Origin: Deltaproteobacteria bacterium
GTDB taxonomy: Bacteria; JAEEML01
Length of the DNA: 63,521 nt
Direction: 5' to 3'
Assembly (NCBI GenBank): GCA_016283195.1
Contig: JAEEML010000089.1
Location: 1 to 63,521, forward strand
Part shown: positions 1-63,521 of the stretch, piece after piece
How the letters are laid out: each line of letters starts with the position of its first letter
Position numbering within the stretch: position 1 is the stretch's first letter
Program-made: the position numbers and the translations under genes
The notes under the pieces: model-generated
Told to the model about the DNA's origin: nothing
What the model saw: the letters and a program-made list of their open reading frames with translations, nothing else
The model's database searches: none

Positions 1-609
1 CTCTCTAGTATAACCGTTGGCAAAGCTACCAATGATGCTGATGGTAATAAAATTTCCACAACTTATGTTAAAAAATCAGGTTTCAAATGTGATTCTTTTA
101 CTCAAGGAATGATGGCTCCATTATATCAGGCCGTGGTTAAAATAAACTGCGATACAAATCAGATTAAGTGCCCAAGCGATGGCTATGATAACCCATATTG
201 CTTTTGCCAAGGGCTGAACCTTTCCGTATTGTCTGAAGTACCTGCAGGCAAGTTTGGCGAAGATACTAGTAAGCCCGTGCGTTTATATAGAGCTGGTAGC
301 CAAGGCGGCCCCATCATTGGCACAATAGATATGAGTTTCGATGATAGTTTTGGCAGACCTCTCATGGTTTTAGTTTCTTCACAATGGGAGAGCCATATCG
401 CAAGTGCCTCATTAACGGGATATAGTAATGGTACAATGAGTGCCAGAATAAATTTCAGGGCCCTTGGTGGTTCTACTGTAGTAGCACATGACCCCTCTCC
501 TCTAACTTCAAATAAAACTGCCTTCACAAACCAGATGAAACCTGGTGCCGTAGGTGCTTCGTTCAACTTGGTTGTTTATGGATTACCAGCTGGTTGCGGC
601 CTTTACTAA
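1..609 (+). CDS. C-terminal part of a phage tail-fibre-like protein (5' end outside window)
   Basis: Frame 1 is open from nt 1 (LSSITVGKATNDADGNKISTTYVKKSG...) to TAA 607-609. The ATG at 109 in the ORF track is therefore probably internal. The A-x-x-D-x-x-GN-x-I-x-x-TY motif at the edge resembles phage tail-fibre repeats. The last ~170 aa are Cys-containing and globular. Product call rests on motif recall only. Confidence 0.4.
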   Translation, partial: LSSITVGKATNDADGNKISTTYVKKSGFKCDSFTQGMMAPLYQAVVKINCDTNQIKCPSDGYDNPYCFCQGLNLSVLSEVPAGKFGEDTSKPVRLYRAGSQGGPIIGTIDMSFDDSFGRPLMVLVSSQWESHIASASLTGYSNGTMSARINFRALGGSTVVAHDPSPLTSNKTAFTNQMKPGAVGASFNLVVYGLPAGCGLY

Positions 610-698
610 TTTTCTCCTATTTCTTTAACGTATCTTTCTAGCATATTCTTAGCCTCTTTATCTGCTATAGCACTAAAGAAAATAAATTTAATGTGAAG

Positions 699-752
699 TC
701 ACAATTTTAAAATATCTTCTGCTGAAAGCTTGAAATTTAGCGATGCTATTCC
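699..752 (-). pseudogene. Remnant of the last ~17 codons of an Rpn-family gene
   Basis: Minus strand reads GIASLNFKLSAEDILKL* (stop 701-699). The intact gene 312 bp to the right ends SIAKWTGLSAEDILKL*. nt 678-728 match nt 990-1040 with one mismatch by eye, and identity decays further 5'. An in-frame TGA lies a few codons upstream and there is no start codon. Confidence 0.5.
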
Positions 753-993
753 ACCAGCGCGCCTGCTAGCTCGCACCTGTTTTGGTGGGCTCCTCACCCA
801 AATTTTTAGGCCAGATATGCCGGGAGCGCTGCGCGCTTTTTTTTGACCTCACCTCCTAACTTGTTGGATTTTTATGAAAATCGCCCCTCTCCCAAGCGGC
901 GAGGGGCTCCTCTTATTGGAAGCTAAAATTTATTTTATCTTAAAAAACAAGAGGTTAATTTTTTGCTTGGGAGAAAACGGCGAAAACAGGAAA
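751..993. repeat. 243-bp direct repeat, copy 1 (non-coding element flanking the Rpn gene)
   Basis: Hand alignment to 1872-2114 shows about 8 substitutions and no indels. Contains hairpin GCCCCTC-N11-GAGGGGC (883-907) and a T8 run (837-844). No ORF of 60 aa or more in any frame. Confidence 0.85.
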
Positions 994-1010
994 ATAAATT
1001 TAATGTGAAG

Positions 1011-1703
1011 TCACAATTTTAAAATATCTTCTGCCGAAAGGCCGGTCCATTTGGCTATACTATCTACCGGTACCCCATCACGGAGCATATTTTTAGCGGC
1101 GTCTATATGACCTTGGTCTATGCCTTGGCTTATACCTTGGCTTATACCTTGGCTTATACCCATCTCCCAAACAGCATTTAAGCTTGATTTCCGGTCCATC
1201 TCCGCCATTTCCTGCTGAAATTGTCTTATCCAGCGTGCCCGGTCGCCACTTATGTAAGAAAGTGCTGCTTCGGCTGCCATGATGCCCTCCTCTTTATCTG
1301 TAAGATTTTTTATCACATCGGCTTTTTTAGGATTATCGGCGTCTTTCAAAAAGAGGCCCCAGTTTTCAAGGGAAGTGTTGGCTTCAATATTCTCTTCTTT
1401 TCCAGCCAATTTCGGGAGTTCTAAAAAGATAATATTTAATAAATCTGCCAGGTTACGCCCATCTTTGGTGCGCATGGCATAGCGGCTCACCGCTTCTTTT
1501 GTGGATTTATCAAATTCAAAATCGAGCACGCTTATTTGATAAGCTTTGGCTACATTGCTCCAAAGAGTGCCTTTGGGATATTTAGTGCCGATAAGACGCG
1601 GGTTTAAGAGAGCGCCGGTGCCAGCCTGGGCAACGTAGGCCTCCTCCTCCGAGGTAAGCAGAGGTAATTCGGTAAGATTGTTTATTTCATTAGCTGCATT
1701 CAT
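1011..1703 (-). CDS. Rpn-family (PD-(D/E)XK 'putative transposase' type) protein lacking a recognisable N-terminal nuclease core
   Basis: 230 aa from ATG 1703, with GGAGG 6 nt upstream. The ORF-track start at 1784 adds 27 implausible residues. YQISVLDFEFDK, NIIFLELPKL, NWGLFLK, ISGDRARWIRQFQQEMAEMDRKS, GISQGISQGISQGIDQG and VPVDSIAKWTGLSAEDILKL match the central and C-terminal parts of TIGR01784/PF12784-type proteins as I recall them. No D...E-x-Q/K catalytic block is visible in the first 65 aa. Confidence 0.6.
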   Translation of the reverse strand: MNAANEINNLTELPLLTSEEEAYVAQAGTGALLNPRLIGTKYPKGTLWSNVAKAYQISVLDFEFDKSTKEAVSRYAMRTKDGRNLADLLNIIFLELPKLAGKEENIEANTSLENWGLFLKDADNPKKADVIKNLTDKEEGIMAAEAALSYISGDRARWIRQFQQEMAEMDRKSSLNAVWEMGISQGISQGISQGIDQGHIDAAKNMLRDGVPVDSIAKWTGLSAEDILKL

Positions 1704-1871
1704 AAATGCCTCCAAGCACAGCTTATATTTTAACATACACAAAACGTGGCGGCCAAGAGGAAAGTGCACACAAGCTTGTGCCACAGATAGGCTAAGGCTG
1801 GGTTTACCTTTTTATCACACCTTGAGGGAGTTTAATTAAGCAAGAGAAAGGCCGGTTAATGTGGCGATATT

Positions 1872-2114
1872 CCGCCAGCGCGCCTGCTAGGTCGCACCTG
1901 TTTTGGTGGGCTCCTCACCCAAATTTTTAGGCCAGATATGCCGGGAGCGCTGCGCGTTTTTTTTTGACCTCACCTCCTAACTTGTTGGATTTTTATGAAA
2001 ATCGCCCCTCTCCCAAGCGGCGAGGGGCTCAGCTTATTGGGAGCTAAAATTTATTTTATCTTAAAAAACATGCGGTTAATTTTTTGCTTGGGAGAAAACG
2101 GCGAAAACAGGAAA
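1872..2114. repeat. 243-bp direct repeat, copy 2
   Basis: About 97% identical to 751-993 by hand alignment. Same hairpin (2004-2028) and a T9 run. Lies upstream of the Rpn gene on the minus strand. Confidence 0.85.
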
Positions 2115-2155
2115 TCCGGCACGATAATTATTGCCGATAAATCCTGCTAAGATTG

Positions 2156-2974
2156 TCAGGGCGCGTAATGCTGCTTATCTCTTATGGCGGCGGCCAGGTG
2201 GCGGCTTTTAGTAAGATATTCGCTATATTCGGCAAAGGAGGCCAGATAGTTACTATAAGCCAAATAATTGCCCCTTTCCAAAAAGCTTTCGAGCTCCTTA
2301 TCTTGGGTGCAAATTTGTTTAAGTTCATAGACAGTGGGCTGGCTCCCCCGCCGCCCGGCCAGCTCGGCCAAAAGCGCTCTAAATATAGCAAAATACTTAA
2401 TAAAAGCGGCTTTTTGCTCTTCCGGGGTGGCGGCTTTGGAAATAGTAAAATCCATAAGCTCGGCCCTAAGTGAGCGTAAATCTGCCGGCTTTTGGGGCGG
2501 CTCTTTTCGCCGCTTTAAAAAGAGTAGAGTTATGGTGAGCAAAAAGAAGAGAGCCACGCCAGCGGCTAAGAGGGGCTTTTTTAAAATATAAATTGGTGCC
2601 GGGCCGCTACTTGGGGCGGGCGGCGGGGGATTATCAAGGTCAAATGGGGCGCGAACCGTGAGCGTATTGGGGAGGGCTATTTTCTGGCACTTAAGGGCCG
2701 CCAATTCTGGGATGGTAATTTCTCCGCTTTTTAGGGCAATAGCTGGATATTTAAAGCTTTTTACGCCTGCGCTATTTAGCCAGGAAAGGCCGTCTATATG
2801 GGGGAGTTCTTTTAATTCCAGGAGGTTATTATCTTCGGCGTCTATACAGGTAAGAGTGGCAATCTCGCCCAAAGTAAGGGAGTTTGGGCTAAAAGTGCAA
2901 TAACACTCATGAGCTTCGGTGCCGGTATTGGCCAAAATAGCTAAAAGCGGCAGCCAATAACCATAAAAGGCCAT
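2156..2974 (-). CDS. Single-pass membrane protein, function unknown
   Basis: Likely start is ATG 2974, overlapping the asnA stop as TAATG. The ORF-track start at 3028 would overlap asnA by 55 nt. N-terminal signal-like segment MAFYGYWLPLLAILA, Pro-rich stretch, one TM (LLAAGVALFFLLTITLLFL), then a helical C-terminal tail. Confidence 0.6.
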   Translation of the reverse strand: MAFYGYWLPLLAILANTGTEAHECYCTFSPNSLTLGEIATLTCIDAEDNNLLELKELPHIDGLSWLNSAGVKSFKYPAIALKSGEITIPELAALKCQKIALPNTLTVRAPFDLDNPPPPAPSSGPAPIYILKKPLLAAGVALFFLLTITLLFLKRRKEPPQKPADLRSLRAELMDFTISKAATPEEQKAAFIKYFAIFRALLAELAGRRGSQPTVYELKQICTQDKELESFLERGNYLAYSNYLASFAEYSEYLTKSRHLAAAIRDKQHYAP

Positions 2975-4020
2975 TATAGCAAAACTATGCCGGCTTTTTG
3001 GCAGCTGAGTTGCATCTCTTCCGGCCACACGGAGACCTGGGTCTCGCCGATATGGGCTTTTTTGAGAAAGAACATGGCTAGGCGCGACTGACCGATGCCG
3101 CCGCCGATGGTTTGCGGCAACTCGCCGCTTAGGAGTTTTTGGTGAAAAAAGAGCTTTTGCCGCTCTTCGGCGCCGCGCAGTGTCAGCTGCTTTTTGAGTG
3201 ATTCCGGGCTCACGCGGATGCCCATGGAAGAGAGTTCCAAACTTTCACCTAAAACGCTGTTCCAAACCAGTAAATCGCCGTTTAAGCCGTGGCCGCTTGG
3301 TGTTTCGGTTATCCAGTCGTCATAATCCGGAGCGCGCCCATCATGGGGCTGGTCGTTTTTTAAGGGGTAACCGATGCCAATGATAAAGACCGCGCCAAAC
3401 TCTTTGGCGGCTTCGTTTTCGCGCTCCTTGGGGGAGAGAGTGGGGTAGCGCTCCTCCAGCTCTTCGCTATGGATAAAGACAATATCATCCGGCAGAGCCG
3501 GGGTGAGTTTGGGATAGTTATTATAAACAAAAAACTCGGTGCGTTTTAGACAGCTATAAATTTGGCGCACCACTTTTTTAAGATAATCCAAATGGCGCTC
3601 TTCGGGGCGCATAGCCCGCTCCCAATCCCACTGATCGACATAAAGAGAGTGGATATTATCCAGGTCTTCATCGGCTCTTATGGCGTTCATATCGGTATAA
3701 ATGCCATAGCCGGGATTAAGCTCCATTTCGCCAACTTTGAGGCGCTTCCACTTGGCCAGAGAGTGGACAATTTCCATCTTTTTTTCATTGAGCGCTTTTA
3801 CCGGAAAGGAAACCGGGCGCTCAATGCCGTTTAAGTCGTCGTTTAAACCTTGGCCGCTGGCCACAAAAAGCGGGGCGGTGACGCGTGTTAAATTGAGCTC
3901 GGTGGAGAGCGCCAGTTGAAAGAAATTTTTAATGTGTACGATGGCCAGTTCGGTCTCTTTGACATTTAAAAAGGATTTATAATCGTTAGGAATGTGTAGT
4001 TTGTTCATCTTTGGACTCAT
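2974..4020 (-). CDS. asnA: Aspartate--ammonia ligase (asparagine synthetase A)
   Basis: Colinear with E. coli AsnA: HSLAKWKR, VDQWDWER, RAPDYDDW, GLNGDLLVWN, ELSSMGIRV, QTIGGGIGQSRL. Start could be ATG 4020 or ATG 4008. Confidence 0.93.
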   Translation of the reverse strand: MSPKMNKLHIPNDYKSFLNVKETELAIVHIKNFFQLALSTELNLTRVTAPLFVASGQGLNDDLNGIERPVSFPVKALNEKKMEIVHSLAKWKRLKVGEMELNPGYGIYTDMNAIRADEDLDNIHSLYVDQWDWERAMRPEERHLDYLKKVVRQIYSCLKRTEFFVYNNYPKLTPALPDDIVFIHSEELEERYPTLSPKERENEAAKEFGAVFIIGIGYPLKNDQPHDGRAPDYDDWITETPSGHGLNGDLLVWNSVLGESLELSSMGIRVSPESLKKQLTLRGAEERQKLFFHQKLLSGELPQTIGGGIGQSRLAMFFLKKAHIGETQVSVWPEEMQLSCQKAGIVLL

Positions 4021-4243
4021 TACTCTGCGGTAAAGGTGCCTTTAAATTTTTAATTTGCCGCCACACCTGCAAGAGGGCGGCAATGGCCACCACCAGATCA
4101 TCGGCAAAACCGACCGGCACGGCGGCGTCCGGCACAACATCTAGCGGGCTTATACCATAGACGAGAGCAATAAGCGAAGAAAGAATAATGATAATAAGCG
4201 ATTTTGTTTTACTATTTTTGGGCTTTTCTGCACCGGCGCTCAT
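3986..4243 (-). CDS. DUF1232 (YkvA-like) small membrane protein
   Basis: ISPLDVVPDAAVPVGFADDLVV matches the DUF1232 signature, preceded by a TM helix. Its 3' end overlaps the asnA start by 23-35 nt. Confidence 0.6.
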   Translation of the reverse strand: MSAGAEKPKNSKTKSLIIIILSSLIALVYGISPLDVVPDAAVPVGFADDLVVAIAALLQVWRQIKNLKAPLPQSNESKDEQTTHS

Positions 4244-4256
4244 CTGGTTTCTCCCA

Positions 4257-4787
4257 CTATTTCCTATTTTGCACGGTGGCTAAGTCAAAGGATTCTAAAT
4301 TGTCGTCTTCGTCAAAAGTACGGCGCAGAGGCAAAAACTCCGGGTGGCTCTGCAGCTGCCTTAAGCCTTCATAAACCACGGCGGCCACCGAGTTGGCTAG
4401 ATTTAAGGCCCGAGCAGGGCCATACATGGGGAGAGCATAGGTGCTATCGGCATAGCGATCGGTTATTTCTTTGGGAAGGCCCTTGGTTTCGCGGCCGAAA
4501 AGCAAAAGATCATCCGGCTGAAACTCATGGTCCCAAAAGAGTTTTTTGCCTCTTTTGGAAAAGAGGGCCAGGCGCTTGCCAGTGGCTAAAAGTTCATCAA
4601 TATTTTCATAGAGATGGAGGTCAAGATAGGGCCAGTGATCCAGGCCGCAGCGCTTCATGTATTTGTCTTCCAGCGAAAAACCGAGCGGTTTTACGAGGTG
4701 CAGCGAGCAGCCGGTGCCCACGCAAAGGCGCGATATGTTGCCGGTATTATGCGGAATTTCCGGCTGATAGAGAGCAACGGAAAACAT
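4257..4787 (-). CDS. trmL: tRNA (cytidine/uridine-2'-O)-methyltransferase, SpoU/TrmL type
   Basis: ALYQPEIPHNTGNISRLC...LHLVKPLGFSLEDK...GLDHW is colinear with E. coli TrmL (YibK). Confidence 0.85.
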   Translation of the reverse strand: MFSVALYQPEIPHNTGNISRLCVGTGCSLHLVKPLGFSLEDKYMKRCGLDHWPYLDLHLYENIDELLATGKRLALFSKRGKKLFWDHEFQPDDLLLFGRETKGLPKEITDRYADSTYALPMYGPARALNLANSVAAVVYEGLRQLQSHPEFLPLRRTFDEDDNLESFDLATVQNRK

Positions 4788-4799
4788 TTTTAAGCATCC

Positions 4800-5906
4800 T
4801 TAACCGAAAAGGCCGTGTCTTTTCTTTTTACCTTTGACCAGTTTGCCACCGGCGCCAAAGCTCTCTTGCAATTTAGTCAAAAGATCTTTTTGCTCATCGC
4901 TTAGCTTTTTGGGCACGCTGATTGTCGCCACATAGTGAATATCGCCGCGCCCGCCGCCTCTTAAGTGCGGAAAGCCCTTTTCTTTTAAAGTGATGACATC
5001 ATGGTGCTGGGTGCCGGCCGGGATGGTGAGCATCTCCTTGCCCTCCATGGTATCAACCTCTATTTCGCCACCTAAAGCAGCCAAAGGGAAGCTGATGGGC
5101 AATTCGGCTATAAGGTCATCTTCGCGGCGTTTAAAATAATCATGCGGGCGCACATTTACTTGCACATAAATATCGCCGGGGCGGCTGCCCTGACCGCTGG
5201 CATAGCTGCCCTGGCCGCTAAAGCGCAGTGTCATGCCGTCGTCAAAGCCGGCCGGCACTTCCACTTTGATTTTCTTGCGCTCCACTGTAAGGCCCTCGCC
5301 ACGGCACTCCGGGCAAGGGGAGGTAATAACTTCACCTTTGCCTTTGCAGGTTGGACAGGTGGTGCGAATGACAAAAAAGCCGGCTCCCTGCTGCACTTCG
5401 CCGTGGCCGCCGCAGGTGGTGCAAGTGGTGGCTTTGGAGCCGGGGGCGGCGCCGCTGCCGTGGCACTTTTCACATGGGAGCTCGCGCTTTATGGTGAGCT
5501 CTTTTTCTACGCCGTGAAAAGCTTCGTCAAAATCAATGGTTATAGCATAAGTTAAATCGCGACCTCTATCGGCCCGGCCGCGCCCACGCCCGGAAAAGCC
5601 GGAAAAGCCAAATAAATCGCCGAAAATATCGCCAAAGCTGGAGAAGATATCGGCGGTGCTGTTAAAGCCGGCGCCGCCGTGGCCGGAAAGGCCCTCAAAG
5701 CCATACTGATCGTAAATAGCCCGCTGCTCTTTGTTGGAGAGCACCTGATAAGCTTCAGCCGCTTCTTTGAACTTTTCTTCGGCCTCTTTGTCGCCGGGAT
5801 TGCGATCCGGGTGATATTTCATAGCCAGTTGGCGATAAGCTTTTTTGAGCTCCTGCTCGCTGGCATCTTTGCTAACTCCTAAAACTTCGTAATAATCACG
5901 TTTCAT
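4800..5906 (-). CDS. dnaJ: Molecular chaperone DnaJ
   Basis: J domain with HPD, Gly/Phe-rich linker, and four CxxCxGxG zinc motifs ([32 protein letters not shown]). Confidence 0.97.
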
Positions 5907-6017
5907 TTTTTAGACCCCAAAAACTCCGGTGCCTTAAAATAAGCACCGATTAGTGAGTGTCAAGAGGCGAGATGTAGGGGAGCAAATTAAATAGCTTTAA
6001 TAGATGGATAAGGAGTC

Positions 6018-8663
<2,646 letters not shown>

Positions 8664-8738
8664 AGATCCTTCTTCCTTTCCTTAGAGGCTTTAATTAAAA
8701 ATAGTGCCTCATTATAAGTGTTTTATTTTATAAACAAA

Positions 8739-9554
8739 TTACTTCTTTTCAAAATAGCGCCCGGCAATTTTGTGTTGCCCGCGGGCGGCGGCCAAAATGG
8801 GTACATCGATTTTGCCGCCGGGGCTGGTGAGAGCTGTAGTGATATCCCACTCCTTGTTATCGAGAGTGCGGATAGCGCCGCCGGCTGATTCCAAAATAAC
8901 GAGGCCGGCCGCCACATCCCAAACGTGGACATTATATAAGAGAGCGCCCCAGGCGGCGCCGCGCGCAGTATAAACTATGTGAGCAATGGATGAGCCCAGT
9001 GAGCGCACTTTGCCTGGGAAGCTGGTGTTATAGTCCTGGTGAAAACGGCTATAGGTGAGAAGCAGCGACTGATTGTCGATATCGTCATTTTTGCGCGCCT
9101 GGATGCGCACATCATTGAGATAGGCCGGGCCGCCCTTCACGGCCGAGTAGAGCTCTTCGGTCACCGGTTGATAATAGACGCCCAAAACCGGCACGCCGTT
9201 GTCAAAAAGGGAAATAGCTACGCCCCATATAGGCATAGCGGCCGAAAAAGCGGCAGTTCCGTCAACGGGATCCACCACCCAGAGCGGCTCTTCCGGGATA
9301 GTATAGCTTTCGTCTTGTACGCCCTCTTCGCCCAAAAAATGGTGGTGGGGATAAGCGGCAGCTATCTCTTCGCGGATATAATCCTGCACGGCGATATCGG
9401 CTTCTGTCACTAAAGTTTCATCATATTTAAAAGTGGGGCGGGCCCGGCCGTAGCAGGACATGGCAATAGCGCCGCCGCCTCTGGCCAGAGCTTTGGCAAA
9501 AGTTACAAGTTCGTTAAGTTCATGACGTTCAAGTTTTGGGGTACGAGCTTCCAT
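8739..9554 (-). CDS. Inositol monophosphatase family protein
   Basis: FLGEEG and WVVDPVDGT metal-binding motifs. Start placed at ATG 9554, with GAGGAG upstream, rather than ORF-track 9623. Confidence 0.85.
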   Translation of the reverse strand: MEARTPKLERHELNELVTFAKALARGGGAIAMSCYGRARPTFKYDETLVTEADIAVQDYIREEIAAAYPHHHFLGEEGVQDESYTIPEEPLWVVDPVDGTAAFSAAMPIWGVAISLFDNGVPVLGVYYQPVTEELYSAVKGGPAYLNDVRIQARKNDDIDNQSLLLTYSRFHQDYNTSFPGKVRSLGSSIAHIVYTARGAAWGALLYNVHVWDVAAGLVILESAGGAIRTLDNKEWDITTALTSPGGKIDVPILAAARGQHKIAGRYFEKK

Positions 9555-9695
9555 AATTTCTCCTCTTCCAAAAAAGGCGGGCGCAATTCTACTTTTAGAA
9601 AAGGACGGTGTCAAGGAGCCCAAAGCTATTTTTGCAGCCGCAACTTAATTTTGCCATAAGCTACGGGTTTTGAGAGGAAAAAGCGCGTTTGGTAA

Positions 9696-12527
9696 TCAGT
9701 TTTTAACGCAGCGGACAGAAAAAGCCATGACCTTGCTGACTACCCCGGTATCGAATTTATTGCCGCCTAAGTGGTAATATTTAGCCAGACCGCTGCTGTC
9801 TGATTTGCTCCAAAAGTAAGCATCGGAGCCAAAATCACCGTAGATGCCTATATTATGGCTGCCGGCGGGGTAAGCGGCAAAGCCGTAGCTATCGGCGCCC
9901 CAGTTGTCGTAATTGCGCCAGGGGATATTTTTGGCAATAAGGGCAATAAAAGCACTGCCGACGTGAGTATTTGCGAGATCCGCTTCAACAAAGCCGGCGA
10001 GAGTTTGCCACTCTTCTGCAGTGGGCATATGCCAGCCGGTGGGGCAAAAATTATCGGCTGCGGTATCATCCCAGCGGTACAAAAGACCATAAACAGCGTC
10101 ATTGCTCTCTTTGCCGTTGGCGTGGAAATTGGTGCCAATATTGCGGCGATAATTTTCCGCCATCCAAGTTTGGGTGCCGATTTTTACCGCTCTATAGCTG
10201 TTGCCGTCCTGATCTTGCACTGTTTCGGTGATGCTTATATCGCAATTGGGGCCGCCAAAGCCTTCAAAGCATTTTGTGCAGGTGCCATCGCCTAAAAGGC
10301 TGTCGTTGCAATAGCCGTTTTGGCAAGTGCATTTTTGGCAATTTTTGCCGAAATAGCCGCTTTGACACTGGTCGCAGTTGCTGCCTTCCCAGCCGGTATT
10401 GCAAAAAGAGCAGCTACCGTCGCCGGCAAGACCGCCTTTGCAGACGCCATGCTGGCAATTACAAGCTGTACAGGTGGGGCCAAAATGGCCGCTTTCGCAC
10501 TCATCGCAGTTGTCACCGGCAAAACCGGAGAGGCAGCTGGAACAGGTGCCGTCGCCGGAAAGAGTATCCTTGCAATAGCCGTTTTGGCAGGTGCATTTTT
10601 CACAATTTTCGCCAAAATAACCGCTTTGACACTTATTGCAACCCGGCCCGGTTTTGCCTTCGGGGCAGGAATCACAATTCCCGCTGCCGCTCACGCCGTC
10701 ATCACAACCGCCGTTACAGGAACATTTTTCACAAAATGAGCCATAGTAGCCTTTGGAACATTCAAGACAACCGGCACCAACGCGGGAGATGTCACATTCA
10801 GGGCAGACATTTATAACATTATTGAGGCCGCCAAAGCCGTCGTTTTCTGTATTGGGATTTGTTTGGTCATGAGTCCAGTTATCTTTTTCATTATTAATAT
10901 TGTATTTATAAATATGTTTGCCGCTGCTGGGGATAATGATGGTAACTTTCCAGAGAGATCCCTCTTTGGCCATGGGCTTTAGGCAATCGCCCCAGTTTTC
11001 ACAGCCTAAAAAGTCGCCGCCTACGGCAACAGACTCTTCGCCGTTATCGGGATAAGTAAAAGTTATTACATTACAAGGTCCATAAGTGCAGGTGCCGTTA
11101 GGTTGGGCGGTATAGCCGCTTTTGCAACTATCGCAATTTTGGCCGCCAAAACCATCCTGGCAGGTGCAATAACCGCTGCCGGTGAGGCCGTCATTACAGG
11201 TGCCGTTTTCACAAGTGCAGGGGAGGCAATCGGCATCGTAATAGCCTTTGGAACATTCCTGGCAGTTTTTGCCGTTATGGGCGGCGTTACATTCAGGGCA
11301 AACATCAAGAAAACTGTTTATGCCGCCAAAACCATCGCCCGCTTGATTGGGATTATTGTAATCATGCACCCACCAGCGTTCTTCGGGAATAGAGCGGTTA
11401 ATGATAAATTTGTAAAAATGGCGCCCGCTTGAAGGGATAGTGGCAGTGACTTTCCATAGGCCATCGCTATCCGGCACCATGGTTAAGGGACATTCCACCC
11501 AGTTATTACAGCCGAGCCAGTCGCCGGCCAGAGAGACGGTTTGCGGGGTATTGGCACCGCTGTCATAGCTGAAGGTAACTTCATTACATGGCGGAACTCT
11601 AACGCAGAGGCCGTCTTTAAGAGTGTAATCTGTATCGCATGTATCGCAATTTGTCCCGGTATAGCCTTCGTGACAACTATGCCATCTGCATTCGCCGTTG
11701 CCGTCAGCGCCGTCGTCACAGGTGCCGTGCTTACAGGTACATTCCTTACAAGTGGGGCCAAAGAAATTAGCTTTACAGAGGTCGCAATTTGCTCCGGTAT
11801 AGCCTTCGTCACAGAGGCAGACACCAAGGCCGTCTTTGGTGTCATCGCAATGCCCATGGCCGCAATCGGGGCATTTTTCGCAGTTCTCGCCAAAATAGCC
11901 GCTTTGGCAAATGTTGCACTCTGCTCCGCTGAAGCCCTCATCACAAGTGCTGCAGGTGCCATCTCCGGCCATGGTATCGCTGCAGACGCCGCTTGGGCAA
12001 TCGGGGCATTTTTTACACTCGGTACCATAGTAGCCCGGTGCGCATTTTTCGCACCGGCTGCCCATAAAACCCTCCGGGCAGGAACAGGTGCCTTGGCCGG
12101 TAATAGTGTCGGCGCATTTTCCGGCGCCGCAGTTTGGACATTCCTGGCAGGTTGGGCCATAAAAACCGGGCAGGCAGCTATCGCAGGCCGCGCCGCCAAA
12201 GCCGGGATTACAGGTGCAGGAACCGTCACCGGCTTTGGTATCGTTGCAACGCCCCTTGCCGCACTCACCGCATTTTTGGCAAGTTGAGCCAAAGTAGCCG
12301 CTTACACACTCGTCACATTTGGGCCCGGCAAAACCGACAGGACATGATAAGCCATTATTATTGTTGTTATTATTATTGTGCGTGTCGGTATTGGTATCAC
12401 TTGTTGTGGTCTTTCCCGGCTTTTCGGTTGCCGTATTCTCTTTGGGATCCTTATCCTTATCCTTATCTTTGTGACAGGCGCAGAGAGAGAGTGTCACCAG
12501 GCAAGTGAAGCACAAAATTCGTTTCAT
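9696..12527 (-). CDS. Cys-rich surface lipoprotein with ~12 laminin/EGF-like repeats, two CBM48-like modules and a C-terminal FISUMP domain
   Basis: Signal peptide plus lipobox (LSLCAC), KD and poly-N linker. Repeated spacing C-x2-G-F/Y-x-G-x2-C-x2-C-x2-G-Y/F-F/Y-G-x2-C-x2-C-x-x-C-x2-G-x-C-x-D-x3-G-D/S-G-x-C. See the domain features below. Confidence 0.85.
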   Translation of the reverse strand: MKRILCFTCLVTLSLCACHKDKDKDKDPKENTATEKPGKTTTSDTNTDTHNNNNNNNNGLSCPVGFAGPKCDECVSGYFGSTCQKCGECGKGRCNDTKAGDGSCTCNPGFGGAACDSCLPGFYGPTCQECPNCGAGKCADTITGQGTCSCPEGFMGSRCEKCAPGYYGTECKKCPDCPSGVCSDTMAGDGTCSTCDEGFSGAECNICQSGYFGENCEKCPDCGHGHCDDTKDGLGVCLCDEGYTGANCDLCKANFFGPTCKECTCKHGTCDDGADGNGECRWHSCHEGYTGTNCDTCDTDYTLKDGLCVRVPPCNEVTFSYDSGANTPQTVSLAGDWLGCNNWVECPLTMVPDSDGLWKVTATIPSSGRHFYKFIINRSIPEERWWVHDYNNPNQAGDGFGGINSFLDVCPECNAAHNGKNCQECSKGYYDADCLPCTCENGTCNDGLTGSGYCTCQDGFGGQNCDSCKSGYTAQPNGTCTYGPCNVITFTYPDNGEESVAVGGDFLGCENWGDCLKPMAKEGSLWKVTIIIPSSGKHIYKYNINNEKDNWTHDQTNPNTENDGFGGLNNVINVCPECDISRVGAGCLECSKGYYGSFCEKCSCNGGCDDGVSGSGNCDSCPEGKTGPGCNKCQSGYFGENCEKCTCQNGYCKDTLSGDGTCSSCLSGFAGDNCDECESGHFGPTCTACNCQHGVCKGGLAGDGSCSFCNTGWEGSNCDQCQSGYFGKNCQKCTCQNGYCNDSLLGDGTCTKCFEGFGGPNCDISITETVQDQDGNSYRAVKIGTQTWMAENYRRNIGTNFHANGKESNDAVYGLLYRWDDTAADNFCPTGWHMPTAEEWQTLAGFVEADLANTHVGSAFIALIAKNIPWRNYDNWGADSYGFAAYPAGSHNIGIYGDFGSDAYFWSKSDSSGLAKYYHLGGNKFDTGVVSKVMAFSVRCVKN
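9699..10225 (-). other. FISUMP (Fibrobacter succinogenes major paralogous, TIGR02145-type) domain
   Basis: DGNSYRAVKIGTQTWMAENY...YGLLYRW...FCPTGWHMPTAEEWQTL...YGFAAYPAG...AYFWS...FSVRCVK follows the domain consensus closely, as I recall it. Confidence 0.8.
10795..11081 (-). other. CBM48/AMPK-beta-like (glycogen-binding-type) module, copy 2
   Basis: GPCNVITFTYPDNGEESVAVGGDFLGCENWGDCLKPMAKEGSLWKVTIIIPSSGKHIYKYNINNEKDNWTHDQTNPN fits the V-x-L-x-G-D-F-x-x-W...W...L-x-x-G-x-H-x-YKF pattern. Confidence 0.6.
11290..11594 (-). other. CBM48/AMPK-beta-like module, copy 1
   Basis: PPCNEVTFSYDSGANTPQTVSLAGDWLGCNNWVECPLTMVPDSDGLWKVTATIPSSGRHFYKFIINRS...WWVHDYNNPN. Confidence 0.6.
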
Positions 12528-12715
12528 TATGACTCCTTCTTATAATCAGGGCAAAATTGCCAAACAGAACTTTTCCTATCTAAAACAATATGGCTTTTAA
12601 GTCAAATGCCAAAGCCTTAGTATAACTTATAGTGGCCAAAGCGGGAATAGCTTGCGCCGCCAGCTGTTTTGTGCTAGCTAGAGTGCTTATCTGGATAGCT
12701 TCATAAGGAGGCTAA

Positions 12716-13615
12716 ATGGGCGAAGATAAAACAGCACTGGTAAATATAAACGAGCTTAGGTCAGCATTATTAAGTAATAAAACTGAGAACAAACGCGAAG
12801 CTACGCTGCTTTTTCTCACCGGCCCGGAACGGGGTCAGCTTTATAAATTGGATAGTAAAGAGACCACCATCGGCCGCGACCCGGCTTGCACTATTTCCAT
12901 TCCCGATGGCAGTTTAAGCCGTAGTCATGCTAGGTGCGTAGAGCGCGGTGCGGAAGTTTGGCTTGAGGATTTGGGCAGTACCAACGGCACTTACTGCAAC
13001 GGCGAACAGATAAAAAAAGTAGCCCTTTGCGATGGTGACCGCATTCAGCTTGGCAATAATATCATCATCAAGTTTAGTTGGCAGGATAGCCTGGAAAGCA
13101 CTTTTCAAGAGCAGCTTTTTAACTCGGCCAATAAAGATGGCCTGACCGGCCTCTTTAATAAAAAATATTTTGAAGAGCATCTCGCTACCGAGTTTGCCTT
13201 TGCTCGCCGCCATGATACGCCGTTATCGCTTATAATGTTTGATATCGACCATTTTAAAAAGGTAAACGATACTTACGGGCACCTGGCCGGGGATGAAATT
13301 TTGCGCTCTTTGGCGCATTTAATCAGTGCCATGGTGCGTACCGAAGATTTGCTGGCGCGCTATGGCGGAGAAGAATTTGTGGTTTTGCTGCGCGGCGACC
13401 AGGCGTCGGCTTATGCCATGGCTGAGCGTTTGCGTAAGGCAGTGGAAAAACACGCTTTTTCTTTCTATGGCGAGTCTATTCCGGTAACCATCAGCTTAGG
13501 CGTACATACGCTTAGCGAGAATAGCGGCTCGCCGCTTGATTTGGTAATGAAGGCCGATGAATACCTCTATAGAGCCAAAAACGCCGGCCGTAATAGCACA
13601 GGCTGTGCACCTTAA
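12716..13615 (+). CDS. FHA-domain diguanylate cyclase (FHA-GGDEF)
   Basis: FHA: TIGRDPACTISIPDGSLSRSHARC...DLGSTNGTYCNG. GGDEF: DIDHFKKVNDTYGH, RYGGEEFVVLL, with an RxxD I-site (RTED) five residues upstream. Confidence 0.9.
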   Translation: MGEDKTALVNINELRSALLSNKTENKREATLLFLTGPERGQLYKLDSKETTIGRDPACTISIPDGSLSRSHARCVERGAEVWLEDLGSTNGTYCNGEQIKKVALCDGDRIQLGNNIIIKFSWQDSLESTFQEQLFNSANKDGLTGLFNKKYFEEHLATEFAFARRHDTPLSLIMFDIDHFKKVNDTYGHLAGDEILRSLAHLISAMVRTEDLLARYGGEEFVVLLRGDQASAYAMAERLRKAVEKHAFSFYGESIPVTISLGVHTLSENSGSPLDLVMKADEYLYRAKNAGRNSTGCAP

Positions 13616-13618
13616 ATC

Positions 13619-16315
13619 ATGTCTGGGTCTCTTAACGATAGCTCGTTACCTGTTTTGCGATTTAGAGGCAGGGCAGCGAAAAGAGTAACAAAGCGCCGCC
13701 TTAGCCGCCTGGGGGAACTTTGCGCCAATTTGCTCCTTGGGCAGCTTAATTTGCCGCCGGAGGCTGAGGAGAAGCTAAAAAAGCTCCATAGCGAGGGCAC
13801 TTGTGTTTATGTAGGCCAAAATCAGAGCCGCCTTTTGATGCTCCACCAGCTTTACAATTTAGAGCGCCTTAATTTGCCTCTGCCTAAAGCAGTTATCGGT
13901 CCGCTGCATCTCGCTTGGCTCTCGCAAGAGCAACTTGCTGAAAATATTGAAGAACTTTCGGCAGCTGCGGAGATGCGCCACTTTTTGCACTGGGGCTTTT
14001 TGCCTACTCTTTCCATGACACTGGCTTATCAAAAGCTAAAAACCGGGAATCCGGTTTCGCTCTGTCTTAACAGTGCGTATCAAGGCCTTCTCGCTCCCTG
14101 GCCGTTTTTTGAGGAATTTATCCCGCTGATAAAGGCTCAGGAAGAGAGCTCACGTCCGCTTCTTATCGTGCCCTATATGCTCTTTACCTCGATGGATCCG
14201 CCGAAACAAAAAGGCGGCCTTTTAAAGCGCCTTTTAGGTAACAGCTTTTTTGATACCATTTATGACTTTATCAATCTGCTCTTGCCGGAGGGCAACCAAT
14301 TGGCCAGAGTGCGCCTGGGTAATGAGCTTAATTTAAAAGAGTGGCTTAAAAATGCACCAAAGGATCTTCCGCCTGAGGAACTTTGCGGCCGCCTCTATGA
14401 GGAGCTTAGAGCTCGCTTTTTGAATGAGGAGCGGGTGGCTATCGGCCCGCGCCGCCCCAAAGCCAAAGATGCTTTTCATTTTATTATGCAAGACCCTAAA
14501 GTGCTGGCGGCAGCTGAACTTAATGAAACTGCCTCGCCCAAAGAAAGACACCAATATGAGCAAAGAGTGCAAAAAACGGTGCGCGAGATAGCCGCCAATT
14601 ATAATGGCCGTTTTTTACGCCTATTAAGCTATGCCATCGGCTTTATTGTTTCCAAAATATATGATGATGTGGTTATCGACCGGCCGGCCTTAAAGGAAGT
14701 GGCACGAGCTATGGAGAAGGGGCCGATTATCATTTGCCCTTCCCATAAGAGCCATATTGATTATCTGGTGGCCAGCAGTACTCTCTTCCATGCCGGCCTG
14801 ACACCGCCGCATATCGCCGCCGGAGCTAATCTCTCCTTCTGGCCCCTAGGGCCCATCTTTCGGCGCGGCGGAGCTTTTTTTATCCGCCGTACTTTTAGGG
14901 GCGATGCCTTTTATACCGCTGTGATGAAATCTTATGTGCGCTATCTTTTATCCAGCGGATATTCCATAGAATTTTTTATGGAAGGCGGGCGAAGTCGCAC
15001 CGGTAAGCTCTTGATGCCCAAAATGGGCATGATGGCTATGGTTTTGGAGGCCTGGCGCGATGAAGGTTATCCCGATATTCACGTTGTGCCGCTTTCCATA
15101 GATTACGAGCGTATTGTGGAGTCCGGTTCTTATACCAAAGAGCTGGCCGGCGGTGAAAAACGGCCGGAAGATATCAAGGGGCTTCTTTCCAGTAGCCGTT
15201 TGCTCTCCCTAAAAGGCGGGCGCATTTATCTAAATTTTGCCAGCCCCATAAGCCTTAGAAAATATTTGGCGGATCAAAAAGGCATGGATCTTCTGGCCGA
15301 AGATGCTGAGGCCCACAAGGTGCCGGCGGAAACGCTTTCCAAGGACGATTGGCGCGAGCTCAACCAGCACCTTTGTTACCGGGCTTTATATAATGTGGGC
15401 ATGGCGGTTACTTTAACACCTACTGCCTTGCTTTCTTTGGTGCTTCTAAGCCAACCGGGCCGCGTTTTTACGCGTGAGCAGCTTGTACATCGTGTTGATT
15501 TCTTTAGTAAAATACTTTATGCTACCGGTATTGCTTTTTCGCCTATGCTAAAAGATGAGCAAAATGCCGCTATTGAAGCAGTTATCGACAGCCTCTTGAG
15601 CGAGGGCCTCTTAGAGCGCGAGAGCCACCATCGCACAGCTAAAAAGAGCCTTTTAAAGCTGAGTGAAATGGCCTCTTTTGAGCTGGATTTTTATAAAAAT
15701 AACGTTATGCAGCAGCTGGCTCCGCTGGCTATCGCCGCCGGTGCGGTAATAACCGCGTTTAGCGCCGATAATGCTGACGTTTCCTATGAAAAAGCGGCTG
15801 AAAGGGCCGATTTTTTGTCGCGGCTCTTTAAAAACGAGTTTCTTTTTGCTCCAGAACCTGATGATTTGCCTAATTTTGATATCGCTATGGCCTTTTTAGC
15901 CGCCCACGGCTTTATAGATATCACCGCTGATAATACAGTGAGAATAGTGCGCAAGGAGCCCCTAAAATGGTTGCTCTCAACTCTGGACTCCTTTATTGAA
16001 GCCTACTGGGTGGTGATAAGCTCACTGGCTGAGCTTAGGCGTTTTCCCATGTGGCAAGGGGAGTTTTCTAAAAAATGCCTGGCCGAATGTCGTTTTCGTT
16101 TCAGTACCGGTAAATTACTCACCAATGAATCAGCCAGTAAAATACTTATCGGTAATGCCATTGGCTGGCTTTTGGAAAACGGATATTTATTAAGAGAGGC
16201 GATTTCCGGCGAAGGTGTTAATAAAAATCGCCTGCCCTTGCAACTTAACGGCGATGAAGCTATAGAGGCTTCCTTGGCCGAAAAATTAAAGCCGTTTTTG
16301 CCGCTTAATCGCTAG
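13619..16315 (+). CDS. plsB: Glycerol-3-phosphate acyltransferase
   Basis: 898 aa. HX4D block CPSHKSHIDYLV, GAFFIRRTF and FMEGGRSRTGKLL, colinear with E. coli PlsB. Starts 3 nt after the GGDEF gene stop. Confidence 0.88.
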   Translation: MSGSLNDSSLPVLRFRGRAAKRVTKRRLSRLGELCANLLLGQLNLPPEAEEKLKKLHSEGTCVYVGQNQSRLLMLHQLYNLERLNLPLPKAVIGPLHLAWLSQEQLAENIEELSAAAEMRHFLHWGFLPTLSMTLAYQKLKTGNPVSLCLNSAYQGLLAPWPFFEEFIPLIKAQEESSRPLLIVPYMLFTSMDPPKQKGGLLKRLLGNSFFDTIYDFINLLLPEGNQLARVRLGNELNLKEWLKNAPKDLPPEELCGRLYEELRARFLNEERVAIGPRRPKAKDAFHFIMQDPKVLAAAELNETASPKERHQYEQRVQKTVREIAANYNGRFLRLLSYAIGFIVSKIYDDVVIDRPALKEVARAMEKGPIIICPSHKSHIDYLVASSTLFHAGLTPPHIAAGANLSFWPLGPIFRRGGAFFIRRTFRGDAFYTAVMKSYVRYLLSSGYSIEFFMEGGRSRTGKLLMPKMGMMAMVLEAWRDEGYPDIHVVPLSIDYERIVESGSYTKELAGGEKRPEDIKGLLSSSRLLSLKGGRIYLNFASPISLRKYLADQKGMDLLAEDAEAHKVPAETLSKDDWRELNQHLCYRALYNVGMAVTLTPTALLSLVLLSQPGRVFTREQLVHRVDFFSKILYATGIAFSPMLKDEQNAAIEAVIDSLLSEGLLERESHHRTAKKSLLKLSEMASFELDFYKNNVMQQLAPLAIAAGAVITAFSADNADVSYEKAAERADFLSRLFKNEFLFAPEPDDLPNFDIAMAFLAAHGFIDITADNTVRIVRKEPLKWLLSTLDSFIEAYWVVISSLAELRRFPMWQGEFSKKCLAECRFRFSTGKLLTNESASKILIGNAIGWLLENGYLLREAISGEGVNKNRLPLQLNGDEAIEASLAEKLKPFLPLNR

Positions 16316-16411
16316 TAAAGAGCTGCTTAGCGCCCGCTTTTAGGCTCTCAAAAAATTCTACATTGATTTGCTGGCTAAATTTGAGTTTGTGCGGGAAAAA
16401 CTTAGGGAATC

Positions 16412-17083
16412 TTATTTGCCCATTTTTTTGATGGCCGGGCGCACCACAACGTAGCTACCGGGTTTACCGGGCACCGAGCCGTTGATTAAGAGCAGATTGC
16501 GGGCGGCGTCAATTTTGGTAACTTTAATATTTTGGGTGGTTACCTGGTTGTTACCCATGTGGCCGGGCAGGTTTTTGCCAATGGTAACGCGGGTGGGGTT
16601 ACGGCAACCGATGGAACCAACGTGGCGTTTATATTCATGGGCACCGTGGGTGCGGCCAAAACCGTGGTGGTTGTGGCGTTTCATAACGCCTTGAAAACCG
16701 CAGCCTTTGGCTGTGCCGATGACATCGACGAACTTTTCGCCTTCAAAAAGAGCTACTGTGAGTTCGGCGCCCACTTCGTATTTGGCGAGTTCGGCTTCTT
16801 TTACGCGAATCTCTTTGACAAATTTTTTGGCTACGCCGCCGGATTTTTTAACATGGCCGGCTTCGGGCTTGGAGACCTTTTTCTCTTTTTTGTTATCAAA
16901 GCCCAGTTGCAGAGCGCTGTAACCGTCGCTCTTGCCGTTTTCGTGCACAGCTTCGCTTCTCTTGGCGAGAATGGTGCAGGGGCCAACTTCGATGACGGTA
17001 ACCGGCACCATGTGCCCTTTGTCATCAAAGAATTGAGTCATACCGAGTTTTTTACCTAAAAGACCTAATTTGCGCTCTTGCAT
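16412..17083 (-). CDS. rplC: 50S ribosomal protein L3 (isolated from any S10 operon context)
   Basis: Start at ATG 17083 with AAGGAGGA upstream; ORF-track start 17149 adds 22 aa. LGKKLGMTQ, VPVTVIEVGP, KPEAGH, GFQGVMKRH, HVGSIG, PGHMG and AARNLLLINGSVPG are colinear with bacterial L3. Confidence 0.9.
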   Translation of the reverse strand: MQERKLGLLGKKLGMTQFFDDKGHMVPVTVIEVGPCTILAKRSEAVHENGKSDGYSALQLGFDNKKEKKVSKPEAGHVKKSGGVAKKFVKEIRVKEAELAKYEVGAELTVALFEGEKFVDVIGTAKGCGFQGVMKRHNHHGFGRTHGAHEYKRHVGSIGCRNPTRVTIGKNLPGHMGNNQVTTQNIKVTKIDAARNLLLINGSVPGKPGSYVVVRPAIKKMGK

Positions 17084-17208
17084 TGCTTCCTCCTTAGGAA
17101 ATCTGTTGAATTGTACCACCATTGGTACGGGAACACGGTAAGGCGCCAAACCGGCGGTTCCGCTGGAGGCGCCTTATAAACAATTTTTATGAAAAAGTAA
17201 AGAACTAT

Positions 17209-18879
17209 TTATACTCTGAGGCGAAAACTGCTGCCGCTCTTGGATCTCGTTGGCGGAGTGGTCGGAGCTGCCGGCTGAGCTTTAGGCGCACTTCCTAAAA
17301 TGGAGCGCAAAATGGCCGCCGCGCCGCCATAACTGCCAAAGAGAGCCGGGCCGTCGGTTATGCCGGCGCGGATATAACCCTCTTCGAGGGGACTTTCCGT
17401 GCGGTAATAAATGGCCCTAAAACTCCAATCGGGAGTGAGACGGTGGTTCAAGATAAGCGAAAAGAGGAGTTCGTTAATAAGGTTAAAGCCCTCTTTGTCG
17501 TAGGCAATGGCCAGTCTTTTAGCGCTAAGCTCTGTTTCGGCTTCTTTAGAAAGCAAATATGAACCCGGTAGTGAAGCCATGACGCCCATGCTGATTTGGC
17601 CGCTGATAAGGCCGCCAAGTTCGGCGGCGGTTATCAAATTGGCGGCCGGCAAAGTGGCAATGGCTCCATTTAGGCCATCTATAAAGGCCATCGGTAACTG
17701 GATGGCGCTCTCATTTAAAGGAATAGCGCGCTTTAATAGAGCGATGGAATTAAATTGCAGGTTATCGGCTTTAAGAAGCGCTTTAAGCATGGGCAAAAAA
17801 GCGCTGTTTTCCAGCGGTAGAATAAGCAGTAACCCGGCTTGGCGGCGGCTCCCCGGCTTTAAAAGCAGACGCGGATCGGCCAGGCTGTATTCCAGGGCGC
17901 TGAGGTCAATTAGAGTATAACTGCCGGCTTGGCCAAAAGGTCCGCCGCGCTGCACAATACCGCAAGTGGCGGCCGCTTTGTTATATTCGGCTAGTAGCTC
18001 CTCTTTTTGAGCTAAAAAATCGCGCAAAATCCAATAGAGCAGATCTTCGCTGAAAAGGCCGCCGGCCGCCGCCGCTCTAAGCTCGCTAAGCGGTGCTACC
18101 AAAGCAGTATTTTGGCGGTACCACTCAGTGAGAACGGGGCGCAGTTCGCGCACATAGGGGGAGAGCAGGTCGCTAAAAGCCGGGCTGTCGGTGAGGATTA
18201 AGTGGAGCGGCGTGCCGTTTAGAGGAATAGAGGAGAGAACACTCAATAAATCGGCGGAATAATCCTTTTTGGCGCCGCTTTTTAGCTCTTTATGCAAGTA
18301 AATAAGCGGATTATAGCTATGCTCCATAAGGAAGAGCAGTGCCGGGATAAGGCGCTCATCGCTCTCACTGTTTGCGGCTATAAGCTCTTCCAAAGTGCTG
18401 CCCAAAAGAAAGCTTATGGCAGTTAAAATCTGCTCGGCTTGCCCGCTATCCTGCTCCTTTGCGCTATCAAAGGCCGCCAGTTTGGCTGTAAGGCCGCTTT
18501 TCTTGGCCAGTAGATACCAACTGTCGGCCAGAGCCAAAAAGGCGGCTAGCCATGAAGTAATCACCGGCCCCATATTTTCATGAGCAATATCAATGAGTAG
18601 CGTATCTCCGTTTAACTCCATGGCGCTAAGACCGCTTTTAGCTCTAAAAAGCGGCGCCGCAATTTGCGGCAGCGGGCTACTTTGTAAATAAATTTTTTTA
18701 TAAAGCCAAAAATCAGCCGGCAGATTATTAAAAAGAGCGCTTAAACTAGTTAGCGTCGGTGCTGTTTCGGCCAGAGGTACAAATTGCCGCAAGGCCAGAA
18801 ACTGGCGTTTTTTCAGCAGGTTGTAAATAGTATAGTGGCTATCCAGCAGGGCCAGTTCAGAAATGACTTTGCTTTCCAT
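17209..18879 (-). CDS. Hypothetical 556-aa protein, no recognisable domain, co-directional with the ClpA-like gene
   Basis: Long uninterrupted ORF starting 16 nt after the upstream stop. Leu/Ala-rich and helical-looking, with a basic Pro-rich tail (PAAPTTPPTRSKSGSSFRLRV). No motif I can name. Confidence 0.6.
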   Translation of the reverse strand: MESKVISELALLDSHYTIYNLLKKRQFLALRQFVPLAETAPTLTSLSALFNNLPADFWLYKKIYLQSSPLPQIAAPLFRAKSGLSAMELNGDTLLIDIAHENMGPVITSWLAAFLALADSWYLLAKKSGLTAKLAAFDSAKEQDSGQAEQILTAISFLLGSTLEELIAANSESDERLIPALLFLMEHSYNPLIYLHKELKSGAKKDYSADLLSVLSSIPLNGTPLHLILTDSPAFSDLLSPYVRELRPVLTEWYRQNTALVAPLSELRAAAAGGLFSEDLLYWILRDFLAQKEELLAEYNKAAATCGIVQRGGPFGQAGSYTLIDLSALEYSLADPRLLLKPGSRRQAGLLLILPLENSAFLPMLKALLKADNLQFNSIALLKRAIPLNESAIQLPMAFIDGLNGAIATLPAANLITAAELGGLISGQISMGVMASLPGSYLLSKEAETELSAKRLAIAYDKEGFNLINELLFSLILNHRLTPDWSFRAIYYRTESPLEEGYIRAGITDGPALFGSYGGAAAILRSILGSAPKAQPAAPTTPPTRSKSGSSFRLRV

Positions 18880-18895
18880 AAGGCCTCCCTGGTAA

Positions 18896-21478
18896 TTATT
18901 CGACAGTAGTCAGAATAAGCTCTTCACCTTCCGGGGAAATAGAAACCATATCGCCGCTGCTAAGTTTGCCGGAGAGCACTTCTTTGGCTACTTTGGCTTC
19001 CACATAGCGCTGGATTGTCTGGCGCATACCGCGGGCGCCGGTTTCCTGAGTAAAACCGCCATGATTTAATAAAAATTCCACTACCGGTTCTTCCCATACC
19101 AGCTGAATTTCCCGCTCTTTCAGCAGGCGGTCGGCCGATTCGTTTAATTGCAATTGGGCAATTTTACTCACCTGCTGCTTGGTTAAGGGCATAAAGACCA
19201 GCTTTTCGTCGATGCGCCCCCAAAGCTCCGGCGCCATTTTGGTGCGAGCCCGTTCCAAAACATCGGACGCTTTGATTTTTGTAGCCGCTTGGGCAGAATT
19301 TTTATTAAAGCCGATGGTAGAGGTGCCGGAAGCGGTGGGCAGGCCGTTTTCAAAGCCCAGGTTGGAAGTCATAATAATGAGCGTATTGGCAAAAGAGACT
19401 TTACGCCCTTTGGAATCGGTTAAATGGCCCTCATCCAAAAGTTGCAATAAAAGCGCCTGTACATCGCGGTGCGATTTTTCAATCTCGTCAAAGAGAATAA
19501 TTTGAAAAGGGTGCCTTCTTAAGGGATCGGTGAGCTGGCCGCCTTCATCGTGACCCACATAGCCCGGAGGGGCGCCGATGAGCCTGGCTACTGAATGACT
19601 TTCGGAAAACTCGCTCATATCAATGCGCAAAATGGCATCGCGTTTGCCAAAGAGCAGGTTGGCGAGAGCTTTGGTCAGCTCGGTTTTGCCTACGCCGGTG
19701 GGGCCTAAAAAGAGCAGCGAAGCAATGGGGCGGGTGCCGCTGAAGCCGGCATAACCGCGGCGCACGGCATCACAGACGGTACGCACCACATCGGGGTGGC
19801 CGATAAAAGAGCGTCTTATGGTGTTTTCCGCTTTGTTAAGGCGCTCCTGATTATTTTCCAAAAGGCGATCCATCGGTACTTTGGTTTGTTCATGCACCAG
19901 CGCGGCAATATCTTCCTGAGTTACCAGCTTTTTGTGCATTCTTCTGGTGCGTGAGCCGGCCAAATCAATTAAATCAAAAGCTTTGGCCGGTAAATTGAGG
20001 TCGGGCATAAAACGGGCACTCAAATAGCAGGCAGCCTTTATGGCTTCCGGAGTAAAAGTAACATGATGGTGCTCGTTGTAATTGCATATTGCCGCTTCTA
20101 AAATAAGGCGAGCTACATCCGGAGAGGGCTCTTCCACATATACCGGTGTAAAGCGGCGGGCCAAAGCGGCATCCTGCTCGATATATTTTTTGTATTCTTC
20201 GGCTGTGGTGGCGCCAATACAGGGAAAGGTGCCGCGGGCCAGAGCGGTTTTTAATTCTCCGGCGGCATCCTGAGCGCTTTCTCCAGAGGCACCAGCTCCG
20301 ATTAAAGTATGAATTTCATCAATAAAAACAATAATGCGCCCTTTGGCTGCAGCTACCTCTTCTTTTATTTTGCAAAGACGCTCGCTAAAGGCCCCGCGCA
20401 GCGAGGTACCGGCCACCAGGGCGCCGGTGCTTAAGGCCAAAAGAACTTTATCCTGCATATTGGCCACATCGTCATCGCCGCGCTCTATTTTTAGCGCGAG
20501 CCCTTCGACAATAGCTGTTTTACCTACTCCTGGCGGGCCGATTAAACAGGGATTGTTGGCTCTTCTGCGGCCCAAAATATCGAGTAATTGCTGGATTTCT
20601 TCATCGCGGCAAATGGCTTCATCCAGGTCGCCGGCAGCTGCCCGCTCAAGCAGATTGGTGGAAACTTCGGCCAAAACCGGGTAATCAACCTCCGGAGAGA
20701 GGGGCCTGGGCGCTTTTGAGGCACTTTTGGCGCCTTCTTTGTCCGAGCCGTCCGAGCTTACAGCTTTGTTCGGAGCATCGCTTTTAGGCGCTAAAAGCGG
20801 TGCTTTGGCGGGCACACTCTTTTCTTTTAAAAAGTCGGTTTCTTCATCGGCCGGAATGTATTTGGCCACTTCAAAACGCGGCTTTTCGGCCTTTTTCCCG
20901 CTTGGTGCGGCTTCCTGAGTTGGCCTTGCGTATTCATTTATCGGCAGCTCATCTAAGGGAGAATTTTTGGCCATTATGGTGCTTTTGGCGGCCCTGGCGG
21001 TAGCGGTGGTGCTCCGCCGCGCCGTGGCTCTGGCGGCCAGCTCTTGAGCTTTTAAAACCTCGGCCATGGTGGCCGGTAATCCGCGGTTGCAATAGCCCAT
21101 AACTATAAGACGCAAGGAAGAAATATTGCACTCGGCCTGCTCCAAAATGTGGTATGAAGAGGCTTCGCTAATCCTGGTCATGGCATTTAGCACATGGAGA
21201 GTGTCTATTTCTCTGGCGCCGAATGATTCGGCCAGCTCCCGGCTCTTTTCTTTTAAAAGAGCCAAAAGCCTCTTGGGCTCTTTGGGCAGAGCTTCAATGG
21301 CATCAATTAACACTTCCTGGGTAATGCCCTGTTTTTCAAGCACTAATGCAGCTTTGCACGGCGCGGCATAAAAGGCCACAAGAACATGAGCCGAGCTGAT
21401 ACTTTGGCCGACATCAGAGGCTATTTCCTCGGCATCTTTAAACAATCTAGCGTATTCTTTGCTTTCGGCAATAGGCAC
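18896..21478 (-). CDS. ClpA/ClpC-type two-ring AAA+ unfoldase with a long low-complexity insert
   Basis: GTG 21478 preceded by GGGAGG; ORF-track start 21568 adds 30 aa. Clp N-domain repeats are followed by a ~140-aa Ala/Lys/Pro/Ser-rich linker. D1 has GPPGVGKT and IVFIDEIH; D2 has GPTGVGKT and ILFDEIEK. The short D1-D2 junction indicates no ClpB-type middle domain. STIGFNKN lies where ClpA has its IGL ClpP-docking loop. Confidence 0.85.
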   Translation of the reverse strand: MPIAESKEYARLFKDAEEIASDVGQSISSAHVLVAFYAAPCKAALVLEKQGITQEVLIDAIEALPKEPKRLLALLKEKSRELAESFGAREIDTLHVLNAMTRISEASSYHILEQAECNISSLRLIVMGYCNRGLPATMAEVLKAQELAARATARRSTTATARAAKSTIMAKNSPLDELPINEYARPTQEAAPSGKKAEKPRFEVAKYIPADEETDFLKEKSVPAKAPLLAPKSDAPNKAVSSDGSDKEGAKSASKAPRPLSPEVDYPVLAEVSTNLLERAAAGDLDEAICRDEEIQQLLDILGRRRANNPCLIGPPGVGKTAIVEGLALKIERGDDDVANMQDKVLLALSTGALVAGTSLRGAFSERLCKIKEEVAAAKGRIIVFIDEIHTLIGAGASGESAQDAAGELKTALARGTFPCIGATTAEEYKKYIEQDAALARRFTPVYVEEPSPDVARLILEAAICNYNEHHHVTFTPEAIKAACYLSARFMPDLNLPAKAFDLIDLAGSRTRRMHKKLVTQEDIAALVHEQTKVPMDRLLENNQERLNKAENTIRRSFIGHPDVVRTVCDAVRRGYAGFSGTRPIASLLFLGPTGVGKTELTKALANLLFGKRDAILRIDMSEFSESHSVARLIGAPPGYVGHDEGGQLTDPLRRHPFQIILFDEIEKSHRDVQALLLQLLDEGHLTDSKGRKVSFANTLIIMTSNLGFENGLPTASGTSTIGFNKNSAQAATKIKASDVLERARTKMAPELWGRIDEKLVFMPLTKQQVSKIAQLQLNESADRLLKEREIQLVWEEPVVEFLLNHGGFTQETGARGMRQTIQRYVEAKVAKEVLSGKLSSGDMVSISPEGEELILTTVE

Positions 21479-21630
21479 CTTGACCTCCCTAAGCGGAAGA
21501 AGATAACGGTTTCTTCTTATGACACAGCAGGCGTCCAAGATCAACGGGCAAGGAGAAATAAAAAACACTATATTTTATCTTGAACTGTTGGTAAGATGGC
21601 CTGGCTTTGTGCCTCGGTGAGGGTTTTATC

Positions 21631-22674
21631 ATGAGTATGAAAAAAATTTTATTTATATATATTTCTTTTTGCTTTTTGGCCTCTTGCGGCGGTAAGCCGG
21701 CTCCCAAAGTTTTTAATGGTTACAAGGAAAATTGGGAAAAAGCCGACCCCACCCCCATGCCCTCCTGGGTGTTAAGTAACAATGTCGGCAGTAAACAAGT
21801 TTGCGGTATCGGAGTAGCCGGCCGCAGCTATTATGCCGAATCAGCGGAAGCCAAAGAGCTCTCGCGGCAGCGGGCCGTGCAGAATCTGGCCGGTGTTTTC
21901 GGCATGTCTATTCATCAGGAAATGATGACTATCCAGCATAATAGCGAATATGGCGGTACATACGTCGATTTTAATCGGGACATCAATATTGATGAAGCGC
22001 TTATGGCCCTGGTTGATGCCAATGCCACAGCTGATTACTGGTATGATGTGCTTGGTGAAGGCCCCTTTGCTTATAAGGGCTTTACTTATGCGCGGGCCTG
22101 CGTTGATTACAAGACTATTGCCGAGAAGGGCCATCTTGGCAATGTAAATCTAAAAAGTTCCGCCGCTCTTGCCAGCTCGCTTAATCCCAAGGTCATCCCT
22201 TCATGGATAAATGATTACGGCCGCCATAACGATCGCCTTTGCACCGTGGGCTTTGCCCGCCCCCGTTTTAATCCCGAAGAGACACTCTCATCGGTGGTTG
22301 AAGATATAAGAGTGCAGCTGGCTACTTCTGTGAGTTGCTGGATAACTTCCTATTTTGAATCTCTTTCCAATAATCGCTACGATTATAAACAGCTGGTGAC
22401 CGGGGAAATTAATGATGCCGTTTCCAAAGGTGCCGTTGTTACCCATTTTTGGTACGACCGCGACGGTATCGGCCCCTTTAAAGAGAAACGTACCACTTAC
22501 GGTTGGGGCTGTATTTATCCGCTGGATATTGTGGCTACCAGCATGGAAAAAGTGGAAGAAAAAGTAGCTCCCAGTAGGCCGGAACAAAAAAAGACGGTAG
22601 AAGCCGTACGCGAGCGGGCCAAAGCCGCCTTTGATGAGCTCGATGCCTTTGTAGAAAGTCGGAAAGACAATTAG
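21631..22674 (+). CDS. Lipoprotein with an internal two-fold duplication (possibly LPP20-like)
   Basis: ATG 21631, signal plus lipobox FLASC. The two halves share PSW...C..G.A....E...A..LA...WYD..G.GPF...Y...C. The LPP20 assignment is weak. Confidence 0.55.
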   Translation: MSMKKILFIYISFCFLASCGGKPAPKVFNGYKENWEKADPTPMPSWVLSNNVGSKQVCGIGVAGRSYYAESAEAKELSRQRAVQNLAGVFGMSIHQEMMTIQHNSEYGGTYVDFNRDINIDEALMALVDANATADYWYDVLGEGPFAYKGFTYARACVDYKTIAEKGHLGNVNLKSSAALASSLNPKVIPSWINDYGRHNDRLCTVGFARPRFNPEETLSSVVEDIRVQLATSVSCWITSYFESLSNNRYDYKQLVTGEINDAVSKGAVVTHFWYDRDGIGPFKEKRTTYGWGCIYPLDIVATSMEKVEEKVAPSRPEQKKTVEAVRERAKAAFDELDAFVESRKDN

Positions 22675-22678
22675 TAAA

Positions 22679-24031
22679 ATGCTTTTATTTTTGGCTCTTA
22701 CCATGGTGCTGGCCGAACCCCAGCCGGCTACGGCGGATTTTGAAGTTCCGGATATGTCTTCCATTTGTATTATGGATAACCATACCAAGGCTATTATCTA
22801 TGAAGAAAACGGTTTTGCTTCTCTCATTCCGGCTTCCACGCTAAAAGTTTTAAGCGCCGCCGCCGTTTTGGACTCTTTGGGCCGTGATTATCATTTTAAA
22901 ACCGAGATTTATAGCAGCTCTCAGCCCCTTTTGCTTCCCGATGGCCGCCTCTCTTTTCCCGATATATATATTAAAGGTTATGGCGACCCGACCATGGTGA
23001 GCGAAGAGTGGCAGCGTCTTGTGGATAGTTTGCCGCCGATGGAAATACGCGGCGATATTATCTTGGATACTGGCTATTTTTCGCCCGATTTGGGCATTAT
23101 CCAGGAGCCGGGAATTCTCTCGCCTTATAATGCCATCAACAGCGCGATTGCCGCCAATTATAATACGATTGCCTTTAGCGTGGCTAGGGGCGGCCGGGTG
23201 GAGCCGGAAGAGGTGACGCCTCTGGTGCCTTATATTACCTTTCGGGTGGAAGAGTGGCGTCGTCGCACCTATTATGTGGATTTGCAGCCGCAGGGCGATC
23301 ATCTGCTGATAATTGCCAAAGGGCGCTGGCGCGAAACGCCGAAAAAGTTCCGTATTCACCTTGGCTTTGAGGCCGATAAAGCGGCTATTTATGCTGGGCA
23401 TATTTTCAAGGCCATTTATGAGAGAGAACGCAATGTATCGCTTGGCGGTAAAGTGCGCCTTGGAGTTGTACCGCCTGGTGCATATAAGCTCACCACCTTT
23501 TATTCGCAAAAAAATGCCACCGATGCGGTGCGCTGCCTTTTGGAATATTCCAATAATTTTTTGGCTAATCAGCTCCTTCTTATTGCCGGCGCCGAATATT
23601 TTGGTGAGCCGGCCACTAACGAAAAGGGACTAAGATTAATTAAAGATTGGCTTAAAGGGCATAATTTGGCCGATGATGTGGAATTATATGAAGCCTCCGG
23701 TCTCGACCCGCGTAATCGCCTTAGCGCTTGTACCATGGCTAAAATTTTAACCAGCTCCTTTGATGGCGGTTCCCTAGCGCAAAAGCTCTTTAATTATTCT
23801 CCGGGATATTTTTACAAAACCGGCACTTTCCCCAAAAACGGCGTGCGCAATATTGCCGGCTACCTTTGCGACGGTAGCAGTTTAACTCATCATGCGGCGG
23901 TTTTTATGTGCAACGGCCCAAGTTGTGACGGCGATACCCATCAAAATTATAAAAATGACGGCTCATCCTGGGCTCGTTTCTTCTACGGTGACGCTGTTTC
24001 CGACAGTTATTTGGCCCCTTGGCCGGAATAA
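22679..24031 (+). CDS. dacB: D-alanyl-D-alanine carboxypeptidase/endopeptidase (PBP4, S13 family)
   Basis: SxxK (PASTLKV), SxN (YSNN) and KTG (YKTGT) motifs in the expected order and spacing. Confidence 0.85.
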   Translation: MLLFLALTMVLAEPQPATADFEVPDMSSICIMDNHTKAIIYEENGFASLIPASTLKVLSAAAVLDSLGRDYHFKTEIYSSSQPLLLPDGRLSFPDIYIKGYGDPTMVSEEWQRLVDSLPPMEIRGDIILDTGYFSPDLGIIQEPGILSPYNAINSAIAANYNTIAFSVARGGRVEPEEVTPLVPYITFRVEEWRRRTYYVDLQPQGDHLLIIAKGRWRETPKKFRIHLGFEADKAAIYAGHIFKAIYERERNVSLGGKVRLGVVPPGAYKLTTFYSQKNATDAVRCLLEYSNNFLANQLLLIAGAEYFGEPATNEKGLRLIKDWLKGHNLADDVELYEASGLDPRNRLSACTMAKILTSSFDGGSLAQKLFNYSPGYFYKTGTFPKNGVRNIAGYLCDGSSLTHHAAVFMCNGPSCDGDTHQNYKNDGSSWARFFYGDAVSDSYLAPWPE

Positions 24032-24095
24032 TTGCAATTTAGGCTATTTTTTTCTTTACATTGAGTCGCTTAATGAATAGAGTGGCGCCTCGCGA

Positions 24096-24170
24096 GCGGG
24101 AGTAACTCAGGGGTAGAGTGGTAGCTTCCCAAGCTGCAAGTCGCGGGTTCGAATCCCGTCTCCCGCTCCA
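24096..24170 (+). tRNA. tRNA-Gly (anticodon CCC), CCA encoded
   Basis: Hand-folded cloverleaf: acceptor GCGGGAG/CTCCCGC, D stem ACTC/GAGT, anticodon stem GTAGC/GCTGC with loop TTCCCAA, T stem GCGGG/CCCGT with loop TTCGAAT, discriminator T plus CCA. 75 nt. Confidence 0.9.
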
Positions 24171-24193
24171 AATTTTTTAGGAGACAGTGCTTT

Positions 24194-24619
24194 ATGGAAG
24201 TTCTTATCACTATCATTCATGTTGTTGTGGCTCTCTTCTTAATTGTCAGCATTTTGTTGCAATCCGGTAAAGGTGGCGGTGTCGGTGCAGCTTTTGGCGG
24301 CACCAGTACCGTTGTTTTCGGTGGCCACGGTGCCGGCGGCTTTTTAGCTAAAGTAACTTCGGTTATGGCCATCACTTTTATGATAACCTCTTTCACTTTG
24401 TCCTACATGGGCTCCAACACCAAGAGCGTTTTAAAAGATGTGCCCCCGATTGCTGCCGAAGCCGGTGAAACAGCTGCTGCTGCCACTATGTCGAATGCAG
24501 CTTCTAAAGAAGCTGCTCCCAAAGCTGAGGAGCCTGCTCCTGTGGCCAAAGATGCCGCCAGCGAAGCTGTTGATAGCAATAGCGATAGCGCCAGTGACGC
24601 TGCTTCCGAAGTAGCCTAA
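24194..24619 (+). CDS. secG: Preprotein translocase subunit SecG with an acidic Ala/Ser-rich C-terminal extension
   Basis: LFLIVSILLQSGKGGGVGAAFGG plus a second TM helix is the SecG signature. The ~60-aa tail is low complexity. Confidence 0.85.
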   Translation: MEVLITIIHVVVALFLIVSILLQSGKGGGVGAAFGGTSTVVFGGHGAGGFLAKVTSVMAITFMITSFTLSYMGSNTKSVLKDVPPIAAEAGETAAAATMSNAASKEAAPKAEEPAPVAKDAASEAVDSNSDSASDAASEVA

Positions 24620-24782
24620 CCTTTCCTAAATCAAATCAATTTAATTAATCTTATTTGGCTTTGCTAATCACAGCAAATGTAGATGCCTAAAATTTTACGC
24701 ATCTGCAAAATATTTATATATATTCAATAAATTTCCCCTCGCTATTTGTTGAAATGAAGAGGGAGCCGTGTGGTGAGGGCTG

Positions 24783-25094
24783 CTATTCCTGAGTGGCCAG
24801 GCAAAGGCCATTATAGCAAATAGGATCTATCAAATAAGGGCAACTATTAACCGAATCCCGGCATTTATAATTTTCCAGCAGAGAGCGCAATTTATCCTGG
24901 CTCTTACTGTTTATGGCGCTCTGACAAAGGCAGCGCGAAGAGATAAAAACACAGCTATCTCCGGCTTTGTCATCGCATTTTCTGGCTTCATCCAAAGCTT
25001 TTTGCACTTCCTGCTGGTTTGGGCCGTTATCGTCTTCCCCACAAGCGGCCAGAGAAAGAGCCAAGAAGCTATATTTTAAGAACTTTTTGAACAT
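24783..25094 (-). CDS. Small lipoprotein with 8 Cys in the mature part
   Basis: Signal plus lipobox LSLAAC. Eight further Cys in ~85 aa. Starts 8 nt after the stop of the upstream peptidase gene. Confidence 0.6.
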   Translation of the reverse strand: MFKKFLKYSFLALSLAACGEDDNGPNQQEVQKALDEARKCDDKAGDSCVFISSRCLCQSAINSKSQDKLRSLLENYKCRDSVNSCPYLIDPICYNGLCLATQE

Positions 25095-25102
25095 AAGACA
25101 CC

Positions 25103-27118
25103 TTAAAGAGAGTAGCTGTAAACAAAACTGGCTTTGGGATAGCGTAAAAGACGATCAGAGATAAGATCCAAATGCAGATCCTTACTGGCAGCACCAATAG
25201 TATATTTATCAATAAATTCTTTGGCTTTTGCCGCATCGCCGCTAACTTTTAGCGCCACGACTTCGGCCATGAGCTTCTGGGCTGCCGGAGCCATTTTATC
25301 AAAATTCACCTCAAAATAGCCCTTTTCCTGGCCATTTGCTGCCAGGCCCTCGGCATGGAAGGTAACGGCCCCTTCGGCTTGCATAAAAGCCAGTTGAATA
25401 GCCGAGAGCATACTGTAAGGTTTGGGTTTGCCGCTGGCTTCAAAGAGTCCGCGGGAGAGGTGGCCGAAGCACCAAAAGAGAGAATGAGCATACACTTTTT
25501 GGGCATCTTCAGCACTCAATAACCCCTCTTTTTTAAGAAAATCAACAAAATACAGAGCGCCGGTTTGAGCCTTTAGTTCTTCTAAAATAGTGGCTGTCAT
25601 GCCGCTAAAGTTGTCGCCCGGGCGTTTGCCGTCGGGAGCTATATAATCGGTGTGCGGGCCCAAATTATGGGTGAGTTCGTGGAGAATAATATCGAGCAAA
25701 CTCAGGCGCTTTTCATCGGTATAGACCTTCATGGTTTCCTCTCCGAACATGGAAAGAGCCTGTTCATGGCGCATAGAGAGGGAATCGGGGTCGGTATAGA
25801 GGTTAGACATAACAACAGTGCGTCCGCGGCCTTCTTGAGAAATTTTGCCCCAGTTGGGCAGGCTCTGGCCAACTGTGGCCCCCATGGCATTGCGCGAATT
25901 GCCGGCGTTAAGTACTATTTCAATAAAATCAGGTAAATGCACTGTGACGTTGCGTGCTTTGTAAGCCGGCACCAAAGCGGCTATTGAGCCCTCCATCTTT
26001 TCGCGCAGCGGGGTGAGGCGCTCCTGCCAATAGAGGGAATCTTTGTCTATAAGGGCAAAGCTCACATGAAAGCCGGCTTTTTGATTGCAAGGTTCAAAAT
26101 AGACTTCATCCGGGCCGATTCGCAAATACCAGCGGCTGTTATTCACATTCATATTGGCCCAGGCTTCATCGGCCGGTTCCCAGTTGTTATCAATAAAGGC
26201 GGTAGCTGCAGCCTCCAGGTAGGCTTTGAAGGGGGCTTCGTTTTCCGGCAGAGCTTGGGCCGCAGCTTTTAGCTCCTCGGCAACGGCGCGCATTTCTTCA
26301 CCCCAAACCTTGTTATAGGGCACGGCTTTTAAAGCTCCATCTATATTTTTTACCACAGTGAAGGGGCTAAAGAGTTCTTGGGCATTTGGCATTTTGGCTA
26401 TCTCTTCACAAAAGCCCTCTTTTACGGCCAGCTCCTGCGGGTAAAGGCCGGAAATGGTGGGGCGGAAATCGCGACAGGCATGGCAAAACGGATCGGCGGA
26501 AATGCCGGGGGCTTCACAGAGAAAACCCTGATTGCGGTTATAGAGAGCAGCGCTTAAAGCGTCATTTTCATCAAAGCAGCCGGATGTATTGGCCGAACCA
26601 ACTTGCTTTGCATAAATTTTTTCAATAATATCAGCGGCTTTAATGATGTGACGCACCATTTCTTTTTCGCCGTCACTCACTTTGGAGAGGTCATTATAAA
26701 CCAAAGTCGGTTGACCGACGGAGAGTTCTTTACTGATAGCTTCCAGGCGCCGTTTTTCCACCATGCGAATATATGTTTTGTTAAAAAGGCTGGTTAAGGC
26801 GCCATCTTTAATATAGAGATTTTCGCCTTTAGAGGGGCCGATAAGTTTTAATTCAGCAGCTTCAATGAGGCCGTTTTTATTGACATCTTCCTGCCAAAAG
26901 AGTGGCACCCGCATCATGGCTGCCAGACGGTTAAAATCGGCGCGGCTGAGCTTGGGAAGAGCGCCGATATCGCTAAGCGGTTGTTCGGCAATGGTTTTTT
27001 CGGCTGGCGCTATAGTTTTTGGAGCTATGGATTCAGGACAGTTTTGGGGCGCTGAACAGGCTCCGTAACCTAAGACGGTTGGTAAGGCTAACATAGCACA
27101 ACATAAAGATTTTTTCAT
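25103..27118 (-). CDS. Zinc metallopeptidase-like lipoprotein (HExxH; possibly M49/DPP-III-like)
   Basis: Lipobox GYGAC. LHELTHNLGPH is followed ~30 aa later by LEELKAQ, resembling the two-motif zinc site of DPP-III-like enzymes. Family assignment is tentative. Confidence 0.5.
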   Translation of the reverse strand: MKKSLCCAMLALPTVLGYGACSAPQNCPESIAPKTIAPAEKTIAEQPLSDIGALPKLSRADFNRLAAMMRVPLFWQEDVNKNGLIEAAELKLIGPSKGENLYIKDGALTSLFNKTYIRMVEKRRLEAISKELSVGQPTLVYNDLSKVSDGEKEMVRHIIKAADIIEKIYAKQVGSANTSGCFDENDALSAALYNRNQGFLCEAPGISADPFCHACRDFRPTISGLYPQELAVKEGFCEEIAKMPNAQELFSPFTVVKNIDGALKAVPYNKVWGEEMRAVAEELKAAAQALPENEAPFKAYLEAAATAFIDNNWEPADEAWANMNVNNSRWYLRIGPDEVYFEPCNQKAGFHVSFALIDKDSLYWQERLTPLREKMEGSIAALVPAYKARNVTVHLPDFIEIVLNAGNSRNAMGATVGQSLPNWGKISQEGRGRTVVMSNLYTDPDSLSMRHEQALSMFGEETMKVYTDEKRLSLLDIILHELTHNLGPHTDYIAPDGKRPGDNFSGMTATILEELKAQTGALYFVDFLKKEGLLSAEDAQKVYAHSLFWCFGHLSRGLFEASGKPKPYSMLSAIQLAFMQAEGAVTFHAEGLAANGQEKGYFEVNFDKMAPAAQKLMAEVVALKVSGDAAKAKEFIDKYTIGAASKDLHLDLISDRLLRYPKASFVYSYSL

Positions 27119-27193
27119 TCTTATCTCCTGGTTTTAAAGCGCTCTCGAACGGCGCATGCTCCTTATACTATTTGGTAGGCTCAGCTGACAAGG

Positions 27194-28216
27194 CTAAAAT
27201 TTGGCTTCGGCCAAGGCGGCAAACTCGTAATAAAAAGATTCCATTTTTAGGCCCTCTTTTAAAACAAGGCGCCAGAGAGGATTTTGCGGCTTTACTTTTT
27301 GGGCCATGAGCACCAGGGGATGCCTGGTTGTTTTTAGTGTTAAAAAAGCGCTCTCTTCACGGCGGATGATGGCCGCAAGTTCCCCGGCGGCCTCTTTTTG
27401 GCCGGTAAAAATCAGGCGCATTAGGCTTTTTACATAAAAGCGCGTGAGCATTTTTTCCCGCCAGAGGGCCAGTTCTTTTTGGCTAAAATGGCCGCGTTTT
27501 TGGGCAAAGTGATAAGGCTCTTCAATAAATAAGCGATTTTTAAGAATATTTTCCAGTGTTATGTGGCGCGTTTCATTGCCGCCGTGCTTGCGCCATACCG
27601 AGACTGTCTCCGGCAAGTGGCCGAGGCGCTGCCCCTGCACCAGGCGCAAGAAAGATTCCCAATCGGCACTTACAATATCATGGCGGTAAAAATCGAGATC
27701 CATGGCGGCGCGGCGGTCATAGAGTATCGTTTGATGCGAGAGCCCGAAGCCGCGGGGAAAATTTATAAAAAACCAATCACCATTCATAGTTTGGGGCAAA
27801 TTGTTATTATTTTTGTCGGAAATCAGGCGCCCGCTGTCACTAAAAAGAGTAGCGCTATTGGCATAAATAAGCACTTTTTGCGTATCTTCCAAAAGCTCAT
27901 TAACTGCCCGGGCAATATAGGTGTTGTCGGTGAGGTAATCATCGCCGTCGAGACAGAGAAAAAAGGCTCCGCGGGCCAGGTCATATAAAAGATGGCGGTA
28001 ATTTTTTACCCGCCCGAGTGCCTGCTGGTTATGATAGTAGCGAAAGCTGCTAATATGTTTATATTCTTGGCAAATTTCTGCGGTTTCGTTATCGGGCGAA
28101 TCATCGCTGACGACAATTTCCAAATCTTTATAAGTTTGCGTGAGGGCTGATTCTATAGCCTCTTTTATATATTTAGGTTGTTTGTAAGTGGGAATGGCAA
28201 TTGTGACAAAGGGCAT
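27194..28216 (-). CDS. Family 2 glycosyltransferase
   Basis: VTIAIPTYKQPKYIKEAIESALTQTYKDLEIVVSDDSPDN and DGDDY (DxD) are typical of the GT2 N-terminal domain. Confidence 0.85.
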   Translation of the reverse strand: MPFVTIAIPTYKQPKYIKEAIESALTQTYKDLEIVVSDDSPDNETAEICQEYKHISSFRYYHNQQALGRVKNYRHLLYDLARGAFFLCLDGDDYLTDNTYIARAVNELLEDTQKVLIYANSATLFSDSGRLISDKNNNNLPQTMNGDWFFINFPRGFGLSHQTILYDRRAAMDLDFYRHDIVSADWESFLRLVQGQRLGHLPETVSVWRKHGGNETRHITLENILKNRLFIEEPYHFAQKRGHFSQKELALWREKMLTRFYVKSLMRLIFTGQKEAAGELAAIIRREESAFLTLKTTRHPLVLMAQKVKPQNPLWRLVLKEGLKMESFYYEFAALAEAKF

Positions 28217-28304
28217 CTTGGCCTCCTTAGTTTAAAGTATATTGCCAGAAGTATTTCAAAAATGCTACACTTCCTGCTAGTGTTTTTTGCCAGAGGGGCC
28301 AGTT

Positions 28305-31300
28305 ATGAAAACACATAAAAGCCTTGTATCTGCCGGTGTTTTTTCTGCTTTCCTTATGCTCTTTTGCCTTGGCTGCGAAAAAAATAATGATGGAGCTATT
28401 ATTTTGCAAATCAGTGGCGATGTAGAGGCGCATGATCTCGATATTCGCTTTATAACTCTCGAAGAAGCTGCGGCTACCCGCTCGCAATGGCGGGCATATA
28501 ACCACTATGATATGAATATGAGTATTGAAGGTCGCGATATTTCAGCTGCCGGCGAGCCGGTGAGTATTCGAATAAAAGGCGGCGAAGGTTTGGAACTTGG
28601 TGAAAATATACTTGTTTGCGCCTGGGGAAGAAATAGAGGCGAAATCACTCCGCTAATGAGTGCGGCCACATTTTTTACCCTAAAGCCGGATGAGGTGAAT
28701 ATTATCTCGCTGGATTTAAGCACCGCTCGCCAGGATAACGATTTTGACTGTTTTTCGCCAGATGAAGAGCGCCCGCAAAAAAGCGGTGAGATTGAATTTT
28801 CTGGTACTTCACTTTGGGATTGCCAGGATGAATATAACGATGCCAATTTTTTACAAATGGAAGATTGCGCGAAAGATTACGATAACGATTGCAACGGTTC
28901 ACAAAATGTCGGCTGCCAGAATTGTCAGCCGGGAGCGGTAAAATATTGTTGGTATGGCAAGATTATCGACCCCACCGATGAAGAGCAAACCAAAGGCGGT
29001 GACTGGCGCAAAGCGGAACTGATGGCGCACAAAGGCAGTTATAACCTAATTTATCGGCCGACCGATTTTTATGATGCAGAGCGCAATGCTAAAGACGGCA
29101 CTTGCTTGGCCGGAGTGCAAACGTGCGTTTTTGATGAAAAAACAGGCCTTACCTCGTGGACTAAATGTATTGGTGAGCGGGGCATTAATGTTAAACCGGA
29201 CGGCTCTACTTGGGGAGTTAACGAGTGGGAAGAACCGGCAATATGCGATGGCAAAGACAATAATTGCGATGACCATGTGGATGTTTCTTATAATCTTAAT
29301 AATGGAGATTTTAGAGGAAAAACTAATTTTGATGCCGATGGCGATGGTTACAATATTTGCGGCACCTTTAGCCCGACAGAGGGAACTGTTACCGGTAGTC
29401 GCGAGGCTCTCATAGATTGTAATGATAACGATGCTCTCACTTACCCGGGGGCACCGCTGCGCTGTGACCGCAAAGCCGATTGCTTGAAACCGCAAATTGG
29501 TGGTGACGCATATTGCAGTGAACAAACAATAAGTTGTGTTACCAGCTATTATATGCAAGATGGCCGTTGTTATAAGGTAGATAACAAATACAATAGCCGT
29601 TGCGAGCAAAATGGCGAGGTAATTGATTGTGTGCCTGATGAAGCTAGTCGAGCTGAAAAATGTTTGCCAAACAGTGTAGGCAGTACTTCTGTACCGATGG
29701 ATGAGCCGCCAACCTGTAAAGAATACAAAGTAAATACTTGTGAAGGAGAAAAAGGTCCGGAATTTATGCCCAAGCCTGATGGCACTCGTGATAACTGTGG
29801 AACGATTGACTGTACGACTCTTTATTATGGGCGTGATGAAGAGGGAAAATGCTATGCTCTAACTCGCAATGATCCAAGCTCGCTAATTCATTCTGCCAAT
29901 GACAGCGATACTGTTAATCCTGTTTGCTTTAGTGGTTCTTGTCAAGATGCGCGTTCTGCTTGTTTGGCGCCTTATGGCGGAGGCGCGATCCAAAAAATAA
30001 AAATTTACCAGGGAGAAGAAGTACTAGGTTCTAAGATTTGTCTTGAAGAGGAATGTTATACGGAAGATACATGTATTCGGGGAAATCATATTCCGGAAGG
30101 AGAAGTCAGCTATTGTAAAGCGCAGGGGACATATTGTGCGGAAGGTAAAATATGTGATACAATAGGCCAATGTAGAAAAGCTGTTGACGATATTTGCTCA
30201 CAGAATGATGATTGCCCATCTGGCACCTTTTGCATTTGTACTAGTTCTCTTTGCCAAGAGCAAAAATGTCGCAGTATTGAAAACTCATTTGATTGTAAAT
30301 ATCTTACCGATGATGGAGATAGCGGCGTAGTTAATAGAGGCGTTACTGCTTATTGTACCGGTGCCTCTTTTTGCAATGGCTCTGACATGTCTTCCGGTGG
30401 GCCTGAATGTGTTGATAGCTATTTAGATCTTACTTGTGATAGTGGTGCTGAGCCGTCTATATCGGAATGCGGAACAGATGGTAATTATGTTTGCGGCTGT
30501 ACTAATAGCGGCTGCACAGGTGAGACTAAGTGTATTGGGAAAGATAACGAGTGCCAATATCATAATGGCACACAATATTATGCAATAGCACGCGGAACAA
30601 GCTCGCCATCATGCGCTAAAAGAGGTGGATTTTGTGATGGCGGAGGAAATTGTGTCAATAACTATGAAGGGTTAGAGTGTAACGGGACAGAAAGTAGTCC
30701 ATTACAATGCGGTACAGATGGAGAATTTATTTGTGGTTGTGAAGGCAGTAGAGAAACTGAATGCTTTAAGCATGTATGCGTGCCCAAGGATAAAGAATGC
30801 TCGTATCATTTTGGTGCAGGTTATGCTTATATTCCCCAAGGTGGTACAACTCTCACATGTAATGGTAATAACTTTTGTGATGGCAATGGGCACTGTATTT
30901 CTAAAGAAGGAGCTTTATGTGATAAAACCGAAGATTGTCATGATAGTAATCTAATTTGTGTTTGTACAAGTTCTAATTGTGAAGGCACAAAGGTTTGTAA
31001 GCCCAAAAAAGTTAATAATATTAGCAATAATTGCCGTTATAATGTCGGTGATGGTACTTATGCATATGTTAATAGAGGGGTTAGTTACTATTGTTCTGAT
31101 GGTGATTTTTGTGATGGTAACGGGAATTGTGTCTCCAGCTATGAAGGACTTATTTGCCATATAAATGCTGGTCCATCTAATGAAGAATGCGGGGCAAATA
31201 ATAGTGATTTTGTTTGTGGTTGTGGCAATCCAGTCTGTGATGACAATGAAATGCGTTGTATGAGAAAAGAACAATATGAGCGTAAGTGTATATATATTTA

Positions 31301-31745
31301 TAAAACCGAAGGTGGTTATGATTATTTTGCCCTGCAAGGCTATGAATCACCTTTATGTAATGATACTCATATTTGTGATTCCGAGGGTGAGTGTAAACTT
31401 AAGGATGGCCAAGAATGTGCAGATGACGATGATTGCAATAGCAATCATTGTGAATGTTTTGACGCCACTTGTACATTAAGAAAATGTCGTGCTAACGAAT
31501 GTGACCAATGTAAGTATGCAACATCTCTTGAAGGAGAATGTTCAGGTATGTTAGATGCTAACGTTGAAGATGGTTGTCTTCCTTATGAATCTGATGATAA
31601 TCATTCGGCACAGGCTTGTAATGGTAACGGAGAATGTAAAATAAAAAGTGGAGAACGTTGTTATACTGGTTCTGGACAAGATGAAAGATGTATATCAAAT
31701 AACTGTAAACTAAATCACATGTTTGGCCAATATTTATGCAAGTAA
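28305..31745 (+). CDS. Composite Cys-rich lipoprotein (MopE-like CDGxDNxCD motifs plus tandem ~95-aa Cys modules)
   Basis: ATG 28305 with GAGGGG upstream; the ORF track starts at TTG 28287. Lipobox FCLGC. CDGKDNNCDDHVD and DCNDNDALTYPGAPLRCD match the 'putative metal-binding motif' of MopE-like or myxobacterial proteins. nt ~30290-31400 encode 4-5 modules of the form C-x-Y..G.Y...G...C...FCDG.G.C...YEGL.C....ECG...CGC. Confidence 0.8.
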   Translation: MKTHKSLVSAGVFSAFLMLFCLGCEKNNDGAIILQISGDVEAHDLDIRFITLEEAAATRSQWRAYNHYDMNMSIEGRDISAAGEPVSIRIKGGEGLELGENILVCAWGRNRGEITPLMSAATFFTLKPDEVNIISLDLSTARQDNDFDCFSPDEERPQKSGEIEFSGTSLWDCQDEYNDANFLQMEDCAKDYDNDCNGSQNVGCQNCQPGAVKYCWYGKIIDPTDEEQTKGGDWRKAELMAHKGSYNLIYRPTDFYDAERNAKDGTCLAGVQTCVFDEKTGLTSWTKCIGERGINVKPDGSTWGVNEWEEPAICDGKDNNCDDHVDVSYNLNNGDFRGKTNFDADGDGYNICGTFSPTEGTVTGSREALIDCNDNDALTYPGAPLRCDRKADCLKPQIGGDAYCSEQTISCVTSYYMQDGRCYKVDNKYNSRCEQNGEVIDCVPDEASRAEKCLPNSVGSTSVPMDEPPTCKEYKVNTCEGEKGPEFMPKPDGTRDNCGTIDCTTLYYGRDEEGKCYALTRNDPSSLIHSANDSDTVNPVCFSGSCQDARSACLAPYGGGAIQKIKIYQGEEVLGSKICLEEECYTEDTCIRGNHIPEGEVSYCKAQGTYCAEGKICDTIGQCRKAVDDICSQNDDCPSGTFCICTSSLCQEQKCRSIENSFDCKYLTDDGDSGVVNRGVTAYCTGASFCNGSDMSSGGPECVDSYLDLTCDSGAEPSISECGTDGNYVCGCTNSGCTGETKCIGKDNECQYHNGTQYYAIARGTSSPSCAKRGGFCDGGGNCVNNYEGLECNGTESSPLQCGTDGEFICGCEGSRETECFKHVCVPKDKECSYHFGAGYAYIPQGGTTLTCNGNNFCDGNGHCISKEGALCDKTEDCHDSNLICVCTSSNCEGTKVCKPKKVNNISNNCRYNVGDGTYAYVNRGVSYYCSDGDFCDGNGNCVSSYEGLICHINAGPSNEECGANNSDFVCGCGNPVCDDNEMRCMRKEQYERKCIYIYKTEGGYDYFALQGYESPLCNDTHICDSEGECKLKDGQECADDDDCNSNHCECFDATCTLRKCRANECDQCKYATSLEGECSGMLDANVEDGCLPYESDDNHSAQACNGNGECKIKSGERCYTGSGQDERCISNNCKLNHMFGQYLCK

Positions 31746-31767
31746 GTTTAATAAATATTGGCCATAA

Positions 31768-32292
31768 TTAATTAACTTTTGTTAAAATTTTTTCCACCCC
31801 CAGTATGCCCACTCCGCAGAGCACGCTTAAGCCCGCCGCTTTGTCGGTGAGCGTTTCTATGCCGTTATAGCCCATTAAAAAAAGAGCCAGAGTGGCTAAA
31901 ATAAAAGCACATATTGCCGAAGCTTTATCGCTTTTGGCATCCAGAGCGTAAAAAATGGCGGCCGCAGCGGCAAGACCATGCCACTCAGCCAGCCACATGG
32001 GCCAAAGGCGCACCGGCTCCGGCGCTTCGGACGTCCAGCGGTAATCACCCATAAAATAGGTGAGAGCCAAAGCTAGTAGGGCCAAAGTGAGGGCCAGAGC
32101 CGAGCTGGCGTAATCTTGGCGCCATTTGATGAGCAGCAAAGCAAATAGCTTAATTATAGCCATAATAAAGAAAATACCGGCAATATAAGCGGGGTAATAA
32201 ATGGCCGGGACAGGCAAAAAGGCAGCTATAATAAGAGCCAGAAGGCCGCTGCCAAGGTAGATAAAAAAGGCATATTTGGCAAAAGAGGCCAT
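31768..32292 (-). CDS. Multi-pass membrane protein, unknown function
   Basis: About five hydrophobic helices. Begins 4 nt after the stop of the upstream KAAP-repeat gene. Confidence 0.6.
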   Translation of the reverse strand: MASFAKYAFFIYLGSGLLALIIAAFLPVPAIYYPAYIAGIFFIMAIIKLFALLLIKWRQDYASSALALTLALLALALTYFMGDYRWTSEAPEPVRLWPMWLAEWHGLAAAAAIFYALDAKSDKASAICAFILATLALFLMGYNGIETLTDKAAGLSVLCGVGILGVEKILTKVN

Positions 32293-32295
32293 GAG

Positions 32296-33180
32296 CTAGC
32301 CGAGGCGGTAGTGGTCTAAATCTTTCACATCAAACCAGCTGGGCAGCTCGATGCCCTGCGCGGCCATTTTGGCCGGCATCTCCTCCACAACCAGGTTAAA
32401 CTGATGGCGCACCTGCCCGGTCTCCCGTTGCAAAAGGCCATAGAAAAAGGTTGTAACATCAGTAACTTGCTCAATGGCGATGAGCGCAAAACGTTGTCTG
32501 TCGATATTGGCTAAATCGGAAATGAGCTGCACGCCGTACCACTGGGCCCAGGTGGCAACTTTGTTAAAATCGCCAAGCCCGGTGGAAAAATAGAGCTCCT
32601 TGGGGATAAATAGCTCGCTATCGGGCTTTAAGTGGCCCTCTTTTTCCAAATCTTTCATCCAGCTGCGGGCTCTAAGCTTTAAGGCACTTCTGGAAACCGG
32701 CAATTCCATGCTGGCCGGGGGCAAGGAGAGAGTGACGCCAAATTGCGATTTAGGCAAAACCGGCGCCGGCGCTTTGGGGGCGGCTTTGGCTTTTGGTTTT
32801 CCGCTTTTGGCATCTGCTTTGGGAGCAGCTTTTGGAGCAGCTTTTGGAGCAGCTTTGGAGGCTGGTTTGGCCGCTTGGGCTTCCGCTTTTGGCGCCGCTT
32901 TTGTTTCCGCTTTTGGTGCAGCTTTGGGGGCCGGTTTGGCCGCTTTTGTTTCCGCTTTTGGCGCAGCTTTGGTTTCCGGCTTGGTAGCTTTTACCTTTGG
33001 CTTGGCAGCTGCCTTGGTCTCCTGCTTTGGGGCTTTAACTTTGGCTTTGGGAGCGGCGGCGCTTTTTTCTGGCTTAGGCGCTTTTTTAGTTTGGACTTCC
33101 TCCGGCGCTTTTACTGCACTTTTAGAAGCCGTTTTGGCTGCTTTAGTTTTTTCTTTATTCTCTTTTTTCTTTTCGCTCAC
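32296..33180 (-). CDS. Lys/Ala/Pro-repeat (histone H1/AlgP-like) protein with a ~150-aa unknown C-terminal domain
   Basis: GTG 33180 preceded by GGAGG; ORF-track start TTG 33198. Residues ~20-150 are KAAPKA / ETKAA / AKPA repeats. The C-terminal part (SRSALKLRARSWMKDLEKEG...WAQWYGVQLISDLANIDRQRF...) has no motif I recognise. Confidence 0.65.
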   Translation of the reverse strand: MSEKKKENKEKTKAAKTASKSAVKAPEEVQTKKAPKPEKSAAAPKAKVKAPKQETKAAAKPKVKATKPETKAAPKAETKAAKPAPKAAPKAETKAAPKAEAQAAKPASKAAPKAAPKAAPKADAKSGKPKAKAAPKAPAPVLPKSQFGVTLSLPPASMELPVSRSALKLRARSWMKDLEKEGHLKPDSELFIPKELYFSTGLGDFNKVATWAQWYGVQLISDLANIDRQRFALIAIEQVTDVTTFFYGLLQRETGQVRHQFNLVVEEMPAKMAAQGIELPSWFDVKDLDHYRLG

Positions 33181-33274
33181 TTTAGCCTCCCAAAACAACA
33201 GCTTTAGTATAAGGCAGAGCCCCCTTATTTGCTATAGTTTTCCCCAAGCGCGAAAAATTTTTTTAAAATTTTAC

Positions 33275-33290
33275 TTGAATAATTATTCAA
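33275..33290. promoter_or_regulatory. Perfect 16-bp palindrome TTGAATAATTATTCAA, candidate ArsR/SmtB-family operator
   Basis: Lies 69 nt upstream of the cadC-like start. A second palindrome TGAATATTCA (33324-33333) sits inside TGTTCA-N18-TGAACA. AT-rich TGAA...TTCA inverted repeats are typical of CadC/CzrA/SmtB operators. Confidence 0.45.
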
Positions 33291-33358
33291 ATGTGCTAAC
33301 AGTTGAGCAGATGTTCAAGTGAATGAATATTCAAATGAACAAGCAGGAGGAGGAACAA

Positions 33359-33718
33359 ATGGTAAAAAACGAAGCAATATGCGACTGCGAAGTTATTCAC
33401 ACCGAGCTGGTAGAAAAGGTAAAAGGGCAGCTAAAACCCGATGAAGTAATTTGCGATTTGGCTGATTTTTTTAAGATTTTTGGCGATACCACCCGGGTAA
33501 AGATTCTCTATGCCCTAGACCAGAGTGACCTTTGCGTGTGCGATATTTCGGCTCTCTTGAATATGACCGTTTCGGCCATTTCGCACCAGCTTAAAATACT
33601 GCGCGAGGCCAATTTGGTGAAAAACCGCCGCGAGGGCAAGATTGTTTATTACAGCCTGGCCGACCGTCATGTGCAGGAAATTATCGAATGCGGAATCGAG
33701 CATATTTCTGAATTATAA
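33359..33718 (+). CDS. ArsR/SmtB-family metal-responsive repressor (CadC-like)
   Basis: ATG 33359 follows AGGAGGAGG. N-terminal Cys pair (ICDCE) plus the CVCD helix-3 site, and the HTH region SAISHQLKILREANLV. Confidence 0.85.
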   Translation: MVKNEAICDCEVIHTELVEKVKGQLKPDEVICDLADFFKIFGDTTRVKILYALDQSDLCVCDISALLNMTVSAISHQLKILREANLVKNRREGKIVYYSLADRHVQEIIECGIEHISEL

Positions 33719-33730
33719 GAGGAGAAGAAA

Positions 33731-35821
33731 ATGAATCACCATGAGCATGAGCACAAAGAGGGGCATAGCTGCTGCCACCACCATGGGCATGAGCACGGCG
33801 CTTGTCATTGTCATAGCCATGAGCATGAGCATGAAGAAGGGCCTGGCTGCTCTCATCACCATGAGCACGAGCACGGCGAGGAAGAAGAGCTTTCCACCAA
33901 AATGCTCATTTTGGCCGCCGCGCTATTTGCCCTTGGCCTTTTGGCCGAGCACTTGCCAATAAAAAATTGGCTTAGCGGCATAAACCAAGCGGCTACAGTT
34001 CAGCAAATAACATGCCTTATTTGTTACTTTTTTGCCTATATCATCGCCGGCCGTGCTAGCCTTAAAAGAGCCTTTTTGAATCTCATTCACGGCCGCCTGA
34101 TGGATGAGTCATTTTTAATGTCCATCTCCTCTATCGGAGCAATTTTATTAGGAAAATATGAAGAAGCTGTGGCTATTATGGTGCTCTATCAGGTGGGCGA
34201 AAAATTTGAAGATTATGCCACCGATAAATCGCGCGATGCTATTGCCGAAATTGCCAAACTGCGCCCCGACCACGCCACCATAAAGACTTTGGAAGGCAGC
34301 AAAGATGTGCCGCTGGAAGAGGTTGAGAAGGATTCGCTCATCATTGTGAAACCGGGAGAGCGCATTCCCATTGATGGCATTATAGCCGATGGCGAAAGCT
34401 TTGTGGACACGGCCGCCCTCACCGGTGAAAGCCTGCCTCGCCATGTGCAGGTTGGTGATGAAGTGCTTTCCGGCTCCATCAATAAACAGGGCGTATTAGA
34501 AATCCGCACCACCCGTTATGCCGGCGATTCCGCGCTGGCCCGCATTTTGCAACTGGTGGAAAATGCTAGCGAAAATAAAACCAAATCGGAGCAGTTTGTC
34601 ACCCGCTTTGCCCGCGTTTATACGCCGATTGTGGTGGCCGCCGCTCTGGTTTTAGCTATAGTGCCCAGCCTTATCAGCGGCTTTAAAAGCGGTGATTTTT
34701 CCTGGCAGGCTACTTGGGCCGATTGGGTCTATCGGGCGCTCATGTTTTTGGTGGTTAGCTGCCCCTGCGCTATTGTCATCTCCATTCCGCTCTCATTTTG
34801 CGGCGGCATTACGGCGGCAGCCCGGCGCGGGATTCTTATCAAGGGCAGTGTTTATTTGGAGGCTCTGGGGCGCACGCAAATTGCCGTTTTTGACAAAACC
34901 GGCACTTTAACCAAGGGCAATTTTGTGGTTTCTCATATTCATGCCACCAATGGCGCTATTACCGAGGATGAGCTTTTAGCTCTCGCTACCCATACCGAAA
35001 TGTTTTCCACCCACCCCATCTCCGCCTCGCTCAAAGCGGCACATCATGCTGACTGCTGTGACCGGGTAAAGCTGGAAAATGTGGAAGAAATAAGCGGCGA
35101 AGGTATTAAGGCGCTGGTGAATGGCAAAGAGGTTTTGGCCGGTAATACCAAACTAATGGAGCGCTTTGGCGTAAAATACGACGAATGTCCGGAACACCGG
35201 GACGGCACTATTGTCCATGTGGCCAGTGCGGGAATATATAGCGGCCATATTGTTATCAGCGACGAGATAAAAGATGATGCCGAAGAGGCTCTTAGGGCTC
35301 TTAAAGCAGCTGGGGTAAAAGATATTGTCATGCTAACTGGCGATAATCGCAGCGCAGCGGAAATTGTGGCCAAGAAACTGGGGATAGCGCGAGTTTTCAG
35401 CGAACTTTTGAGTGCCGACAAGCTGGCCAAAGTAGAAGAACTTTTAGCCACTTTAAGCGCTGGTGGCCAAAAGAGCGGCAGCCTGATTTTTACCGGTGAT
35501 GGCATTAATGATGCTCCCGTTTTGGCAAGAGCCGATGTGGGCATTGCCATGGGCTCAATGGGGAGCGATGCGGCAATAGAAGCGGCTGACATTATTATTA
35601 TGGAAGATAAGCCGGCAAAAATTGCCGAAGGGGTGGCCATAAGCCGCAAAACACTTAGAATTGTTTATGAAAACCTCATTGGCTCCCTGGGCATAAAGGC
35701 CACTATATTAATCTTTAGTGCTCTGGGCCTCTCCTCTATGTGGCTGGCTGTTTTCGGCGATGTGGGCGTGACTATTTTGGCAGTCCTGAATGCGCTAAGG
35801 CTATTAGGTAAAGCCAGATAA
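33731..35821 (+). CDS. P1B-type heavy-metal (Cd/Zn/Pb-type) translocating ATPase with a His-rich N-terminus
   Basis: CPC (VSCPCAIV), DKTGTLT, HP (STHPIS), GDGINDAP. The first ~55 aa are His/Glu/Cys-rich (HHEHEHKEGHSCCHHHGHEH...) in place of a GMxCxxC HMA domain. Confidence 0.92.
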   Translation: MNHHEHEHKEGHSCCHHHGHEHGACHCHSHEHEHEEGPGCSHHHEHEHGEEEELSTKMLILAAALFALGLLAEHLPIKNWLSGINQAATVQQITCLICYFFAYIIAGRASLKRAFLNLIHGRLMDESFLMSISSIGAILLGKYEEAVAIMVLYQVGEKFEDYATDKSRDAIAEIAKLRPDHATIKTLEGSKDVPLEEVEKDSLIIVKPGERIPIDGIIADGESFVDTAALTGESLPRHVQVGDEVLSGSINKQGVLEIRTTRYAGDSALARILQLVENASENKTKSEQFVTRFARVYTPIVVAAALVLAIVPSLISGFKSGDFSWQATWADWVYRALMFLVVSCPCAIVISIPLSFCGGITAAARRGILIKGSVYLEALGRTQIAVFDKTGTLTKGNFVVSHIHATNGAITEDELLALATHTEMFSTHPISASLKAAHHADCCDRVKLENVEEISGEGIKALVNGKEVLAGNTKLMERFGVKYDECPEHRDGTIVHVASAGIYSGHIVISDEIKDDAEEALRALKAAGVKDIVMLTGDNRSAAEIVAKKLGIARVFSELLSADKLAKVEELLATLSAGGQKSGSLIFTGDGINDAPVLARADVGIAMGSMGSDAAIEAADIIIMEDKPAKIAEGVAISRKTLRIVYENLIGSLGIKATILIFSALGLSSMWLAVFGDVGVTILAVLNALRLLGKAR

Positions 35822-35873
35822 TCCGCAGGGTATTGCCCACCAATTTGAAAAATTTATCTATATATTTCAGTAC

Positions 35874-37445
35874 TTATTGTAATGATGTTACTAGTTTCTC
35901 GGCCAGCATTATGCCGTCAAGAGCGCTCGAAGTTATGCCGCTGGCATAGCCGGAACCCTCGCCGATGGGGTAAAGGCCGCTTTTGCCTAAAGCGGTAAAG
36001 TGCTCATCTCTCAAGATGCGCAAGGGATTGGAGGGGCGCGATTCCAGGCCGATTAAGAGGCCCTCTCTAAGGGGCGGCACCTCGCTCACCAGTTTGTTTA
36101 GGGCATGTTTTAGGGCATCTTTGGCAAAGCCCGGCATGATTTCGCCAAAATTTACACTGGCCAGCGGCCGGCGGTAGCTGGAGAGCGGCAGCGCGGCGCT
36201 CGTTTTTTCACCAATAAAATCAGTGATTTTTTGCGCTGGGGCGGCAAACTCCCCGCCGGCGGCGGCAAAAAAGCGCTTTTCGAGGGCCCGCTGAAATTCC
36301 ATAATGGCGAGCGGCCCGGAAAAAGCCGCCGGCAGATCTTGGGCGCCATATTCGCAAATAAAAGCGGCATTGGCAAAGGGGCTAGCCCGCTTGCTGCCGC
36401 TCATGCCGTTGACCGTGAGGCCGCCAGCCTCGGTGGGCGTGGGAATGACTAGGCCGCCGGGGCACATACAGAAGGTATGACAGGGGCGGCCGCCTAAAGG
36501 GGCACTATAGAAATATTCGGCCGCCGGCAAACCCGGCAAATTAGCCCACTTACCGTAGCGCCACTCATTGATTAGCTTTTGCTTGTGTTCCACGCGCACT
36601 CCCAGAGCGGCCGGCATAGGTTCCATGGCAATGCCCTGGCGGTAAAGCTCGGCCCAGAGGCGGCGAGCGCTATTGCCGGTAGCCAAAATGGTGCCCGTGG
36701 CCCAATAGCGCTCGCCGCCTTCAGTGAGCACACCTAAAACTCTATCTCCCTCTATTATAAGCCTTTTTACTGCTGTATTAAAGATGAATGTCACGCCAAG
36801 CTCAATTAGCCGCCGCCGCCAGCTAGCCAGAAGTGTTACCAGGCGGTCGGTGCCGATATGGGCATGGTAATCAATAGCCAGCGACTCTTCATCCAAGAAG
36901 CGGGCGAGTTCTGCTAAAAACCAATCTACTCGCAGATCGGCCCGGCGGGTGTATATTTTGCCATCGCTATAGGTGCCGGCCCCGCCTTCGCCAAAAGAGA
37001 GATTGGAAGATTCATTGAGCTCGCCGTTTTGAAAGAGAGCAGCCACATCATGGCTGCGCTCTTCCACCATTTTGCCCTGCTCGATGATGGTGACTTCCTG
37101 GCCGGCAAGAGCCAGAATATAAGCGGCACTAAGACCGGCGGGGCCGGCACCGATTATTATATAGCTCTTTTTTTTACCCGCTGGCGGCGGCGGCGTCCAG
37201 AGTGCGGGCAGCGGGCGCAAAAGCTGCCGCTTTTCCGGCTTTAGTGCGCCCGCGTCGATTGCCACATTTAGGCCATAGACCCAAGTGGGGCGGTGACGCA
37301 CATCGAGTGAGCGCCGCGCCAGGCTAATAGCTTTTATTTTTTCGGGATTTACCATAAGCCGCTCGGCAGCAAGCTCAAGAAGCGTGGGCTTTTCTTCCCC
37401 AAAAGGGCGGCGCACCTCGGCGAGTCTGTAATTTAGTACGGGCAT
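35874..37445 (-). CDS. FAD-dependent oxidoreductase (COG2509-like)
   Basis: Dinucleotide fold IIIGAGPAGLSAAYILALAGQEVTIIEQG. Length and layout are typical of uncharacterised FAD dehydrogenases. Confidence 0.7.
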   Translation of the reverse strand: MPVLNYRLAEVRRPFGEEKPTLLELAAERLMVNPEKIKAISLARRSLDVRHRPTWVYGLNVAIDAGALKPEKRQLLRPLPALWTPPPPAGKKKSYIIIGAGPAGLSAAYILALAGQEVTIIEQGKMVEERSHDVAALFQNGELNESSNLSFGEGGAGTYSDGKIYTRRADLRVDWFLAELARFLDEESLAIDYHAHIGTDRLVTLLASWRRRLIELGVTFIFNTAVKRLIIEGDRVLGVLTEGGERYWATGTILATGNSARRLWAELYRQGIAMEPMPAALGVRVEHKQKLINEWRYGKWANLPGLPAAEYFYSAPLGGRPCHTFCMCPGGLVIPTPTEAGGLTVNGMSGSKRASPFANAAFICEYGAQDLPAAFSGPLAIMEFQRALEKRFFAAAGGEFAAPAQKITDFIGEKTSAALPLSSYRRPLASVNFGEIMPGFAKDALKHALNKLVSEVPPLREGLLIGLESRPSNPLRILRDEHFTALGKSGLYPIGEGSGYASGITSSALDGIMLAEKLVTSLQ

Positions 37446-37447
37446 AA

Positions 37448-38116
37448 TTAATTAATTGGTGGAAAATATTGCAAAATTTGCTTGAAACTACCGCTCTCTA
37501 CAATGTGCTTGGCCGCGGCATTTACCGCCGGATCTTTGGGCATATAGCCAATGCCCAGCGCGGCGCTTCTTAAGGCATCCAGGTCATTTATATGGTCGCC
37601 CACAAAGGCGCAATTTTCTAAAGTGAGACCACGGCTTTCGGCTATTTCTTTAAGCGTTTCCGCCTTGCCAGGAGAATCAAAGCGCGAGGCGGTGCAGCCG
37701 GTTAAATAACCGTTTTCGTCAAATTGCAAATGGTTCATAAAAGCAAAATCAAAAGGCACATCTTTTAATAATTCATCGGTTACAAGGTCCAGCGTGCCGG
37801 AAATGAGGCCGATAATATAGCCGCGCCGCTTGAGCTCCAAAAGCGTTTCTTTGGCATCTTGCGTAAGTCCAAGATTTTCTTTGATAATCTTTATCATTTC
37901 CTCTTTTTTGGCGTGAGCATCTATCCAGCACTTAACATCGAGGCGCACCCATTCTTTAAAAGCGAGTTTGCCCTCTTTAAAAAGGCGATAGCGTTCCACA
38001 CCAAGCTGCGGATCCACCATGTAATGATTATGAAAAATCTGCCACACCACCACATTGGCATCGTGCTGCACCAGGGTGCCGTCCACATCAAAGCCGATAA
38101 TTTTAATGTTTTGCAT
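37448..38116 (-). CDS. HAD-superfamily hydrolase (phosphoserine phosphatase-like subfamily)
   Basis: Motif I FDVDGTLV and motif IV GDHINDLDA. Confidence 0.75.
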   Translation of the reverse strand: MQNIKIIGFDVDGTLVQHDANVVVWQIFHNHYMVDPQLGVERYRLFKEGKLAFKEWVRLDVKCWIDAHAKKEEMIKIIKENLGLTQDAKETLLELKRRGYIIGLISGTLDLVTDELLKDVPFDFAFMNHLQFDENGYLTGCTASRFDSPGKAETLKEIAESRGLTLENCAFVGDHINDLDALRSAALGIGYMPKDPAVNAAAKHIVESGSFKQILQYFPPIN

Positions 38117-38173
38117 CTAAATTCCTATTTTCGGCCGGGGTATTAAAGGCCTGGAGAGTTTTACTAATTATTT

Positions 38174-38926
38174 TTACTTCCGGCAACCGTCTTTTATAAA
38201 ATCAGCCATAAGGGGCTCGGCTTTGCGGCTGATGAGGGAATAGACCACATTGCCGCGCTGCCACACCACCGCCTCGCGCTCGGTGCCGTCGGCGGTTAAA
38301 ACCTGGCATTTGGTGGGACTTTTGCGCACATATTCCGAGCTGTTTCTATCGGTAAAAACATAGAGCGAAGCCGGGGTGCCGTTGATCTCATAGCTGATAA
38401 AAGCCGTGGGTTGCTCGCCCAAGTAGGTGAGGCGGCCGCCGCGCACATGAGTGCCGGTGGAAATTTTGGGCAAATCAAATTCAAATGGCAGGTGACCGGC
38501 AAAAAAAGCGCGTAAATCCGCCTCGTTAGCGCTATTTACATCGAGTGGCAGGCGGTCGTCGCTTTGGCGGGCAATGGCTGTTTTAATGGTTCCTGGTAAC
38601 TGATTCTGCTCCGCGCCGCCGCCGATGAAGAAGAAGGCGGCAATAGAGGCGGCCGCCAAAAGGCCGGTACCAACAGCCGGCCAGCGCCAAAAAGATTTAT
38701 TCTTTTGGGCGCGCATATCGTTCATCACCAATTTTCTGAGGGCAGCCGGAGCCGGAGCCGGGTGCAAACGCTTGCGCAAAAAGCTGTGAAAATGCTGCTC
38801 TTTTTCGAGAGCCAGAGCGCATTCCGGGCAACTCTCCGCATGGGCTATGGTTTCGGCCTCTTCTGCCGGGCCCAAAGCACCATCAAGTAACATAGGAATT
38901 TGTAAATGAAATTCAGCACATTCCAT
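38174..38926 (-). CDS. Anti-sigma factor (zf-HC2 type), single TM
   Basis: N-terminal H-x3-C-x2-C (HAESCPEC) zinc motif, then a TM (AVGTGLLAAASIAAFFFI). Start overlaps the sigma stop as TAATG. Confidence 0.8.
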   Translation of the reverse strand: MECAEFHLQIPMLLDGALGPAEEAETIAHAESCPECALALEKEQHFHSFLRKRLHPAPAPAALRKLVMNDMRAQKNKSFWRWPAVGTGLLAAASIAAFFFIGGGAEQNQLPGTIKTAIARQSDDRLPLDVNSANEADLRAFFAGHLPFEFDLPKISTGTHVRGGRLTYLGEQPTAFISYEINGTPASLYVFTDRNSSEYVRKSPTKCQVLTADGTEREAVVWQRGNVVYSLISRKAEPLMADFIKDGCRK

Positions 38927-39540
38927 TAAGCTAAACCTCGCTCGCGCCGATACATATTTATATCTATCGGTGCCTCTTGTTGCCGTTCCAGTGTGACTTT
39001 GGCCTCAGCGGCTAAAAGTTGCCGGATTCTTTGGCGCCCGCGAAAGAGCCGGCTCATAACTGTGCCGATGGGCAAATCCAAAATGGCCGCAATTTCCTCA
39101 TAAGAAAACTCGTTGACATCACACAAAACAACCACGCTGCGGTAAAGCTCCGGCAATTTGGCCAGGGCCCGCTCCACACTTTCCGCCTCTAGGCGCATAA
39201 TAGCCGAAAACTCCGGCCCTTGGGCGCTGTCGGGGATTCTGTTAAGATGCTCATCAGAGGGTAAAACGTGCTCGCGCTCGCGCTGCAACTGGTGGTAACG
39301 ATTAATAAAAAGGCGATACATCAATTGAAAGATCCAGCCGCGAAAGTTGGTGCCTGGCTGAAAGCGCTTGTAAAAACGCAGCGCTCTTAAATAGGCATCG
39401 TGCACCAAATCTTGGGCATCGGCCTCATTTTTGCACAAATGGCGGGCGGCGGCATAGAGTCCATCGAGCTGCTGGAGAGCCAGCGTCTCAAACTCTTCCC
39501 GGCTTAACGTCTCGCCGCTATATTGTAATTCATTGGTCAT
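38926..39540 (-). CDS. ECF-type RNA polymerase sigma-70 factor
   Basis: ATG 39540 with GAGGA upstream; ORF-track 39633 adds 31 aa. Region 2 DLVHDAYLRALRFYKRF...FRGWIF; region 4 SYEEIAAILDLPIGTVMSRLFRGRQRI. Confidence 0.9.
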   Translation of the reverse strand: MTNELQYSGETLSREEFETLALQQLDGLYAAARHLCKNEADAQDLVHDAYLRALRFYKRFQPGTNFRGWIFQLMYRLFINRYHQLQREREHVLPSDEHLNRIPDSAQGPEFSAIMRLEAESVERALAKLPELYRSVVVLCDVNEFSYEEIAAILDLPIGTVMSRLFRGRQRIRQLLAAEAKVTLERQQEAPIDINMYRRERGLA

Positions 39541-39743
39541 AATATTCCTCAAGGGAGCTAACCGACTCCGGCTAATTGTAACCAAGTAACCCTTTTTACT
39601 ATTCCCAAAAATTTTAGATAAAGCCGACATCATAGCTGAAACGGCAAAATTTTCCCCTATAGCCCCCTAAAAGCATATTGGCAAATAACCTAACTAGTGA
39701 CTATAGTGGTAGCGGCGTTTTTTTGCCTGATTAAGGAGCCATC

Positions 39744-42587
39744 ATGCAATCTTATCGCTTTTCCCGCCACTTTTTGCTAAGTTCGTTTTGTTTGGCTGCT
39801 CTTTCGATTCTTAATCTTGCGGCTTGCAAAAATGCAGATCCTTGCAAAGATGTTACTTGCAACGGAGTCGGTACTTGCAACGTGGTGAAGGATAAAGCGA
39901 TTTGTATTTGCCAAGATGGGTACGACAGCGAGGGCGCTACTTGCGTCCCTAATTGGTGTCATGCTTTGGCTTGTGCCCACGGCTCATGCGCTCTCGAAGG
40001 CAATAATCCTTATTGCAAATGCGAAGAAGGTTATATCGGCCCCCGTTGCGATGAATGCGACACCGGTTATTCTCCTAATAACGGCAAATGTTTACCTGAT
40101 GGTGTAGATCCAAGTCAGTGTACGCCTAATCCGTGCGAAAATGACCCCTGCGCTCACGGAGTGTGTCGCTGTAATCCCAAAGATAATAGCGCTGTCTGCC
40201 TTTGTGATAGCGGCTATACAGGCAAAACTTGTACTGATTGTGCACCTGATTACACTCCTGATGGTTTAAACTGTGTCTTTAATAACTGTGCCACCGGCAC
40301 AGAAAACGACAAATGTAAAGAGACAACTTGCGGCAAAGGTGGCACCTGCGCTTGTGACCCTATTACCGGCATTGCCGCTTGTGAGTGCGAATTTCCTTAT
40401 ACCGGCGATTATTGTAACGAGTGCCTTTATGGTTACAATATGCAGGAAGACGGTACCTGCGCCAAGGCTCCGCCTTGCAATGTCATCACCTTTACTTATG
40501 AAAATCCGGCTGTTACTTCAGTCAAATTGGGCGGCGACTGGCTGGGCTGCCAAAATTGGGCCGAATGTGCCAAAAATATGACTAAAAACAGTAACGGTGT
40601 ATGGGAAATCACCGAAACTATTACCTCTGGCGGGCGCCATATATACAAATTCAATATCAATAATGACCCCAATTATTGGGCTCATGATCCAAATAACTCA
40701 AACCAAGTCGATGACGGTTTTGGTGGCAAAAATAATTATATAGATGTCTGCTCGGTGTGCAATGTCAGCCCCGACCCCTGCGAGAGTAAGACCTGTAGTT
40801 ACCACGGCGGTTGTTCCTGCTCCATGGATGATACTACTCCGGTGACTACCTGTATGTGCGGCGAGGGCTATGCCGGCGCCGATTGCCAGGAGTGTGCCAG
40901 CGGCTATGTACCTAAGGGTAATCGCTGTGTGGCTGCTATGTGCGGCGATGCCGGTAGTTTTGACTGGCGCGATGCCGTGCTCTATTTCGTGATGACCGAC
41001 CGCTTCTTTGACAGTGACGGCCAAGCCAAGACCGTCCAAGGTGCCACCAATGATCGTGGCCTCGCCAGTGCGCAATATTTGGGCGGCGACTGGAAGGGCG
41101 TTACTGAAAAGATGAGCTATTTAGCCGACTTAGGTGTAACTGCTATTTGGCTTGGCGCTCCATACAAAAATAGAAATACCATCGGCGCCGGCACCACAGC
41201 AGGCGATACAGCCATGTATTCCAGCTATCACGGCTACTGGCCAAGCCCCAAAAATACCAATTATGCTCCTATGTTTACCGGCAATACCATAGATACCTCT
41301 TTAATTACCGAAAATCGCCCCGTGGTAGAAGATCGCTTGGGCACAGAACAGGATTTGCGCGACCTCATCGCCGCCGCTCATAGTGCCGAAAGTGCTAATG
41401 GCCAGGGCATTAAAATTCTCTTTGATTACGTTATGAATCACATCGATACCGAAAGCGGTCTCTACCAGGCCACCAAAAATAACGGCTGGTATTATCTCGA
41501 TAACGGCAATATTGTCCTTTGCGGAGCCGATGGCGGCTGGCGCTGGGATGATGCTTTTTGGTGTACCAAGTGTGCTTTTACCGATTACCTGGCGCCTTTT
41601 GATTATGACCAAGCCGCCCCGCGCGAATGGTCGGTAAACGATGCTCTCTGGTGGGCCAAAGAGTATGGTATTGATGGTTACCGCCTGGATGCCATTAAGC
41701 ATGTGCCCATCCAGTGGCTTACTGATTTACGCATTAAATTCAATAGTTACATTAAAAACCCGGCAGGCGGCCGCTTCTATCTGGTTGGTGAAACTTACGA
41801 CTGGGGCAATCGTGACCTTTTAAACAAATACGTTAACCCGGCCACTATGCTGGATGGCCAATTTGATTTCCCCATGCGCCAGCAGGTGTGTAATGCCGTG
41901 ATGAATGGCGGCTATATGTCAGAACTTGCCAACTGGATGCAGGGCAACGACTCCTTCTATACCAAAGGCGCTCTGATGAGTACCTTCCTGGGCAACCACG
42001 ACATGCCGCGCGTCATCCACACTGCCACCGGCCAGGTTGGTTGCACCGAAGGTAGTTATATCGGCGATGGCGGCTATAATTCTTGGACATCGGATCGCTT
42101 TACTCAGCCTCAGGAGGCCGATCCTTACCGCAAATTGGGTGTGACCTTTGCCGTTCTGCTCTTAAATCCCGGGTTGCCGCTAATTTTTTATGGCGATGAA
42201 ATCGGCCTGGCCGGTGGCGGTGACCCTGATAACCGCCGCATGATGACCTGGGATGAGTCCAAACTGAATAATTACCAAAAAGAGCTGCGCTCCACGGTTA
42301 AAGCTCTGGCTACCATTCGCGGGCAAAATAAAGCTATAACGCGCGGCAAGCGCACCACCATTTCCTCTACGCCCAATACCTGGATTTACAAGATGGGCGG
42401 CTGCGGTGATGAGGCTATGCCCGATATTATTGTGGCCATCAACAAGTCGAGTGGCGCCGAAAATGTAAATATTCCGGCAGGTTCTTATACCGACCTCATG
42501 GCTAAAGCTTTAGGTGGCAGCGAAGCGGTGAGCGGCGGCCAAGTTGCTCTCCCGGCCTATGGCATTAAAGTGCTGAAGAAAAATTGA
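39744..42587 (+). CDS. GH13 alpha-amylase-family lipoprotein with N-terminal EGF-like repeats and a CBM48-like module
   Basis: Lipobox LNLAAC. EGF-like Cys repeats cover ~aa 30-240 and 345-395. All four GH13 regions are present: FDYVMNH, DGYRLDAIKH, YLVGETYD, FLGNHDMPR. Confidence 0.9.
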   Translation: MQSYRFSRHFLLSSFCLAALSILNLAACKNADPCKDVTCNGVGTCNVVKDKAICICQDGYDSEGATCVPNWCHALACAHGSCALEGNNPYCKCEEGYIGPRCDECDTGYSPNNGKCLPDGVDPSQCTPNPCENDPCAHGVCRCNPKDNSAVCLCDSGYTGKTCTDCAPDYTPDGLNCVFNNCATGTENDKCKETTCGKGGTCACDPITGIAACECEFPYTGDYCNECLYGYNMQEDGTCAKAPPCNVITFTYENPAVTSVKLGGDWLGCQNWAECAKNMTKNSNGVWEITETITSGGRHIYKFNINNDPNYWAHDPNNSNQVDDGFGGKNNYIDVCSVCNVSPDPCESKTCSYHGGCSCSMDDTTPVTTCMCGEGYAGADCQECASGYVPKGNRCVAAMCGDAGSFDWRDAVLYFVMTDRFFDSDGQAKTVQGATNDRGLASAQYLGGDWKGVTEKMSYLADLGVTAIWLGAPYKNRNTIGAGTTAGDTAMYSSYHGYWPSPKNTNYAPMFTGNTIDTSLITENRPVVEDRLGTEQDLRDLIAAAHSAESANGQGIKILFDYVMNHIDTESGLYQATKNNGWYYLDNGNIVLCGADGGWRWDDAFWCTKCAFTDYLAPFDYDQAAPREWSVNDALWWAKEYGIDGYRLDAIKHVPIQWLTDLRIKFNSYIKNPAGGRFYLVGETYDWGNRDLLNKYVNPATMLDGQFDFPMRQQVCNAVMNGGYMSELANWMQGNDSFYTKGALMSTFLGNHDMPRVIHTATGQVGCTEGSYIGDGGYNSWTSDRFTQPQEADPYRKLGVTFAVLLLNPGLPLIFYGDEIGLAGGGDPDNRRMMTWDESKLNNYQKELRSTVKALATIRGQNKAITRGKRTTISSTPNTWIYKMGGCGDEAMPDIIVAINKSSGAENVNIPAGSYTDLMAKALGGSEAVSGGQVALPAYGIKVLKKN
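40470..40761 (+). other. CBM48/AMPK-beta-like module (third copy in the window)
   Basis: PPCNVITFTYENPAVTSVKLGGDWLGCQNWAECAKNMTKNSNGVWEITETITSGGRHIYKFNINNDPNYWAHDPNNSN..YIDVC is clearly paralogous to the two modules in 9696-12527. Confidence 0.6.
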
Positions 42588-42605
42588 TTTTTTAAGGAAA
42601 TATCT

Positions 42606-43310
42606 ATGTCAAACCGCTTGAAAATACTGGGCTTAGTGCTTTTATTTGCCCCTCTTGCCGGAGCTTTTACGGCCTGCGCAACTACCGGGGCCGCCGGGAG
42701 CGGTAAAGCCGAGAAGCAAAAAGCCGGATTAGCTGCCAGCGGCCAAGAGGGCGAAGAAATCACCGCCGATGCCTTAAGTGATGCCGTACGCGTCGAGCGC
42801 TTTGATGTCAATAGAGACAAAAAACCAGATATTTGGAAATATTATTCCGCCTGGGAAGGAAACGAGTATTTAAGCAGAAAGGAGCTGGATTTAAATAGCG
42901 ACGGCCGAGTGGATATTATTCGCACCTATAGCTCCGACGGCCTTATTTTAAAAGAGATCTTAGATATGGATTTCGACGGCCGTTTTGATTCTACAGTTAT
43001 TTATAAAGGCGGCCGCCTTTTGCGCAAAGAGATGGACCTTGACTATGATGGCAAAATTGATTTGTGGAAACATTATGTAAATGACAAACTCACCCAAATA
43101 GATATTGATAAAAACCATGATGGTCTCCCGGATTATTGGGAATATTACGAAAACGAACAGCTGGATCGCGTAGGTTACGATTCCGATAACGATGGCAAAC
43201 CCGATCGTATTGAGCGCCGCACAATAGCCGAAGAAAAGCCGGCGGAAACTCCTCCTCAGGAAGACGAAGCGGAGGATAGCTCAGACGAGGAGGCGGAAGA
43301 TAGCGAATAA
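42606..43310 (+). CDS. Lipoprotein with six D-x-D/N-x-D-G-x-x-D calcium-loop-like repeats and an acidic tail
   Basis: Signal ending AFTAC. Loops DVNRDKKPD, DLNSDGRVD, DMDFDGRFD, DLDYDGKID, DKNHDGLPD, DSDNDGKPD. C-terminus EDEAEDSSDEEAEDSE. Confidence 0.6.
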   Translation: MSNRLKILGLVLLFAPLAGAFTACATTGAAGSGKAEKQKAGLAASGQEGEEITADALSDAVRVERFDVNRDKKPDIWKYYSAWEGNEYLSRKELDLNSDGRVDIIRTYSSDGLILKEILDMDFDGRFDSTVIYKGGRLLRKEMDLDYDGKIDLWKHYVNDKLTQIDIDKNHDGLPDYWEYYENEQLDRVGYDSDNDGKPDRIERRTIAEEKPAETPPQEDEAEDSSDEEAEDSE

Positions 43311-43312
43311 TT

Positions 43313-44200
43313 ATGATTTTTTATAAAAAATATATTTTACTGGCTCTTTTAGCGGGGCTCTGGCTTTTTATCCATCCCTATAAAGCGCACGGGGCGGATG
43401 CCACCACCGAGCGCAATATTTCTATAAAATTACAGCAAATTCATAAATATATTGCCAAGCAGGCTGTCTCTCCTTCTTTTGAAGAGATATTTTTGCACAC
43501 AGTTAAATCGTTCAAGGGAACACCATATGAAGGTTACGGCCATGACCCCATTGGTCCGGAGCGCTTAATTGTTAAAACCGATCAGCTTGGTTGTGTGAGC
43601 CTTATTGAGCTTTCTTTAGCTATTGCCAGAGTGGCCTACTGCGGCGATAATTCGCCAAAAACAGTGCTCGAGGAAATTCAGAAAATGCGCTACCGAGGCG
43701 GGCAGATTATGGGCTTTCCTTCGCGCTTGCACTACTTTTCCGAATGGCTGGATCAAGCCATAGATAACCACATCTTAGCCGATCGCACTATGGATTTGGG
43801 CGGCCGCACAATGAGCAAGGAATTTAATTGGGTGACAGCCCACAAAAATTTATATCCGCCGGTGACTATTAAAGAAAATCGTCTGGCGCTGCGCGAGGTT
43901 GAAAAGAATCTGAGCCAAAAAAGATTTCCTGTAATTCCTCAAAATGAAATTGCTGCCATTGAGCCGCTTTTAAATGAGGGCGATCTCATTGCCATTATCA
44001 CCGAAAAGCAAGGAATTATTGTCTCTCATGTGGGCATGGTGACGCTTTTAGGCCAGAAAAGACATATTTTCCATGCTTCGTCTCATCTTAAGAGGGTGGG
44101 TATCAGTAGCTACACGATTTCCAATTATGTACATAGCAAAAATGAGCGTATCGGCATTAGAGTAAGCCGCGTTGTTGCTCCAATTTGTCCTTTAATTTAG
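43313..44200 (+). CDS. DUF1460-like secreted protein (amidase/transglutaminase-like fold suspected)
   Basis: Signal peptide. FKGTPYEGYG...LGCVSLIELSLAIA resembles the DUF1460 signature (F-x-G-x-PY ... DC-x-x-F-V-E) as I recall it. Confidence 0.45.
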   Translation: MIFYKKYILLALLAGLWLFIHPYKAHGADATTERNISIKLQQIHKYIAKQAVSPSFEEIFLHTVKSFKGTPYEGYGHDPIGPERLIVKTDQLGCVSLIELSLAIARVAYCGDNSPKTVLEEIQKMRYRGGQIMGFPSRLHYFSEWLDQAIDNHILADRTMDLGGRTMSKEFNWVTAHKNLYPPVTIKENRLALREVEKNLSQKRFPVIPQNEIAAIEPLLNEGDLIAIITEKQGIIVSHVGMVTLLGQKRHIFHASSHLKRVGISSYTISNYVHSKNERIGIRVSRVVAPICPLI

Positions 44201-44219
44201 CTTGGTTAAGGAGCTGGAT

Positions 44220-44939
44220 ATGGAACGTTTGGCCGCTTTGAGCACTTTTATTAAGGACAAACATAACTATCAAATGGCCCATCTCTTTATGAGTTATCTG
44301 GCCTCTGGTCTGGCTCACGAAATGAATAATATTTTTACGGCCATTTTGGGGAATATTTCTATTGCCGGCATTTATTTGCAAAAAAATCCGGAAAAAGCCG
44401 CAGAAAAATTGGCCGATGCCGAAAAAGCCATCATGCGGGCCCGTAATTTAATGAGCCGGGTGCATCTTTTGTCCACCAAAAAACCGGCTAATAAATGCCC
44501 AATTCTCCTGTTGCTGGTGCTGAAAGATGAAATAAATCTATTAAATAATACATCTATTTGCCTTAAAGTTGACCCAGAGGAGTGGAATCCGCAAATAGAA
44601 TGTGACGAAGAGCTTTTTAGAGCAGCTATCCGCAATGCTCTTAATAATGCCATTGAAGCTACCGGCGATGCCGAGACGCCTATTATTGTTTCTGCCGGCG
44701 CGACTACCCTGGATGGCCGGCCGGCCGCTCTTATTACGATAAAGAATTGGGGCGACAGCATGAGCTCGGAAGAGCAGGGCAGCTATTTTATACCTTATAT
44801 TACTAAAAAGCCCAAAGCTTCAGGCCTGGGGCTCAATATTATCCGCGCGGCCATTGAGCTGCATGGCGGTAAATTGCAACTTGTTTCCAGTCCGCAAAGC
44901 GGTACAACTTTAGAGCTTATATTTCCGCTTAATAGCTAA
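44220..44939 (+). CDS. Soluble histidine kinase core (HisKA plus HATPase_c) without a sensor domain
   Basis: ATG 44220 lies 6 nt after AAGGAG. H box LAHEMNNIFTAILGN, N box NALNNAIEA, G box GLGLNIIRAAIELHGG. No TM and no input domain. Confidence 0.8.
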   Translation: MERLAALSTFIKDKHNYQMAHLFMSYLASGLAHEMNNIFTAILGNISIAGIYLQKNPEKAAEKLADAEKAIMRARNLMSRVHLLSTKKPANKCPILLLLVLKDEINLLNNTSICLKVDPEEWNPQIECDEELFRAAIRNALNNAIEATGDAETPIIVSAGATTLDGRPAALITIKNWGDSMSSEEQGSYFIPYITKKPKASGLGLNIIRAAIELHGGKLQLVSSPQSGTTLELIFPLNS

Positions 44940-44940
44940 T

Positions 44941-45801
44941 TTATTTGCCAAATTTTGGTAGCGGTAGAAGAGCTCTGGTAGCTTTTTTATAGGCCGCAAA
45001 ACCATCTTTCCGCGCTTGTCGGCCATCGGCCAGAGGAATGCTGACGGTTAAAAACATGATGGTATTCAAGAGAGCGCCGGCCATAAGATACCAGCGATGA
45101 GGTATGAGAGTAACGGCGGCCAAAGCCACCCCCCACCACATCAAAATTTCGCCTAAATAATTGGGATGGCGCGAATGTTTCCAGAGGCCCACATTTATAA
45201 AACCTTTGGGGCCACTGCGGCGAAAGCGGTGCATTTGGTAATCGGCAGTGCCTTGTAAAATCACCGCGCCTAGGGAAACGAGCAAAAAGAAGAGCGCCGG
45301 GAGGCTGAATTTGGGTTCTTCACGCATGACAAAAATGGCAGGGAGCATTACCATATAAACCACCAAAGTGGGAAAAAGGTGGATGCCCAAAAGATTTACC
45401 AGCTGATAAAGGCGACCGGTTTTTTCATGCAGCATGGTGTAGCGCCAATCCTGATGGGTGAGCCCGTGAAAGGTATAGGCCCAGTTAGCTGTTAAGCGCA
45501 CAGCCCATAAAGTAATAACGGCAAAAAAGAGCCAGTTCATAAGATTCATGGGCTTATAAAAAGCCAAAACAGCTAAAAAAACCGGCGGGGCCACACTCCA
45601 GTAGGGGTCGTAAAAGGAGGCGTTATTAAAAATAAGGCCTAGGAGATAAATAAAGATGGTGGCAGCCACATCGGCTATTAGGAGATTTAGCCAAAAGGAA
45701 TAGGAAAGATGGTTATAGAGCATAATGCCTAAAATGGTGGCAAAAATATAACCAATTAAAATAATAAAAAAACTTATTGGTCTACTGGCAACTTTTATCA
45801 T
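44941..45801 (-). CDS. DUF1295 / steroid-5-alpha-reductase-like membrane protein
   Basis: Multi-TM with WKHSRHPNYLGEILMWWG, the DUF1295 signature. Confidence 0.7.
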   Translation of the reverse strand: MIKVASRPISFFIILIGYIFATILGIMLYNHLSYSFWLNLLIADVAATIFIYLLGLIFNNASFYDPYWSVAPPVFLAVLAFYKPMNLMNWLFFAVITLWAVRLTANWAYTFHGLTHQDWRYTMLHEKTGRLYQLVNLLGIHLFPTLVVYMVMLPAIFVMREEPKFSLPALFFLLVSLGAVILQGTADYQMHRFRRSGPKGFINVGLWKHSRHPNYLGEILMWWGVALAAVTLIPHRWYLMAGALLNTIMFLTVSIPLADGRQARKDGFAAYKKATRALLPLPKFGK

Positions 45802-45822
45802 CGAAAAACTCCGCCGGCGGTT

Positions 45823-46713
45823 TTACATGGCCGCCAGGCGGCGCAAATAGTCACCATAGCCGTTTTTGATATCTTTGGCCAAAAGCAGCATATCATTTTT
45901 AGAAATATAGCCCATGCGGTAGGCAATCTCTTCCAGACAGGCCACTTTTAGCCCCTGGCGCTGCTCGATGGTGGCAATAAAAGAAGAGGCTTCCAAAAGG
46001 CTCTCATGGGTGCCGGTATCCAGCCAGGCAAAGCCGCGCCCCATAATCTCCACATTGAGGCGGCCGGCTTGCAAATAGGCACGGTTGGTGTCGGTGATTT
46101 CCAGCTCACCACGGGCCGAGGGTTTTTGCTTTTTGGCTACCTCCACCACATCAGGACCGTAAAAATAGAGGCCGGTGACCGCATAATTGGAGCGCGGTTT
46201 TTGCGGCTTTTCCTCAATAGAGATGGCTTCGCGCTTTTCATTAAATTCTACTACGCCGTAGCGCTCCGGGTCGTTGACATAATAGCCGAATATGGAGGCG
46301 CGGTTCTCTTCGGCCGCCAGCTTTAGCGCCCGCCGTACCAGGCCGGTGAGGTTTTGTCCGTAAAAGATGTTGTCACCCAAAATGAGAGAGACCGGGCTAC
46401 CACCAATAAATTCTTCACCAATGAGAAAAGCCTCGGAAATCCCGGCCGGCTTTTCTTGCGGTAAGTAGCGGAAATTTACTCCTAAATTTGAGCCATCACC
46501 TAAAAGCTTTTCAAATAGCGGCAGCTGCTCCGGAGTGGAGATAATCAAAATATCGCGGATGCCGGCCAGCATCTGGATGGAGATGGGGTAATAGATCATC
46601 GGCTTGTCGTAAATGGGCATCAGCTGCTTGGATATAACGTGGGTTAATGGGTAAAGCCGCGTGCCACAGCCGCCGGCTAAGACAATTCCTTTAGGTATGC
46701 GATAGTTTGCCAT
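45823..46713 (-). CDS. rfbA: Glucose-1-phosphate thymidylyltransferase
   Basis: [35 protein letters not shown] and the full-length RmlA layout. Confidence 0.93.
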
Positions 46714-46825
46714 GAAAGCTCCTCAAAAAAACCGCTTGGACTAATAGCGCAAATCGCTGACAGTATAAAGAGAAATATATTGATGTCCTTGAGGAAAAAT
46801 CTCAGCCTGTGCTTTGCGTTATTAA

Positions 46826-46854
46826 TTGTCTTTTTTGATTTCCTAGACTACAAT
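46826..46854 (+). promoter_or_regulatory. Candidate sigma-70 promoter for the giant gene (TTGTCT-N17-TACAAT)
   Basis: -35 at 46826-46831 and -10 at 46849-46854 with 17-nt spacing, 48 nt upstream of ATG 46902. GGAGAAG RBS at 46892-46898. Pattern match only. Confidence 0.3.
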
Positions 46855-46901
46855 TAGCCGGAATATGCTGGCCTTTTTGTGCCGGCGAAGCGGAGAAGAC
46901 A

Positions 46902-49900
46902 ATGAAAAGTAGAGCAAAACTACCTTTTTCGTTTATACTTTTTGCTTCCGGATTATTGGCCGGATGTAGCGGTCAAATAGCTGTAAGTGAAGATATTTTC
47001 AATTGCAGTCCCGAGCAACCCAACGGCATTTGTCCCACCGGTGAGGTGTGTGTGAATGGCCATTGCGAAGCCATCTATCAGCCTTGTTCGCCAGCGTATC
47101 CAAATGGTGTGTGTCCGGAAGGCACTTGCGTTAATGGTATTTGTATGACCAGTAGCGGACAGAAGGCCTGCTCCAAAAATAACCCAGGCGGCTATTGCGA
47201 TAATCCGAATGAAGTTTGTCTTAACGGCAAATGTGTGACGCCCAAACCGGAAGAAGCCTGTTCAAGGGATGCTCCCGACGGTTGGTGCGACCCAGGTTAT
47301 TGCTGTACAGGCGGTGCTTGTTGGCCCTGCGGCTGTGTGTGCGGTATCGATTGCCCGGCCGGCCGCTGCAGTAGCGGAGAAATTTGTGATAACGGTGTTT
47401 GTAAACCGGCAGAAACGGTAACCACCAAATGCGGTCCGGGCCAATGTTCCGGCCTTTGTGAATATGCTCAAAATTGTGTCGAAGATATAAAAGGTGATTG
47501 TTCTTGCCAGGCGGCAGCTCCGGCCAGCGGCTGCTCACCAACTAATCTGGCCGGTGATTGCCCGGCCGGGCAGTGGTGTTTAGGCGGCAAATGCCAGGAA
47601 ATTTCCGATGATATGTCTTGCGGTAAAAATTGCGGTAGCGGCATTTGCTCCGGCCATGCTTATTGCGTCGCCGATAGCGAAGGCTGCTCCTGCCAGGAAA
47701 ATGTATCGCCGGATTTAGTGTGCTCGGTTAGTAATCCCACCGGTTTATGTCCTGATGGCCTGGTGTGTAATGCCGGTAGTTGTTCGGTACCTGAATGTAG
47801 CTCACTTACTCCTTGGGGCGATTGCCCGGCCGGGCAGAGCTGCGTAAAAGGGCGCTGCCAGAACGGCGGTGATGAGTGTTCACCCAGCAATCCGAGCGGC
47901 GTTTGCAATGATATCTGCGATGGCGATAACTGTTATGAAGCTGTTTGTAATGCCGGTATTTGCGTGGCCGCTACTTGTAGCAAAGAGCATCTGCGCGGGC
48001 GCTGTGGCGGTGATTGTCTGATTTGCCATGAAGGCTCCTGTATCACCCCGCCCTGTAGTAAAGAATACGCCTGCGGTACCTGCCCCTCCTGCCAAGTTTG
48101 TAACGAAAACGCCGATAGCCCTGATTACGGTACTTGCGGCCCGGCCGCCTGTTCACTGGCCTGCCCTGAGGGTACCTGCTCCAGCGAGCGCGAGATTTGT
48201 ACCTCTTCCGGTTTTTGCGAAGTGCCTGCTTGCAGTGTGATTTACCCTTGGGGTGATTGCCGTGTCGGTATGTATTGTGAGGAAAATAAGGGCCCATGCG
48301 CCGATTTAGCTACCCCTGAAGATTGTGCTACCGATGTGAGTTGTACCTGGAATCAAAAACTTAATGGCTGTGTACGCAAAAATTACGGCCAATGTACACT
48401 GGAAGAGTGCGGCAGTGCTCCGGTCAGCAATCTTATTTGTAACAACCCGGCCTGTGAAGCTCTTGATAGCCAGAATGCCTGTGCCGCCGGTCCGGAATGT
48501 ACCTGGGGGCGCTGTAACGGCGGTGGAGCCTGTCCCACCATTTTAACCGAGGCTGATTGTGCGGCTAATGTCAATTGTTGGTGGCAAAATGGCTGTTTTG
48601 ACGGCCGGATGTGTGTTGAAGGTCATTGTACAACACCGCTTTGTAGCAAGCTCTATCCAAATGGCCGTTGTGATGAAGGATCCACCTGTTATGAAGGTAC
48701 CTGTGTTAAACTCGGTTGCGAAAGCGATAACGATTGCCAGATTCTTTCCGAAAAATGCGAGCAGTTGCCCATCGGTACCACCGGTTGTATAAAACAGCCC
48801 TGTAGCGTGGAAAAACCGGAAGGTGACTGTCTCCTTCTGGGCAATGAATACTTTGGTGAAATCTGTGATGGCGGTAATTGTGTGATACCCAGCTGCTCCG
48901 CTACTTATCCCGGCGGTGCTTGCGGCGATGCCGTTTGCGATGCCGCTCAAAATGAGGCTGCCTGTGCCACTGCCGCGCCGCATTGTCGCTGGCGTCCGGC
49001 TTGTGTGGCCATAGCTGGGCACAACGGGCCTGCTGCCGGTGTAAGCTGCGAAAATAATAGCGATAAATCGAGCTGCGAAGCTGTTTCCGGTTGTAAGTGG
49101 CAAGGTTGTACCGATGGGCGCATCTGTGCCGGCGGTAATTGTCTCCTGCCGCCTTGTAGCGAAAGTGTGCCCGATGGTTCCTGCCCGGCCGGTATGGCCT
49201 GCGAAGCCGGTAAATGTACACTCCAAAATTGCGGCCCGGTCAACCCGGCTGGCCCCTGTGTTTGCTCCGATTTGAACGAAACCGATTGTAAGGACACCAT
49301 TAAGGGCCTTGGCTGTATGTGGGCAGGCGGTGCCTGTGTCAATGATCCGGCAGCCACCGGCTTCCGTATTTGTCTTGGCGGCGTATGTAAACCTTTTGTC
49401 TGCGGTGCCGATTTTGGTATTGCTCCCTGTTTGGACAGCAGTTCTATTTGCGGCTTTACCGGTAGTAGCGGCGATACTTGTAACGTGGGTGACCCCGGCG
49501 GCGGTGACGGTCATGGTTCACCTTGCTGCTTTAAGCCTTCTTGTTGTGATACTTATCCCACCGGTGCTTGCGGCGGCGGCAGTGAGCGTTGCGTCGGCGG
49601 TACTTGTCAAAAACTCCCCTGTAGTCAAAATGCTCCTGATGGTGCCTGCGGGGCCAACCAGGTGTGTGATAACGGCGTTTGCAAGCAGGCCGCTTGCTCG
49701 GCCGAAAATCCCGGCGGCCATTGTGAATGTTCTATTTTGAGTAAAGCCGATTGCGCGGACAGCCAAAAAGGCTTTGGTTGTAAGTGGGATAGCAGTTCGG
49801 CGAGCTGCGTTGATGACCCCGATAGCGCAGATATCCGCAAATGTGCCGGCGGGGTGTGTAAGCCTTACCTCTGCGGCGCTGATTTTGCCGATGCTCCCTG

Positions 49901-52900
49901 TTTAGTGCCCGGTACCGTGTGTGATTTGGTGAAGCACGGCGAAACTTGCGAAACCAGCCAGCTGGTAAATAACGGCGACGGTATTAATACCAATTGTTGC
50001 TATACCCCAGTTTGTTCTACCGATTACCCCGGCGGCTCTTGCCAGCCCGGCTATATTTGTAACGGCGGCACCTGTCAGCAACTGCCTTGTAGCGCTAGTA
50101 ATCCGGCCGGTGCCTGCGGCGCCGGCAAAGTGTGTGTAAACGGCGAATGTCTCTCCGCGCCCTGTAGCCCGGAAGTCCCCAAAGGTACCTGCAATTGCGG
50201 AAGCATTACCCGCCAGGCTGATTGTACCGGCAGCGGCGCGGCTTATGGCTGCAAATGGCAAGGTAATAAATGTATCGACGATCCGGCCTCCAGTGCCTCA
50301 ACTAGCTGTCTAAACGGCACTTGCGCTCCTTATCTCTGCCGCGCCGAGTTCCCCAATGCTCCTTGTACAAGTAGCGGATATGTTTGTAAAATTCCTGACG
50401 CCGGCGAAGTGTGCGAGGGTACTAATAGCGGTTCCAGCGGTGCCTGCTGCGTCAAACCGGCTTGTAGCACTGATTATCCCGGCGGTGCCTGCCCCGACGG
50501 CCAGACCTGTTCCGGCGGTACTTGCGTGCCGCTGCCCTGTAGCCAGGTCAACCAGAACGGTGCCTGTGCCAGCGGCAAAATTTGTAAACAGGGCACCTGT
50601 GTAACGGCTCCTTGTAGTAGTACTGCTCCGAACGGTACTTGCGAAAATGCCGGCCAGCGCTGCTATAACGGTGAGTGCCTTGATTATGTCTGCAGCCGCG
50701 AATTCCCCGGCGCTGCCTGTACTCAGGAGGGGGCAGTTTGTGGCGCTTTGGTCGATCCTACCAAAGAGAGCTGCCTCTCAACCGCTCGCGGTGACGGCTC
50801 TTCAGCAGCCAGCCCCTGCTGCTTTGTACCTACTTGCTCCGCTACTTATAAGAGCGGTACCTGTCAGGATAGCTATATTTGTAAAAACGGCGAGTGTACG
50901 CAGCTGCCCTGTAGCCAGGTTAATAAAAACGGTGCCTGCGCCAGCGGCCAGTATTGTAATAATGGCACCTGTGAAGCCATTGCCTGCTCGCGGGAAAATC
51001 CCACCGGCCCCTGTGCCGATAATACCCAGCGCTGTGTAAACGGAGTTTGCAAAGATTACCTTTGCGGCGCCGATTTCCCGAGCGCTCCCTGCAGTGAAAG
51101 CGGGGCGGTGTGTGGCAAAATTGTTAATAGTGCTAAAGAGCGTTGCCTCAATAATAACGGCAACGGCACTTCTACTAATTGCTGTTTTGAGCCCTGGTGC
51201 TCCGCTCAATATCCCTCCGGCAAGTGCGCGGATGGCTATATTTGCAAGGGTGGCAATTGTGAGCAGTTACCTTGCAGCCCCAGTGCTCCTAATGGTGTTT
51301 GCGGTGCCAATCAGCGCTGTGTCGAAGGTCAATGTGAAGCGGCTCCCTGTAGTAATACCGCTCTAAACGGCACTTGCCTCTGTGCCGACTTAGGGCAGGC
51401 GGCTTGTACCAATCCCGAGAGCGGTTTTGGTTGCAAATGGCAGGGTGGCAAATGTATTGATGACCCGGATTCCTCTTTCTATCAAAAATGTGTTAACGGT
51501 CACTGCATACCATACCTTTGCGGTGCCAATTTTGTTAACGGTCCCTGCGAAAACGGCGGTGCGGTTTGCGGTGTGCCGAGCGGCCTCGATAGCTGCCTTA
51601 ACGGTGCGAATAATCCTTCAGCCGAAAGTCCTTGCTGTTTCATTCCTCACTGCTCCAGTACTTATAAAAACGGCAGTTGTGAAGAAGGCTCCATTTGTAA
51701 AGAGGGCGTTTGTACCAAGCTCCCCTGTAGCGTGGCTGTGCCCGATGGTGCTTGCCCCACCGGCCAGGAGTGTAGTAGCGGCGTTTGCATTAAATCCGTT
51801 TGTAGCCAGAGTGTGCAAGACGGGCGCTGTGAATGTAGTGATATAACTGTCGAAAGTATTTGTACCAATCCCGAGAGCGGCTTTGGCTGCATCTGGCAAG
51901 GCGGCAAATGTATTGATGACCCGGCTTCTACCAACAGCCGCCACTGTTTGAACGGCAATTGTACGCCATATCTTTGCAGCGCCGCTTTCCCGAATGCTCC
52001 TTGTGCCGTAAGTGGTACAGTATGCGGTAAGCCGGCAAATGGCGAGAGCTGCGCCGATGGTGGCAACCCGGCCGTGGCCTGCTGTTATGTGCCTAATTGT
52101 TCCAATACCTACCCGGGCGGCGCTTGTCCGGCCGGCCAGTATTGCAGCGGCGGCCACTGTGTGGCTTATCCCTGTAGCGCAACCAATCCTACCGGCGCCT
52201 GTCCGGCCAGCCAGGTTTGTGAAAATGGCTCCTGTCAGCTGGCAAAATGTAGCAATACCGCTCAAGATGGTACCTGCTATTGCTCTGATATTACCGAGCA
52301 ATCTATCTGCATGAGCAATGTCACCGGCTTTGGCTGCAAATGGCAAAATGGTAAATGTATTGATGACCCGGATTCTGTTGATAGTATGAGTTGCTCTGGC
52401 GGCAGCTGTCAGCCTTACCTCTGCGGCGCTAATTTCCCGAATGCTCCCTGTAGCGAGAGCGGAGCCGTTTGCGGTAAACTTGTTGATAGTACTAAAGAAT
52501 CTTGTGAAAATAATCGCGGCGATGGCGTAAACAGCAACTGCTGCTTTAAGCCTTGGTGCAGTAGCACTTATCCATCCGGCCAGTGTCAGAGCGGCTATGT
52601 GTGCAGCAACGGTACTTGTATGCAACTGCCTTGCAGTGCCGGTAATCCCACCGGTGCCTGTGGTGCCGGCCAATATTGTAATGCCGGTGTTTGCACTCGC
52701 TATGCCTGTTCCGATGAGCACCCCACCGGCACTTGCGCGGCCGGCAAAGTGTGTGAAAAGGATAACGGCGCCGCCCATTATAGCTGTAGTTCGCCAGATT
52801 GTTCGGCCTCTTATCCTTACGGCGAATGTCATGCTGCCGGTACTATTTGTGTAGCCGGTACTTGTGAAGCCACCTGCGGCACCGGTGCCGGGCAAAGTGC

Positions 52901-55900
52901 CACCGGTTATTGTTCCGGCGGTCTCGCCTGTGTCATGACCGCTTGTGCCAATTCTTGCGAAAATGATTACGATTGTGATGGCATTCCCAATAGCGTGGAA
53001 GGTAATGACGCTATTGATACCGATGGCGACGGTATCCCGGATAGCCGTGATATCGATAGCGATAACGATAGCATTCCCGATCGCGTTGAGATAGGACCGG
53101 ATCCGGCCCATCCCTTGGATAGCGATGGCAACGGTACCCCCGATTACCGCCAAACCGATAGCGACGCCGACGGCATTCCCGATAGTGTCGAAGTTGGCCC
53201 CATTCCCACCCAGCCAGTGGATAGTGATGGCGACGGTATTCCCGATTACCGCGATGTCGATAGCGACGGCGATCTTATTTATGACAAATTTGAAGGCCAG
53301 GGCGATGTTGATCATGATGGTATCCCAAATTATTTGGATGATGACAGCGATGGCGATGGCATCCCCGATAGCATCGAAGCGCGGCCAACTCCTTATGATG
53401 ATAGTAGTTTCCACGCCGGTGATATTCCGGCCGACCATGACGGCGACGGCACTTACGACTTCCTCGACCTCGATAGCGATAATGATGGCGTTCTCGATAA
53501 AGACGAAGATGTCAACGGCAACGGTATCATCGATTGCCAAGTCAACGGGCGCGGCGAAGTTGTCTATGTTTGTGAAGAGATTACCAATAAAGATGTCTGT
53601 CAGGCTCATGAATGTACTTGGAACGACGCCGCCAAAGTCTGCGGCGAAACCAGCTGCCCCAATAGCTGTGATGTCAATGCCTTTAATCCCGGCTGTAAAG
53701 ATGATCATGCCCGCTGCGTTCTTTCCGAAACTTCGCGTATTCATGTTGACAGTGATTGCGACGGCATGGGCGACGGCAACGATGGCCTCTTCTTGGCTTG
53801 CGCCGCCGACAATTTGAAGCCCATCAACCTCTTCTACGACCGCGATGCCGATATAGCTATGGCTCTCGAGCAGGCTTTTGACGAAGCCGGTAAATTTAGC
53901 GTCGGCGGCGTGCGCGGTATCTACTTTGATGCCTCTAATAGCAGCGCTGCTTATGGCGTTTCCGGTTTTGTTCTCGCTAAAACTCCGGCCAGCGCGGCCA
54001 TTAACGAGAGCACTCCGCGGCAAAAGGTTATTAAGCAGGAAGAGTACGATCGCGGCCTCTTGTCCTCCTTTAATCCGCAGGTGGTTATTAGCCGCTATAG
54101 CGAGACTTTTGACGGTTTTGCCACTTCCATCTTCCGCTATACTTTGACTAGTAGCGGCTCTGTTTCCAATGCCCGTACCAATGTGCTTAAAGCTCTGGCC
54201 GGCGGCGCCAATGTGGGGACGCCTATCGGTTACGGTCCCAATGCCACGGCATATACCTTAATTATTCAAACTATTTACCGCTATGATGACGGCGGCTCAA
54301 ACGGGCGGGTTATTCTCCTTGGCGCCATTATCCCCACCGCGCTCTATGGTTCCTGCGGGGCTAATAATACCAGCGGTACTTGTAATGCTTTGGCTTCCTG
54401 TAATTTTGTAAATAATAAGTGTGTGGAATATGATTGCCGGGCCATTAATGGAGCAGCTTCATGTAATAGTAATAATCACTGTACCTGGAATGATATTGAC
54501 GAAATTTGCGACAATAAGCAGCTGCCGCTTTTCTATGTGAATAACGTCACTTCCGGTTCCACGGTGACCCAGTTTGGTGATGACCTAGACAAGCTCTGCC
54601 AGAGCTTCAGCCAAAAATCCGGTAAGGTGGACTTCCTCTGGCTGCTCGATTTCTCCAACTCTATTTACCCGGCTCGCCAGCAAATTAAGGACTCTGCCTC
54701 AACATTCTTTGAATTACTGAATAAGACTGAGGCCGACTTCCGTGCAGCCCAGACCGGTGCTCATACTTTTGATGATAACCAATCGCTTTATAGTGGTGTT
54801 AATAATTATTCCGGACAATATTTTACTATGTTCTATGGATATAACACATCAGGTGTAGCAAATAGTCCTTGGCCACCTAACTATGATTTCCGCGCTTGTG
54901 ATTCTTTAAATGGTGTTTGGGTTGGAGCCAATGGTTGTTTGATTGATGAATTTACCGGTTCTTTGGCCTTTAGCGATGACGTAGCTAACCGTGATTATCT
55001 CTGGAATTGTGCTTCGCAAATTAAAGGGCCAGGTTGTACAACTAATTATACATGCACGGCTTGCGGCGGTGCCACCAGCGGTACTGTTTACGCACCGGAA
55101 TGTTATTTTGCCTCCCGTATGGTTTGTAAAAATACTGTCGGTAACTCTGAAACGCCGCTCTTAATGGCTGAATGGGCCATGTACCGCTACTTTGATAAAC
55201 ACATTTGCGCGGATGCCTTTGAAGATGGTTCTCTCCCAACGGCGGAGACTTGTGATACTCGTGAAGGCTGTTTCTGGTCCGGCGGAAAATGTATTCCCAA
55301 TAACTGTGCTTTAGCTACTACCGCAGCGCAGTGCGAGACGATGATAGAAGATAATACCAATGATGGTGTTAAGCTTATCGGTTGTCTCTGGAATAATCAG
55401 ACAAATCAATGTGTGCCAAATTATAGCTGTGAAGCACAGCCAGATGACTTTGCCTGTAGTAATATAACTATTCAGAATACTTGCAATTTACTTGGATGTA
55501 CGTGGAATAGTTGGAGAGGTACATGTTCTGGTACCTTAAATAGAAATACATATAAACGTTGTGAGGACCTAACAACGGAAGCTAATTGCAAACTTGGCGC
55601 GCCTCTTTGCTATTGGAACGGTTCTAGCTGTGGCTGGTCTGTATGTGATAATAATAGTAAGGATCGTCCTATAGCTACATACTCACGTTGTTCAGTGGCT
55701 ACTACTCAAGCCGCCTGTCAGCAAAGCACTACCTGTGTTTGGGAAGACGGAGTTTGCCGGGCTCTGCCACGTGAACGGATGCGTATCGATGCCACTCCCA
55801 TTATAGTGGCTGTTACGGATGAAGAAGAATGTTTCTTAAAAGATAGCGCCGGGCAATATGGCAATGGTAATGGCACTTATACCAAAGCCGCTTGTGGTGG

Positions 55901-58900
55901 TTCACAATCAACAGGTGATAGTAAAGACTTTTACTCTGGTAATGCGGCTGATTCTTATGGCTACAACTGGTGGAATAGTTCTACTAAGGGTTATTATGTA
56001 CGGCAGCAGCGCCAGGAATCTTTCTCGCGCTTCTTCCAATCGCGCGGTACTTTAGTCTTTACCTTAACTGGTGAAAAAGCTACTACTCAAACCAATGGCG
56101 GGTGTCAGCTTGATGGTGATGGAGATGGTAAAATAACAGCAAGTACTTCAGGTAACCTTACTGCTGATATTAATGCTCAGCCGGGTAATGCTCTCATTAG
56201 CGTGGCCGAGAATACCGGTGGTGGTTGGGGTTCTATTTGTGCCACCAACGTTTATCCGGCTGTTGAGAGTATCATCATCACCTCGCTCGCCAAATCCTCC
56301 GCTTACAAACTGGAAGCGGCTATCGACGGCAAAAAGGTGCAGCCTATCGGTTCCACAATCAAAGTGGTGAGCGAAGTTTGCGCCGATGACCCGGCCATGA
56401 CTTATATGAATTACAATGACCGTTGTAACCAGGGTGATGAATATAGCTGCCGGGCCAATGGCTGTGCTTGGAAGAATGGCAGCTGCTCCGGCTGTACCAA
56501 CCGCATCTCTAAAGTCATCCCCATGAGCCGTGAAAACGGCTTTGATTACGATGCCTTAAATAACACTATTACTCTCTTTGGCTCAGCCCGCCCGGCCCGC
56601 GGCCGCGATATTGTGGTTTCCTTCCGTTACTGGATCAATAACCCGCAGCTACCCGAAGGGCCCAGCACCAATACCTGTTCGTGCCCGGGTACTTCCGATT
56701 GTAGCCAGCTTTCCGGCGAAGCAGCTTGTAAAGCAACTGGTACCTGTACCTGGACCGGCCTCGAATGTACCGGCGAATATGCCAGTAACTGCAGCGCTAT
56801 AAATAGCCAATCGGCCTGCACCGCCGACTCGGCCTGTAAGTGGGAAAATGGTACTTGTAAGTTTGCCTGTGCTTGTGCCGGCGGTGCCCAGTGCGGCGGT
56901 CTCTCCTGTGAAAATCAAACGACCGAAAATGGCTGTAATGCCACTATCGGCTGCGTCTGGACTGTGGGTATGTGTATGTCCACCGGTATTTGCAAGATTG
57001 ATCCGGAGTGCGGCCATAGCTGTAATGAGTATCAAACCTGTAACCCCAATACCGGTATTTGCGAATGTAATCTCGATTGTAATAACCAATGCGGCTTGGG
57101 CGAGATTTGTAATTACAACCAGGAATGTAGCGGTATTGGCGGCGAAGCGGCTTGTAGAGCGGTAGAGAGTGAAGGCGTTTGTTTCTGGCGCATAGATTCT
57201 CTTATCTGCGAAGACGGCGATTGCGGCAAATGTTTCTGCGACAAGACCTGCGGTGGTTGCGGCAAAGGGCAGTTGTGCGATAGTGATGAAAATTCCAATA
57301 CTTGCGGCCAGTGCCTCTGCAATACCACTTGTAGCGATACCAATTGCAATTATAACTGCGCGAGTGTTAATAATGCCGCTGATTGTGATGATTGGCCAGG
57401 CTGCTCTTGGGTAAACGGCAGCTGTAAGCGCACCGCCTACATGGAGTGCGATCCCGATCTAAATAGCGCTTCTTGCGGCTTTTGCGTGGTGGATAGCGAT
57501 TGTAGCTTACACCCCTGCGAAGAGGGCGAAATTTGTAACCCCACCACCGGTATGTGCGAATGTGACACCACCTGCGGCGGCGGCTGTAAAGCTGGCTTTA
57601 TTTGCGACAGCACCCCGAGTAGTCCGACCTGTGGTCAGTGCCATTGTGATGAAAACTGTGGTGGTGAGACGCCGCCCAGTGGGCAAAAGTGTGACGACAA
57701 CACCAATAGTGCTACCTGTGGCCTCTTTACCTGTGACCTCACTTGTGGTAGCCCCTGTGGTGCACACACCTATTGTGATGAAGATGAAGATTCGCCAACT
57801 TGTGGCCAGTGTGTTTGTGATACTACCTGTAACCACACAACACCCAACATCGGTATGAAGTGCGATGATAACACCAATAGCGCCACTTGTGGCCAGATTA
57901 TCTGTGGCGCGGCTTGTAACGGCGGCTGCCTGGCTGGCCAGATCTGTAATGAAGCCCTGGGCACTTGTGGTCAGTGTGTCTGCGATACCACTTGCGGTGG
58001 TTCCTGCCCAACCGGCCAAACCTGCGACAGTGACACAGGTAGTGCCACCTGTGGCCAGTGTGTTTGTGACACTACCTGCGGTGGCTCTTGCCCGGCCCAT
58101 TATAATTGCAATAGTGACATCACTAGCCCCACCTGTGGCCAGTGTGAGTGCGATACAAACTGTACCGGTCAGGATATTGGCATTGGTAAGAAGTGCGATG
58201 ATAATCCCTCTAGCCCCACTTGCGGCCAGGTAATTTGCGACACTACCTGTAACGGCGGCTGTGCCAGCGGCCAGAAATGTATCAGCGAACCCGCTAATCC
58301 CAAGTGCGGCCAGTGCGAATGTGATACCACTTGCGGCGGGGTGACTCCGGCAGCCGGTAGTGGCCTTAAGTGCGACAAAGATACCAATAGCCCCACTTGT
58401 GGCCAATTGGTTTGTGACACTACCTGTGGCGGGGCTGCTCCAGGCACCGGCATGAAGTGCGATACCAGCACCACCAGCCCCACTTGCGGCCAAATTGTTT
58501 GTGACACCGAGTGTGGTAACCGCTGCACCGGCGAAAAGGTTTGCGACAGCAGTGCCACCAGCGCCACCTGCGGTACCTGTATTTGCGGTGATGAGTGCGG
58601 CGGTCCTTGCCCGGTTGGCCAAACCTGTAACCCCGCCCTGGGTGATTGCGGCCAGTGCGTTTGCGACACTACTTGCGGCGGCGGTGAATGTCCCACCGGC
58701 CAGAAGTGCGATGATAACAGTAACAGCCCAACCTGCGGCGCCTGTATTTGCGACATCACCTGTCATGGGGCTACACCCGGAGCCGGCCAGAAGTGTGACA
58801 CCAATACTGCCAGTGCTACCTGTGGCCAGATTGTTTGCGATACTTCCTGTGGTAATAGCTGTTCTGGCGGCAAAGTGTGTGACGATAATATTAATAGCGC

Positions 58901-60719
58901 CACTTGCGGCCGCTGTGTTTGCCCGGATGGTGACGATTCCAGCTGTCTTGCCAGCCAAAAATGGCAAGCGGCGAGCGGCAGCGAATGTGGTAAGTGCGTT
59001 TGTGATACCACTTGTAAGAATAGCTGCACCGTGGGCCAGAAGTGCGATGACAATACTGGTAGCGGTACCTGTGGTCAATGTGTCTGCGATACCAATTGTA
59101 CCGGCCAGCCAATAGGTGCCGGGCAAAAGTGCGATAATAACCCCAGCAGTAATACTTGCGGTCAGCCGATTTGCGATACTAACTGTGGTGGCGTAAATTG
59201 CGGTGACGGCAAAGTGTGTGACAGCAATATCAGCAGTGCCACTTGTGGTAAATGTATCTGCGCTGAGGGTAGCGATGACGACTGTCTGCCCGGCCAAAAG
59301 TGGGATAAGAGCCAGGGTGAGTGTGGCGCTTGCGTTTGCGATATCACCTGCGGCGGCGGTTGTCTCTCCGGTCAAAAGTGCGATAGTACCATTGGTAGCC
59401 CCACTTGCGGCCAGTGTATCTGTGACACCACTTGCGGTGGTCCTTGCCCGGATAATTGGGATTGTGATAACGATAAGAATAGCCCGACTTGCGGTCAGTG
59501 TCAGTGTGATACCACTTGTGGCGGCGGCCAATGTACAGGTGGCAAGGTGTGCGATGACAACAGCGCCTCGCAAACTTGCGGCCAGTGTATTTGTGATCAA
59601 ACCTGTGGCGGAGCTTGTCCGGCCGGCCAGAGCTGTGACCAAAACCTGGCCTCACAAACTTGCGGCCAGTGTATTTGTGACACCACTTGCGGCGGAGCCT
59701 GCCCCACCGGCCAGAAATGCGACGGAACTTTGGGCAGCGCTACCTGCGGCCAGTGCCAATGTGATACCACTTGCGGCTTTGCAAATGCGGCCTCTATTCC
59801 GGCCGGCAAGAGCTGCGATAATAATCCGGCCAGCGCTACCTGCGGTCAGCTCATTTGTGATACCACCTGTGGCGGCAAAACTCCGGGTCTGGGTGAAAAA
59901 TGCGATAACAATCCGCTAAGCCCCACTTGCGGTGAGCTTATTTGCGATACCACCTGCGGCGGCGCTTACGGTCTTGGCCTGGTGTGTGACAGCGACCCGG
60001 ATAGCCCCACCTGCGGACAGCTGGTGTGCGACCAGACTTGCGGCGGTTCCTGCCCGGTAGGCCAGATGTGCGACAGCAATTATAACAGTCTCACCTGTGG
60101 TCAGTGCCTCTGTGACACCACCTGTGGAGATGTCACGCCGGCTCCCGGTATGACTTGCGATAGCAACGAGCTGAGTCCCACCTGCGGCCAGATTGTCTGT
60201 GATGTCACTTGCGGCGGTCCGTGTGATACCGGCAGCAGTTGTGATACCAATACGGCGAGCCCCACCTGCGGCCAGTGTGTTTGCGACCAAACATGTGGCG
60301 GCCTCTGTGAAGCCGATTCCAGCAAATACTGCGATAAAGAGCTGAATAGTGCCACCTGCGGTCAGTGCCTCTGCGATGCCACCTGCGGCGGTTCCTGTCC
60401 AACCGGCCAGTGCTGCGATGGCAATGACGAATGCGGCGCTATTCAGGATGAAATGAGCTGTCTGGCCAAAGATGGCTGTATATATCGTGCCGGTATCGGC
60501 TGTGAGTCACTTACCTGCGGCCAGTGTCAGGTTGATCCTACCTGCTGTAACTGCCAAGAATTGCCGAACGGCGCTACCAGCTGCTGTGCTGAGGGTACAG
60601 TTTGTAATCCCAATACCGGCCTTTGCGAAGTCAATGCCGATTGCTGTGCCGGGCGCGAGCCGGCCGAGCAATACCGCTGCAATATCTTCACCGGCGAGTG
60701 TATCTTCATCGCCGGGTGA
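46902..60719 (+). CDS. Giant (4605 aa) Cys-rich surface lipoprotein with nested Cys repeats, TSP3-like Ca loops, a VWA-like domain and ~37 six-Cys tandem units
   Basis: One uninterrupted 13,818-nt ORF. Signal peptide plus lipobox (LLAGC, Cys at 46965-46967). See the repeat features and findings below. No C-terminal TM or sorting signal that I recognise (ends ...CIFIAG). Confidence 0.9.
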   Translation: MKSRAKLPFSFILFASGLLAGCSGQIAVSEDIFNCSPEQPNGICPTGEVCVNGHCEAIYQPCSPAYPNGVCPEGTCVNGICMTSSGQKACSKNNPGGYCDNPNEVCLNGKCVTPKPEEACSRDAPDGWCDPGYCCTGGACWPCGCVCGIDCPAGRCSSGEICDNGVCKPAETVTTKCGPGQCSGLCEYAQNCVEDIKGDCSCQAAAPASGCSPTNLAGDCPAGQWCLGGKCQEISDDMSCGKNCGSGICSGHAYCVADSEGCSCQENVSPDLVCSVSNPTGLCPDGLVCNAGSCSVPECSSLTPWGDCPAGQSCVKGRCQNGGDECSPSNPSGVCNDICDGDNCYEAVCNAGICVAATCSKEHLRGRCGGDCLICHEGSCITPPCSKEYACGTCPSCQVCNENADSPDYGTCGPAACSLACPEGTCSSEREICTSSGFCEVPACSVIYPWGDCRVGMYCEENKGPCADLATPEDCATDVSCTWNQKLNGCVRKNYGQCTLEECGSAPVSNLICNNPACEALDSQNACAAGPECTWGRCNGGGACPTILTEADCAANVNCWWQNGCFDGRMCVEGHCTTPLCSKLYPNGRCDEGSTCYEGTCVKLGCESDNDCQILSEKCEQLPIGTTGCIKQPCSVEKPEGDCLLLGNEYFGEICDGGNCVIPSCSATYPGGACGDAVCDAAQNEAACATAAPHCRWRPACVAIAGHNGPAAGVSCENNSDKSSCEAVSGCKWQGCTDGRICAGGNCLLPPCSESVPDGSCPAGMACEAGKCTLQNCGPVNPAGPCVCSDLNETDCKDTIKGLGCMWAGGACVNDPAATGFRICLGGVCKPFVCGADFGIAPCLDSSSICGFTGSSGDTCNVGDPGGGDGHGSPCCFKPSCCDTYPTGACGGGSERCVGGTCQKLPCSQNAPDGACGANQVCDNGVCKQAACSAENPGGHCECSILSKADCADSQKGFGCKWDSSSASCVDDPDSADIRKCAGGVCKPYLCGADFADAPCLVPGTVCDLVKHGETCETSQLVNNGDGINTNCCYTPVCSTDYPGGSCQPGYICNGGTCQQLPCSASNPAGACGAGKVCVNGECLSAPCSPEVPKGTCNCGSITRQADCTGSGAAYGCKWQGNKCIDDPASSASTSCLNGTCAPYLCRAEFPNAPCTSSGYVCKIPDAGEVCEGTNSGSSGACCVKPACSTDYPGGACPDGQTCSGGTCVPLPCSQVNQNGACASGKICKQGTCVTAPCSSTAPNGTCENAGQRCYNGECLDYVCSREFPGAACTQEGAVCGALVDPTKESCLSTARGDGSSAASPCCFVPTCSATYKSGTCQDSYICKNGECTQLPCSQVNKNGACASGQYCNNGTCEAIACSRENPTGPCADNTQRCVNGVCKDYLCGADFPSAPCSESGAVCGKIVNSAKERCLNNNGNGTSTNCCFEPWCSAQYPSGKCADGYICKGGNCEQLPCSPSAPNGVCGANQRCVEGQCEAAPCSNTALNGTCLCADLGQAACTNPESGFGCKWQGGKCIDDPDSSFYQKCVNGHCIPYLCGANFVNGPCENGGAVCGVPSGLDSCLNGANNPSAESPCCFIPHCSSTYKNGSCEEGSICKEGVCTKLPCSVAVPDGACPTGQECSSGVCIKSVCSQSVQDGRCECSDITVESICTNPESGFGCIWQGGKCIDDPASTNSRHCLNGNCTPYLCSAAFPNAPCAVSGTVCGKPANGESCADGGNPAVACCYVPNCSNTYPGGACPAGQYCSGGHCVAYPCSATNPTGACPASQVCENGSCQLAKCSNTAQDGTCYCSDITEQSICMSNVTGFGCKWQNGKCIDDPDSVDSMSCSGGSCQPYLCGANFPNAPCSESGAVCGKLVDSTKESCENNRGDGVNSNCCFKPWCSSTYPSGQCQSGYVCSNGTCMQLPCSAGNPTGACGAGQYCNAGVCTRYACSDEHPTGTCAAGKVCEKDNGAAHYSCSSPDCSASYPYGECHAAGTICVAGTCEATCGTGAGQSATGYCSGGLACVMTACANSCENDYDCDGIPNSVEGNDAIDTDGDGIPDSRDIDSDNDSIPDRVEIGPDPAHPLDSDGNGTPDYRQTDSDADGIPDSVEVGPIPTQPVDSDGDGIPDYRDVDSDGDLIYDKFEGQGDVDHDGIPNYLDDDSDGDGIPDSIEARPTPYDDSSFHAGDIPADHDGDGTYDFLDLDSDNDGVLDKDEDVNGNGIIDCQVNGRGEVVYVCEEITNKDVCQAHECTWNDAAKVCGETSCPNSCDVNAFNPGCKDDHARCVLSETSRIHVDSDCDGMGDGNDGLFLACAADNLKPINLFYDRDADIAMALEQAFDEAGKFSVGGVRGIYFDASNSSAAYGVSGFVLAKTPASAAINESTPRQKVIKQEEYDRGLLSSFNPQVVISRYSETFDGFATSIFRYTLTSSGSVSNARTNVLKALAGGANVGTPIGYGPNATAYTLIIQTIYRYDDGGSNGRVILLGAIIPTALYGSCGANNTSGTCNALASCNFVNNKCVEYDCRAINGAASCNSNNHCTWNDIDEICDNKQLPLFYVNNVTSGSTVTQFGDDLDKLCQSFSQKSGKVDFLWLLDFSNSIYPARQQIKDSASTFFELLNKTEADFRAAQTGAHTFDDNQSLYSGVNNYSGQYFTMFYGYNTSGVANSPWPPNYDFRACDSLNGVWVGANGCLIDEFTGSLAFSDDVANRDYLWNCASQIKGPGCTTNYTCTACGGATSGTVYAPECYFASRMVCKNTVGNSETPLLMAEWAMYRYFDKHICADAFEDGSLPTAETCDTREGCFWSGGKCIPNNCALATTAAQCETMIEDNTNDGVKLIGCLWNNQTNQCVPNYSCEAQPDDFACSNITIQNTCNLLGCTWNSWRGTCSGTLNRNTYKRCEDLTTEANCKLGAPLCYWNGSSCGWSVCDNNSKDRPIATYSRCSVATTQAACQQSTTCVWEDGVCRALPRERMRIDATPIIVAVTDEEECFLKDSAGQYGNGNGTYTKAACGGSQSTGDSKDFYSGNAADSYGYNWWNSSTKGYYVRQQRQESFSRFFQSRGTLVFTLTGEKATTQTNGGCQLDGDGDGKITASTSGNLTADINAQPGNALISVAENTGGGWGSICATNVYPAVESIIITSLAKSSAYKLEAAIDGKKVQPIGSTIKVVSEVCADDPAMTYMNYNDRCNQGDEYSCRANGCAWKNGSCSGCTNRISKVIPMSRENGFDYDALNNTITLFGSARPARGRDIVVSFRYWINNPQLPEGPSTNTCSCPGTSDCSQLSGEAACKATGTCTWTGLECTGEYASNCSAINSQSACTADSACKWENGTCKFACACAGGAQCGGLSCENQTTENGCNATIGCVWTVGMCMSTGICKIDPECGHSCNEYQTCNPNTGICECNLDCNNQCGLGEICNYNQECSGIGGEAACRAVESEGVCFWRIDSLICEDGDCGKCFCDKTCGGCGKGQLCDSDENSNTCGQCLCNTTCSDTNCNYNCASVNNAADCDDWPGCSWVNGSCKRTAYMECDPDLNSASCGFCVVDSDCSLHPCEEGEICNPTTGMCECDTTCGGGCKAGFICDSTPSSPTCGQCHCDENCGGETPPSGQKCDDNTNSATCGLFTCDLTCGSPCGAHTYCDEDEDSPTCGQCVCDTTCNHTTPNIGMKCDDNTNSATCGQIICGAACNGGCLAGQICNEALGTCGQCVCDTTCGGSCPTGQTCDSDTGSATCGQCVCDTTCGGSCPAHYNCNSDITSPTCGQCECDTNCTGQDIGIGKKCDDNPSSPTCGQVICDTTCNGGCASGQKCISEPANPKCGQCECDTTCGGVTPAAGSGLKCDKDTNSPTCGQLVCDTTCGGAAPGTGMKCDTSTTSPTCGQIVCDTECGNRCTGEKVCDSSATSATCGTCICGDECGGPCPVGQTCNPALGDCGQCVCDTTCGGGECPTGQKCDDNSNSPTCGACICDITCHGATPGAGQKCDTNTASATCGQIVCDTSCGNSCSGGKVCDDNINSATCGRCVCPDGDDSSCLASQKWQAASGSECGKCVCDTTCKNSCTVGQKCDDNTGSGTCGQCVCDTNCTGQPIGAGQKCDNNPSSNTCGQPICDTNCGGVNCGDGKVCDSNISSATCGKCICAEGSDDDCLPGQKWDKSQGECGACVCDITCGGGCLSGQKCDSTIGSPTCGQCICDTTCGGPCPDNWDCDNDKNSPTCGQCQCDTTCGGGQCTGGKVCDDNSASQTCGQCICDQTCGGACPAGQSCDQNLASQTCGQCICDTTCGGACPTGQKCDGTLGSATCGQCQCDTTCGFANAASIPAGKSCDNNPASATCGQLICDTTCGGKTPGLGEKCDNNPLSPTCGELICDTTCGGAYGLGLVCDSDPDSPTCGQLVCDQTCGGSCPVGQMCDSNYNSLTCGQCLCDTTCGDVTPAPGMTCDSNELSPTCGQIVCDVTCGGPCDTGSSCDTNTASPTCGQCVCDQTCGGLCEADSSKYCDKELNSATCGQCLCDATCGGSCPTGQCCDGNDECGAIQDEMSCLAKDGCIYRAGIGCESLTCGQCQVDPTCCNCQELPNGATSCCAEGTVCNPNTGLCEVNADCCAGREPAEQYRCNIFTGECIFIAG
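49149..52880 (+). repeat. Eight ~115-135-aa super-repeats inside the giant gene
   Basis: Each unit contains PCS..xPxGxC, a C-x-W module (GFGCKWQGGKCIDDP), P-Y-L-C-G-A-x-F-P-N-A-P-C, CCF-x-P-x-CS..YP.G.C and QLPCS. The YLCGA-type landmark occurs 8 times: FVCGADFGIAPC, YLCGADFADAPC, YLCRAEFPNAPC, YVCSREFPGAAC, YLCGADFPSAPC, YLCGANFVNGPC, YLCSAAFPNAPC, YLCGANFPNAPC. Confidence 0.85.
52966..53540 (+). repeat. About 12 thrombospondin-type-3-like D-x-D-x-D-G-x-x-D calcium-binding loops
   Basis: DTDGDGIPDSRD, DSDNDSIPDRVE, DSDGNGTPDYRQ, DSDADGIPDSVE, DSDGDGIPDYRD, DSDGDLIYDKFE, DVDHDGIPNYLD, DSDGDGIPDSIE, DHDGDGTYDFLD, DSDNDGVLDKDE and others. Confidence 0.8.
57222..60430 (+). repeat. About 37 tandem 26-32-aa six-Cys units (consensus T-C-G-Q-C-x-C-D-T-T-C-G-G-x-C-P-x-G-Q-x-C-D-x4-S-x)
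   Basis: Counted by hand from the translation. Units run head to tail in frame with small length variation. One C-x-W module interrupts unit 2. Confidence 0.85.
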
Positions 60720-60789
60720 TTGAATCCTTCAACTTACCCCATCTCCAATTTTCATCTCCATCACCCCAAAAGCGACGAAAATTATGGCC

Positions 60790-60820
60790 GCGTGCTCTCG
60801 CTATAAAACCAAGAGCATGC
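60790..60820 (+). terminator. Hairpin downstream of the giant gene (weak terminator candidate)
   Basis: GCGTGCTCT-N13-AGAGCATGC, a 9-bp stem with one G-U pair, 70 nt after the stop. No U tract follows. Confidence 0.25.
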
Positions 60821-61109
60821 AGAATAGTGATGTATAAAATTGAATTCCTAAAAAAGAAAAACTTGACAAAAGGAAAAATTGATTTTATACCTGACGTCGC
60901 CTTGATAGTTTTTACTATCAGTAATTCCTACCAAATTAATAGGAATATCAAAATGATGATTCGATTTGCAAAAGCCTGTTGTTTTAGTGACCGATGTTGA
61001 CGGGCGCTTTTTGCAGATTTGAATGATTCTTTCGCCCGTGTAAGGTTATCCTGCGCGGGCTTTTTGGGGCTTTTGCCCACAACTCAAAAAAATATTAAGG
61101 AATATAAAA

Positions 61110-61952
61110 ATGGAAAGCTTAACAGCCATGTTATGCGCTTTTGCCCGAGCTTGGCATTCTATGCAGCCGAACCATATGGTTTTCAATGACTTTCTGGCAT
61201 TTGACTTTATGGGCCGCGATGAGTACGAAAACGTTTCGCGCTTGATTCTGAAGCGTTTCCCGCAGGAATCAGAGAATTCGGTCGAATATTTCAATCGGAA
61301 ATATTTTCTTCCGATTGTACTTTCGCGGAGCCGCTTTGCCGAAGACCGCGTGAAACTCCTTGCCCGTTCGGGTAAGATTCAATATGTCATTTGCGGTGCT
61401 GGCGTAGACACCTTCTCGTTCCGCAATAAGGATCCGAATGTCGAAGTTTTTGAACTGGATTTGCAGCCGACGCAAAGCTACAAAAAAAATCGCATCAGCG
61501 AACTCAAATGGAGTGTTGCGGATAATGTCCATTTTGTCGCGGTTGACTTCAGCAGGGATAGTATTGTCGAAAGGCTTGTCGCCAACGGTTTCGACTGCAA
61601 AAAGCCGACGGTTGTTAGCATTCTAGGAGTTTCGTATTACCTTCCGCTTTCTGTTTTTGCAGAGACTGTGCGCCAGTTTTCAGAAATCGCATCGACAGGC
61701 ATTTCGATTGTATTCGATTACCTGCAAAAAGGTACCTTTTCGGATTCTGTTCGGGAACTGCGAAGAATTGTTGCCGATTGCGGCGAAGTTATGGCCGATG
61801 GTTACTTAGATCGCGAAGTTTTCGAGGTGCTTGAACGTTACGGATTCAAGGTTGATGAATTCCTTGGTGAAAATGCGCTGCAGCAGCGGTATTTTTTGAG
61901 GGGAAATTTTAAGGCTTTCGATTCTGTGCGCTTGATTGCGGCGCTAAAGTAA
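61110..61952 (+). CDS. Class I SAM-dependent methyltransferase (leucine carboxyl / O-methyltransferase, PF04072-like)
   Basis: AFARAWHS..., the VICGAGVDTFSFR SAM-binding block, ELDLQPT and VSILGVSYYLP follow the LCM-type family pattern. Confidence 0.7.
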   Translation: MESLTAMLCAFARAWHSMQPNHMVFNDFLAFDFMGRDEYENVSRLILKRFPQESENSVEYFNRKYFLPIVLSRSRFAEDRVKLLARSGKIQYVICGAGVDTFSFRNKDPNVEVFELDLQPTQSYKKNRISELKWSVADNVHFVAVDFSRDSIVERLVANGFDCKKPTVVSILGVSYYLPLSVFAETVRQFSEIASTGISIVFDYLQKGTFSDSVRELRRIVADCGEVMADGYLDREVFEVLERYGFKVDEFLGENALQQRYFLRGNFKAFDSVRLIAALK

Positions 61953-62012
61953 GCGATGTCAAGCGAGCGACTGGTTTTTAGGCTACTATTTAATCAGACT
62001 TTAAACAGGTTC

Positions 62013-62042
62013 CTGCTCAAATGGGTGAGCAGCATTTTTTTT
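62013..62042 (+). terminator. Rho-independent terminator after the methyltransferase gene
   Basis: CTGCTCA-N6-TGAGCAG (7-bp stem), then CA and T8. Confidence 0.7.
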
Positions 62043-62056
62043 AAAAGGATTTCAAA

Positions 62057-63217
62057 ATGCTAACTTCTAAGTATATTGAAACGAAACTTATTCATGGTGG
62101 TATCGACGGCGACAAGGTTACAGGAGCTGTCAACGTGCCCATCTACCAAACTTCTACCTATAAGCAGGCAGGTCTCGGCGAAAATACGGGCTGGGAATAT
62201 TCCCGCACTGGAAACCCCACGCGCGCAGCACTCGAAGCATTGATTGCCGATCTCGAAGGCGGTGTCGCTGGCTTTGCCTTCGCAAGCGGCATGGCGGCTA
62301 CCTCGACGGTGCTTTCGCTTTTTAAGCAGGGCGACCGCATCATTATCTCTAGCAATGTGTACGGTGGTACCTTCCGCGTTTTTGACAAAGTATTCAAGAA
62401 CTTCGGCATTACCTATTCCATTGAAGATACTACCGATTTGGCGGCGCTCGATACCAAGGTGACTCCCGATGTAAAGGCGTTTTTTGTGGAAAGCCCGGCG
62501 AATCCGCTCCTGACGGTGACGGATTTGGCTGGTGTCGCCGCGATTGCAAAGAAACACGGCATCTTAACGATTGTCGATAATACCTTTATGACTCCTTATT
62601 TGCAGCGCCCGCTGGAACTCGGCGCCGATATTGTAGTACATTCTGCAACCAAGTATTTGGGCGGCCATAGCGATTTGGTGGCCGGCCTGGCGGTGACGAA
62701 CAACAAGGAAATTGCAGAACGCCTTGCTTTTACGCAGAATGCCGTGGGTGCGGTGCTCGGCCCGTTCGATTCGTTCCTTTTGATTCGCGGCATCAAGACG
62801 CTCGGTGTGCGCCTCGATCGTCATACCGAAAATGCCGAGCGTATAGCTCGCTATCTGGAACAACACGAAGCTGTAAAACATGTCTATTATCCGGGCCTTC
62901 CGACTGCGCAGGGTTACGAAATCAACAAAAAACAGGCCAAGAACGGCGGTGCCATGATTTCGTTTGAATTGTACGAAGGTTATAGCATCAAGAAATTCTT
63001 TAAAAGTCTCAAGCTGGTTTCGCTTGCCGAAAGTTTGGGCGGTGTCGAAAGCCTTGTATGCCATCCGGCCACGATGACCCATGCCTCTATTCCGCAGGAA
63101 ATCCGCGCGATGGTGGGTATTACCGACGGGCTGATTCGTCTGTCTGTGGGTATTGAAAAGGTGGATGATATCATTATGGATTTGAACGCCAGTATTAACG
63201 CGGCGCAGGAGGTTTAA
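62057..63217 (+). CDS. PLP-dependent cystathionine gamma-synthase/beta- or gamma-lyase family enzyme
   Basis: Cys/Met-metabolism PLP family: VPIYQTSTY, the SATKYLGGHSD PLP-lysine block, and GGVESL. Confidence 0.88.
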   Translation: MLTSKYIETKLIHGGIDGDKVTGAVNVPIYQTSTYKQAGLGENTGWEYSRTGNPTRAALEALIADLEGGVAGFAFASGMAATSTVLSLFKQGDRIIISSNVYGGTFRVFDKVFKNFGITYSIEDTTDLAALDTKVTPDVKAFFVESPANPLLTVTDLAGVAAIAKKHGILTIVDNTFMTPYLQRPLELGADIVVHSATKYLGGHSDLVAGLAVTNNKEIAERLAFTQNAVGAVLGPFDSFLLIRGIKTLGVRLDRHTENAERIARYLEQHEAVKHVYYPGLPTAQGYEINKKQAKNGGAMISFELYEGYSIKKFFKSLKLVSLAESLGGVESLVCHPATMTHASIPQEIRAMVGITDGLIRLSVGIEKVDDIIMDLNASINAAQEV

Positions 63218-63218
63218 T

Positions 63219-63521
63219 ATGCATTACTACGAATCAATGCGGTCTCTGATTGGGAAGACTCCGCTTGTAAAGCTCACACATGTCGGTGTGCCGGAAGGTG
63301 TGAATTTGTTTGTAAAACTTGAACTCTGGAACCCCTCGGGGAGCGTGAAGGACCGCACGGGCCTTTATATGGTGAACGACGCTTTTGCCAAGGAAACGCT
63401 CAAGCCAGGCGGAACTATCATTGAGGCAACCGCAGGCAATACCGGCCTAGGCATCGCCTTTGCGGCACTCAATCGCGGTGTGCGCGTGATATTCGTGGTG
63501 CCGACCAAGTTCTCGCAAGAA
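63219..63521 (+). CDS. Cysteine synthase / cystathionine beta-synthase family protein (3' end outside window)
   Basis: ATG 63219 lies 1 nt after the upstream stop. IGKTPLVKL, NPSGSVKDR (PLP lysine) and EATAGNTGLGIA. Confidence 0.88.
   Translation, partial: MHYYESMRSLIGKTPLVKLTHVGVPEGVNLFVKLELWNPSGSVKDRTGLYMVNDAFAKETLKPGGTIIEATAGNTGLGIAFAALNRGVRVIFVVPTKFSQE

Follow-up and report, generated by a model that had tools for sequence, protein, structure and literature searches.

It appears probable that this window, the whole 63,521-nt stretch of DNA analysed here, carries the genes of four envelope lipoproteins that are stabilised by disulfides and were built independently of one another: an alpha-glucan pair (the products of genes A and C), an adhesin related to CglD (gene D) and an exposed protein (gene B). 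The original prediction had recognized the same four ORFs and had read them as one paralogous family; their placement and their coverage of the window (22,935 nt, 36.1%) hold, but the single family does not.

9696-12527, minus strand: gene A, a 943-aa lipoprotein with 104 Cys (11.0%)
28305-31745, plus strand: gene B, a 1,146-aa lipoprotein with 106 Cys (9.2%)
39744-42587, plus strand: gene C, a 947-aa lipoprotein with 57 Cys (6.0%), made of EGF-like units, one CBM48-like module and a GH13 alpha-amylase domain
46902-60719, plus strand: gene D, a 4,605-aa lipoprotein with 608 Cys (13.2%)

The ORF list starts gene B at a TTG codon (28287); the ATG at 28305 agrees with the start of its ortholog. 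The long ORFs on the opposite strand of A and D consist of low-complexity sequence rich in A/T/G/I and were dismissed as mirror-frame shadows. The four proteins hold 875 Cys in total, at 6.0-13.2% of residues, compared with 1.21% over the 11,906 residues of the remaining 31 genes of the window. Lipoprotein signals were judged by pattern, as a basic N-terminus and a hydrophobic core followed by a lipobox of the form [LVI][ASTVI][GAS]C within ~40 residues. As predicted, an N-terminal signal with a lipobox is present in each of the four; the lipobox is canonical in C (LAAC, Cys28) and D (LAGC, Cys22) and near-canonical, with one deviating position, in A (LCAC) and B (CLGC; the B ortholog P0015 has VLGC). 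These features support all four genes as real extracytoplasmic disulfide-type lipoproteins, and the proteins are predicted to be surface exposed. The residue at +2 after the lipid Cys of C is Lys, which may mean inner-membrane retention in Myxococcus. Searches within the window for Dsb and thioredoxin families and for a [WF]C[GPA][PHYT]C motif found none, bearing out the predicted absence of a Dsb-type oxidoreductase there; oxidative folding would depend on a Dsb or VKOR system with its genes outside the window.

Among the four proteins, BLASTP, module HMMs and hhalign connect A with C alone (BLASTP 2e-48; hhalign 94.5%, E 8e-8; module HMM cross-matches), and these are the two that, as foreseen, have an EGF-like unit and a CBM48-like module in common, the latter in three copies with 48-54% pairwise identity. 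Pairs that include B or D reached at most 6.4% in hhalign, and the best hmmsearch i-E from module HMMs and profiles was above 0.01. The Cys spacings of the modules follow four different frameworks, each module type recurs solely in its own orthologous loci, and the non-repeat domains (FISUMP in A, GH13 in C, a CglD-like head in D and the N-terminal domain of B) are unrelated. Significant similarity among all four proteins, or among their modules, was thus not found; the absence of profile-level module homology, which the original prediction had itself named as fatal to a paralogous family, holds for both B and D in comparison with every other protein of the four. The view that the four diverged as paralogs within a single Cys-rich lipoprotein family specific to the lineage can appeal to the signal peptide, lipobox and 6-13% Cys found in all of them, to the genuine relationship of A and C, and to the weak similarity among modules within D (hhalign 60-71%), which indicates that short Cys modules can diverge far. 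We nevertheless regard it as very unlikely and as largely refuted by the module and profile comparisons and the differing Cys frameworks. Judged from these alignments, the four are united by their type of anchor and their richness in Cys and not by descent.

Gene A combines three known kinds of module behind its lipoprotein signal.

12474-12527, minus strand: signal peptide and lipobox, MKRILCFTCLVTLSLCAC, lipid Cys18
11598-12344, minus strand: first array of 8-Cys laminin-type EGF units (aa 62-310; spacing 8,2,8,2,2,4,9,1)
11292-11612, minus strand: CBM48/CBM20-like module 1 (aa 306-412)
10794-11093, minus strand: CBM48-like module 2 (aa 479-578)
9699-10214, minus strand: C-terminal FISUMP (Fib_succ_major) domain (aa 772-943)

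The order is laminin-type EGF arrays, CBM48-like module 1, EGF, CBM48-like module 2, an EGF array and FISUMP. Family assignments are above threshold for the laminin-type EGF units (PF00053, 92.9 bits vs. a cutoff of 21), for the starch/glycogen-binding families (PF00686 CBM_20, 25.5 vs. 23.3 bits, in module 1; PF16561 AMPK1_CBM, 35.4 vs. 26.8 bits, in module 2) and for FISUMP (TIGR02145, 120.7 vs. 41.65 bits), which spans model positions 5-176 of 176 and is a full-length domain. A resembles other FISUMP lipoproteins (TIGR02145/PF09603, the major paralogous domain of Fibrobacter succinogenes) in carrying this domain behind a lipoprotein signal, but differs from them in its ~13 laminin-type EGF units and two CBM48-like modules. 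One paper (PMC11661182) reports FISUMP to be a ligand-binding domain that varies as a target of DGRs. The closest named relatives of the EGF units are eukaryotic (oomycete kinases, stabilin, PEAR1/SREC); the same 8-Cys unit occurs in laminin-EGF/MEGF proteins such as stabilin-2, PEAR1, SCARF1 and oomycete TKL receptor kinases, at 33-46% identity over ~250 aa, whereas in A the units sit in a bacterial lipoprotein, fused to CBM48 and FISUMP. The homology search found no full-length ortholog of A. A paralogous family does surround it, composed of laminin-EGF plus FISUMP lipoproteins on metagenome contigs (L010-L016) and excluding B and D; in two of these bacterial lipoproteins (L012 and L015) the EGF-FISUMP unit is repeated. 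With no catalytic domain, and with two CBM48/20-like modules and a lectin-like FISUMP carried on laminin-type EGF rods, A would most likely be a non-catalytic glycan-capture or adhesion protein.

The C protein adds catalysis to a cassette of the same kind.

40458-40763, plus strand: CBM48-like module (aa 239-340)
40941-42584, plus strand: GH13 catalytic domain (PF00128, 118 bits; motifs DYVMNH, GYRLDAIKH, VGE and FLGNHD)
38174-39633, minus strand: ECF sigma factor and ZAS-type anti-sigma factor, divergently transcribed from C

The four GH13 motifs align with the corresponding regions of the CGTase 1cyg, which places C among GH13 enzymes, and a classical EGF unit scores 22.7 bits against PF00008 (cutoff 21.5). 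By itself the CBM of C falls below its Pfam cutoff (20.6 vs. 26.8 bits), yet it is 52-54% identical to the copies in A. In the PDB the module matches the glucoamylase starch-binding domain (best, 8e-4), LSF1 and branching enzyme, with conservation at GDW, YKF and W-x-DPN in the alignment to starch-binding domains; we take these to be the site-1 starch-binding residues of the glucoamylase domain (1AC0 literature). The modules of A and C additionally carry an extra Cys pair (GCxNWxxC) that is not seen in classical CBM20/48. An ortholog of C (P0042; 66% identity) has the same architecture. The CBM48-like HMM had no match in the other A-like loci, and the EGF/CBM48-like cassette is therefore specific to A and C. 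From its sequence-intact GH13 domain and the appended cassette, C most likely acts as an enzyme tethered to the membrane, where it would bind and cut starch- or glycogen-type alpha-glucan; A and C are predicted to form a functional and evolutionary pair with an alpha-glucan as ligand, and the ECF/anti-sigma pair may have a regulatory link to C.

Surface starch-utilisation lipoproteins are known from Bacteroides, where the SusG amylase works with the SusE/SusF binding proteins, and MalS is a periplasmic amylase. As a general comparison that claims no homology, C too joins a starch-binding module to a GH13 amylase on a lipid anchor, and A is a second lipoprotein that has no catalytic domain and carries starch-binding-type modules in tandem. 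In contrast to the Sus proteins, the A and C modules are CBM48/20-like, not CBM58 or SusE/F-type; EGF-type disulfide spacers occur in both; neither has SusC/D genes next to it; and 27 kb separates A from C.

Gene D is organized as a central region between two long repeat arrays.

46968-52979, plus strand: N-terminal array of 4-Cys ~25-aa units, C-x8-C-x5-C-x4-C
52980-53531, plus strand: thrombospondin type-3 (TSP3) calcium-binding repeats (PF02412, 37.5 bits vs. a cutoff of 25)
53532-56639, plus strand: conserved central domain (aa 2211-3246), aligning colinearly with the VWA/betaI region of CglD
54648-54662, plus strand: putative MIDAS DFSNS (DxSxS; aa 2583-2587), its D, S and S invariant in 9/9 family members
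56889-60716, plus strand: C-terminal array of ~28-aa units, CDTTCGGxCPxGQxCDxxxxSxTCGQC

The N-terminal array contains seven super-repeats of ~121-157 aa (aa 876-1880) known from D alone. Tandem Repeats Finder detected no DNA-level repeats in D, and a recent expansion or an assembly artefact is therefore rejected. Within aa 2022-2194, ten DxDxD[GND] motifs identify the TSP3/COMP-type repeats. The MIDAS lies in a VWA-like context with conserved downstream blocks (VAVVLSDEEE, FxVFxIVGD and GGGWGSIC), DxSxS, DEEE and GGGWGSIC being invariant in the family, and C-x8-C-x5-C-x-W-x4-C modules interrupt the central domain. Homologs are rare: ~10 among 5.8 billion proteins (P0002-P0011), 2,543-3,172 aa long and with the layout of D, together with five MAG loci (L004-L008), all without annotation; a lipobox is present in each of the nine whose N-terminus is complete. 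Over 480 aa, an ortholog in a sister locus (L009) shows 77% identity to D. The NCBIfam CglD model (NF033765) matches 9/9 family members, colinearly over positions 612-966 (best E 2.5e-24).

AF2 models the N-terminal rod and super-repeat as a beta-hairpin rod (pLDDT 76.6), for which Foldseek returned no significant PDB match (best E ~1, to the TNFR CRD, SCARF1 EGF and the insulin-receptor Cys-rich region). The central domain, modelled from a nine-sequence alignment, reached a mean pLDDT of 40.7; Foldseek matched one subdomain only, to Mog1/PsbP/LpqN-like folds, with no VWA or integrin match, and no D family member matched the Pfam VWA models. Sequence searches of the PDB with the D central profile, the D N- and C-terminal arrays and B gave nothing meaningful, and Pfam searches of full-length B and D and of array sub-segments detected no family besides TSP_3 and a sub-threshold MopE match. 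CglD has been described as a Myxococcus beta-integrin/COMP-like lipoprotein with TSP3 repeats, a MIDAS and a Cys-rich stalk (bioRxiv 10.1101/2023.10.19.562135). By profile comparison, D is a giant from a rare family, distantly homologous to this adhesin. Its TSP3 repeats and MIDAS-bearing, predicted VWA-like head would sit between two long disulfide-stapled beta-hairpin rods, and D most likely serves as an adhesin that depends on calcium and metal and stands far from the membrane, the adhesin role being a prediction.

Gene B evolves much faster than its neighbors.

28752-29504, plus strand: MopE-type 'CDGxDNxCD / DxDGDG' motif region (aa 150-400)
30147-31643, plus strand: six tandem ~80-aa Cys modules (aa 615-1113)

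An N-terminal domain of ~125 aa precedes the MopE-type motifs, and each of the six modules contains 11 Cys. Residues 150-420 score 24.9 bits against PF11617 (cutoff 27, E 2.5e-5), and two homologs that match aa 311-393 (P0066 and P0070) are strong PF11617 proteins with 7-10 repeats. This stretch is accordingly homologous to strong-repeat members of the MopE-type 'putative metal-binding motif' proteins, but the family does not cover most of B, neither its N-terminal domain nor the six 80-aa modules. Units related to the modules occur in unannotated proteins (P0067-P0073), and no functional annotation was found for B. The search of 5.8 billion proteins and 1.84 billion representatives yielded one full-length homolog, 38% identical to B, with flanking genes at 64-80%. 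Codon usage is atypical (GC3 0.30). Joining MopE-type motifs to six copies of an unclassified Cys module, B most likely serves as a structural or binding protein that is exposed and whose constraint is diversifying or relaxed.

Two other functional readings must be weighed against these assignments. The CBM48-like module could be a spacer or bind another ligand, with A acting as a FISUMP/EGF adhesin for host or prey contact and neither A nor C an alpha-glucan specialist. The extra Cys pair, the A-like relatives that lack the module, the reported variability of FISUMP as a ligand-binding domain and the eukaryote-like EGF arrays fit such a role; on the other hand, the module is fused to an intact amylase in both C and its ortholog, resembles starch- and glycogen-binding domains in Pfam and the PDB, and aligns with presumed site-1 residues, and we consider the alternative unlikely. 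For D, the competing proposal is a functional CglD ortholog that anchors focal adhesions together with the Glt/Agl gliding-motility machine. D does share lipidation, TSP3/COMP-type DxDxDG repeats, a DxSxS MIDAS and Cys-rich stalks with CglD of Myxococcus xanthus, and NF033765 is the sole named family to match it. However, the equivalog cutoff of that model is 400 bits, against 29.3 for full-length D and 48.9 for the central domain, and the best match in the family is partial; D is four times as large (4,605 vs. 1,130 aa) and richer in Cys (13.2% vs. 4.1%), two additional, unclassified repeat arrays flank its head, and ~300 aa of Cys modules split its predicted VWA-like domain. Genes resembling glt, agl and cglB are absent from the window and from three further loci (L002, L003 and L009), the family of D is unannotated, and the hints on the host are mixed. 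Functional orthology with CglD is thus quite unlikely, and distant homology is the reading we retain.

The eukaryote-style domains (laminin EGF, TSP3 and VWA) raise the further question of whether the contig is chimeric or contaminated. The best named matches of the A EGF units are indeed eukaryotic, and the last 1.5 kb (62044-63521) is Fibrobacter-like, with 85% nucleotide identity to Fibrobacter sp. and a composition closer to Fibrobacter. The chimerism that the original prediction had allowed for applies to that stretch alone; the four genes lie outside it. Moreover, gene organisation is densely bacterial and lipoboxes are present, tetranucleotide correlations across housekeeping 5-kb windows are 0.88-0.97, A, C and D share the codon usage of surrounding genes (RSCU r 0.85-0.90; GC3 0.51-0.54 vs. 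0.53), an independent sister contig (L009) carries B and D orthologs in synteny with the same flanking genes, and A-like FISUMP lipoproteins on L012 and L015 are bacterial. We consequently reject eukaryotic contamination, and a chimeric origin is extremely improbable. Since their orthologs sit in the syntenic sister locus, B and D are resident and not part of a recent island; together with the codon usage of A, C and D, this agrees with the original reading of long residence. The neighbors of the four genes are annotated as housekeeping genes, so the interleaving described for them stands; their dispersal is true of this window but not of the sister locus, where 1.5 kb separates the orthologs of B and D. 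As to the host, FISUMP, a tetranucleotide r of 0.64 and the right-end gene are FCB/Fibrobacterota-like, and the taxa with D homologs and the CglD and MopE links are Myxococcota/Bdellovibrionota-like.

These results correct a misreading, in that common Cys richness and lipid anchoring do not here mean common descent. They identify a disulfide-braced CBM48-like cassette common to a GH13 amylase and a non-catalytic partner, and, once the complete genome can be consulted, the number of Cys in the four proteins would make them a good test case for the folding of disulfide-dense proteins in the Gram-negative envelope. The rare, unannotated family of very large CglD-like proteins extends the integrin-like theme of Myxococcus. 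It is possible, although we hold this only tentatively and with more doubt than conviction, that D and its ~15 relatives (P0002-P0011, L004-L008 and the L009 ortholog) constitute an undescribed clade of giant integrin/COMP-like adhesins whose MIDAS head is carried by two new kinds of disulfide-stapled beta-hairpin rod, a clade in which the window copy stands out by its 608 Cys and private seven-fold super-repeat. If so, D and the laminin-EGF arrays of A would point to an extracellular-matrix-style surface, built largely from modules without family assignment, in a lineage known from metagenome contigs alone.

The original prediction placed four Cys-rich lipoprotein genes, here A to D, in the window, and all four were present:

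9696-12527, minus strand: A, 943 aa, 104 Cys (11.0%)
28305-31745, plus strand: B, 1,146 aa, 106 Cys (9.2%)
39744-42587, plus strand: C, 947 aa, 57 Cys (6.0%)
46902-60719, plus strand: D, 4,605 aa, 608 Cys (13.2%)

They total 22,935 nt, or 36.1% of the window, as claimed, and the observation is genuine and striking in density: 875 Cys across four lipoproteins, compared with a mean Cys content of 1.21% in the 31 remaining window genes (11,906 residues). All Cys of C lie within its first ~400 residues. For B, the mechanical ORF call begins at TTG 28287; the ATG at 28305 agrees with the start of its ortholog. Each N-terminus has a basic and hydrophobic leader followed by a lipobox-like Cys. The lipoboxes of C (LAAC) and D (LAGC) are canonical, while those of A (LCAC) and B (CLGC) deviate at one position; the B ortholog has VLGC, and each of the nine D homologs whose N-terminus is complete has a lipobox. 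A possible fifth, small Cys-rich lipoprotein is encoded at 24783-25094 on the minus strand (103 aa, lipobox LSLAAC, 9 Cys, no family match), and a further lipoprotein (250 aa, 10% Cys) lies at 1679-2428 of L009, a sister metagenome contig syntenic with the window. Long antisense ORFs within D and A (up to 801 aa) were rejected as genes, being low-complexity, A/T/G/I-rich shadows that mirror the Cys/Gly-rich sense frame:

51618-54023, minus strand: shadow ORF
57507-59642, minus strand: shadow ORF
48543-49514, minus strand: shadow ORF
11483-12292, minus strand: shadow ORF

The four proteins are not one family. Their Cys frameworks are as follows:

Cys frameworks of the four lipoproteins
A: 8-Cys laminin-type EGF unit, spacing 8,2,8,2,2,4,9,1
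C: classical EGF-like units
B: six copies of an ~80-aa unit with 11 Cys
D, N-terminal array: 4-Cys ~25-aa unit, C-x8-C-x5-C-x4-C
D, central region: C-x8-C-x5-C-x-W-x4-C unit
D, C-terminal array: 6-Cys unit, CDTTCGGxCPxGQxCD....S.TCGQC

BLASTP at 1e-3 linked a single pair, A and C, which are 36% identical over 380 aa (2e-48) and align in a second segment at 3e-38. HMMs built per module cross-matched between A and C only, with every i-E above 0.01 for the B and D modules against the other proteins; hhalign gave 94.5% (E 8e-8) for the EGF units of A against those of C, and no pair that included B or D exceeded 6.4%. Run against all fetched loci, each module HMM turned up again solely in loci orthologous to its own protein. 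In these profile comparisons B and D thus show no module-level homology to the others, the outcome that the original prediction had itself named as contrary to a paralogous family. The paralogy it proposed thus holds for A and C and is wrong for B and D.

The relationship between A and C resides in a common cassette. In A, about 13 laminin-type EGF units (PF00053, 92.9 bits) are combined with two CBM48/CBM20-like modules (PF16561, 35.4 bits; PF00686, 25.5 bits, each over cutoff) and a complete FISUMP domain (Fibrobacter succinogenes major paralogous domain; TIGR02145, 120.7 bits). C combines EGF-like units and a single CBM48-like module with a GH13 catalytic domain (PF00128, 118 bits), whose conserved regions I-IV and Asp/Glu/Asp positions align with CGTase and alpha-amylase structures. 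The three CBM copies are 48-54% identical in pairwise comparison, carry an extra Cys pair, and have as PDB matches the starch-binding domain of glucoamylase, LSF1, and branching enzyme. C has an ortholog of identical architecture (P0042, 66% identical); a full-length ortholog of A was not found, and the closest named relatives of its EGF units are eukaryotic (oomycete TKL kinases, stabilin-2, PEAR1, and SCARF1). Bacterial lipoproteins that pair EGF with FISUMP but are without the CBM module occur on metagenome contigs L010-L016, so A is a member of an EGF-FISUMP family and has the CBM48/EGF cassette in common specifically with C. The most economical reading of these domain assignments is that C would be a tethered amylase and A a non-catalytic glycan-capture protein, a pairing that would work like SusG with SusE/F, although we do not claim that either is homologous to Sus proteins. 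In FCB bacteria, FISUMP reportedly serves diversity-generating retroelements as a variable, ligand-binding target (PMC11661182).

D belongs to a rare family of giant proteins. About 10 homologs were found in 5.8 billion proteins (2,543-3,172 aa, 31-34% identical, all unannotated), and a central-domain alignment scan of GTDB representative genomes gave five additional loci, all in MAGs labelled Myxococcota, Deltaproteobacteria, or Bdellovibrionales. D and its homologs have the same layout: a lipobox, an array of ~25-aa Cys units, TSP3 repeats, a conserved center of ~900-1,200 aa, and an array of CGQCxCDTTCGG units. The TSP3 region of D passes Pfam (37.5 bits) with ten DxDxD[GND] motifs. In the center, an invariant DxSxS (DFSNS, aa 2583-2587) is followed by the blocks VAVVLSDEEE, FxVFxIVGD, and GGGWGSIC, which in sequence is the pattern of a putative VWA domain. 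The NCBIfam model for CglD, a Myxococcus gliding lipoprotein, matches all nine aligned family members (best 2.5e-24), colinearly over model positions 612-966; D scores 48.9 bits, far below the equivalog cutoff of 400. According to bioRxiv 10.1101/2023.10.19.562135, CglD is a Cys-rich, beta-integrin/COMP-like lipoprotein that is exposed at the surface, and its MIDAS motif is important in gliding. The AF2 model of the D center was poor (pLDDT 40.7), and Foldseek on it returned no VWA match. Its sole moderately confident part (pLDDT 60-80), at aa about 2350-2500 (window 53950-54400), tentatively resembles a Mog1/PsbP/LpqN-type alpha/beta sandwich (3lyd, 4ol4, 6e5d; TM about 0.43-0.5 on target, within a model that is poor as a whole).

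D exceeds its relatives in length by 1,400-2,000 aa, partly because of a super-repeat present in seven copies (121-157 aa, 50-53% identical; aa 876-1880, window 49527-52541) and absent from the homologs. Five of the seven copies include a PSI-like GFGCKWQGGKC insert, which the other two are without. One super-repeat was modeled by AF2 with reasonable confidence (pLDDT 76.6) as a string of two-stranded beta-hairpin mini-modules, which matched nothing significantly in the PDB (best E about 1, to the Cys-rich rods of TNFR, EGF, and the insulin receptor). Tandem Repeats Finder detected no DNA-level repeats in D, which argues for old arrays and against an assembly artefact. On the domain, CglD-model, and super-repeat-model evidence, we read D as a putative CglD-like calcium/MIDAS adhesin head on very long disulfide-stapled rods. 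D would thus work like CglD, yet it is not a CglD equivalog, and gliding genes were not found near it.

B is a near-orphan: P0015 (893 aa, 38% identity) is its single full-length homolog and P0077 is a lone N-terminal fragment, a result that was the same in searches of 5.8 billion proteins and of 1.84 billion representatives. Its residues 311-393 are matched by proteins with strong MopE-type PF11617 repeats, its own PF11617 score being 24.9 bits, slightly under cutoff; its last modules (aa ~1011-1120) are matched by unannotated proteins in which a related Cys unit of ~70-80 aa occurs 11-22 times. P0015 sits on L009, where the flanking genes are 64-80% identical to those of the window, as against 38% for B. 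The codon usage of B is also distinct (RSCU r 0.46, vs. 0.85-0.90 for A, C, and D), with a GC3 of 0.30, falling to 0.19 toward the 3' end, compared with 0.53 in its neighbors, and the L009 ortholog (8906-11587) shows a similar trend, being AT3-rich (0.38). Ancient foreign origin, low expression, or mutation driven by the repeats may account for this bias. Our best guess is that B is a fast-evolving exposed binding or structural protein.

The four genes are interleaved with ordinary chromosomal genes, as originally described: asnA, dnaJ, ppdK, plsB, rplC, a ClpB-like ATPase, an S13 peptidase, a GT2 glycosyltransferase, a P-type ATPase, an ECF sigma/anti-sigma pair, and rfbA. The reported absence of Dsb-type oxidoreductases was likewise borne out, with no Dsb or thioredoxin gene among the window neighbors and no thioredoxin-type CxxC motif in any window ORF of at least 60 aa. 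Tetranucleotide composition is uniform over the housekeeping parts (r 0.88-0.97; 0.93 against L009 and 0.90 against L011, a contig with an A-like lipoprotein). The description of the genes as dispersed applies to the arrangement of this genome, not to the lineage, because B and D are 1.5 kb apart in L009; in the window they are separated by a 13.6-kb block:

33199-46814: ArsR, P-type ATPase, FAD protein, HAD, sigma/anti-sigma, amylase C, lipoprotein, AmiA, histidine kinase, DUF1295, and rfbA

The L009 ortholog of D, starting 1.5 kb past the B block, is 77% identical across the 480 aa present, and comparison of the two D starts (L009 12981-14504, window 46815-48298) showed ~85 bp upstream of D to be conserved. 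Within the 13.6-kb block, a P-type ATPase with a His/Cys-rich N-terminal tract (MNHHEHEHKEGHSCCHHHGHEHGACHCHSHEHEHEE) follows a small ArsR/SmtB-like ORF (33360-35821 together, plus strand), and the two are probably a metal-efflux operon. Divergent from amylase C are genes for a ZAS-type anti-sigma factor (HAESCPEC; weak RsrA-like match, 1.9e-10) and a SigH/SigR-like ECF sigma factor (38174-39633, minus strand), possibly a thiol- or envelope-stress regulator; a tie to the Cys-rich proteins is speculative. The ribosomal L3 gene (TIGR03625, 241 bits) is isolated between plsB and a DUF6909 gene, outside any S10-type ribosomal operon, and has an apparent N-terminal extension. This and other features are:

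1011-1784, minus strand: PD-(D/E)XK family transposase-like gene near the left end
16412-17149, minus strand: ribosomal L3 gene
24096-24170, plus strand: tRNA-Gly(CCC)
24194-24619, plus strand: putative SecG-like 141-aa membrane ORF adjoining the tRNA

For the window DnaJ, an identical gene lies on a contig of 2 kb in assembly GCA_016295295.1. The MAGs that carry the D relatives are Myxococcota-type and high in GC (tetranucleotide r 0.03-0.34). Two features point toward the FCB group: FISUMP and the tetranucleotide r against a Fibrobacter locus (0.64). At the right end, 62044-63521 encodes a trans-sulfuration PLP enzyme and the start of a PALP/cysteine-synthase gene, with 84.9% nucleotide and 95% amino-acid identity to Fibrobacter sp. 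(GCA_045589475.1) and a tetranucleotide r of 0.83 with the Fibrobacter locus vs. 0.56 with the rest of the window. The 90% clusters of the other housekeeping proteins that were looked up contain no named Fibrobacter relative (most are singletons). Together these results indicate either horizontal transfer or a contig end that is chimeric, neither of which involves A, B, C, or D.

What is new here is the rare CglD-like giant family of D with its pair of unclassified repeat rods, the CBM48 cassette, braced by disulfides, that amylase C and the EGF-FISUMP protein A have in common, and the near-orphan B. All three vary or combine kinds already known rather than forming a new category.

What the first reader, a model, noticed from the sequence alone, without database searches (positions are those of the whole stretch)
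46902..60719. 13.8-kb single ORF encoding a 4605-aa Cys-rich lipoprotein with a thrombospondin/integrin-like domain vocabulary
**Uninterrupted ORF.** The ORF has a good RBS, a signal peptide and an LAGC lipobox.

**Domain order.** From N- to C-terminus:
1. about 750 aa of short CS-x3-P-x-G-x-C-x2-G-x2-C-x2-G-x-C units mixed with C-x-W modules;
2. eight ~125-aa super-repeats;
3. about 12 TSP-type-3-like calcium loops;
4. a ~1,250-aa central region containing a VWA-like domain with a DxSxS MIDAS motif;
5. about 37 tandem six-Cys units;
6. a Cys-rich tail with no anchor.

**Cysteine load.** My rough estimate is several hundred Cys, on the order of one residue in seven. This is not an exact count.

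**Why it stands out.** The combination of TSP3, VWA and EGF-like knots mirrors animal extracellular-matrix proteins. I do not recognise the two dominant repeat types as any named family.

**Possible roles.** It could be a giant adhesin or matrix fibre, a prey- or host-contact structure, or a massive thiolate/metal- or mineral-binding surface polymer. This is the best candidate in the window for something undescribed.
Basis: partly seen in the sequence, partly recalled or inferred. Interest (0 to 1): 0.85.

Follow-up and report, generated by a model that had tools for sequence, protein, structure and literature searches.

The report
Giant cysteine-rich integrin-like surface adhesin
This 13.8-kb gene is real and encodes the largest known member of an unnamed group of giant, disulfide-rich relatives of CglD, the integrin-like surface lipoprotein that helps Myxococcus grip surfaces while gliding, so it is a striking new variant of a known kind of adhesin rather than something wholly new.

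Summary

It has an identifiable family. The central ~1050 aa is homologous to the core of CglD, the Myxococcus beta-integrin-like gliding lipoprotein:
- A profile of this core finds true CglD at E~1e-20 among 1.8 billion proteins.
- hhalign against CglD gives 99.4% probability.
- A superfamily profile finds integrin beta I-domains in the PDB at E 1e-7.
- All five beta-I-type MIDAS residues are present: D2583, S2585, S2587, E2750, D2973.

The C-terminal 28-aa unit is the CglD stalk repeat, expanded to 35 copies. Two of its Cys are present or absent strictly together (22:0:0:11), which indicates a disulfide pair rather than free thiols.

The ~2000-aa N-terminal array of 25-aa four-Cys units matches no family model or solved structure. 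So does the ~340-aa Cys-rich insertion inside the VWA domain.

About 27 clusters of such giants exist (1421-3422 aa). All are "hypothetical proteins" in Myxococcota or "Deltaproteobacteria" MAGs, and this one is the longest.

Most likely function: an outer-membrane-anchored, Ca2+- and MIDAS-dependent adhesin carried on long disulfide-bonded rods. Any link to gliding is untested.

Verdict: new variant of a known kind.

The parts
46826..46854 (+). Promoter-like site (TTGTCT, 17 nt spacer, TACAAT) in the 188-nt divergent intergenic region
   Evidence: Consensus scan only, 9 of 12 matches. Weak evidence.
46892..46895 (+). Shine-Dalgarno core GGAG, 6 nt upstream of the ATG
   Evidence: Read directly from the sequence.
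46902..46967 (+). Lipoprotein signal peptide with lipobox L-A-G-C (aa 1-22). Cys22 would be the lipidated first residue of the mature protein.
   Evidence: Translation. Homologues P0002-P0011 carry the same kind of N-terminus. No signal-peptidase-II predictor was run.
47004..49544 (+). N-terminal array part A (aa 35-881): about 19 four-Cys units of 25-28 aa (CSx3PxGxCx2Gx2Cx2GxC), interspersed with 6 C-x-W modules
   Evidence: Regex and spacing tables. No Pfam, NCBIfam or PDB match.
49545..52964 (+). Eight super-repeats (aa 882-2021) with periods of 121-156 aa. Each holds three 25-aa units, then an optional C-x-W module, then a 'CxPYLCGAxFPxAPC...CC' block.
   Evidence: the aligned super-repeat sequences. 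DNA copies are 60-90% identical (families D5-D9).
52965..53513 (+). Thrombospondin type-3-like Ca2+-binding loops (aa 2022-2204), 10 DxDxDG loops
   Evidence: Pfam TSP_3 at 27.0 bits against a cut-off of 25, in 5 stretches. Weaker hits to the NCBIfam models BamM, MtsC and CglD. Loop list.
53769..54338 (+). Alpha/beta domain preceding the VWA (aa 2290-2479), conserved across the whole superfamily including CglD
   Evidence: AlphaFold pLDDT is mostly above 90. hhalign aligns it to CglD residues ~450-620. Foldseek gives only weak matches to MTC28, LpqN and 3lyd (E 8e-3 to 0.2).
54489..54758 (+). First half of the beta-I-like VWA domain (aa 2530-2619), containing MIDAS D2583-F-S2585-N-S2587 (nt 54648-54662)
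   Evidence: D, S and S are conserved in 64-67 of 68 family members. They align to DLSAS of integrin beta-6. Model: strand 371-378, helix 382-403, strand 408-415.
54759..55781 (+). Cys-rich insertion of ~340 aa inside the VWA (aa 2620-2960), with about five C-x-W modules. It contains the conserved MIDAS Glu E2750 (nt 55149-55151).
   Evidence: Profile positions ~410-715 are covered only in the giants and are absent from the 600-1300 aa relatives. E546 (= E2750) is conserved in 66 of 68 and aligns to the 'PEGG' Glu of integrin beta-6.
55782..56303 (+). Second half of the VWA (aa 2961-3134): 'IIVAVTD2973EEE' (D at nt 55818-55820) and 'GGGWGSICA'
   Evidence: D769 (= D2973) is conserved in 67 of 68 and aligns to 'LLVFVSDAD' of integrin beta-6. 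The model shows alternating strands and helices with pLDDT 85-96.
56304..56648 (+). C-terminal beta-sandwich of the core (aa 3135-3249), ending in the 'SFRYWIN' motif, with one inserted C-x-W module
   Evidence: Aligns to CglD 832-961 (40 bits). The model is all-beta with pLDDT ~90 outside the insert.
56676..57218 (+). Linker of C-x-W modules (aa 3259-3439)
57219..60461 (+). C-terminal stalk array (aa 3440-4520): 35 units of 26-32 aa, consensus CGQCxCDTTCGGxCPxGQxCDxxxxSxT, interrupted by a few C-x-W and other Cys modules
   Evidence: Paired presence or absence of two Cys, 22:0:0:11, Fisher p=5e-9. Homologous to the CglD stalk: hhalign 86.5%, E 4.5e-6; HMM hits in CglD orthologues.
60462..60719 (+). 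Cys-rich tail (aa 4521-4605) and stop codon. No recognisable sorting or anchor signal.
   Evidence: Translation. Homologues end in a similar way.

Best explanation
The gene encodes a giant cell-surface adhesin of the CglD / beta-integrin-like lipoprotein superfamily.

**Proposed mechanism, with what is shown and what is inferred:**
1. The protein is exported by Sec, lipidated at Cys22, and sent to the outer membrane and cell surface. The lipobox is shown. The localisation is inferred from CglD.
2. About 43 four-Cys units in the first ~2000 aa form a disulfide-bonded, protease- and force-resistant rod. This rod holds the head far from the membrane. The modular repeat is shown. The rod shape and its length (tens of nm) are inferred.
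3. About 10 TSP3 loops bind Ca2+. The motif is shown. The binding is inferred.
4. The head consists of an alpha/beta domain, a beta-I-type VWA and a beta-sandwich. It binds its ligand by completing the coordination of a divalent cation held by D2583, S2585, S2587, E2750 and D2973. Residue conservation and homology to integrin beta I-domains are shown. Ligand binding is inferred.
5. The 35-unit C-terminal array is an expanded CglD-type Cys-rich stalk. Homology is shown.

The ligand is unknown. It could be substratum, matrix, prey or host-derived material. It is also unknown whether the protein couples to a gliding motor as CglD does.
For: **Homology of the core to CglD**
- A profile of the core (A1) retrieves bona fide CglD at E 1e-20 in a library of 1.84 billion proteins. 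That protein, P0146, scores 1597 bits on NF033765.
- hhalign of A1 against CglD gives 99.4% probability over 311 columns.
- Separate HMM stretches align the VWA start (59 bits) and the beta-sandwich (40 bits).

**Beta-I character of the VWA domain**
- The superfamily profile A3 hits integrin beta-6, -8, -3 and -1 beta-I domains at E 1e-7 to 1e-5. Integrin alpha-L I domains score only ~1e-3.
- The alignment matches DxSxS, the PEGG Glu and the 'SD' Asp. These residues are conserved in 64-67 of 68 family members, the window protein included.

**Structure model**
- The AlphaFold model of the core reaches pTM 0.80, with core domains at pLDDT above 90.

**Stalk and disulfides**
- The stalk unit is homologous to the CglD stalk.
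- Two Cys of the unit are gained and lost strictly together.

**Other features**
- TSP_3 scores above its Pfam cut-off.
- A lipobox is present in the window protein and in its homologues.

**What is known of CglD**
- CglD is a surface-exposed lipoprotein with DTT-sensitive disulfides, Ca2+-dependent function and a functionally important MIDAS Asp (bioRxiv 10.1101/2023.10.19.562135).
- Like cglD, this gene stands alone with no conserved neighbours.
Against: - The protein scores only 41 bits on the CglD equivalog model, against a cut-off of 400. It is four times longer than CglD. It is a distant paralogue-level relative, not CglD itself.
- Foldseek of the window model finds nothing at E<=1e-3. 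The integrin beta matches cover only ~62 columns (E 0.07-0.3).
- The VWA domain is split by a ~340-aa insertion whose effect on ligand access is unknown.
- There is no expression, localisation or binding data.
- No gliding genes are visible in the 63.5-kb window.
- The organism may live in an anoxic gut or rumen. How more than 300 disulfides would be formed and kept there is an open question.
Confidence: 0.7

Rival explanations
1. It is the functional counterpart of CglD. On this view it is a component of a gliding-motility focal-adhesion system that anchors a Glt/Agl-type motor complex to the substratum.
For: - Homology to CglD in the head and the stalk.
- The host lineage has Myxococcota or 'Deltaproteobacteria' affinity.
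- cglD itself is never clustered with glt genes, so the absence of gliding genes nearby is uninformative.
Against: - The score is 41 bits against a 400-bit equivalog cut-off.
- The preprint itself notes CglD homologues in deltaproteobacteria that lack most of the gliding genes. It suggests the link to gliding arose only within Cystobacterineae.
- The giants form a separate clade with extra arrays and a VWA insertion.
- No Glt, Agl or CglB genes are in the window.
Confidence: 0.15
2. It is a structural matrix, cell-cell cohesion or cell-coat fibre. Its job would be to build an extracellular scaffold (compare the TSP3-bearing cohesion proteins MtsC and MtsD) rather than to bind an external ligand.
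For: - The TSP3 segment gives weak hits to the MtsC model (24 bits).
- The protein is very long and repetitive, and has no C-terminal anchor.
- Several other Cys-rich secreted or lipoproteins are encoded in the same window.
Against: - The whole head is conserved, with an intact MIDAS in 64-67 of 68 relatives. This points to specific metal-dependent ligand binding.
- The MtsC hit is far below its cut-off of 350 bits.
Confidence: 0.1
3. It is a thiolate-rich polymer that binds metal or mineral.
For: There are 608 Cys with regular spacing, including CxxC-like 'CGQC' motifs.
Against: - The 'GGxC' Cys and the second Cys of the next 'CGQC' are present together 22 times, absent together 11 times, and never present singly. 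This is the signature of a disulfide pair.
- The homologous Cys-rich region of CglD behaves as disulfide-bonded under DTT titration.
- There is no similarity to metallothioneins or to any metal-binding family.
- The protein is exported, because it has a lipoprotein signal peptide.
Confidence: 0.03
4. The ORF is an assembly artefact. Collapsed or chimeric repeats would have created an artificially long gene.
For: It is 1200-2000 aa longer than any relative found. It is highly repetitive at the protein level.
Against: - Repeat copies are only 60-90% identical at the DNA level. No tandem DNA repeat is detected. Short-read assemblers would therefore not confuse the copies.
- The domain order is collinear with all homologues.
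- The extra length comes from more copies of modules that the relatives also have: 43 against 14-26 N-units, and 35 against 6-17 C-units.
Confidence: 0.02

Closest known systems
CglD (MXAN_0962; NCBIfam NF033765), the beta-integrin-like adventurous-gliding lipoprotein of Myxococcus xanthus
   Same: - N-terminal lipobox.
- A run of TSP3/COMP-like DxDxDG loops.
- A conserved alpha/beta domain, then a VWA with MIDAS DxSxS...D, then a beta-sandwich ending in 'YRYW'.
- A C-terminal Cys-rich stalk built from the same 'CxCDxxCGGxCxxGxxC' unit.
- A stand-alone gene.

The homology is statistically solid.
   Different: - 4605 aa against ~1100-1130 aa.
- 13.2% Cys against ~4%.
- A ~2000-aa N-terminal four-Cys array that CglD lacks.
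- A ~340-aa Cys-rich insertion inside the VWA.
- 35 stalk units where CglD orthologues show only a few weak matches.
- 41 bits against a 400-bit cut-off on the CglD model.
- A role in gliding is untested.
Integrin beta subunits (beta-I domain; e.g. PDB 5ffg_B and 4um9_B for beta-6, 3fcs_B for beta-3)
   Same: - A VWA-type domain with the beta-type MIDAS set Asp-x-Ser-x-Ser, Glu, Asp.
- Integrin beta I-domains are the best-scoring VWA-type structures for the family profile (E 1e-7).
- A Cys-rich stalk made of short disulfide modules.
- A 'CGQCVC' motif reminiscent of I-EGF domains. This last point is recalled from memory and is not statistically supported.
   Different: - No transmembrane helix or cytoplasmic tail. 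The anchor is an N-terminal lipid.
- No Pfam hit to PSI, integrin-beta or EGF models.
- The stalk profile finds no I-EGF in the PDB at E<=10.
- The domain before the VWA looks MTC28/PsbP-like, not like the integrin hybrid domain.
- No alpha-subunit partner is known.
- The Foldseek match is local and weak.
Thrombospondin / COMP type-3 repeats (Pfam PF02412) and bacterial TSP3-bearing surface proteins (MtsC, MtsD, BamM, OmpA-family)
   Same: 10-11 DxDxDG calcium-loop motifs. The Pfam TSP_3 score is just above its cut-off.
   Different: This is only a 180-aa segment of the protein. The hits to the MtsC and BamM models are far below their cut-offs.
Bdellovibrio MIDAS-family adhesin Bd0875 (NCBIfam NF052240; PMC11003981)
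   Same: A MIDAS-bearing adhesin of a predatory 'delta-proteobacterium'. Intermediate members of the superfamily (P0060, P0097, P0118) give weak hits to this model around the MIDAS region.
   Different: The window protein gives no hit to this model at E<=1. Size and architecture are unrelated.

Membership tests
CglD (NCBIfam NF033765, equivalog) | Whole-protein score at or above the curated cut-off (400 bits) | tested here: not met
   29-41 bits, covering only model positions 612-753. True CglD orthologues score 640-1597 bits.
CglD / beta-integrin-like lipoprotein superfamily (wider homology group) | Homologous core: alpha/beta domain, then MIDAS VWA, then beta-sandwich with the YRYW motif | tested here: met
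   The core profile finds CglD at E 1e-20 in 1.84 billion proteins. hhalign gives 99.4%. HMM stretches score 59 and 40 bits. 1809 relatives have E<=1e-3.
CglD / beta-integrin-like lipoprotein superfamily | N-terminal lipoprotein signal with lipobox Cys | tested here: met
   LLAG|C at aa 19-22. Judged by inspection only; no dedicated predictor was available.
CglD / beta-integrin-like lipoprotein superfamily | C-terminal Cys-rich stalk of CglD-type repeats | tested here: met
   Unit profile A4 against CglD orthologue P0075 residues 980-1021: 86.5% probability, E 4.5e-6, 55% identity. Unit HMM hits in CglD orthologues.
CglD | Physical or functional coupling to the Glt/Agl gliding machinery, and surface exposure | not testable with these tools
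   Only a 63.5-kb window is available and it shows no glt, agl or cglB genes. Experiments or the full genome are needed.
Integrin beta-I-type VWA domain | MIDAS residues Asp-x-Ser-x-Ser, Glu, Asp at the homologous positions | tested here: met
   D2583, S2585, S2587, E2750 and D2973 are conserved in 64-67 of 68 relatives. They align to DLSAS, PEGG and SDAD of integrin beta-6.
Integrin beta-I-type VWA domain | Significant sequence-profile similarity to solved beta-I domains | tested here: met
   Profile A3, whose first row is the window protein, against PDB: integrin beta-6, -8, -3 and -1 at E 1e-7 to 1e-5, with alpha-L I domains at ~1e-3. The narrower profile A1, built from giants only, found nothing.
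Integrin beta-I-type VWA domain | Structural superposition of the predicted fold on beta-I domains | tested here: inconclusive
   Foldseek of the pTM 0.80 model: integrin beta chains at E 0.07-0.3 over ~62 columns, and no hit at E<=1e-3. The 340-aa insertion splits the domain, and the model could not be cut into pieces with the tools available.
Integrin beta subunit (full architecture) | PSI domain, hybrid domain, I-EGF1-4, beta-tail, transmembrane helix, cytoplasmic tail | tested here: not met
   No Pfam hit to PSI, EGF or integrin-beta models at E<=1. The stalk profile finds no I-EGF in the PDB. The pre-VWA domain matches MTC28 and LpqN weakly. The anchor is an N-terminal lipid and the C-terminus has no hydrophobic helix.
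Thrombospondin type-3 repeat (Pfam PF02412) | Score at or above the gathering threshold (25 bits), with a DxDxDGxxDxxD calcium-loop motif | tested here: met
   27.0 bits in 5 stretches on aa 2011-2300. 10-11 loops found by motif. The margin is small.
EGF / laminin-EGF domains (Pfam PF00008, PF00053 and related models) | Match to an EGF-family model | tested here: not met
   No hit at E<=1 in any segment. The same library does detect EGF domains in two other proteins of the window.
Bdellovibrio MIDAS-family adhesin (NCBIfam NF052240) | Match to the family model | tested here: not met
   Not listed at E<=1 for the window protein.

The most novel reading that the evidence does not exclude
These giants may be a distinct, previously undescribed class of bacterial integrin-beta-like adhesins, confined to uncultured Myxococcota-like lineages. 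In this reading the MIDAS head is mounted between two disulfide-knotted rods, each tens of nanometres long, and its VWA domain carries a large Cys-rich insertion.

The protein would then serve a purpose other than CglD-type gliding. One candidate is long-range capture of prey cells or of host or plant-fibre surfaces in a gut or rumen habitat.

If so, the N-terminal 25-aa four-Cys unit is a new protein fold family. The family would also document how far the integrin-beta-like head plus Cys-rich stalk design diversified in bacteria independently of eukaryotes.
Probability: 0.35. Interest if true: 0.75.

Novelty: new variant of a known kind. Interest (0 to 1): 0.55.

Why it matters
CglD is so far the only experimentally studied bacterial protein with a beta-integrin-like head and a Cys-rich stalk.

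This work shows that the same head exists in a separate clade of 1.4-4.6-kaa proteins with 8-14% cysteine. That widens the known range of this design. It also supplies natural 'length variants' for asking what the stalk does, for example reach, force transmission or protease resistance.

The family is entirely unannotated: every member found is a 'hypothetical protein'. The link to CglD gives annotators and experimenters a concrete hypothesis, namely Ca2+- and MIDAS-dependent adhesion.

The N-terminal 25-aa unit and the C-x-W module have no model in Pfam or NCBIfam and no solved relative. They are candidates for new domain families.

The strict co-occurrence of two Cys across 33 repeats gives a free, sequence-only assignment of one disulfide. 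Structure prediction or mass spectrometry can test it.

Finally, the host appears to be a deep-branching lineage with no close relative in very large collections, yet with gut- or rumen-like acquired genes. That makes the adhesin's target ecologically interesting.

Tried and rejected
**Searches that found nothing**
- Whole-protein Pfam and NCBIfam scans gave almost nothing because of the composition. Splitting the protein into 7 segments recovered TSP_3 and the CglD lead.
- PDB sequence searches found nothing for the TSP3 segment, the N-terminal 2010 aa, the C-terminal 1045 aa, and the two repeat profiles (A4, A5). The one exception was a non-significant cystine-dense peptide at E 0.15.
- A PDB search with the narrow profile built from giants only (A1) found nothing. 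Only the broader 68-sequence profile reached the integrins.
- Literature searches found no description of the giant clade.

**Structure prediction and fold search**
- The first AlphaFold run used 10 sequences and was useless (pLDDT 36). It was discarded and never fold-searched.
- The second run used 68 sequences and was good. Both jobs went on the core, so neither repeat class could be modelled.
- Foldseek of the full 1054-residue model gave no hit at E<=1e-3.

**Relationships tested and not supported**
- The N-unit and C-unit profiles are not significantly related (hhalign 19%). I do not claim that they are one family.
- The idea that the C-x-W modules are PSI domains, and that 'CGQCVC' marks integrin I-EGF domains, rests on my memory of motifs only. 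The model and profile tests were negative.

**Neighbourhood and taxonomy**
- No conserved gene neighbourhood was found in two homologue loci or in the window.
- The exact protein is not on record in the contig index.
- Taxonomy from PPDK and from a P-type ATPase was misleading. Those proteins are 84% identical to gut Clostridia and 75% to rumen Treponema, so they are probably acquired genes.
- A PlsB-like gene found no relatives.
- The ClpB-like protein and DnaJ point to Myxococcota or 'Deltaproteobacteria' MAGs, at only 49-57% identity.


Full report
**1. The observation**

The window holds one uninterrupted ORF at 46902-60719 on the + strand, 4605 codons plus a stop.
- A GGAG lies 6 nt before the ATG.
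- A promoter-like site sits in the 188-nt gap to the divergently transcribed upstream gene.
- The product starts MKSRAKLPFSFILFASGLLAG|C, a textbook lipoprotein signal with an L-A-G-C lipobox.
- It contains 608 Cys, or 13.2%.

The long antisense ORFs inside the gene (801 aa at 51618-54023 and 711 aa at 57507-59642, both on the - strand) are most simply shadow ORFs of a stop-poor repetitive gene.

- The eight super-repeats have periods of 121-156 aa. Five are ~150 aa, two are ~122 aa, and the last is degenerate. They are not a uniform ~125 aa.
- There are 10-11 TSP3-type loops.
- The C-terminal array has 35 units of 26-32 aa. In the 33 aligned units, 22 carry six Cys and 11 carry four.

**2. 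Is the ORF real?**

At the DNA level the repeat copies are only 60-90% identical, and Tandem Repeats Finder reports nothing. Assembly collapse or chimerism is therefore unlikely.

Ten homologues from other assemblies are 2543-3172 aa long and 31-34% identical. They share the same collinear architecture and also begin with lipoprotein signals. The gene is real and under selection.

**3. What family is it?**

Scans of the whole protein are nearly blind. Segment scans give two leads:
- Pfam TSP_3 scores just above its threshold (27.0 against 25 bits).
- There is a weak partial hit to NCBIfam 'adventurous gliding motility lipoprotein CglD' (41 bits against a 400-bit cut-off).

I aligned the central ~1050 aa of the window protein with its nine nearest relatives (A1) and searched 1.84 billion representative proteins. 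1809 proteins scored E<=1e-3. They fall into two groups:
- About 27 clusters of 'giants', 1421-3422 aa with 8-14% Cys, cover the whole profile.
- Hundreds of 600-1300-aa, low-Cys proteins match three blocks: an alpha/beta domain, the start of a VWA domain, and the end of the VWA plus a beta-sandwich. They lack profile positions ~410-715.

Among the second group are bona fide CglD orthologues. P0146 scores 1597 bits on the CglD model and is hit by my profile at E 1e-20.
- hhalign of A1 against that CglD gives 99.4% probability over 311 columns.
- HMM stretches of 59 and 40 bits align the 'DFLWVVDNSGSM' strand and the 'GGxxGSI...YRYW' beta-sandwich.

The C-terminal 28-aa unit is also shared. Its profile aligns to the Cys-rich stalk of a CglD orthologue at 86.5% probability, E 4.5e-6, 55% identity.

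So the protein is a distant, greatly enlarged relative of CglD. It is not CglD itself.

**4. The head**

A first AlphaFold run with 10 sequences failed (pLDDT 36). With a 68-sequence superfamily alignment (A3) the core folds with pTM 0.80 and pLDDT above 90 in the conserved domains.

Foldseek of the whole 1054-residue model against the PDB gives no hit at E<=1e-3:
- The pre-VWA alpha/beta domain weakly resembles MTC28, LpqN and 3lyd.
- About 62 columns around the MIDAS strand and helix match many integrin beta chains at E 0.07-0.3.

I count that as inconclusive.

Sequence profiles are clearer. A3 against all PDB chains returns integrin beta-6, -8, -3 and -1 beta-I domains at E 1e-7 to 1e-5, ahead of integrin alpha-L I domains at ~1e-3. 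The printed alignment matches three segments:
- DxSxS, as 'VDLYYLMDLSASM'.
- The 'PEGG' Glu.
- The 'LLVFVSDAD' Asp.

In the window protein these residues are D2583, S2585, S2587, E2750 and D2973. They are conserved in 64-67 of the 68 aligned relatives. This is the beta-I flavour of MIDAS, with Glu rather than Thr as the fourth ligand.

It agrees with the published HHpred assignment of CglD to integrin beta-3. It also agrees with the reported phenotype of a CglD D656N mutant (bioRxiv 10.1101/2023.10.19.562135, read).

In the giants the VWA is split by a ~340-aa Cys-rich insertion (aa 2620-2960). The insertion is made largely of C-x-W modules and still carries the conserved Glu.

**5. The repeats**

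*N-terminal unit.* The unit is 25 aa with four Cys (CSx3PxGxCx2Gx2Cx2GxC). It occurs 43 times in the window protein, against 14-26 times in most full-length relatives. It has no match in Pfam, NCBIfam or PDB sequences. It is not significantly related to the C-unit.

*C-x-W module.* The module (C-x7-9-C-x5-8-C-x-W-x3-6-C) occurs about 22 times: in the N-array, inside the head, and before the stalk. It reminded me of PSI domains, but no model supports that.

*C-terminal unit.* One feature can be read directly from the sequence. The Cys of 'GGxC' in one unit and the second Cys of the following 'CGQC' are present together in 22 junctions and absent together in 11. They are never present singly (Fisher p = 5e-9). 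That is what a disulfide pair looks like.

Together with the DTT-dependent mobility of CglD, this argues that the cysteines are structural disulfides, not free thiolates.

**6. Context and host**

The gene stands alone.
- Its flanks are an NTP-transferase and a DUF1295 gene upstream (divergent).
- Downstream are a leucine-carboxyl-methyltransferase-like gene and a Cys/Met PLP enzyme.
- Two homologue loci show no shared neighbours.
- cglD is likewise never clustered with gliding genes.

Family members in genome collections are all MAGs labelled Myxococcota, Deltaproteobacteria or Bdellovibrionales. All are annotated 'hypothetical protein'.

The window's own DnaJ has no relative above 57% identity. 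Its named neighbours are Deltaproteobacteria and Myxococcota MAGs. A ClpB-like protein is 49% identical to Myxococcota MAGs, including one (XB_MAG857) that also carries a giant.

By contrast, PPDK is 84% identical to gut Clostridia, and a P-type ATPase is 75% identical to rumen Treponema. That suggests acquired genes and a gut- or rumen-type habitat.

**7. Mechanism**

*Shown:*
- A lipobox.
- TSP3 motifs.
- A beta-I-type MIDAS head homologous to that of CglD.
- A CglD-type stalk repeat.
- One disulfide assigned by covariation.

*Inferred:*
- Outer-membrane or surface localisation.
- Ca2+ loading of the TSP3 segment.
- MIDAS-cation-mediated binding of an acidic ligand group.
- Rod-like, disulfide-stapled arrays that hold the head tens of nm from the membrane and resist force and proteases.

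*Unknown:*
- The ligand.
- Any coupling to a motor.

I put 0.7 on 'surface MIDAS adhesin of the CglD superfamily'. Within that, I put only ~0.15 on a CglD-like gliding role.

**8. Novelty**

This is not categorically new. It is a new variant, an unnamed giant clade, of a kind known from one preprint-level model protein.

The parts with no known counterpart are:
- The N-terminal four-Cys array.
- The C-x-W module.
- The VWA insertion.
- The scale: the window protein is the longest member seen, 4605 aa against at most 3422 aa.

Noticed in passing
window 28287-31745 (+): A second large Cys-rich protein of 1152 aa with a lipobox-like start (LFCLGC) and many 'C..DG.G.C'-type modules. It has no Pfam hit. 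It lies in a low-GC block (39-44%) with high GC skew, which may have a foreign origin.
   Followed up: partly
window 9696-12527 (-) and 39744-42587 (+): Secreted glycan-active proteins decorated with animal-type Cys modules. One combines laminin/stabilin-type EGF, CBM20, CBM48 and Fib_succ_major. The other is an alpha-amylase with an EGF-like domain and CBM48. This genome uses Cys-rich modules widely on exported proteins.
   Followed up: partly
window 6018-8663 (-) and 33731-35821 (+): Pyruvate phosphate dikinase is 84% identical to gut Clostridia and Lachnospiraceae. A P-type ATPase is 75% identical to rumen Treponema. Yet DnaJ (4800-5906) has no relative above 57%. This suggests recent horizontal acquisition in a gut or rumen community by a deep-branching Myxococcota-like lineage.
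   Followed up: partly
window 13619-16315 (+): A PlsB-type glycerol-3-phosphate acyltransferase (898 aa). The peptide-pattern scan found no relative in 185,579 species genomes, which again points to an isolated lineage.
   Followed up: no
window 51618-54023 (-) and 57507-59642 (-): Antisense ORFs of 801 and 711 aa inside the giant gene. They are probably shadow ORFs of a stop-poor repetitive coding sequence, not genes.
   Followed up: no
window 62057-63217 (+): A Cys/Met-metabolism PLP enzyme (cystathionine gamma-synthase/lyase type, 519 bits) lies 1.3 kb downstream of a gene that needs 608 cysteines per molecule. This may be coincidence.
   Followed up: no
window 12716-13615 (+); 38174-39633 (-); 1011-1784 (-): Three further genes: an FHA-GGDEF diguanylate cyclase, an ECF sigma factor with a ZAS-type anti-sigma factor, and an Rpn-family recombination-promoting nuclease/transposase. 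No link to the giant gene was established.
   Followed up: no
P0007 (homologue, aa ~1500-1700): One giant homologue carries an extra ~200-aa non-Cys domain between the alpha/beta domain and the VWA, at the position where the window protein has C-x-W modules. This position seems to be a hot spot for insertions.
   Followed up: no

What the first reader, a model, noticed from the sequence alone, without database searches (positions are those of the whole stretch)
57222..60430. About 37 six-Cys tandem units conserved as peptide but diverged at synonymous sites
**Unit consensus.** T-C-G-Q-C-x-C-D-T-T-C-G-G-x-C-P-x-G-Q-x-C-D-x4-S-x, 26-32 aa long, with 6 Cys.

**Synonymous divergence.** Adjacent units at 57963 and 58047 encode the identical 16-aa peptide TCGQCVCDTTCGGSCP. 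They nevertheless differ in 10 of 16 codons, all synonymous: ACT/ACC, GGT/GGC, GTC/GTT, TGC/TGT, GAT/GAC, ACC/ACT, ACT/ACC, GGT/GGC, TCC/TCT, CCA/CCG.

**What this implies.** The array is old and under strong purifying selection on the peptide. It is not a recent slippage expansion or an assembly stutter. The DNA divergence also protects it from recombinational collapse.

**Sub-pattern.** Alternate units replace the G-G-x-C-P loop with a longer Cys-free loop (for example GGVTPAAGSGLKC, GGAAPGTGMKC), hinting at a higher-order two- or three-unit period.

**Possible fold or function.** The C-x2-C-x-C clustering resembles metallothionein or beta-helical antifreeze-type scaffolds, but I cannot assign it.
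Basis: seen in the sequence. Interest (0 to 1): 0.7.

Follow-up and report, generated by a model that had tools for sequence, protein, structure and literature searches.

The report
Giant disulfide-bead rod in Fibrobacter adhesin
The repeats are real, old and strongly conserved: 36 small cysteine-knotted beads, probably EGF-like, that form the greatly lengthened tail of a 4,605-residue surface lipoprotein of a Fibrobacter bacterium, related to the integrin-like gliding adhesin CglD of myxobacteria.

Summary
Observation confirmed. Window 57219-60419 encodes 36 units of 26-32 aa inside one ORF (46902-60719, 4,605 aa, 608 Cys, lipoprotein signal). The 10-of-16 synonymous-codon example is exact. 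Across 561 unit pairs pS is 0.78 (saturated) and pN is 0.35. TRF finds no DNA repeat.

A metagenomic ortholog fragment keeps units 1-21 one-to-one with no indel. Array dN/dS is 0.08 at dS of about 1.3, and 91 of 91 Cys are kept.

C15 of unit i is present or absent exactly with C5 of unit i+1 (11/0/0/22). C11 and C21 are lost together. Family-wide, C7(i) goes with C2(i+1) (58/1/0/142). The structural module therefore runs C7..C5' (27-28 aa, always 4 or 6 Cys), with inferred bonds 1-5, 2-4, 3-6. These are the first three bonds of integrin-type EGF domains. Modules are joined by one residue.

No Pfam, NCBIfam or PDB match exists. Only 24 protein clusters among 1.84 billion carry the unit, all giant CglD-like lipoproteins, with at most 7 units each.

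Most likely this is a disulfide-stapled rod or tether of an adhesin. It is not a metallothionein or an antifreeze-type beta-helix. I rate it a new variant of a known kind.

The parts
46902..60719 (+). Single gene for a 4,605-aa protein with 608 Cys (13.2%); the array is its C-terminal quarter.
46902..46967 (+). Lipoprotein signal peptide with lipobox (MKSRAKLPFSFILFASGLLAG|C, Cys22).
   Evidence: Read directly from the translation. The same feature is present in homologs P0027, P0029, P0035 and P0037.
47004..52900 (+). N-terminal half made of a different Cys-rich repeat (C-S-x3-P-x-G-x-C-P-x-G-x2-C-x2-G-x-C type). It has 296 Cys and longer super-repeats of about 150-190 aa marked by GFGCKW.
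   Evidence: no Pfam match
52965..53531 (+). Thrombospondin type-3-like Ca-binding DxDxDG repeats.
   Evidence: Pfam TSP_3 scores 27.2 bits against a cut-off of 25. The motifs are listed.
54528..54935 (+). Region aligned to positions 612-753 of the CglD profile (the VWA-type part). It holds a DxSxS MIDAS-like motif, DFSNS, at 54648-54662.
   Evidence: Pfam VWA models do not detect it.
56517..57122 (+). Start of the Cys-rich stalk, aligned to positions 924-1116 of 1124 in the CglD profile.
   Evidence: E=3.5e-6, 25 bits
57219..57626 (+). Units u1-u3. u2 is interrupted by a 68-aa Cys-rich insert (57342-57545) that contains a short-junction, C2-less module.
57627..60419 (+).
57645..60368 (+). The same array in the structural register: 32 modules running from C7(i) to C5(i+1), each 25-31 aa and separated by one residue. 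19 modules have six Cys, 13 have four and none has an odd number.
60420..60716 (+). C-terminal Cys-rich cap (about 99 aa) ending ...CIFIAG. It is conserved in P0037 (...CVYIGG), and the whole family ends in G-G.

Best explanation
**What it is.** The array is the massively expanded C-terminal 'Cys-rich stalk' of a giant outer-surface lipoprotein in a Fibrobacter genome. The protein has the architecture of the CglD-like (beta-integrin-like) adhesins of Myxococcota: lipobox, Cys-rich repeats, TSP3 Ca-binding repeats, a VWA-type region with DxSxS, and an EGF-like stalk.

**The building block.** It is a 27-28-residue module running from C7 of one unit to C5 of the next: C-D-T-T-C-G-G-x-C-P-x-G-Q-x-C-D-x4-S-x-T-C-G-Q-C.
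- Three disulfides are inferred: C7-C2' (1-5), C11-C21 (2-4) and C15-C5' (3-6).
- Each bond can be dropped as a pair. The C15-C5' bond is replaced by a longer T-P loop plus a hydrophobic residue.
- Consecutive modules are separated by a single residue (C5'-x-C7').

**How it most likely works.** With about one cross-link per 9 residues and one-residue linkers, roughly 33 modules should form a long, stiff, protease-resistant string of beads. My inference is a length of tens of nanometres. It would act as a spacer or force-bearing tether for the adhesive head, in the way EGF-like stalks do in integrin beta subunits and, by report, in CglD.

**Shown.**
- Repeat anatomy.
- Age and purifying selection.
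- Pairwise Cys covariation.
- Family relationship.
- Rarity of the module and the exceptional copy number.

**Inferred.**
- Actual disulfide formation.
- Rod shape and length.
- Adhesin or tether role.
For: **Coding and selection.**
- One ORF with a lipoprotein signal.
- Ortholog L007 is collinear over 21 units. Array dN/dS is 0.076-0.080 against 0.143 upstream, and 91 of 91 Cys are kept.

**Cys covariation.**
- C15(i) against C5(i+1): 11/0/0/22, p=5e-9. The same-unit pairing C15(i) against C5(i) shows no association (p=1).
- C11 and C21 are lost together in u19 and u23 (p=0.002).
- Across 30 family proteins, C7(i) absent goes with a short junction lacking C2(i+1): 58/1/0/142, p=3e-50.
Within this window a cut before C11 does so too, so the family-wide data are what fix the register at C7.

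**Comparison with integrin EGF domains.**
- The 1-5, 2-4, 3-6 pattern equals the first three bonds of integrin EGF domains (1-5, 2-4, 3-6, 7-8; PMC12383024).
- Integrin beta2 carries C-S-G-L-G-D-C-V-C-G-Q-C-L-C-H and C-D-T-I-N-C. hhalign places its C5-G-x-C6-x-C7 on our C2-G-Q-C5-x-C7.

**Structure prediction.**
- AlphaFold2 on three units gives pLDDT 81, with hairpin strands x-x-C21 and C5'-x-C7'.
- All six Foldseek top hits are tandem EGF proteins, though none is significant.

**Family relationship.**
- The CglD profile aligns to the VWA-type region and to the stalk start.
- TSP_3 passes its Pfam cut-off.
- CglD is described as a beta-integrin-like surface lipoprotein with EGF-like repeats in a Cys-rich stalk and DTT-sensitive folding (bioRxiv 10.1101/2023.10.19.562135).
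- Homologs share the whole architecture but carry at most 7 strict units, mostly in doublets. The window has 36.
Against: - No coordinates were available, so the disulfide map rests on covariation and parity, not on measured S-S distances or chemistry.
- In the window's contiguous array C2 and C7 never vary. The C7(i)-C2(i+1) bond therefore rests on family-wide data and two upstream modules.
- There is no significant sequence or fold match to any EGF or I-EGF entry. The hhalign result is 7% probability over 10 columns.
- The lipid anchor is N-terminal and the array is C-terminal. The array is thus not a stalk between membrane and head as in integrins. It may be a distal arm with its own binding role.
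- Fibrobacter is a strict anaerobe of reducing habitats. I did not establish whether it can form and keep about 300 disulfides.
- The VWA fold could not be confirmed: the AlphaFold2 model of the central region failed (pLDDT 35) and Pfam VWA models did not hit.
- No gliding (Glt) genes lie in the window.
Confidence: 0.62

Rival explanations
1. The array is a multivalent binding surface rather than a passive rod. The conserved acidic and hydroxyl loops (C-D-x-[DN]-x2-S-x-T and C-D-T-T-C), repeated about 33 times, would bind Ca2+ and/or a polymeric substrate such as plant cell-wall polysaccharide, giving avidity.
For: - The loop between C21 and C2' is rich in D/N/S/T, and D8, T9, T10 and D22 are highly conserved.
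- The array is distal to the N-terminal lipid anchor.
- The copy number is expanded only in the Fibrobacter lineage, a genus known from general knowledge as a cellulose-adhering fibre degrader.
Against: - The same motif is equally conserved in Myxococcota and Bdellovibrionales MAG proteins that carry only 2-7 units. The conserved residues therefore look structural rather than substrate-specific.
- In the ortholog comparison, replacements concentrate in the loops (unit positions 12-18 and 22-26). The Cys, positions 2-3, 7-8 and 11 (C2, G3, C7, D8, C11), and position 19 are fixed. This fits a scaffold with variable surface loops.
- No carbohydrate-binding or Ca-binding EGF profile matches.
Confidence: 0.18
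2. The array is a beta-solenoid of the insect-antifreeze type. Successive 14- or 28-residue turns would stack into a helix stapled by disulfides, presenting a flat Thr-rich face.
For: - T1, T9 and T10 are conserved, the period is regular and Cys density is high.
- I had no model coordinates to exclude stacking.
Against: - AlphaFold2 (pLDDT 81) gives one short two-stranded hairpin per unit, not stacked parallel strands.
- The Foldseek top hits are beads-on-a-string EGF proteins, with no beta-helix among them.
- All three inferred disulfides are local to a 27-aa module that is separable at a one-residue linker. Modules tolerate 25-31 aa lengths and loop insertions, and homologs use them singly or in pairs between other domains. 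A cooperative solenoid would not tolerate this.
Confidence: 0.05
3. The array is a metal-thiolate (metallothionein-like or Zn-knuckle) domain in which the cysteines bind metals rather than forming disulfides. This could suit an anaerobe in a reducing habitat.
For: - C-x2-C-x-C clustering and 13-20% Cys.
- The host is a Fibrobacter, a genus of strict anaerobes by general knowledge. Its capacity for disulfide formation was not established here (one search found nothing).
Against: - The protein has a lipoprotein export signal.
- Cysteines are lost strictly two at a time, in three specific partner pairs, and every module keeps an even count. Tetrahedral metal sites would be lost in fours or tolerate odd numbers.
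- Lost pairs are replaced by a hydrophobic residue plus a longer loop, as expected for a buried cystine.
- No His or other ligand is conserved.
- For the related CglD, DTT shifts its mobility, consistent with disulfides.
Confidence: 0.04
4. The array is a recent slippage expansion, an assembly stutter or a non-coding artefact.
For: None beyond the periodic peptide pattern.
Against: - TRF finds no DNA repeat.
- Mean nt identity between units is 0.56, pS is saturated and the longest exact repeat is 26 nt.
- An independent metagenome contig carries the same 21 units in the same order at dS of about 1.3 and dN/dS of 0.08.
Confidence: 0.01

Closest known systems
CglD of Myxococcus xanthus (NCBIfam NF033765; beta-integrin-like gliding adhesin; bioRxiv 10.1101/2023.10.19.562135)
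   Same: - N-terminal lipoprotein signal.
- TSP3-type DxDxDG Ca-binding repeats.
- A VWA-type region with DxSxS.
- A C-terminal Cys-rich stalk of EGF-like repeats.
- The profile aligns to the window protein at the VWA-type region (positions 612-753) and at the stalk start (924-1116).
   Different: - Scores are 25-38 bits against an equivalog cut-off of 400.
- The window protein is four times longer (4,605 aa against about 1,130).
- It has an extra N-terminal Cys-rich half of about 2,000 aa and about 36 stalk units, where the CglD profile ends about 200 residues into the stalk.
- The host is a Fibrobacter, not a gliding myxobacterium, and no Glt genes are nearby.
Integrin beta-subunit I-EGF domains (e.g. 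beta2 I-EGF3, PDB 1L3Y; 3K6S chain B)
   Same: - Inferred bonds 1-5, 2-4, 3-6 match the first three I-EGF bonds, including the integrin-specific 1-5 bond.
- Shared C-x5-C ... C-G-x-C-x-C-[DH] motif with the same Cys roles, and C-D-T-x-C at the start.
- Tandem arrangement in the stalk of a VWA-type adhesin.
   Different: - Six Cys, not eight: the C7-C8 sub-domain is missing, and the I-EGF 'C7' position serves as Cys 1 of the next module.
- The C4-C5 spacing is 8 residues instead of 1.
- The module is 28 aa instead of about 40.
- No significant sequence, profile or fold match. Homology is unproven.
Canonical EGF-like tandem arrays (Notch, fibrillin, NELL1, LRP2)
   Same: - Small disulfide-knotted beta-hairpin beads in long tandem arrays that form extracellular rods.
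- All six best (non-significant) Foldseek neighbours belong to this class.
- The C-x-C junction and the C-x5-C spacing resemble EGF C2-C3 and C4-x-C5.
   Different: - No Pfam EGF hit even at E<=10.
- The bond set can be read as 1-3, 2-4, 5-6 only if neighbouring domains interleave.
- There are no Ca-binding EGF consensus residues.
Tenebrio-type antifreeze beta-helix and metallothioneins
   Same: High Cys density, short period, Thr next to Cys.
   Different: - The period is 28, not 12, and there is no TCT ladder.
- The predicted structure is hairpin beads.
- The protein is exported and shows strict pairwise Cys covariation.

Membership tests
Integrin-type EGF (I-EGF) domain | Eight cysteines bonded 1-5, 2-4, 3-6, 7-8 (PMC12383024). 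| tested here: not met
   The module has six (or four) Cys. Covariation supports 1-5, 2-4, 3-6, but the 7-8 pair and its sub-domain are absent.
Integrin-type EGF (I-EGF) domain | Significant match to EGF or I-EGF sequence profiles, or to integrin beta chains. | tested here: not met
   - Pfam finds nothing at E<=10.
- A PDB profile search gives 0 hits at E<=10.
- hhalign against beta2 I-EGF2-4 gives 7% probability over 10 columns.
Integrin-type EGF (I-EGF) domain | Fold superposes on solved I-EGF or EGF domains. | tested here: inconclusive
   Foldseek of the pLDDT-81 model against PDB gives best E=3.1 and TM 0.25. All six hits are EGF arrays and none is an integrin. The method is weak for 28-aa knots.
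CglD (NCBIfam NF033765, equivalog) | Whole-protein score at or above the curated cut-off (400 bits). | tested here: not met
   29.3 bits for the whole protein and 25-38 bits for segments.
CglD-like beta-integrin-like lipoproteins (architecture) | Lipoprotein signal, TSP3 Ca-binding repeats and a Cys-rich EGF-like C-terminal stalk. | tested here: met
   - Lipobox LLAG|C.
- TSP_3 scores 27.2 against a cut-off of 25.
- The stalk start aligns to CglD profile positions 924-1116.
- Homologs are collinear.
CglD-like beta-integrin-like lipoproteins (architecture) | VWA domain with a MIDAS motif (DxSxS). | tested here: inconclusive
   - DFSNS lies at aa 2583-2587, within the stretch aligned to CglD positions 612-753.
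- No Pfam VWA hit.
- The AlphaFold2 model of the region failed (pLDDT 35).
CglD-like beta-integrin-like lipoproteins (function) | Works with the Glt gliding machinery at focal adhesions. | not testable with these tools
   No glt or cglB genes lie among the window's neighbours. The rest of the genome was not available.
Metallothionein | Small cytosolic protein whose Cys thiolates cluster around metals, with no disulfides. | tested here: not met
   The protein is an exported 4,605-aa lipoprotein. Cys are lost only as specific pairs, and all modules keep an even count. Metal content is not testable here.
Insect antifreeze beta-helix (TmAFP type) | 12-residue TCTxSxxCxxAx turns stacked in a beta-solenoid with one intra-turn disulfide. 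| tested here: not met
   The period is 26-32 aa and there is no TCT motif. The predicted structure is isolated two-stranded hairpins.
DNA-level tandem repeat (slippage or VNTR) | Head-to-tail copies alike at the nucleotide level. | tested here: not met
   TRF finds nothing at the unit period. Mean nt identity is 0.56 and pS is 0.78.

The most novel reading that the evidence does not exclude
The 28-residue module is a genuine bacterial homolog of the integrin-specific I-EGF domain. It would be a condensed form that keeps the integrin-only C1-C5 bond and the C-G-x-C-x-C motif but lacks the C7-C8 sub-domain. On this reading, the CglD-like proteins of Myxococcota, Bdellovibrionota and Fibrobacter share ancestry with the whole head-plus-stalk of integrin beta subunits, not just the VWA fold. 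The Fibrobacter protein would then be the longest known natural concatemer of such modules, and a tractable model for how disulfide-linked EGF rods evolve and bear force.
Probability: 0.2. Interest if true: 0.8.

Novelty: new variant of a known kind. Interest (0 to 1): 0.5.

Why it matters
**An unannotated module.**
- It defines a compact cysteine-knot module with no Pfam, NCBIfam or PDB match, and gives it a testable disulfide map derived purely from natural 'knock-out' covariation.
- The module is extremely rare: 24 protein clusters among 1.84 billion.
- In one Fibrobacter lineage it has been multiplied about five-fold beyond any other known protein. It has then been held unit-for-unit under strong purifying selection.

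**A question about disulfides in anaerobes.**
- A strict anaerobe from a reducing habitat encodes a protein that apparently needs about 300 disulfides.
- This raises a concrete question about oxidative folding in Fibrobacterota.

**A lead on integrin origins.**
- If the I-EGF resemblance reflects homology, it bears directly on the bacterial origin of integrin-like adhesion machinery.

**Practical use.**
- The array is a natural, non-recombinogenic design for a long, stiff, cross-linked protein rod.

Tried and rejected
- **Overlapping six-unit windows as an MSA (A1).** MAFFT aligned them by identity in staggered fashion, which is useless as a paralog MSA, although it exposed the 4-unit period. 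I replaced it with 11 non-overlapping 3-unit windows (A2).
- **AlphaFold2 of the central VWA-type region with 6 homologs (A3).** The model had pLDDT 35 and pTM 0.27 and was unusable. I ran no fold search on it.
- **Foldseek against PDB and PDB sequence-profile search for the units.** Nothing was significant.
- **Pfam and NCBIfam at E<=10 on units, the N-terminal repeats and the C-terminal cap.** No family matched.
- **Genome-collection scan.** It used a narrow back-translated pattern and returned only 6 MAG loci (Myxococcota, 'Deltaproteobacteria', Bdellovibrionales). It could not show whether M. xanthus CglD itself carries the unit.
- **Word-indexed homolog search with the central region.** It gave only 3 hits and no Fibrobacter ortholog.
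- **First regex for C7/C2' covariation.** It was contaminated by mis-anchoring and by units followed by inserted modules. I tightened it.
- **Literature search for Dsb systems in Fibrobacter.** It found nothing useful.
- **hhalign against integrin beta2 I-EGF2-4.** It gave the predicted register but was not significant.
- **Dating the expansion from unit similarity.** Window units are no closer to each other (0.531) than to units from other phyla (0.539), so no phylogenetic signal is left.
- **Sigma-70 promoter and terminator scans.** Results were at chance level.
Full report
**1. What is there**

The finding lies inside one very long ORF, window 46902..60719 (+), encoding 4,605 aa. The protein starts with a lipoprotein signal (MKSRAKLPFSFILFASGLLAG|C). 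It contains 608 Cys (13.2%).

Splitting the C-terminal quarter on the anchor x-C-G-x3-C gives 35 units, plus one partial unit after an insert. That makes 36 units from 57219 to 60419, each 26-32 aa long.
- u2 is interrupted by a 68-aa Cys-rich insert.
- u4-u36 (57627-60419) are uninterrupted.

I number the six Cys C2, C5, C7, C11, C15 and C21.

**2. The synonymous-divergence claim**

The example is exact. The units at 57963 and 58047 encode the same 16 residues with the ten listed synonymous differences.

Systematically:
- Over 595 unit pairs, amino-acid identity is 0.51 and nucleotide identity is 0.56.
- 51.1% of codons for identical residues differ. Independent draws from the gene's codon usage would give 52.5-54.4%.
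- Nei-Gojobori pS averages 0.776, with 56% of pairs at or above the 0.75 saturation limit. pN averages 0.347.
- Tandem Repeats Finder sees no array.

So the paralogous units are saturated at silent sites.

**3. A direct measure of selection and stability**

A metagenome scan found a 3,630-bp contig (L007, JAEEGL015527515.1) encoding an ortholog fragment.
- It aligns collinearly with the window protein.
- Units u1-u21 correspond one-to-one, without a single indel over 624 codons. The upstream non-repeat region has two large indels.
- Array dN/dS is 0.076-0.080 (dS 1.2-1.3, dN 0.10). The upstream part gives 0.143.
- All 91 aligned Cys are conserved, 46 of them with a TGT/TGC switch.
- Replacements concentrate in the loops, at unit positions 12-18 and 22-26.

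The unit order therefore predates a divergence with more than one synonymous change per site, and the peptide is under strong purifying selection.

**4. Is the DNA divergence itself selected?**

I shuffled synonymous codons among positions encoding the same residue, 300 times.
- The real array shares more k-mers between units than the shuffles (k=12: 267 against 166 +/- 27).
- Its longest exact repeat is 26 nt against 21 +/- 2.

There is no sign of selection for diversification. Low recombinogenicity is a by-product of age.

**5. Higher-order pattern**

Amino-acid identity peaks at lag 4 (0.568 against 0.49-0.51), with weaker peaks at lags 8 and 12. MAFFT spontaneously aligned windows in a 4-unit register. 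Lag-4 pairs have lower pN (0.300) but the same saturated pS. The super-repeat is thus visible only in the peptide.

**6. The register is offset: cysteine covariation**

Three partner pairs emerge.

- **C15(i) with C5(i+1).** Presence of C15 in unit i matches presence of C5 in unit i+1 without exception (11 absent/absent, 22 present/present, 0 discordant; p=5e-9). C15 and C5 of the same unit are unrelated (p=1). When the pair is absent, C15 is replaced by a longer T-P-containing loop and C5 by I/L/V/F/P.
- **C11 with C21.** They are lost together in u19 and u23 (p=0.002). P0045 carries tandem copies of that same 4-Cys variant.
- **C7(i) with C2(i+1).** C2 and C7 never vary in the window's contiguous array. 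Across 30 family proteins, units lacking C7 are followed by a short junction ([DN]-P-x-x-G-x) lacking C2 of the next unit: 58/1/0/142, p=3e-50. The single exception is a mis-anchored match. Such C7-less units keep their own C2, which excludes a C2-C7 bond within one unit.

Cutting the array before C7 gives 32 modules of 25-31 aa. Nineteen have six Cys, thirteen have four and none is odd.

The inferred module is C7-D-T-T-C11-G-G-x-C15-P-x-G-Q-x-C21-D-x4-S-x-T-C2'-G-Q-C5'. Its bonds are 1-5, 2-4 and 3-6, and one residue separates it from the next module.

**7. Structure**

AlphaFold2 on three units, with the 11-row paralog alignment, gave pLDDT 81. The only regular elements are short strands at x-x-C21 and C5'-x-C7', meaning one hairpin per module.

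Foldseek against the PDB gave nothing significant (best E=3.1). All six listed hits are tandem EGF proteins: Notch1 EGF4-7, NELL1 EGF1-3, LRP2 and PfRIPR.

A profile search of PDB sequences gave no hit at E<=10. Pfam and NCBIfam give nothing for the units even at E<=10. No coordinates were returned, so the disulfide map could not be checked on the model.

**8. What protein is this?**

*Host.* The neighbouring trans-sulfuration enzyme gene (Cys/Met-metabolism PLP family; 62057-63217) is 95% identical to a Fibrobacter sp. RefSeq protein. The host is therefore a Fibrobacter.

*Family.* NCBIfam's CglD profile (adventurous-gliding lipoprotein of Myxococcus) aligns weakly to two stretches:
- aa 2543-2678, at profile positions 612-753;
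- aa 3206-3407, at profile positions 924-1116 of 1124. This is just upstream of the array.

The scores are far below the equivalog cut-off. Further features:
- The first stretch contains DFSNS, a DxSxS MIDAS-type motif.
- Pfam TSP_3 passes its cut-off in aa 2001-2300.

[quoted passage not shown] Its folding is DTT-sensitive (bioRxiv 10.1101/2023.10.19.562135).

*Homologs.* Those retrieved share the whole architecture: lipobox, C-S-x3-P-x-G-x-C repeats, TSP3, the central region with GGGWGSICA and VSYRYW motifs, a Cys-rich stalk, and a C-terminus ending G-G. Those with a taxonomic label come from Myxococcota, 'Deltaproteobacteria' and Bdellovibrionales MAGs.

*Closest full-length relative.* P0037 is 38% identical over the central 930 aa. 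It shares the C-terminal cap but has only a handful of units.

**9. Rarity and expansion**

An exhaustive HMM search of 1.84 billion representative proteins with the 3-unit profile found 24 proteins at E<=1e-3. Most are 1,300-3,400-aa members or partial sequences of this family. The rest are short fragments or small proteins of 95-600 aa.

By a strict motif count, the window protein has 36 units. The next best have 7, usually as doublets between other Cys-rich modules.

Window units are no more similar to each other (0.531) than to units from other phyla (0.539). The peptide has drifted to the family's constraint floor, and the expansion cannot be dated from the units alone.

**10. Comparison with integrin EGF domains**

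Integrin beta I-EGF domains have eight Cys bonded 1-5, 2-4, 3-6, 7-8 (PMC12383024). The inferred module has exactly the first three bonds.

Verified integrin beta2 sequence shows:
- C3-S-G-L-G-D-C4-V-C5-G-Q-C6-L-C7-H, and
- C1-D-T-I-N-C2.

Our module has:
- C15-P-x-G-Q-x-C21 ... C2'-G-Q-C5'-x-C7'-D, and
- C7-D-T-T-C11.

hhalign places I-EGF C5-G-x-C6-x-C7 on our C2-G-Q-C5-x-C7, as the bond map predicts. The match covers only 10 columns, with P=0.005 and 7% probability.

Differences:
- There is no C7-C8 sub-domain. The 'C7' position doubles as Cys 1 of the next module.
- Eight residues, rather than one, lie between Cys 4 and Cys 5.
- The module is 28 aa against about 40.

The resemblance is a lead. 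Membership is not established.

**11. Most likely mechanism**

- *Shown:* an exported lipoprotein, modules with pairwise-covarying Cys, one-residue linkers, strong purifying selection on Cys and core residues with variable loops, and a family context of integrin-like adhesins.
- *Inferred:* each module is a three-disulfide hairpin bead. About 33 beads with minimal linkers make a long, stiff, protease-resistant rod, tens of nm long by analogy with EGF arrays. The rod would extend or mechanically couple the adhesive head.
- *Caveat:* the lipid anchor is N-terminal, so the array is a distal arm rather than a membrane-proximal stalk.

Rivals are scored in the rival-explanations section of this report: a multivalent Ca/glycan-binding surface, a beta-solenoid, metal-thiolate clusters and an artefact.

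**12. Verdict**

The fold suggestions, the unit register and the adaptive reading of the DNA divergence are not supported.

The object is a new, extreme variant of a known kind: the EGF-like Cys-rich stalk of CglD-type adhesins. It is built from an unannotated and very rare module whose disulfide map can be read from natural covariation. I score interest at 0.5.

Noticed in passing
window 47004-52900 (aa 35-2000 of the same gene): The N-terminal half is a second, different Cys-rich repeat system (C-S-x3-P-x-G-x-C-P-x-G-x2-C-x2-G-x-C; 296 Cys). It has super-repeats of about 150-190 aa marked by G-F-G-C-K-W-Q-G-G-K-C-I-D-D-P. It has no Pfam match.
   Followed up: partly
window 28287-31745 (+): A 1,152-aa ORF with an apparent lipobox (LFCLGC), 106 Cys and no Pfam match. 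It sits in the lowest-GC, highest-GC-skew part of the window (GC 0.395-0.444). It looks like another unannotated Cys-rich surface lipoprotein.
   Followed up: no
window 39744-42587 (+): An alpha-amylase-family protein with a lipobox (LNLAAC) and N-terminal EGF-like modules (Pfam EGF, E=1.2e-4). EGF-like Cys modules recur on exported proteins of this anaerobe.
   Followed up: no
window 60420-60716, and the C-termini of P0001-P0008 and P0027-P0039: Nearly every family member ends a few residues after a last Cys with G-G (window ...CIFIAG; others ...CVPSGG, ...CEPFGG, ...CVYIGG). This is a conserved C-terminal end of unknown role, possibly a processing or recognition tag.
   Followed up: no
window 58902-58982 (u19) and 59241-59318 (u23); protein P0045: These are 4-Cys variant units lacking C11 and C21, with Trp at the C21 position (C-G-x-C-x-C-x-[DE]-G-[DS]-D-[SD]-[SD]-C-L-x2-Q-K-W). 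A 418-aa protein, P0045, consists largely of six tandem copies of this same variant, so it is a subtype in its own right.
   Followed up: partly
window 57507-59642 (-) and other long antisense or off-frame ORFs in the array: A 711-aa antisense ORF and several ORFs of 100-240 aa overlap the array. They are Thr/Ala/Gly-rich mirror images of the Cys/Gly/Thr codon pattern and are almost certainly not genes.
   Followed up: no
aa 2690-2960 and 3180-3520 of the gene (about 54970-55780 and 56440-57460): Recurrent modules of about 35 aa of the type C-x5-7-C-x-W-x5-8-C are inserted in the VWA-type region and between stalk units, here and in all homologs. In homologs they sit in the C21-C2' junction without removing C2'.
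   Followed up: no
L007 1-1040, against window aa 2879-3100: The ortholog fragment differs from the window by two large indels in the central region: a Cys-rich insertion of about 45 aa in L007 and a DGDGDG-containing insertion of 17 aa in the window. The repeat array has none.
   Followed up: partly
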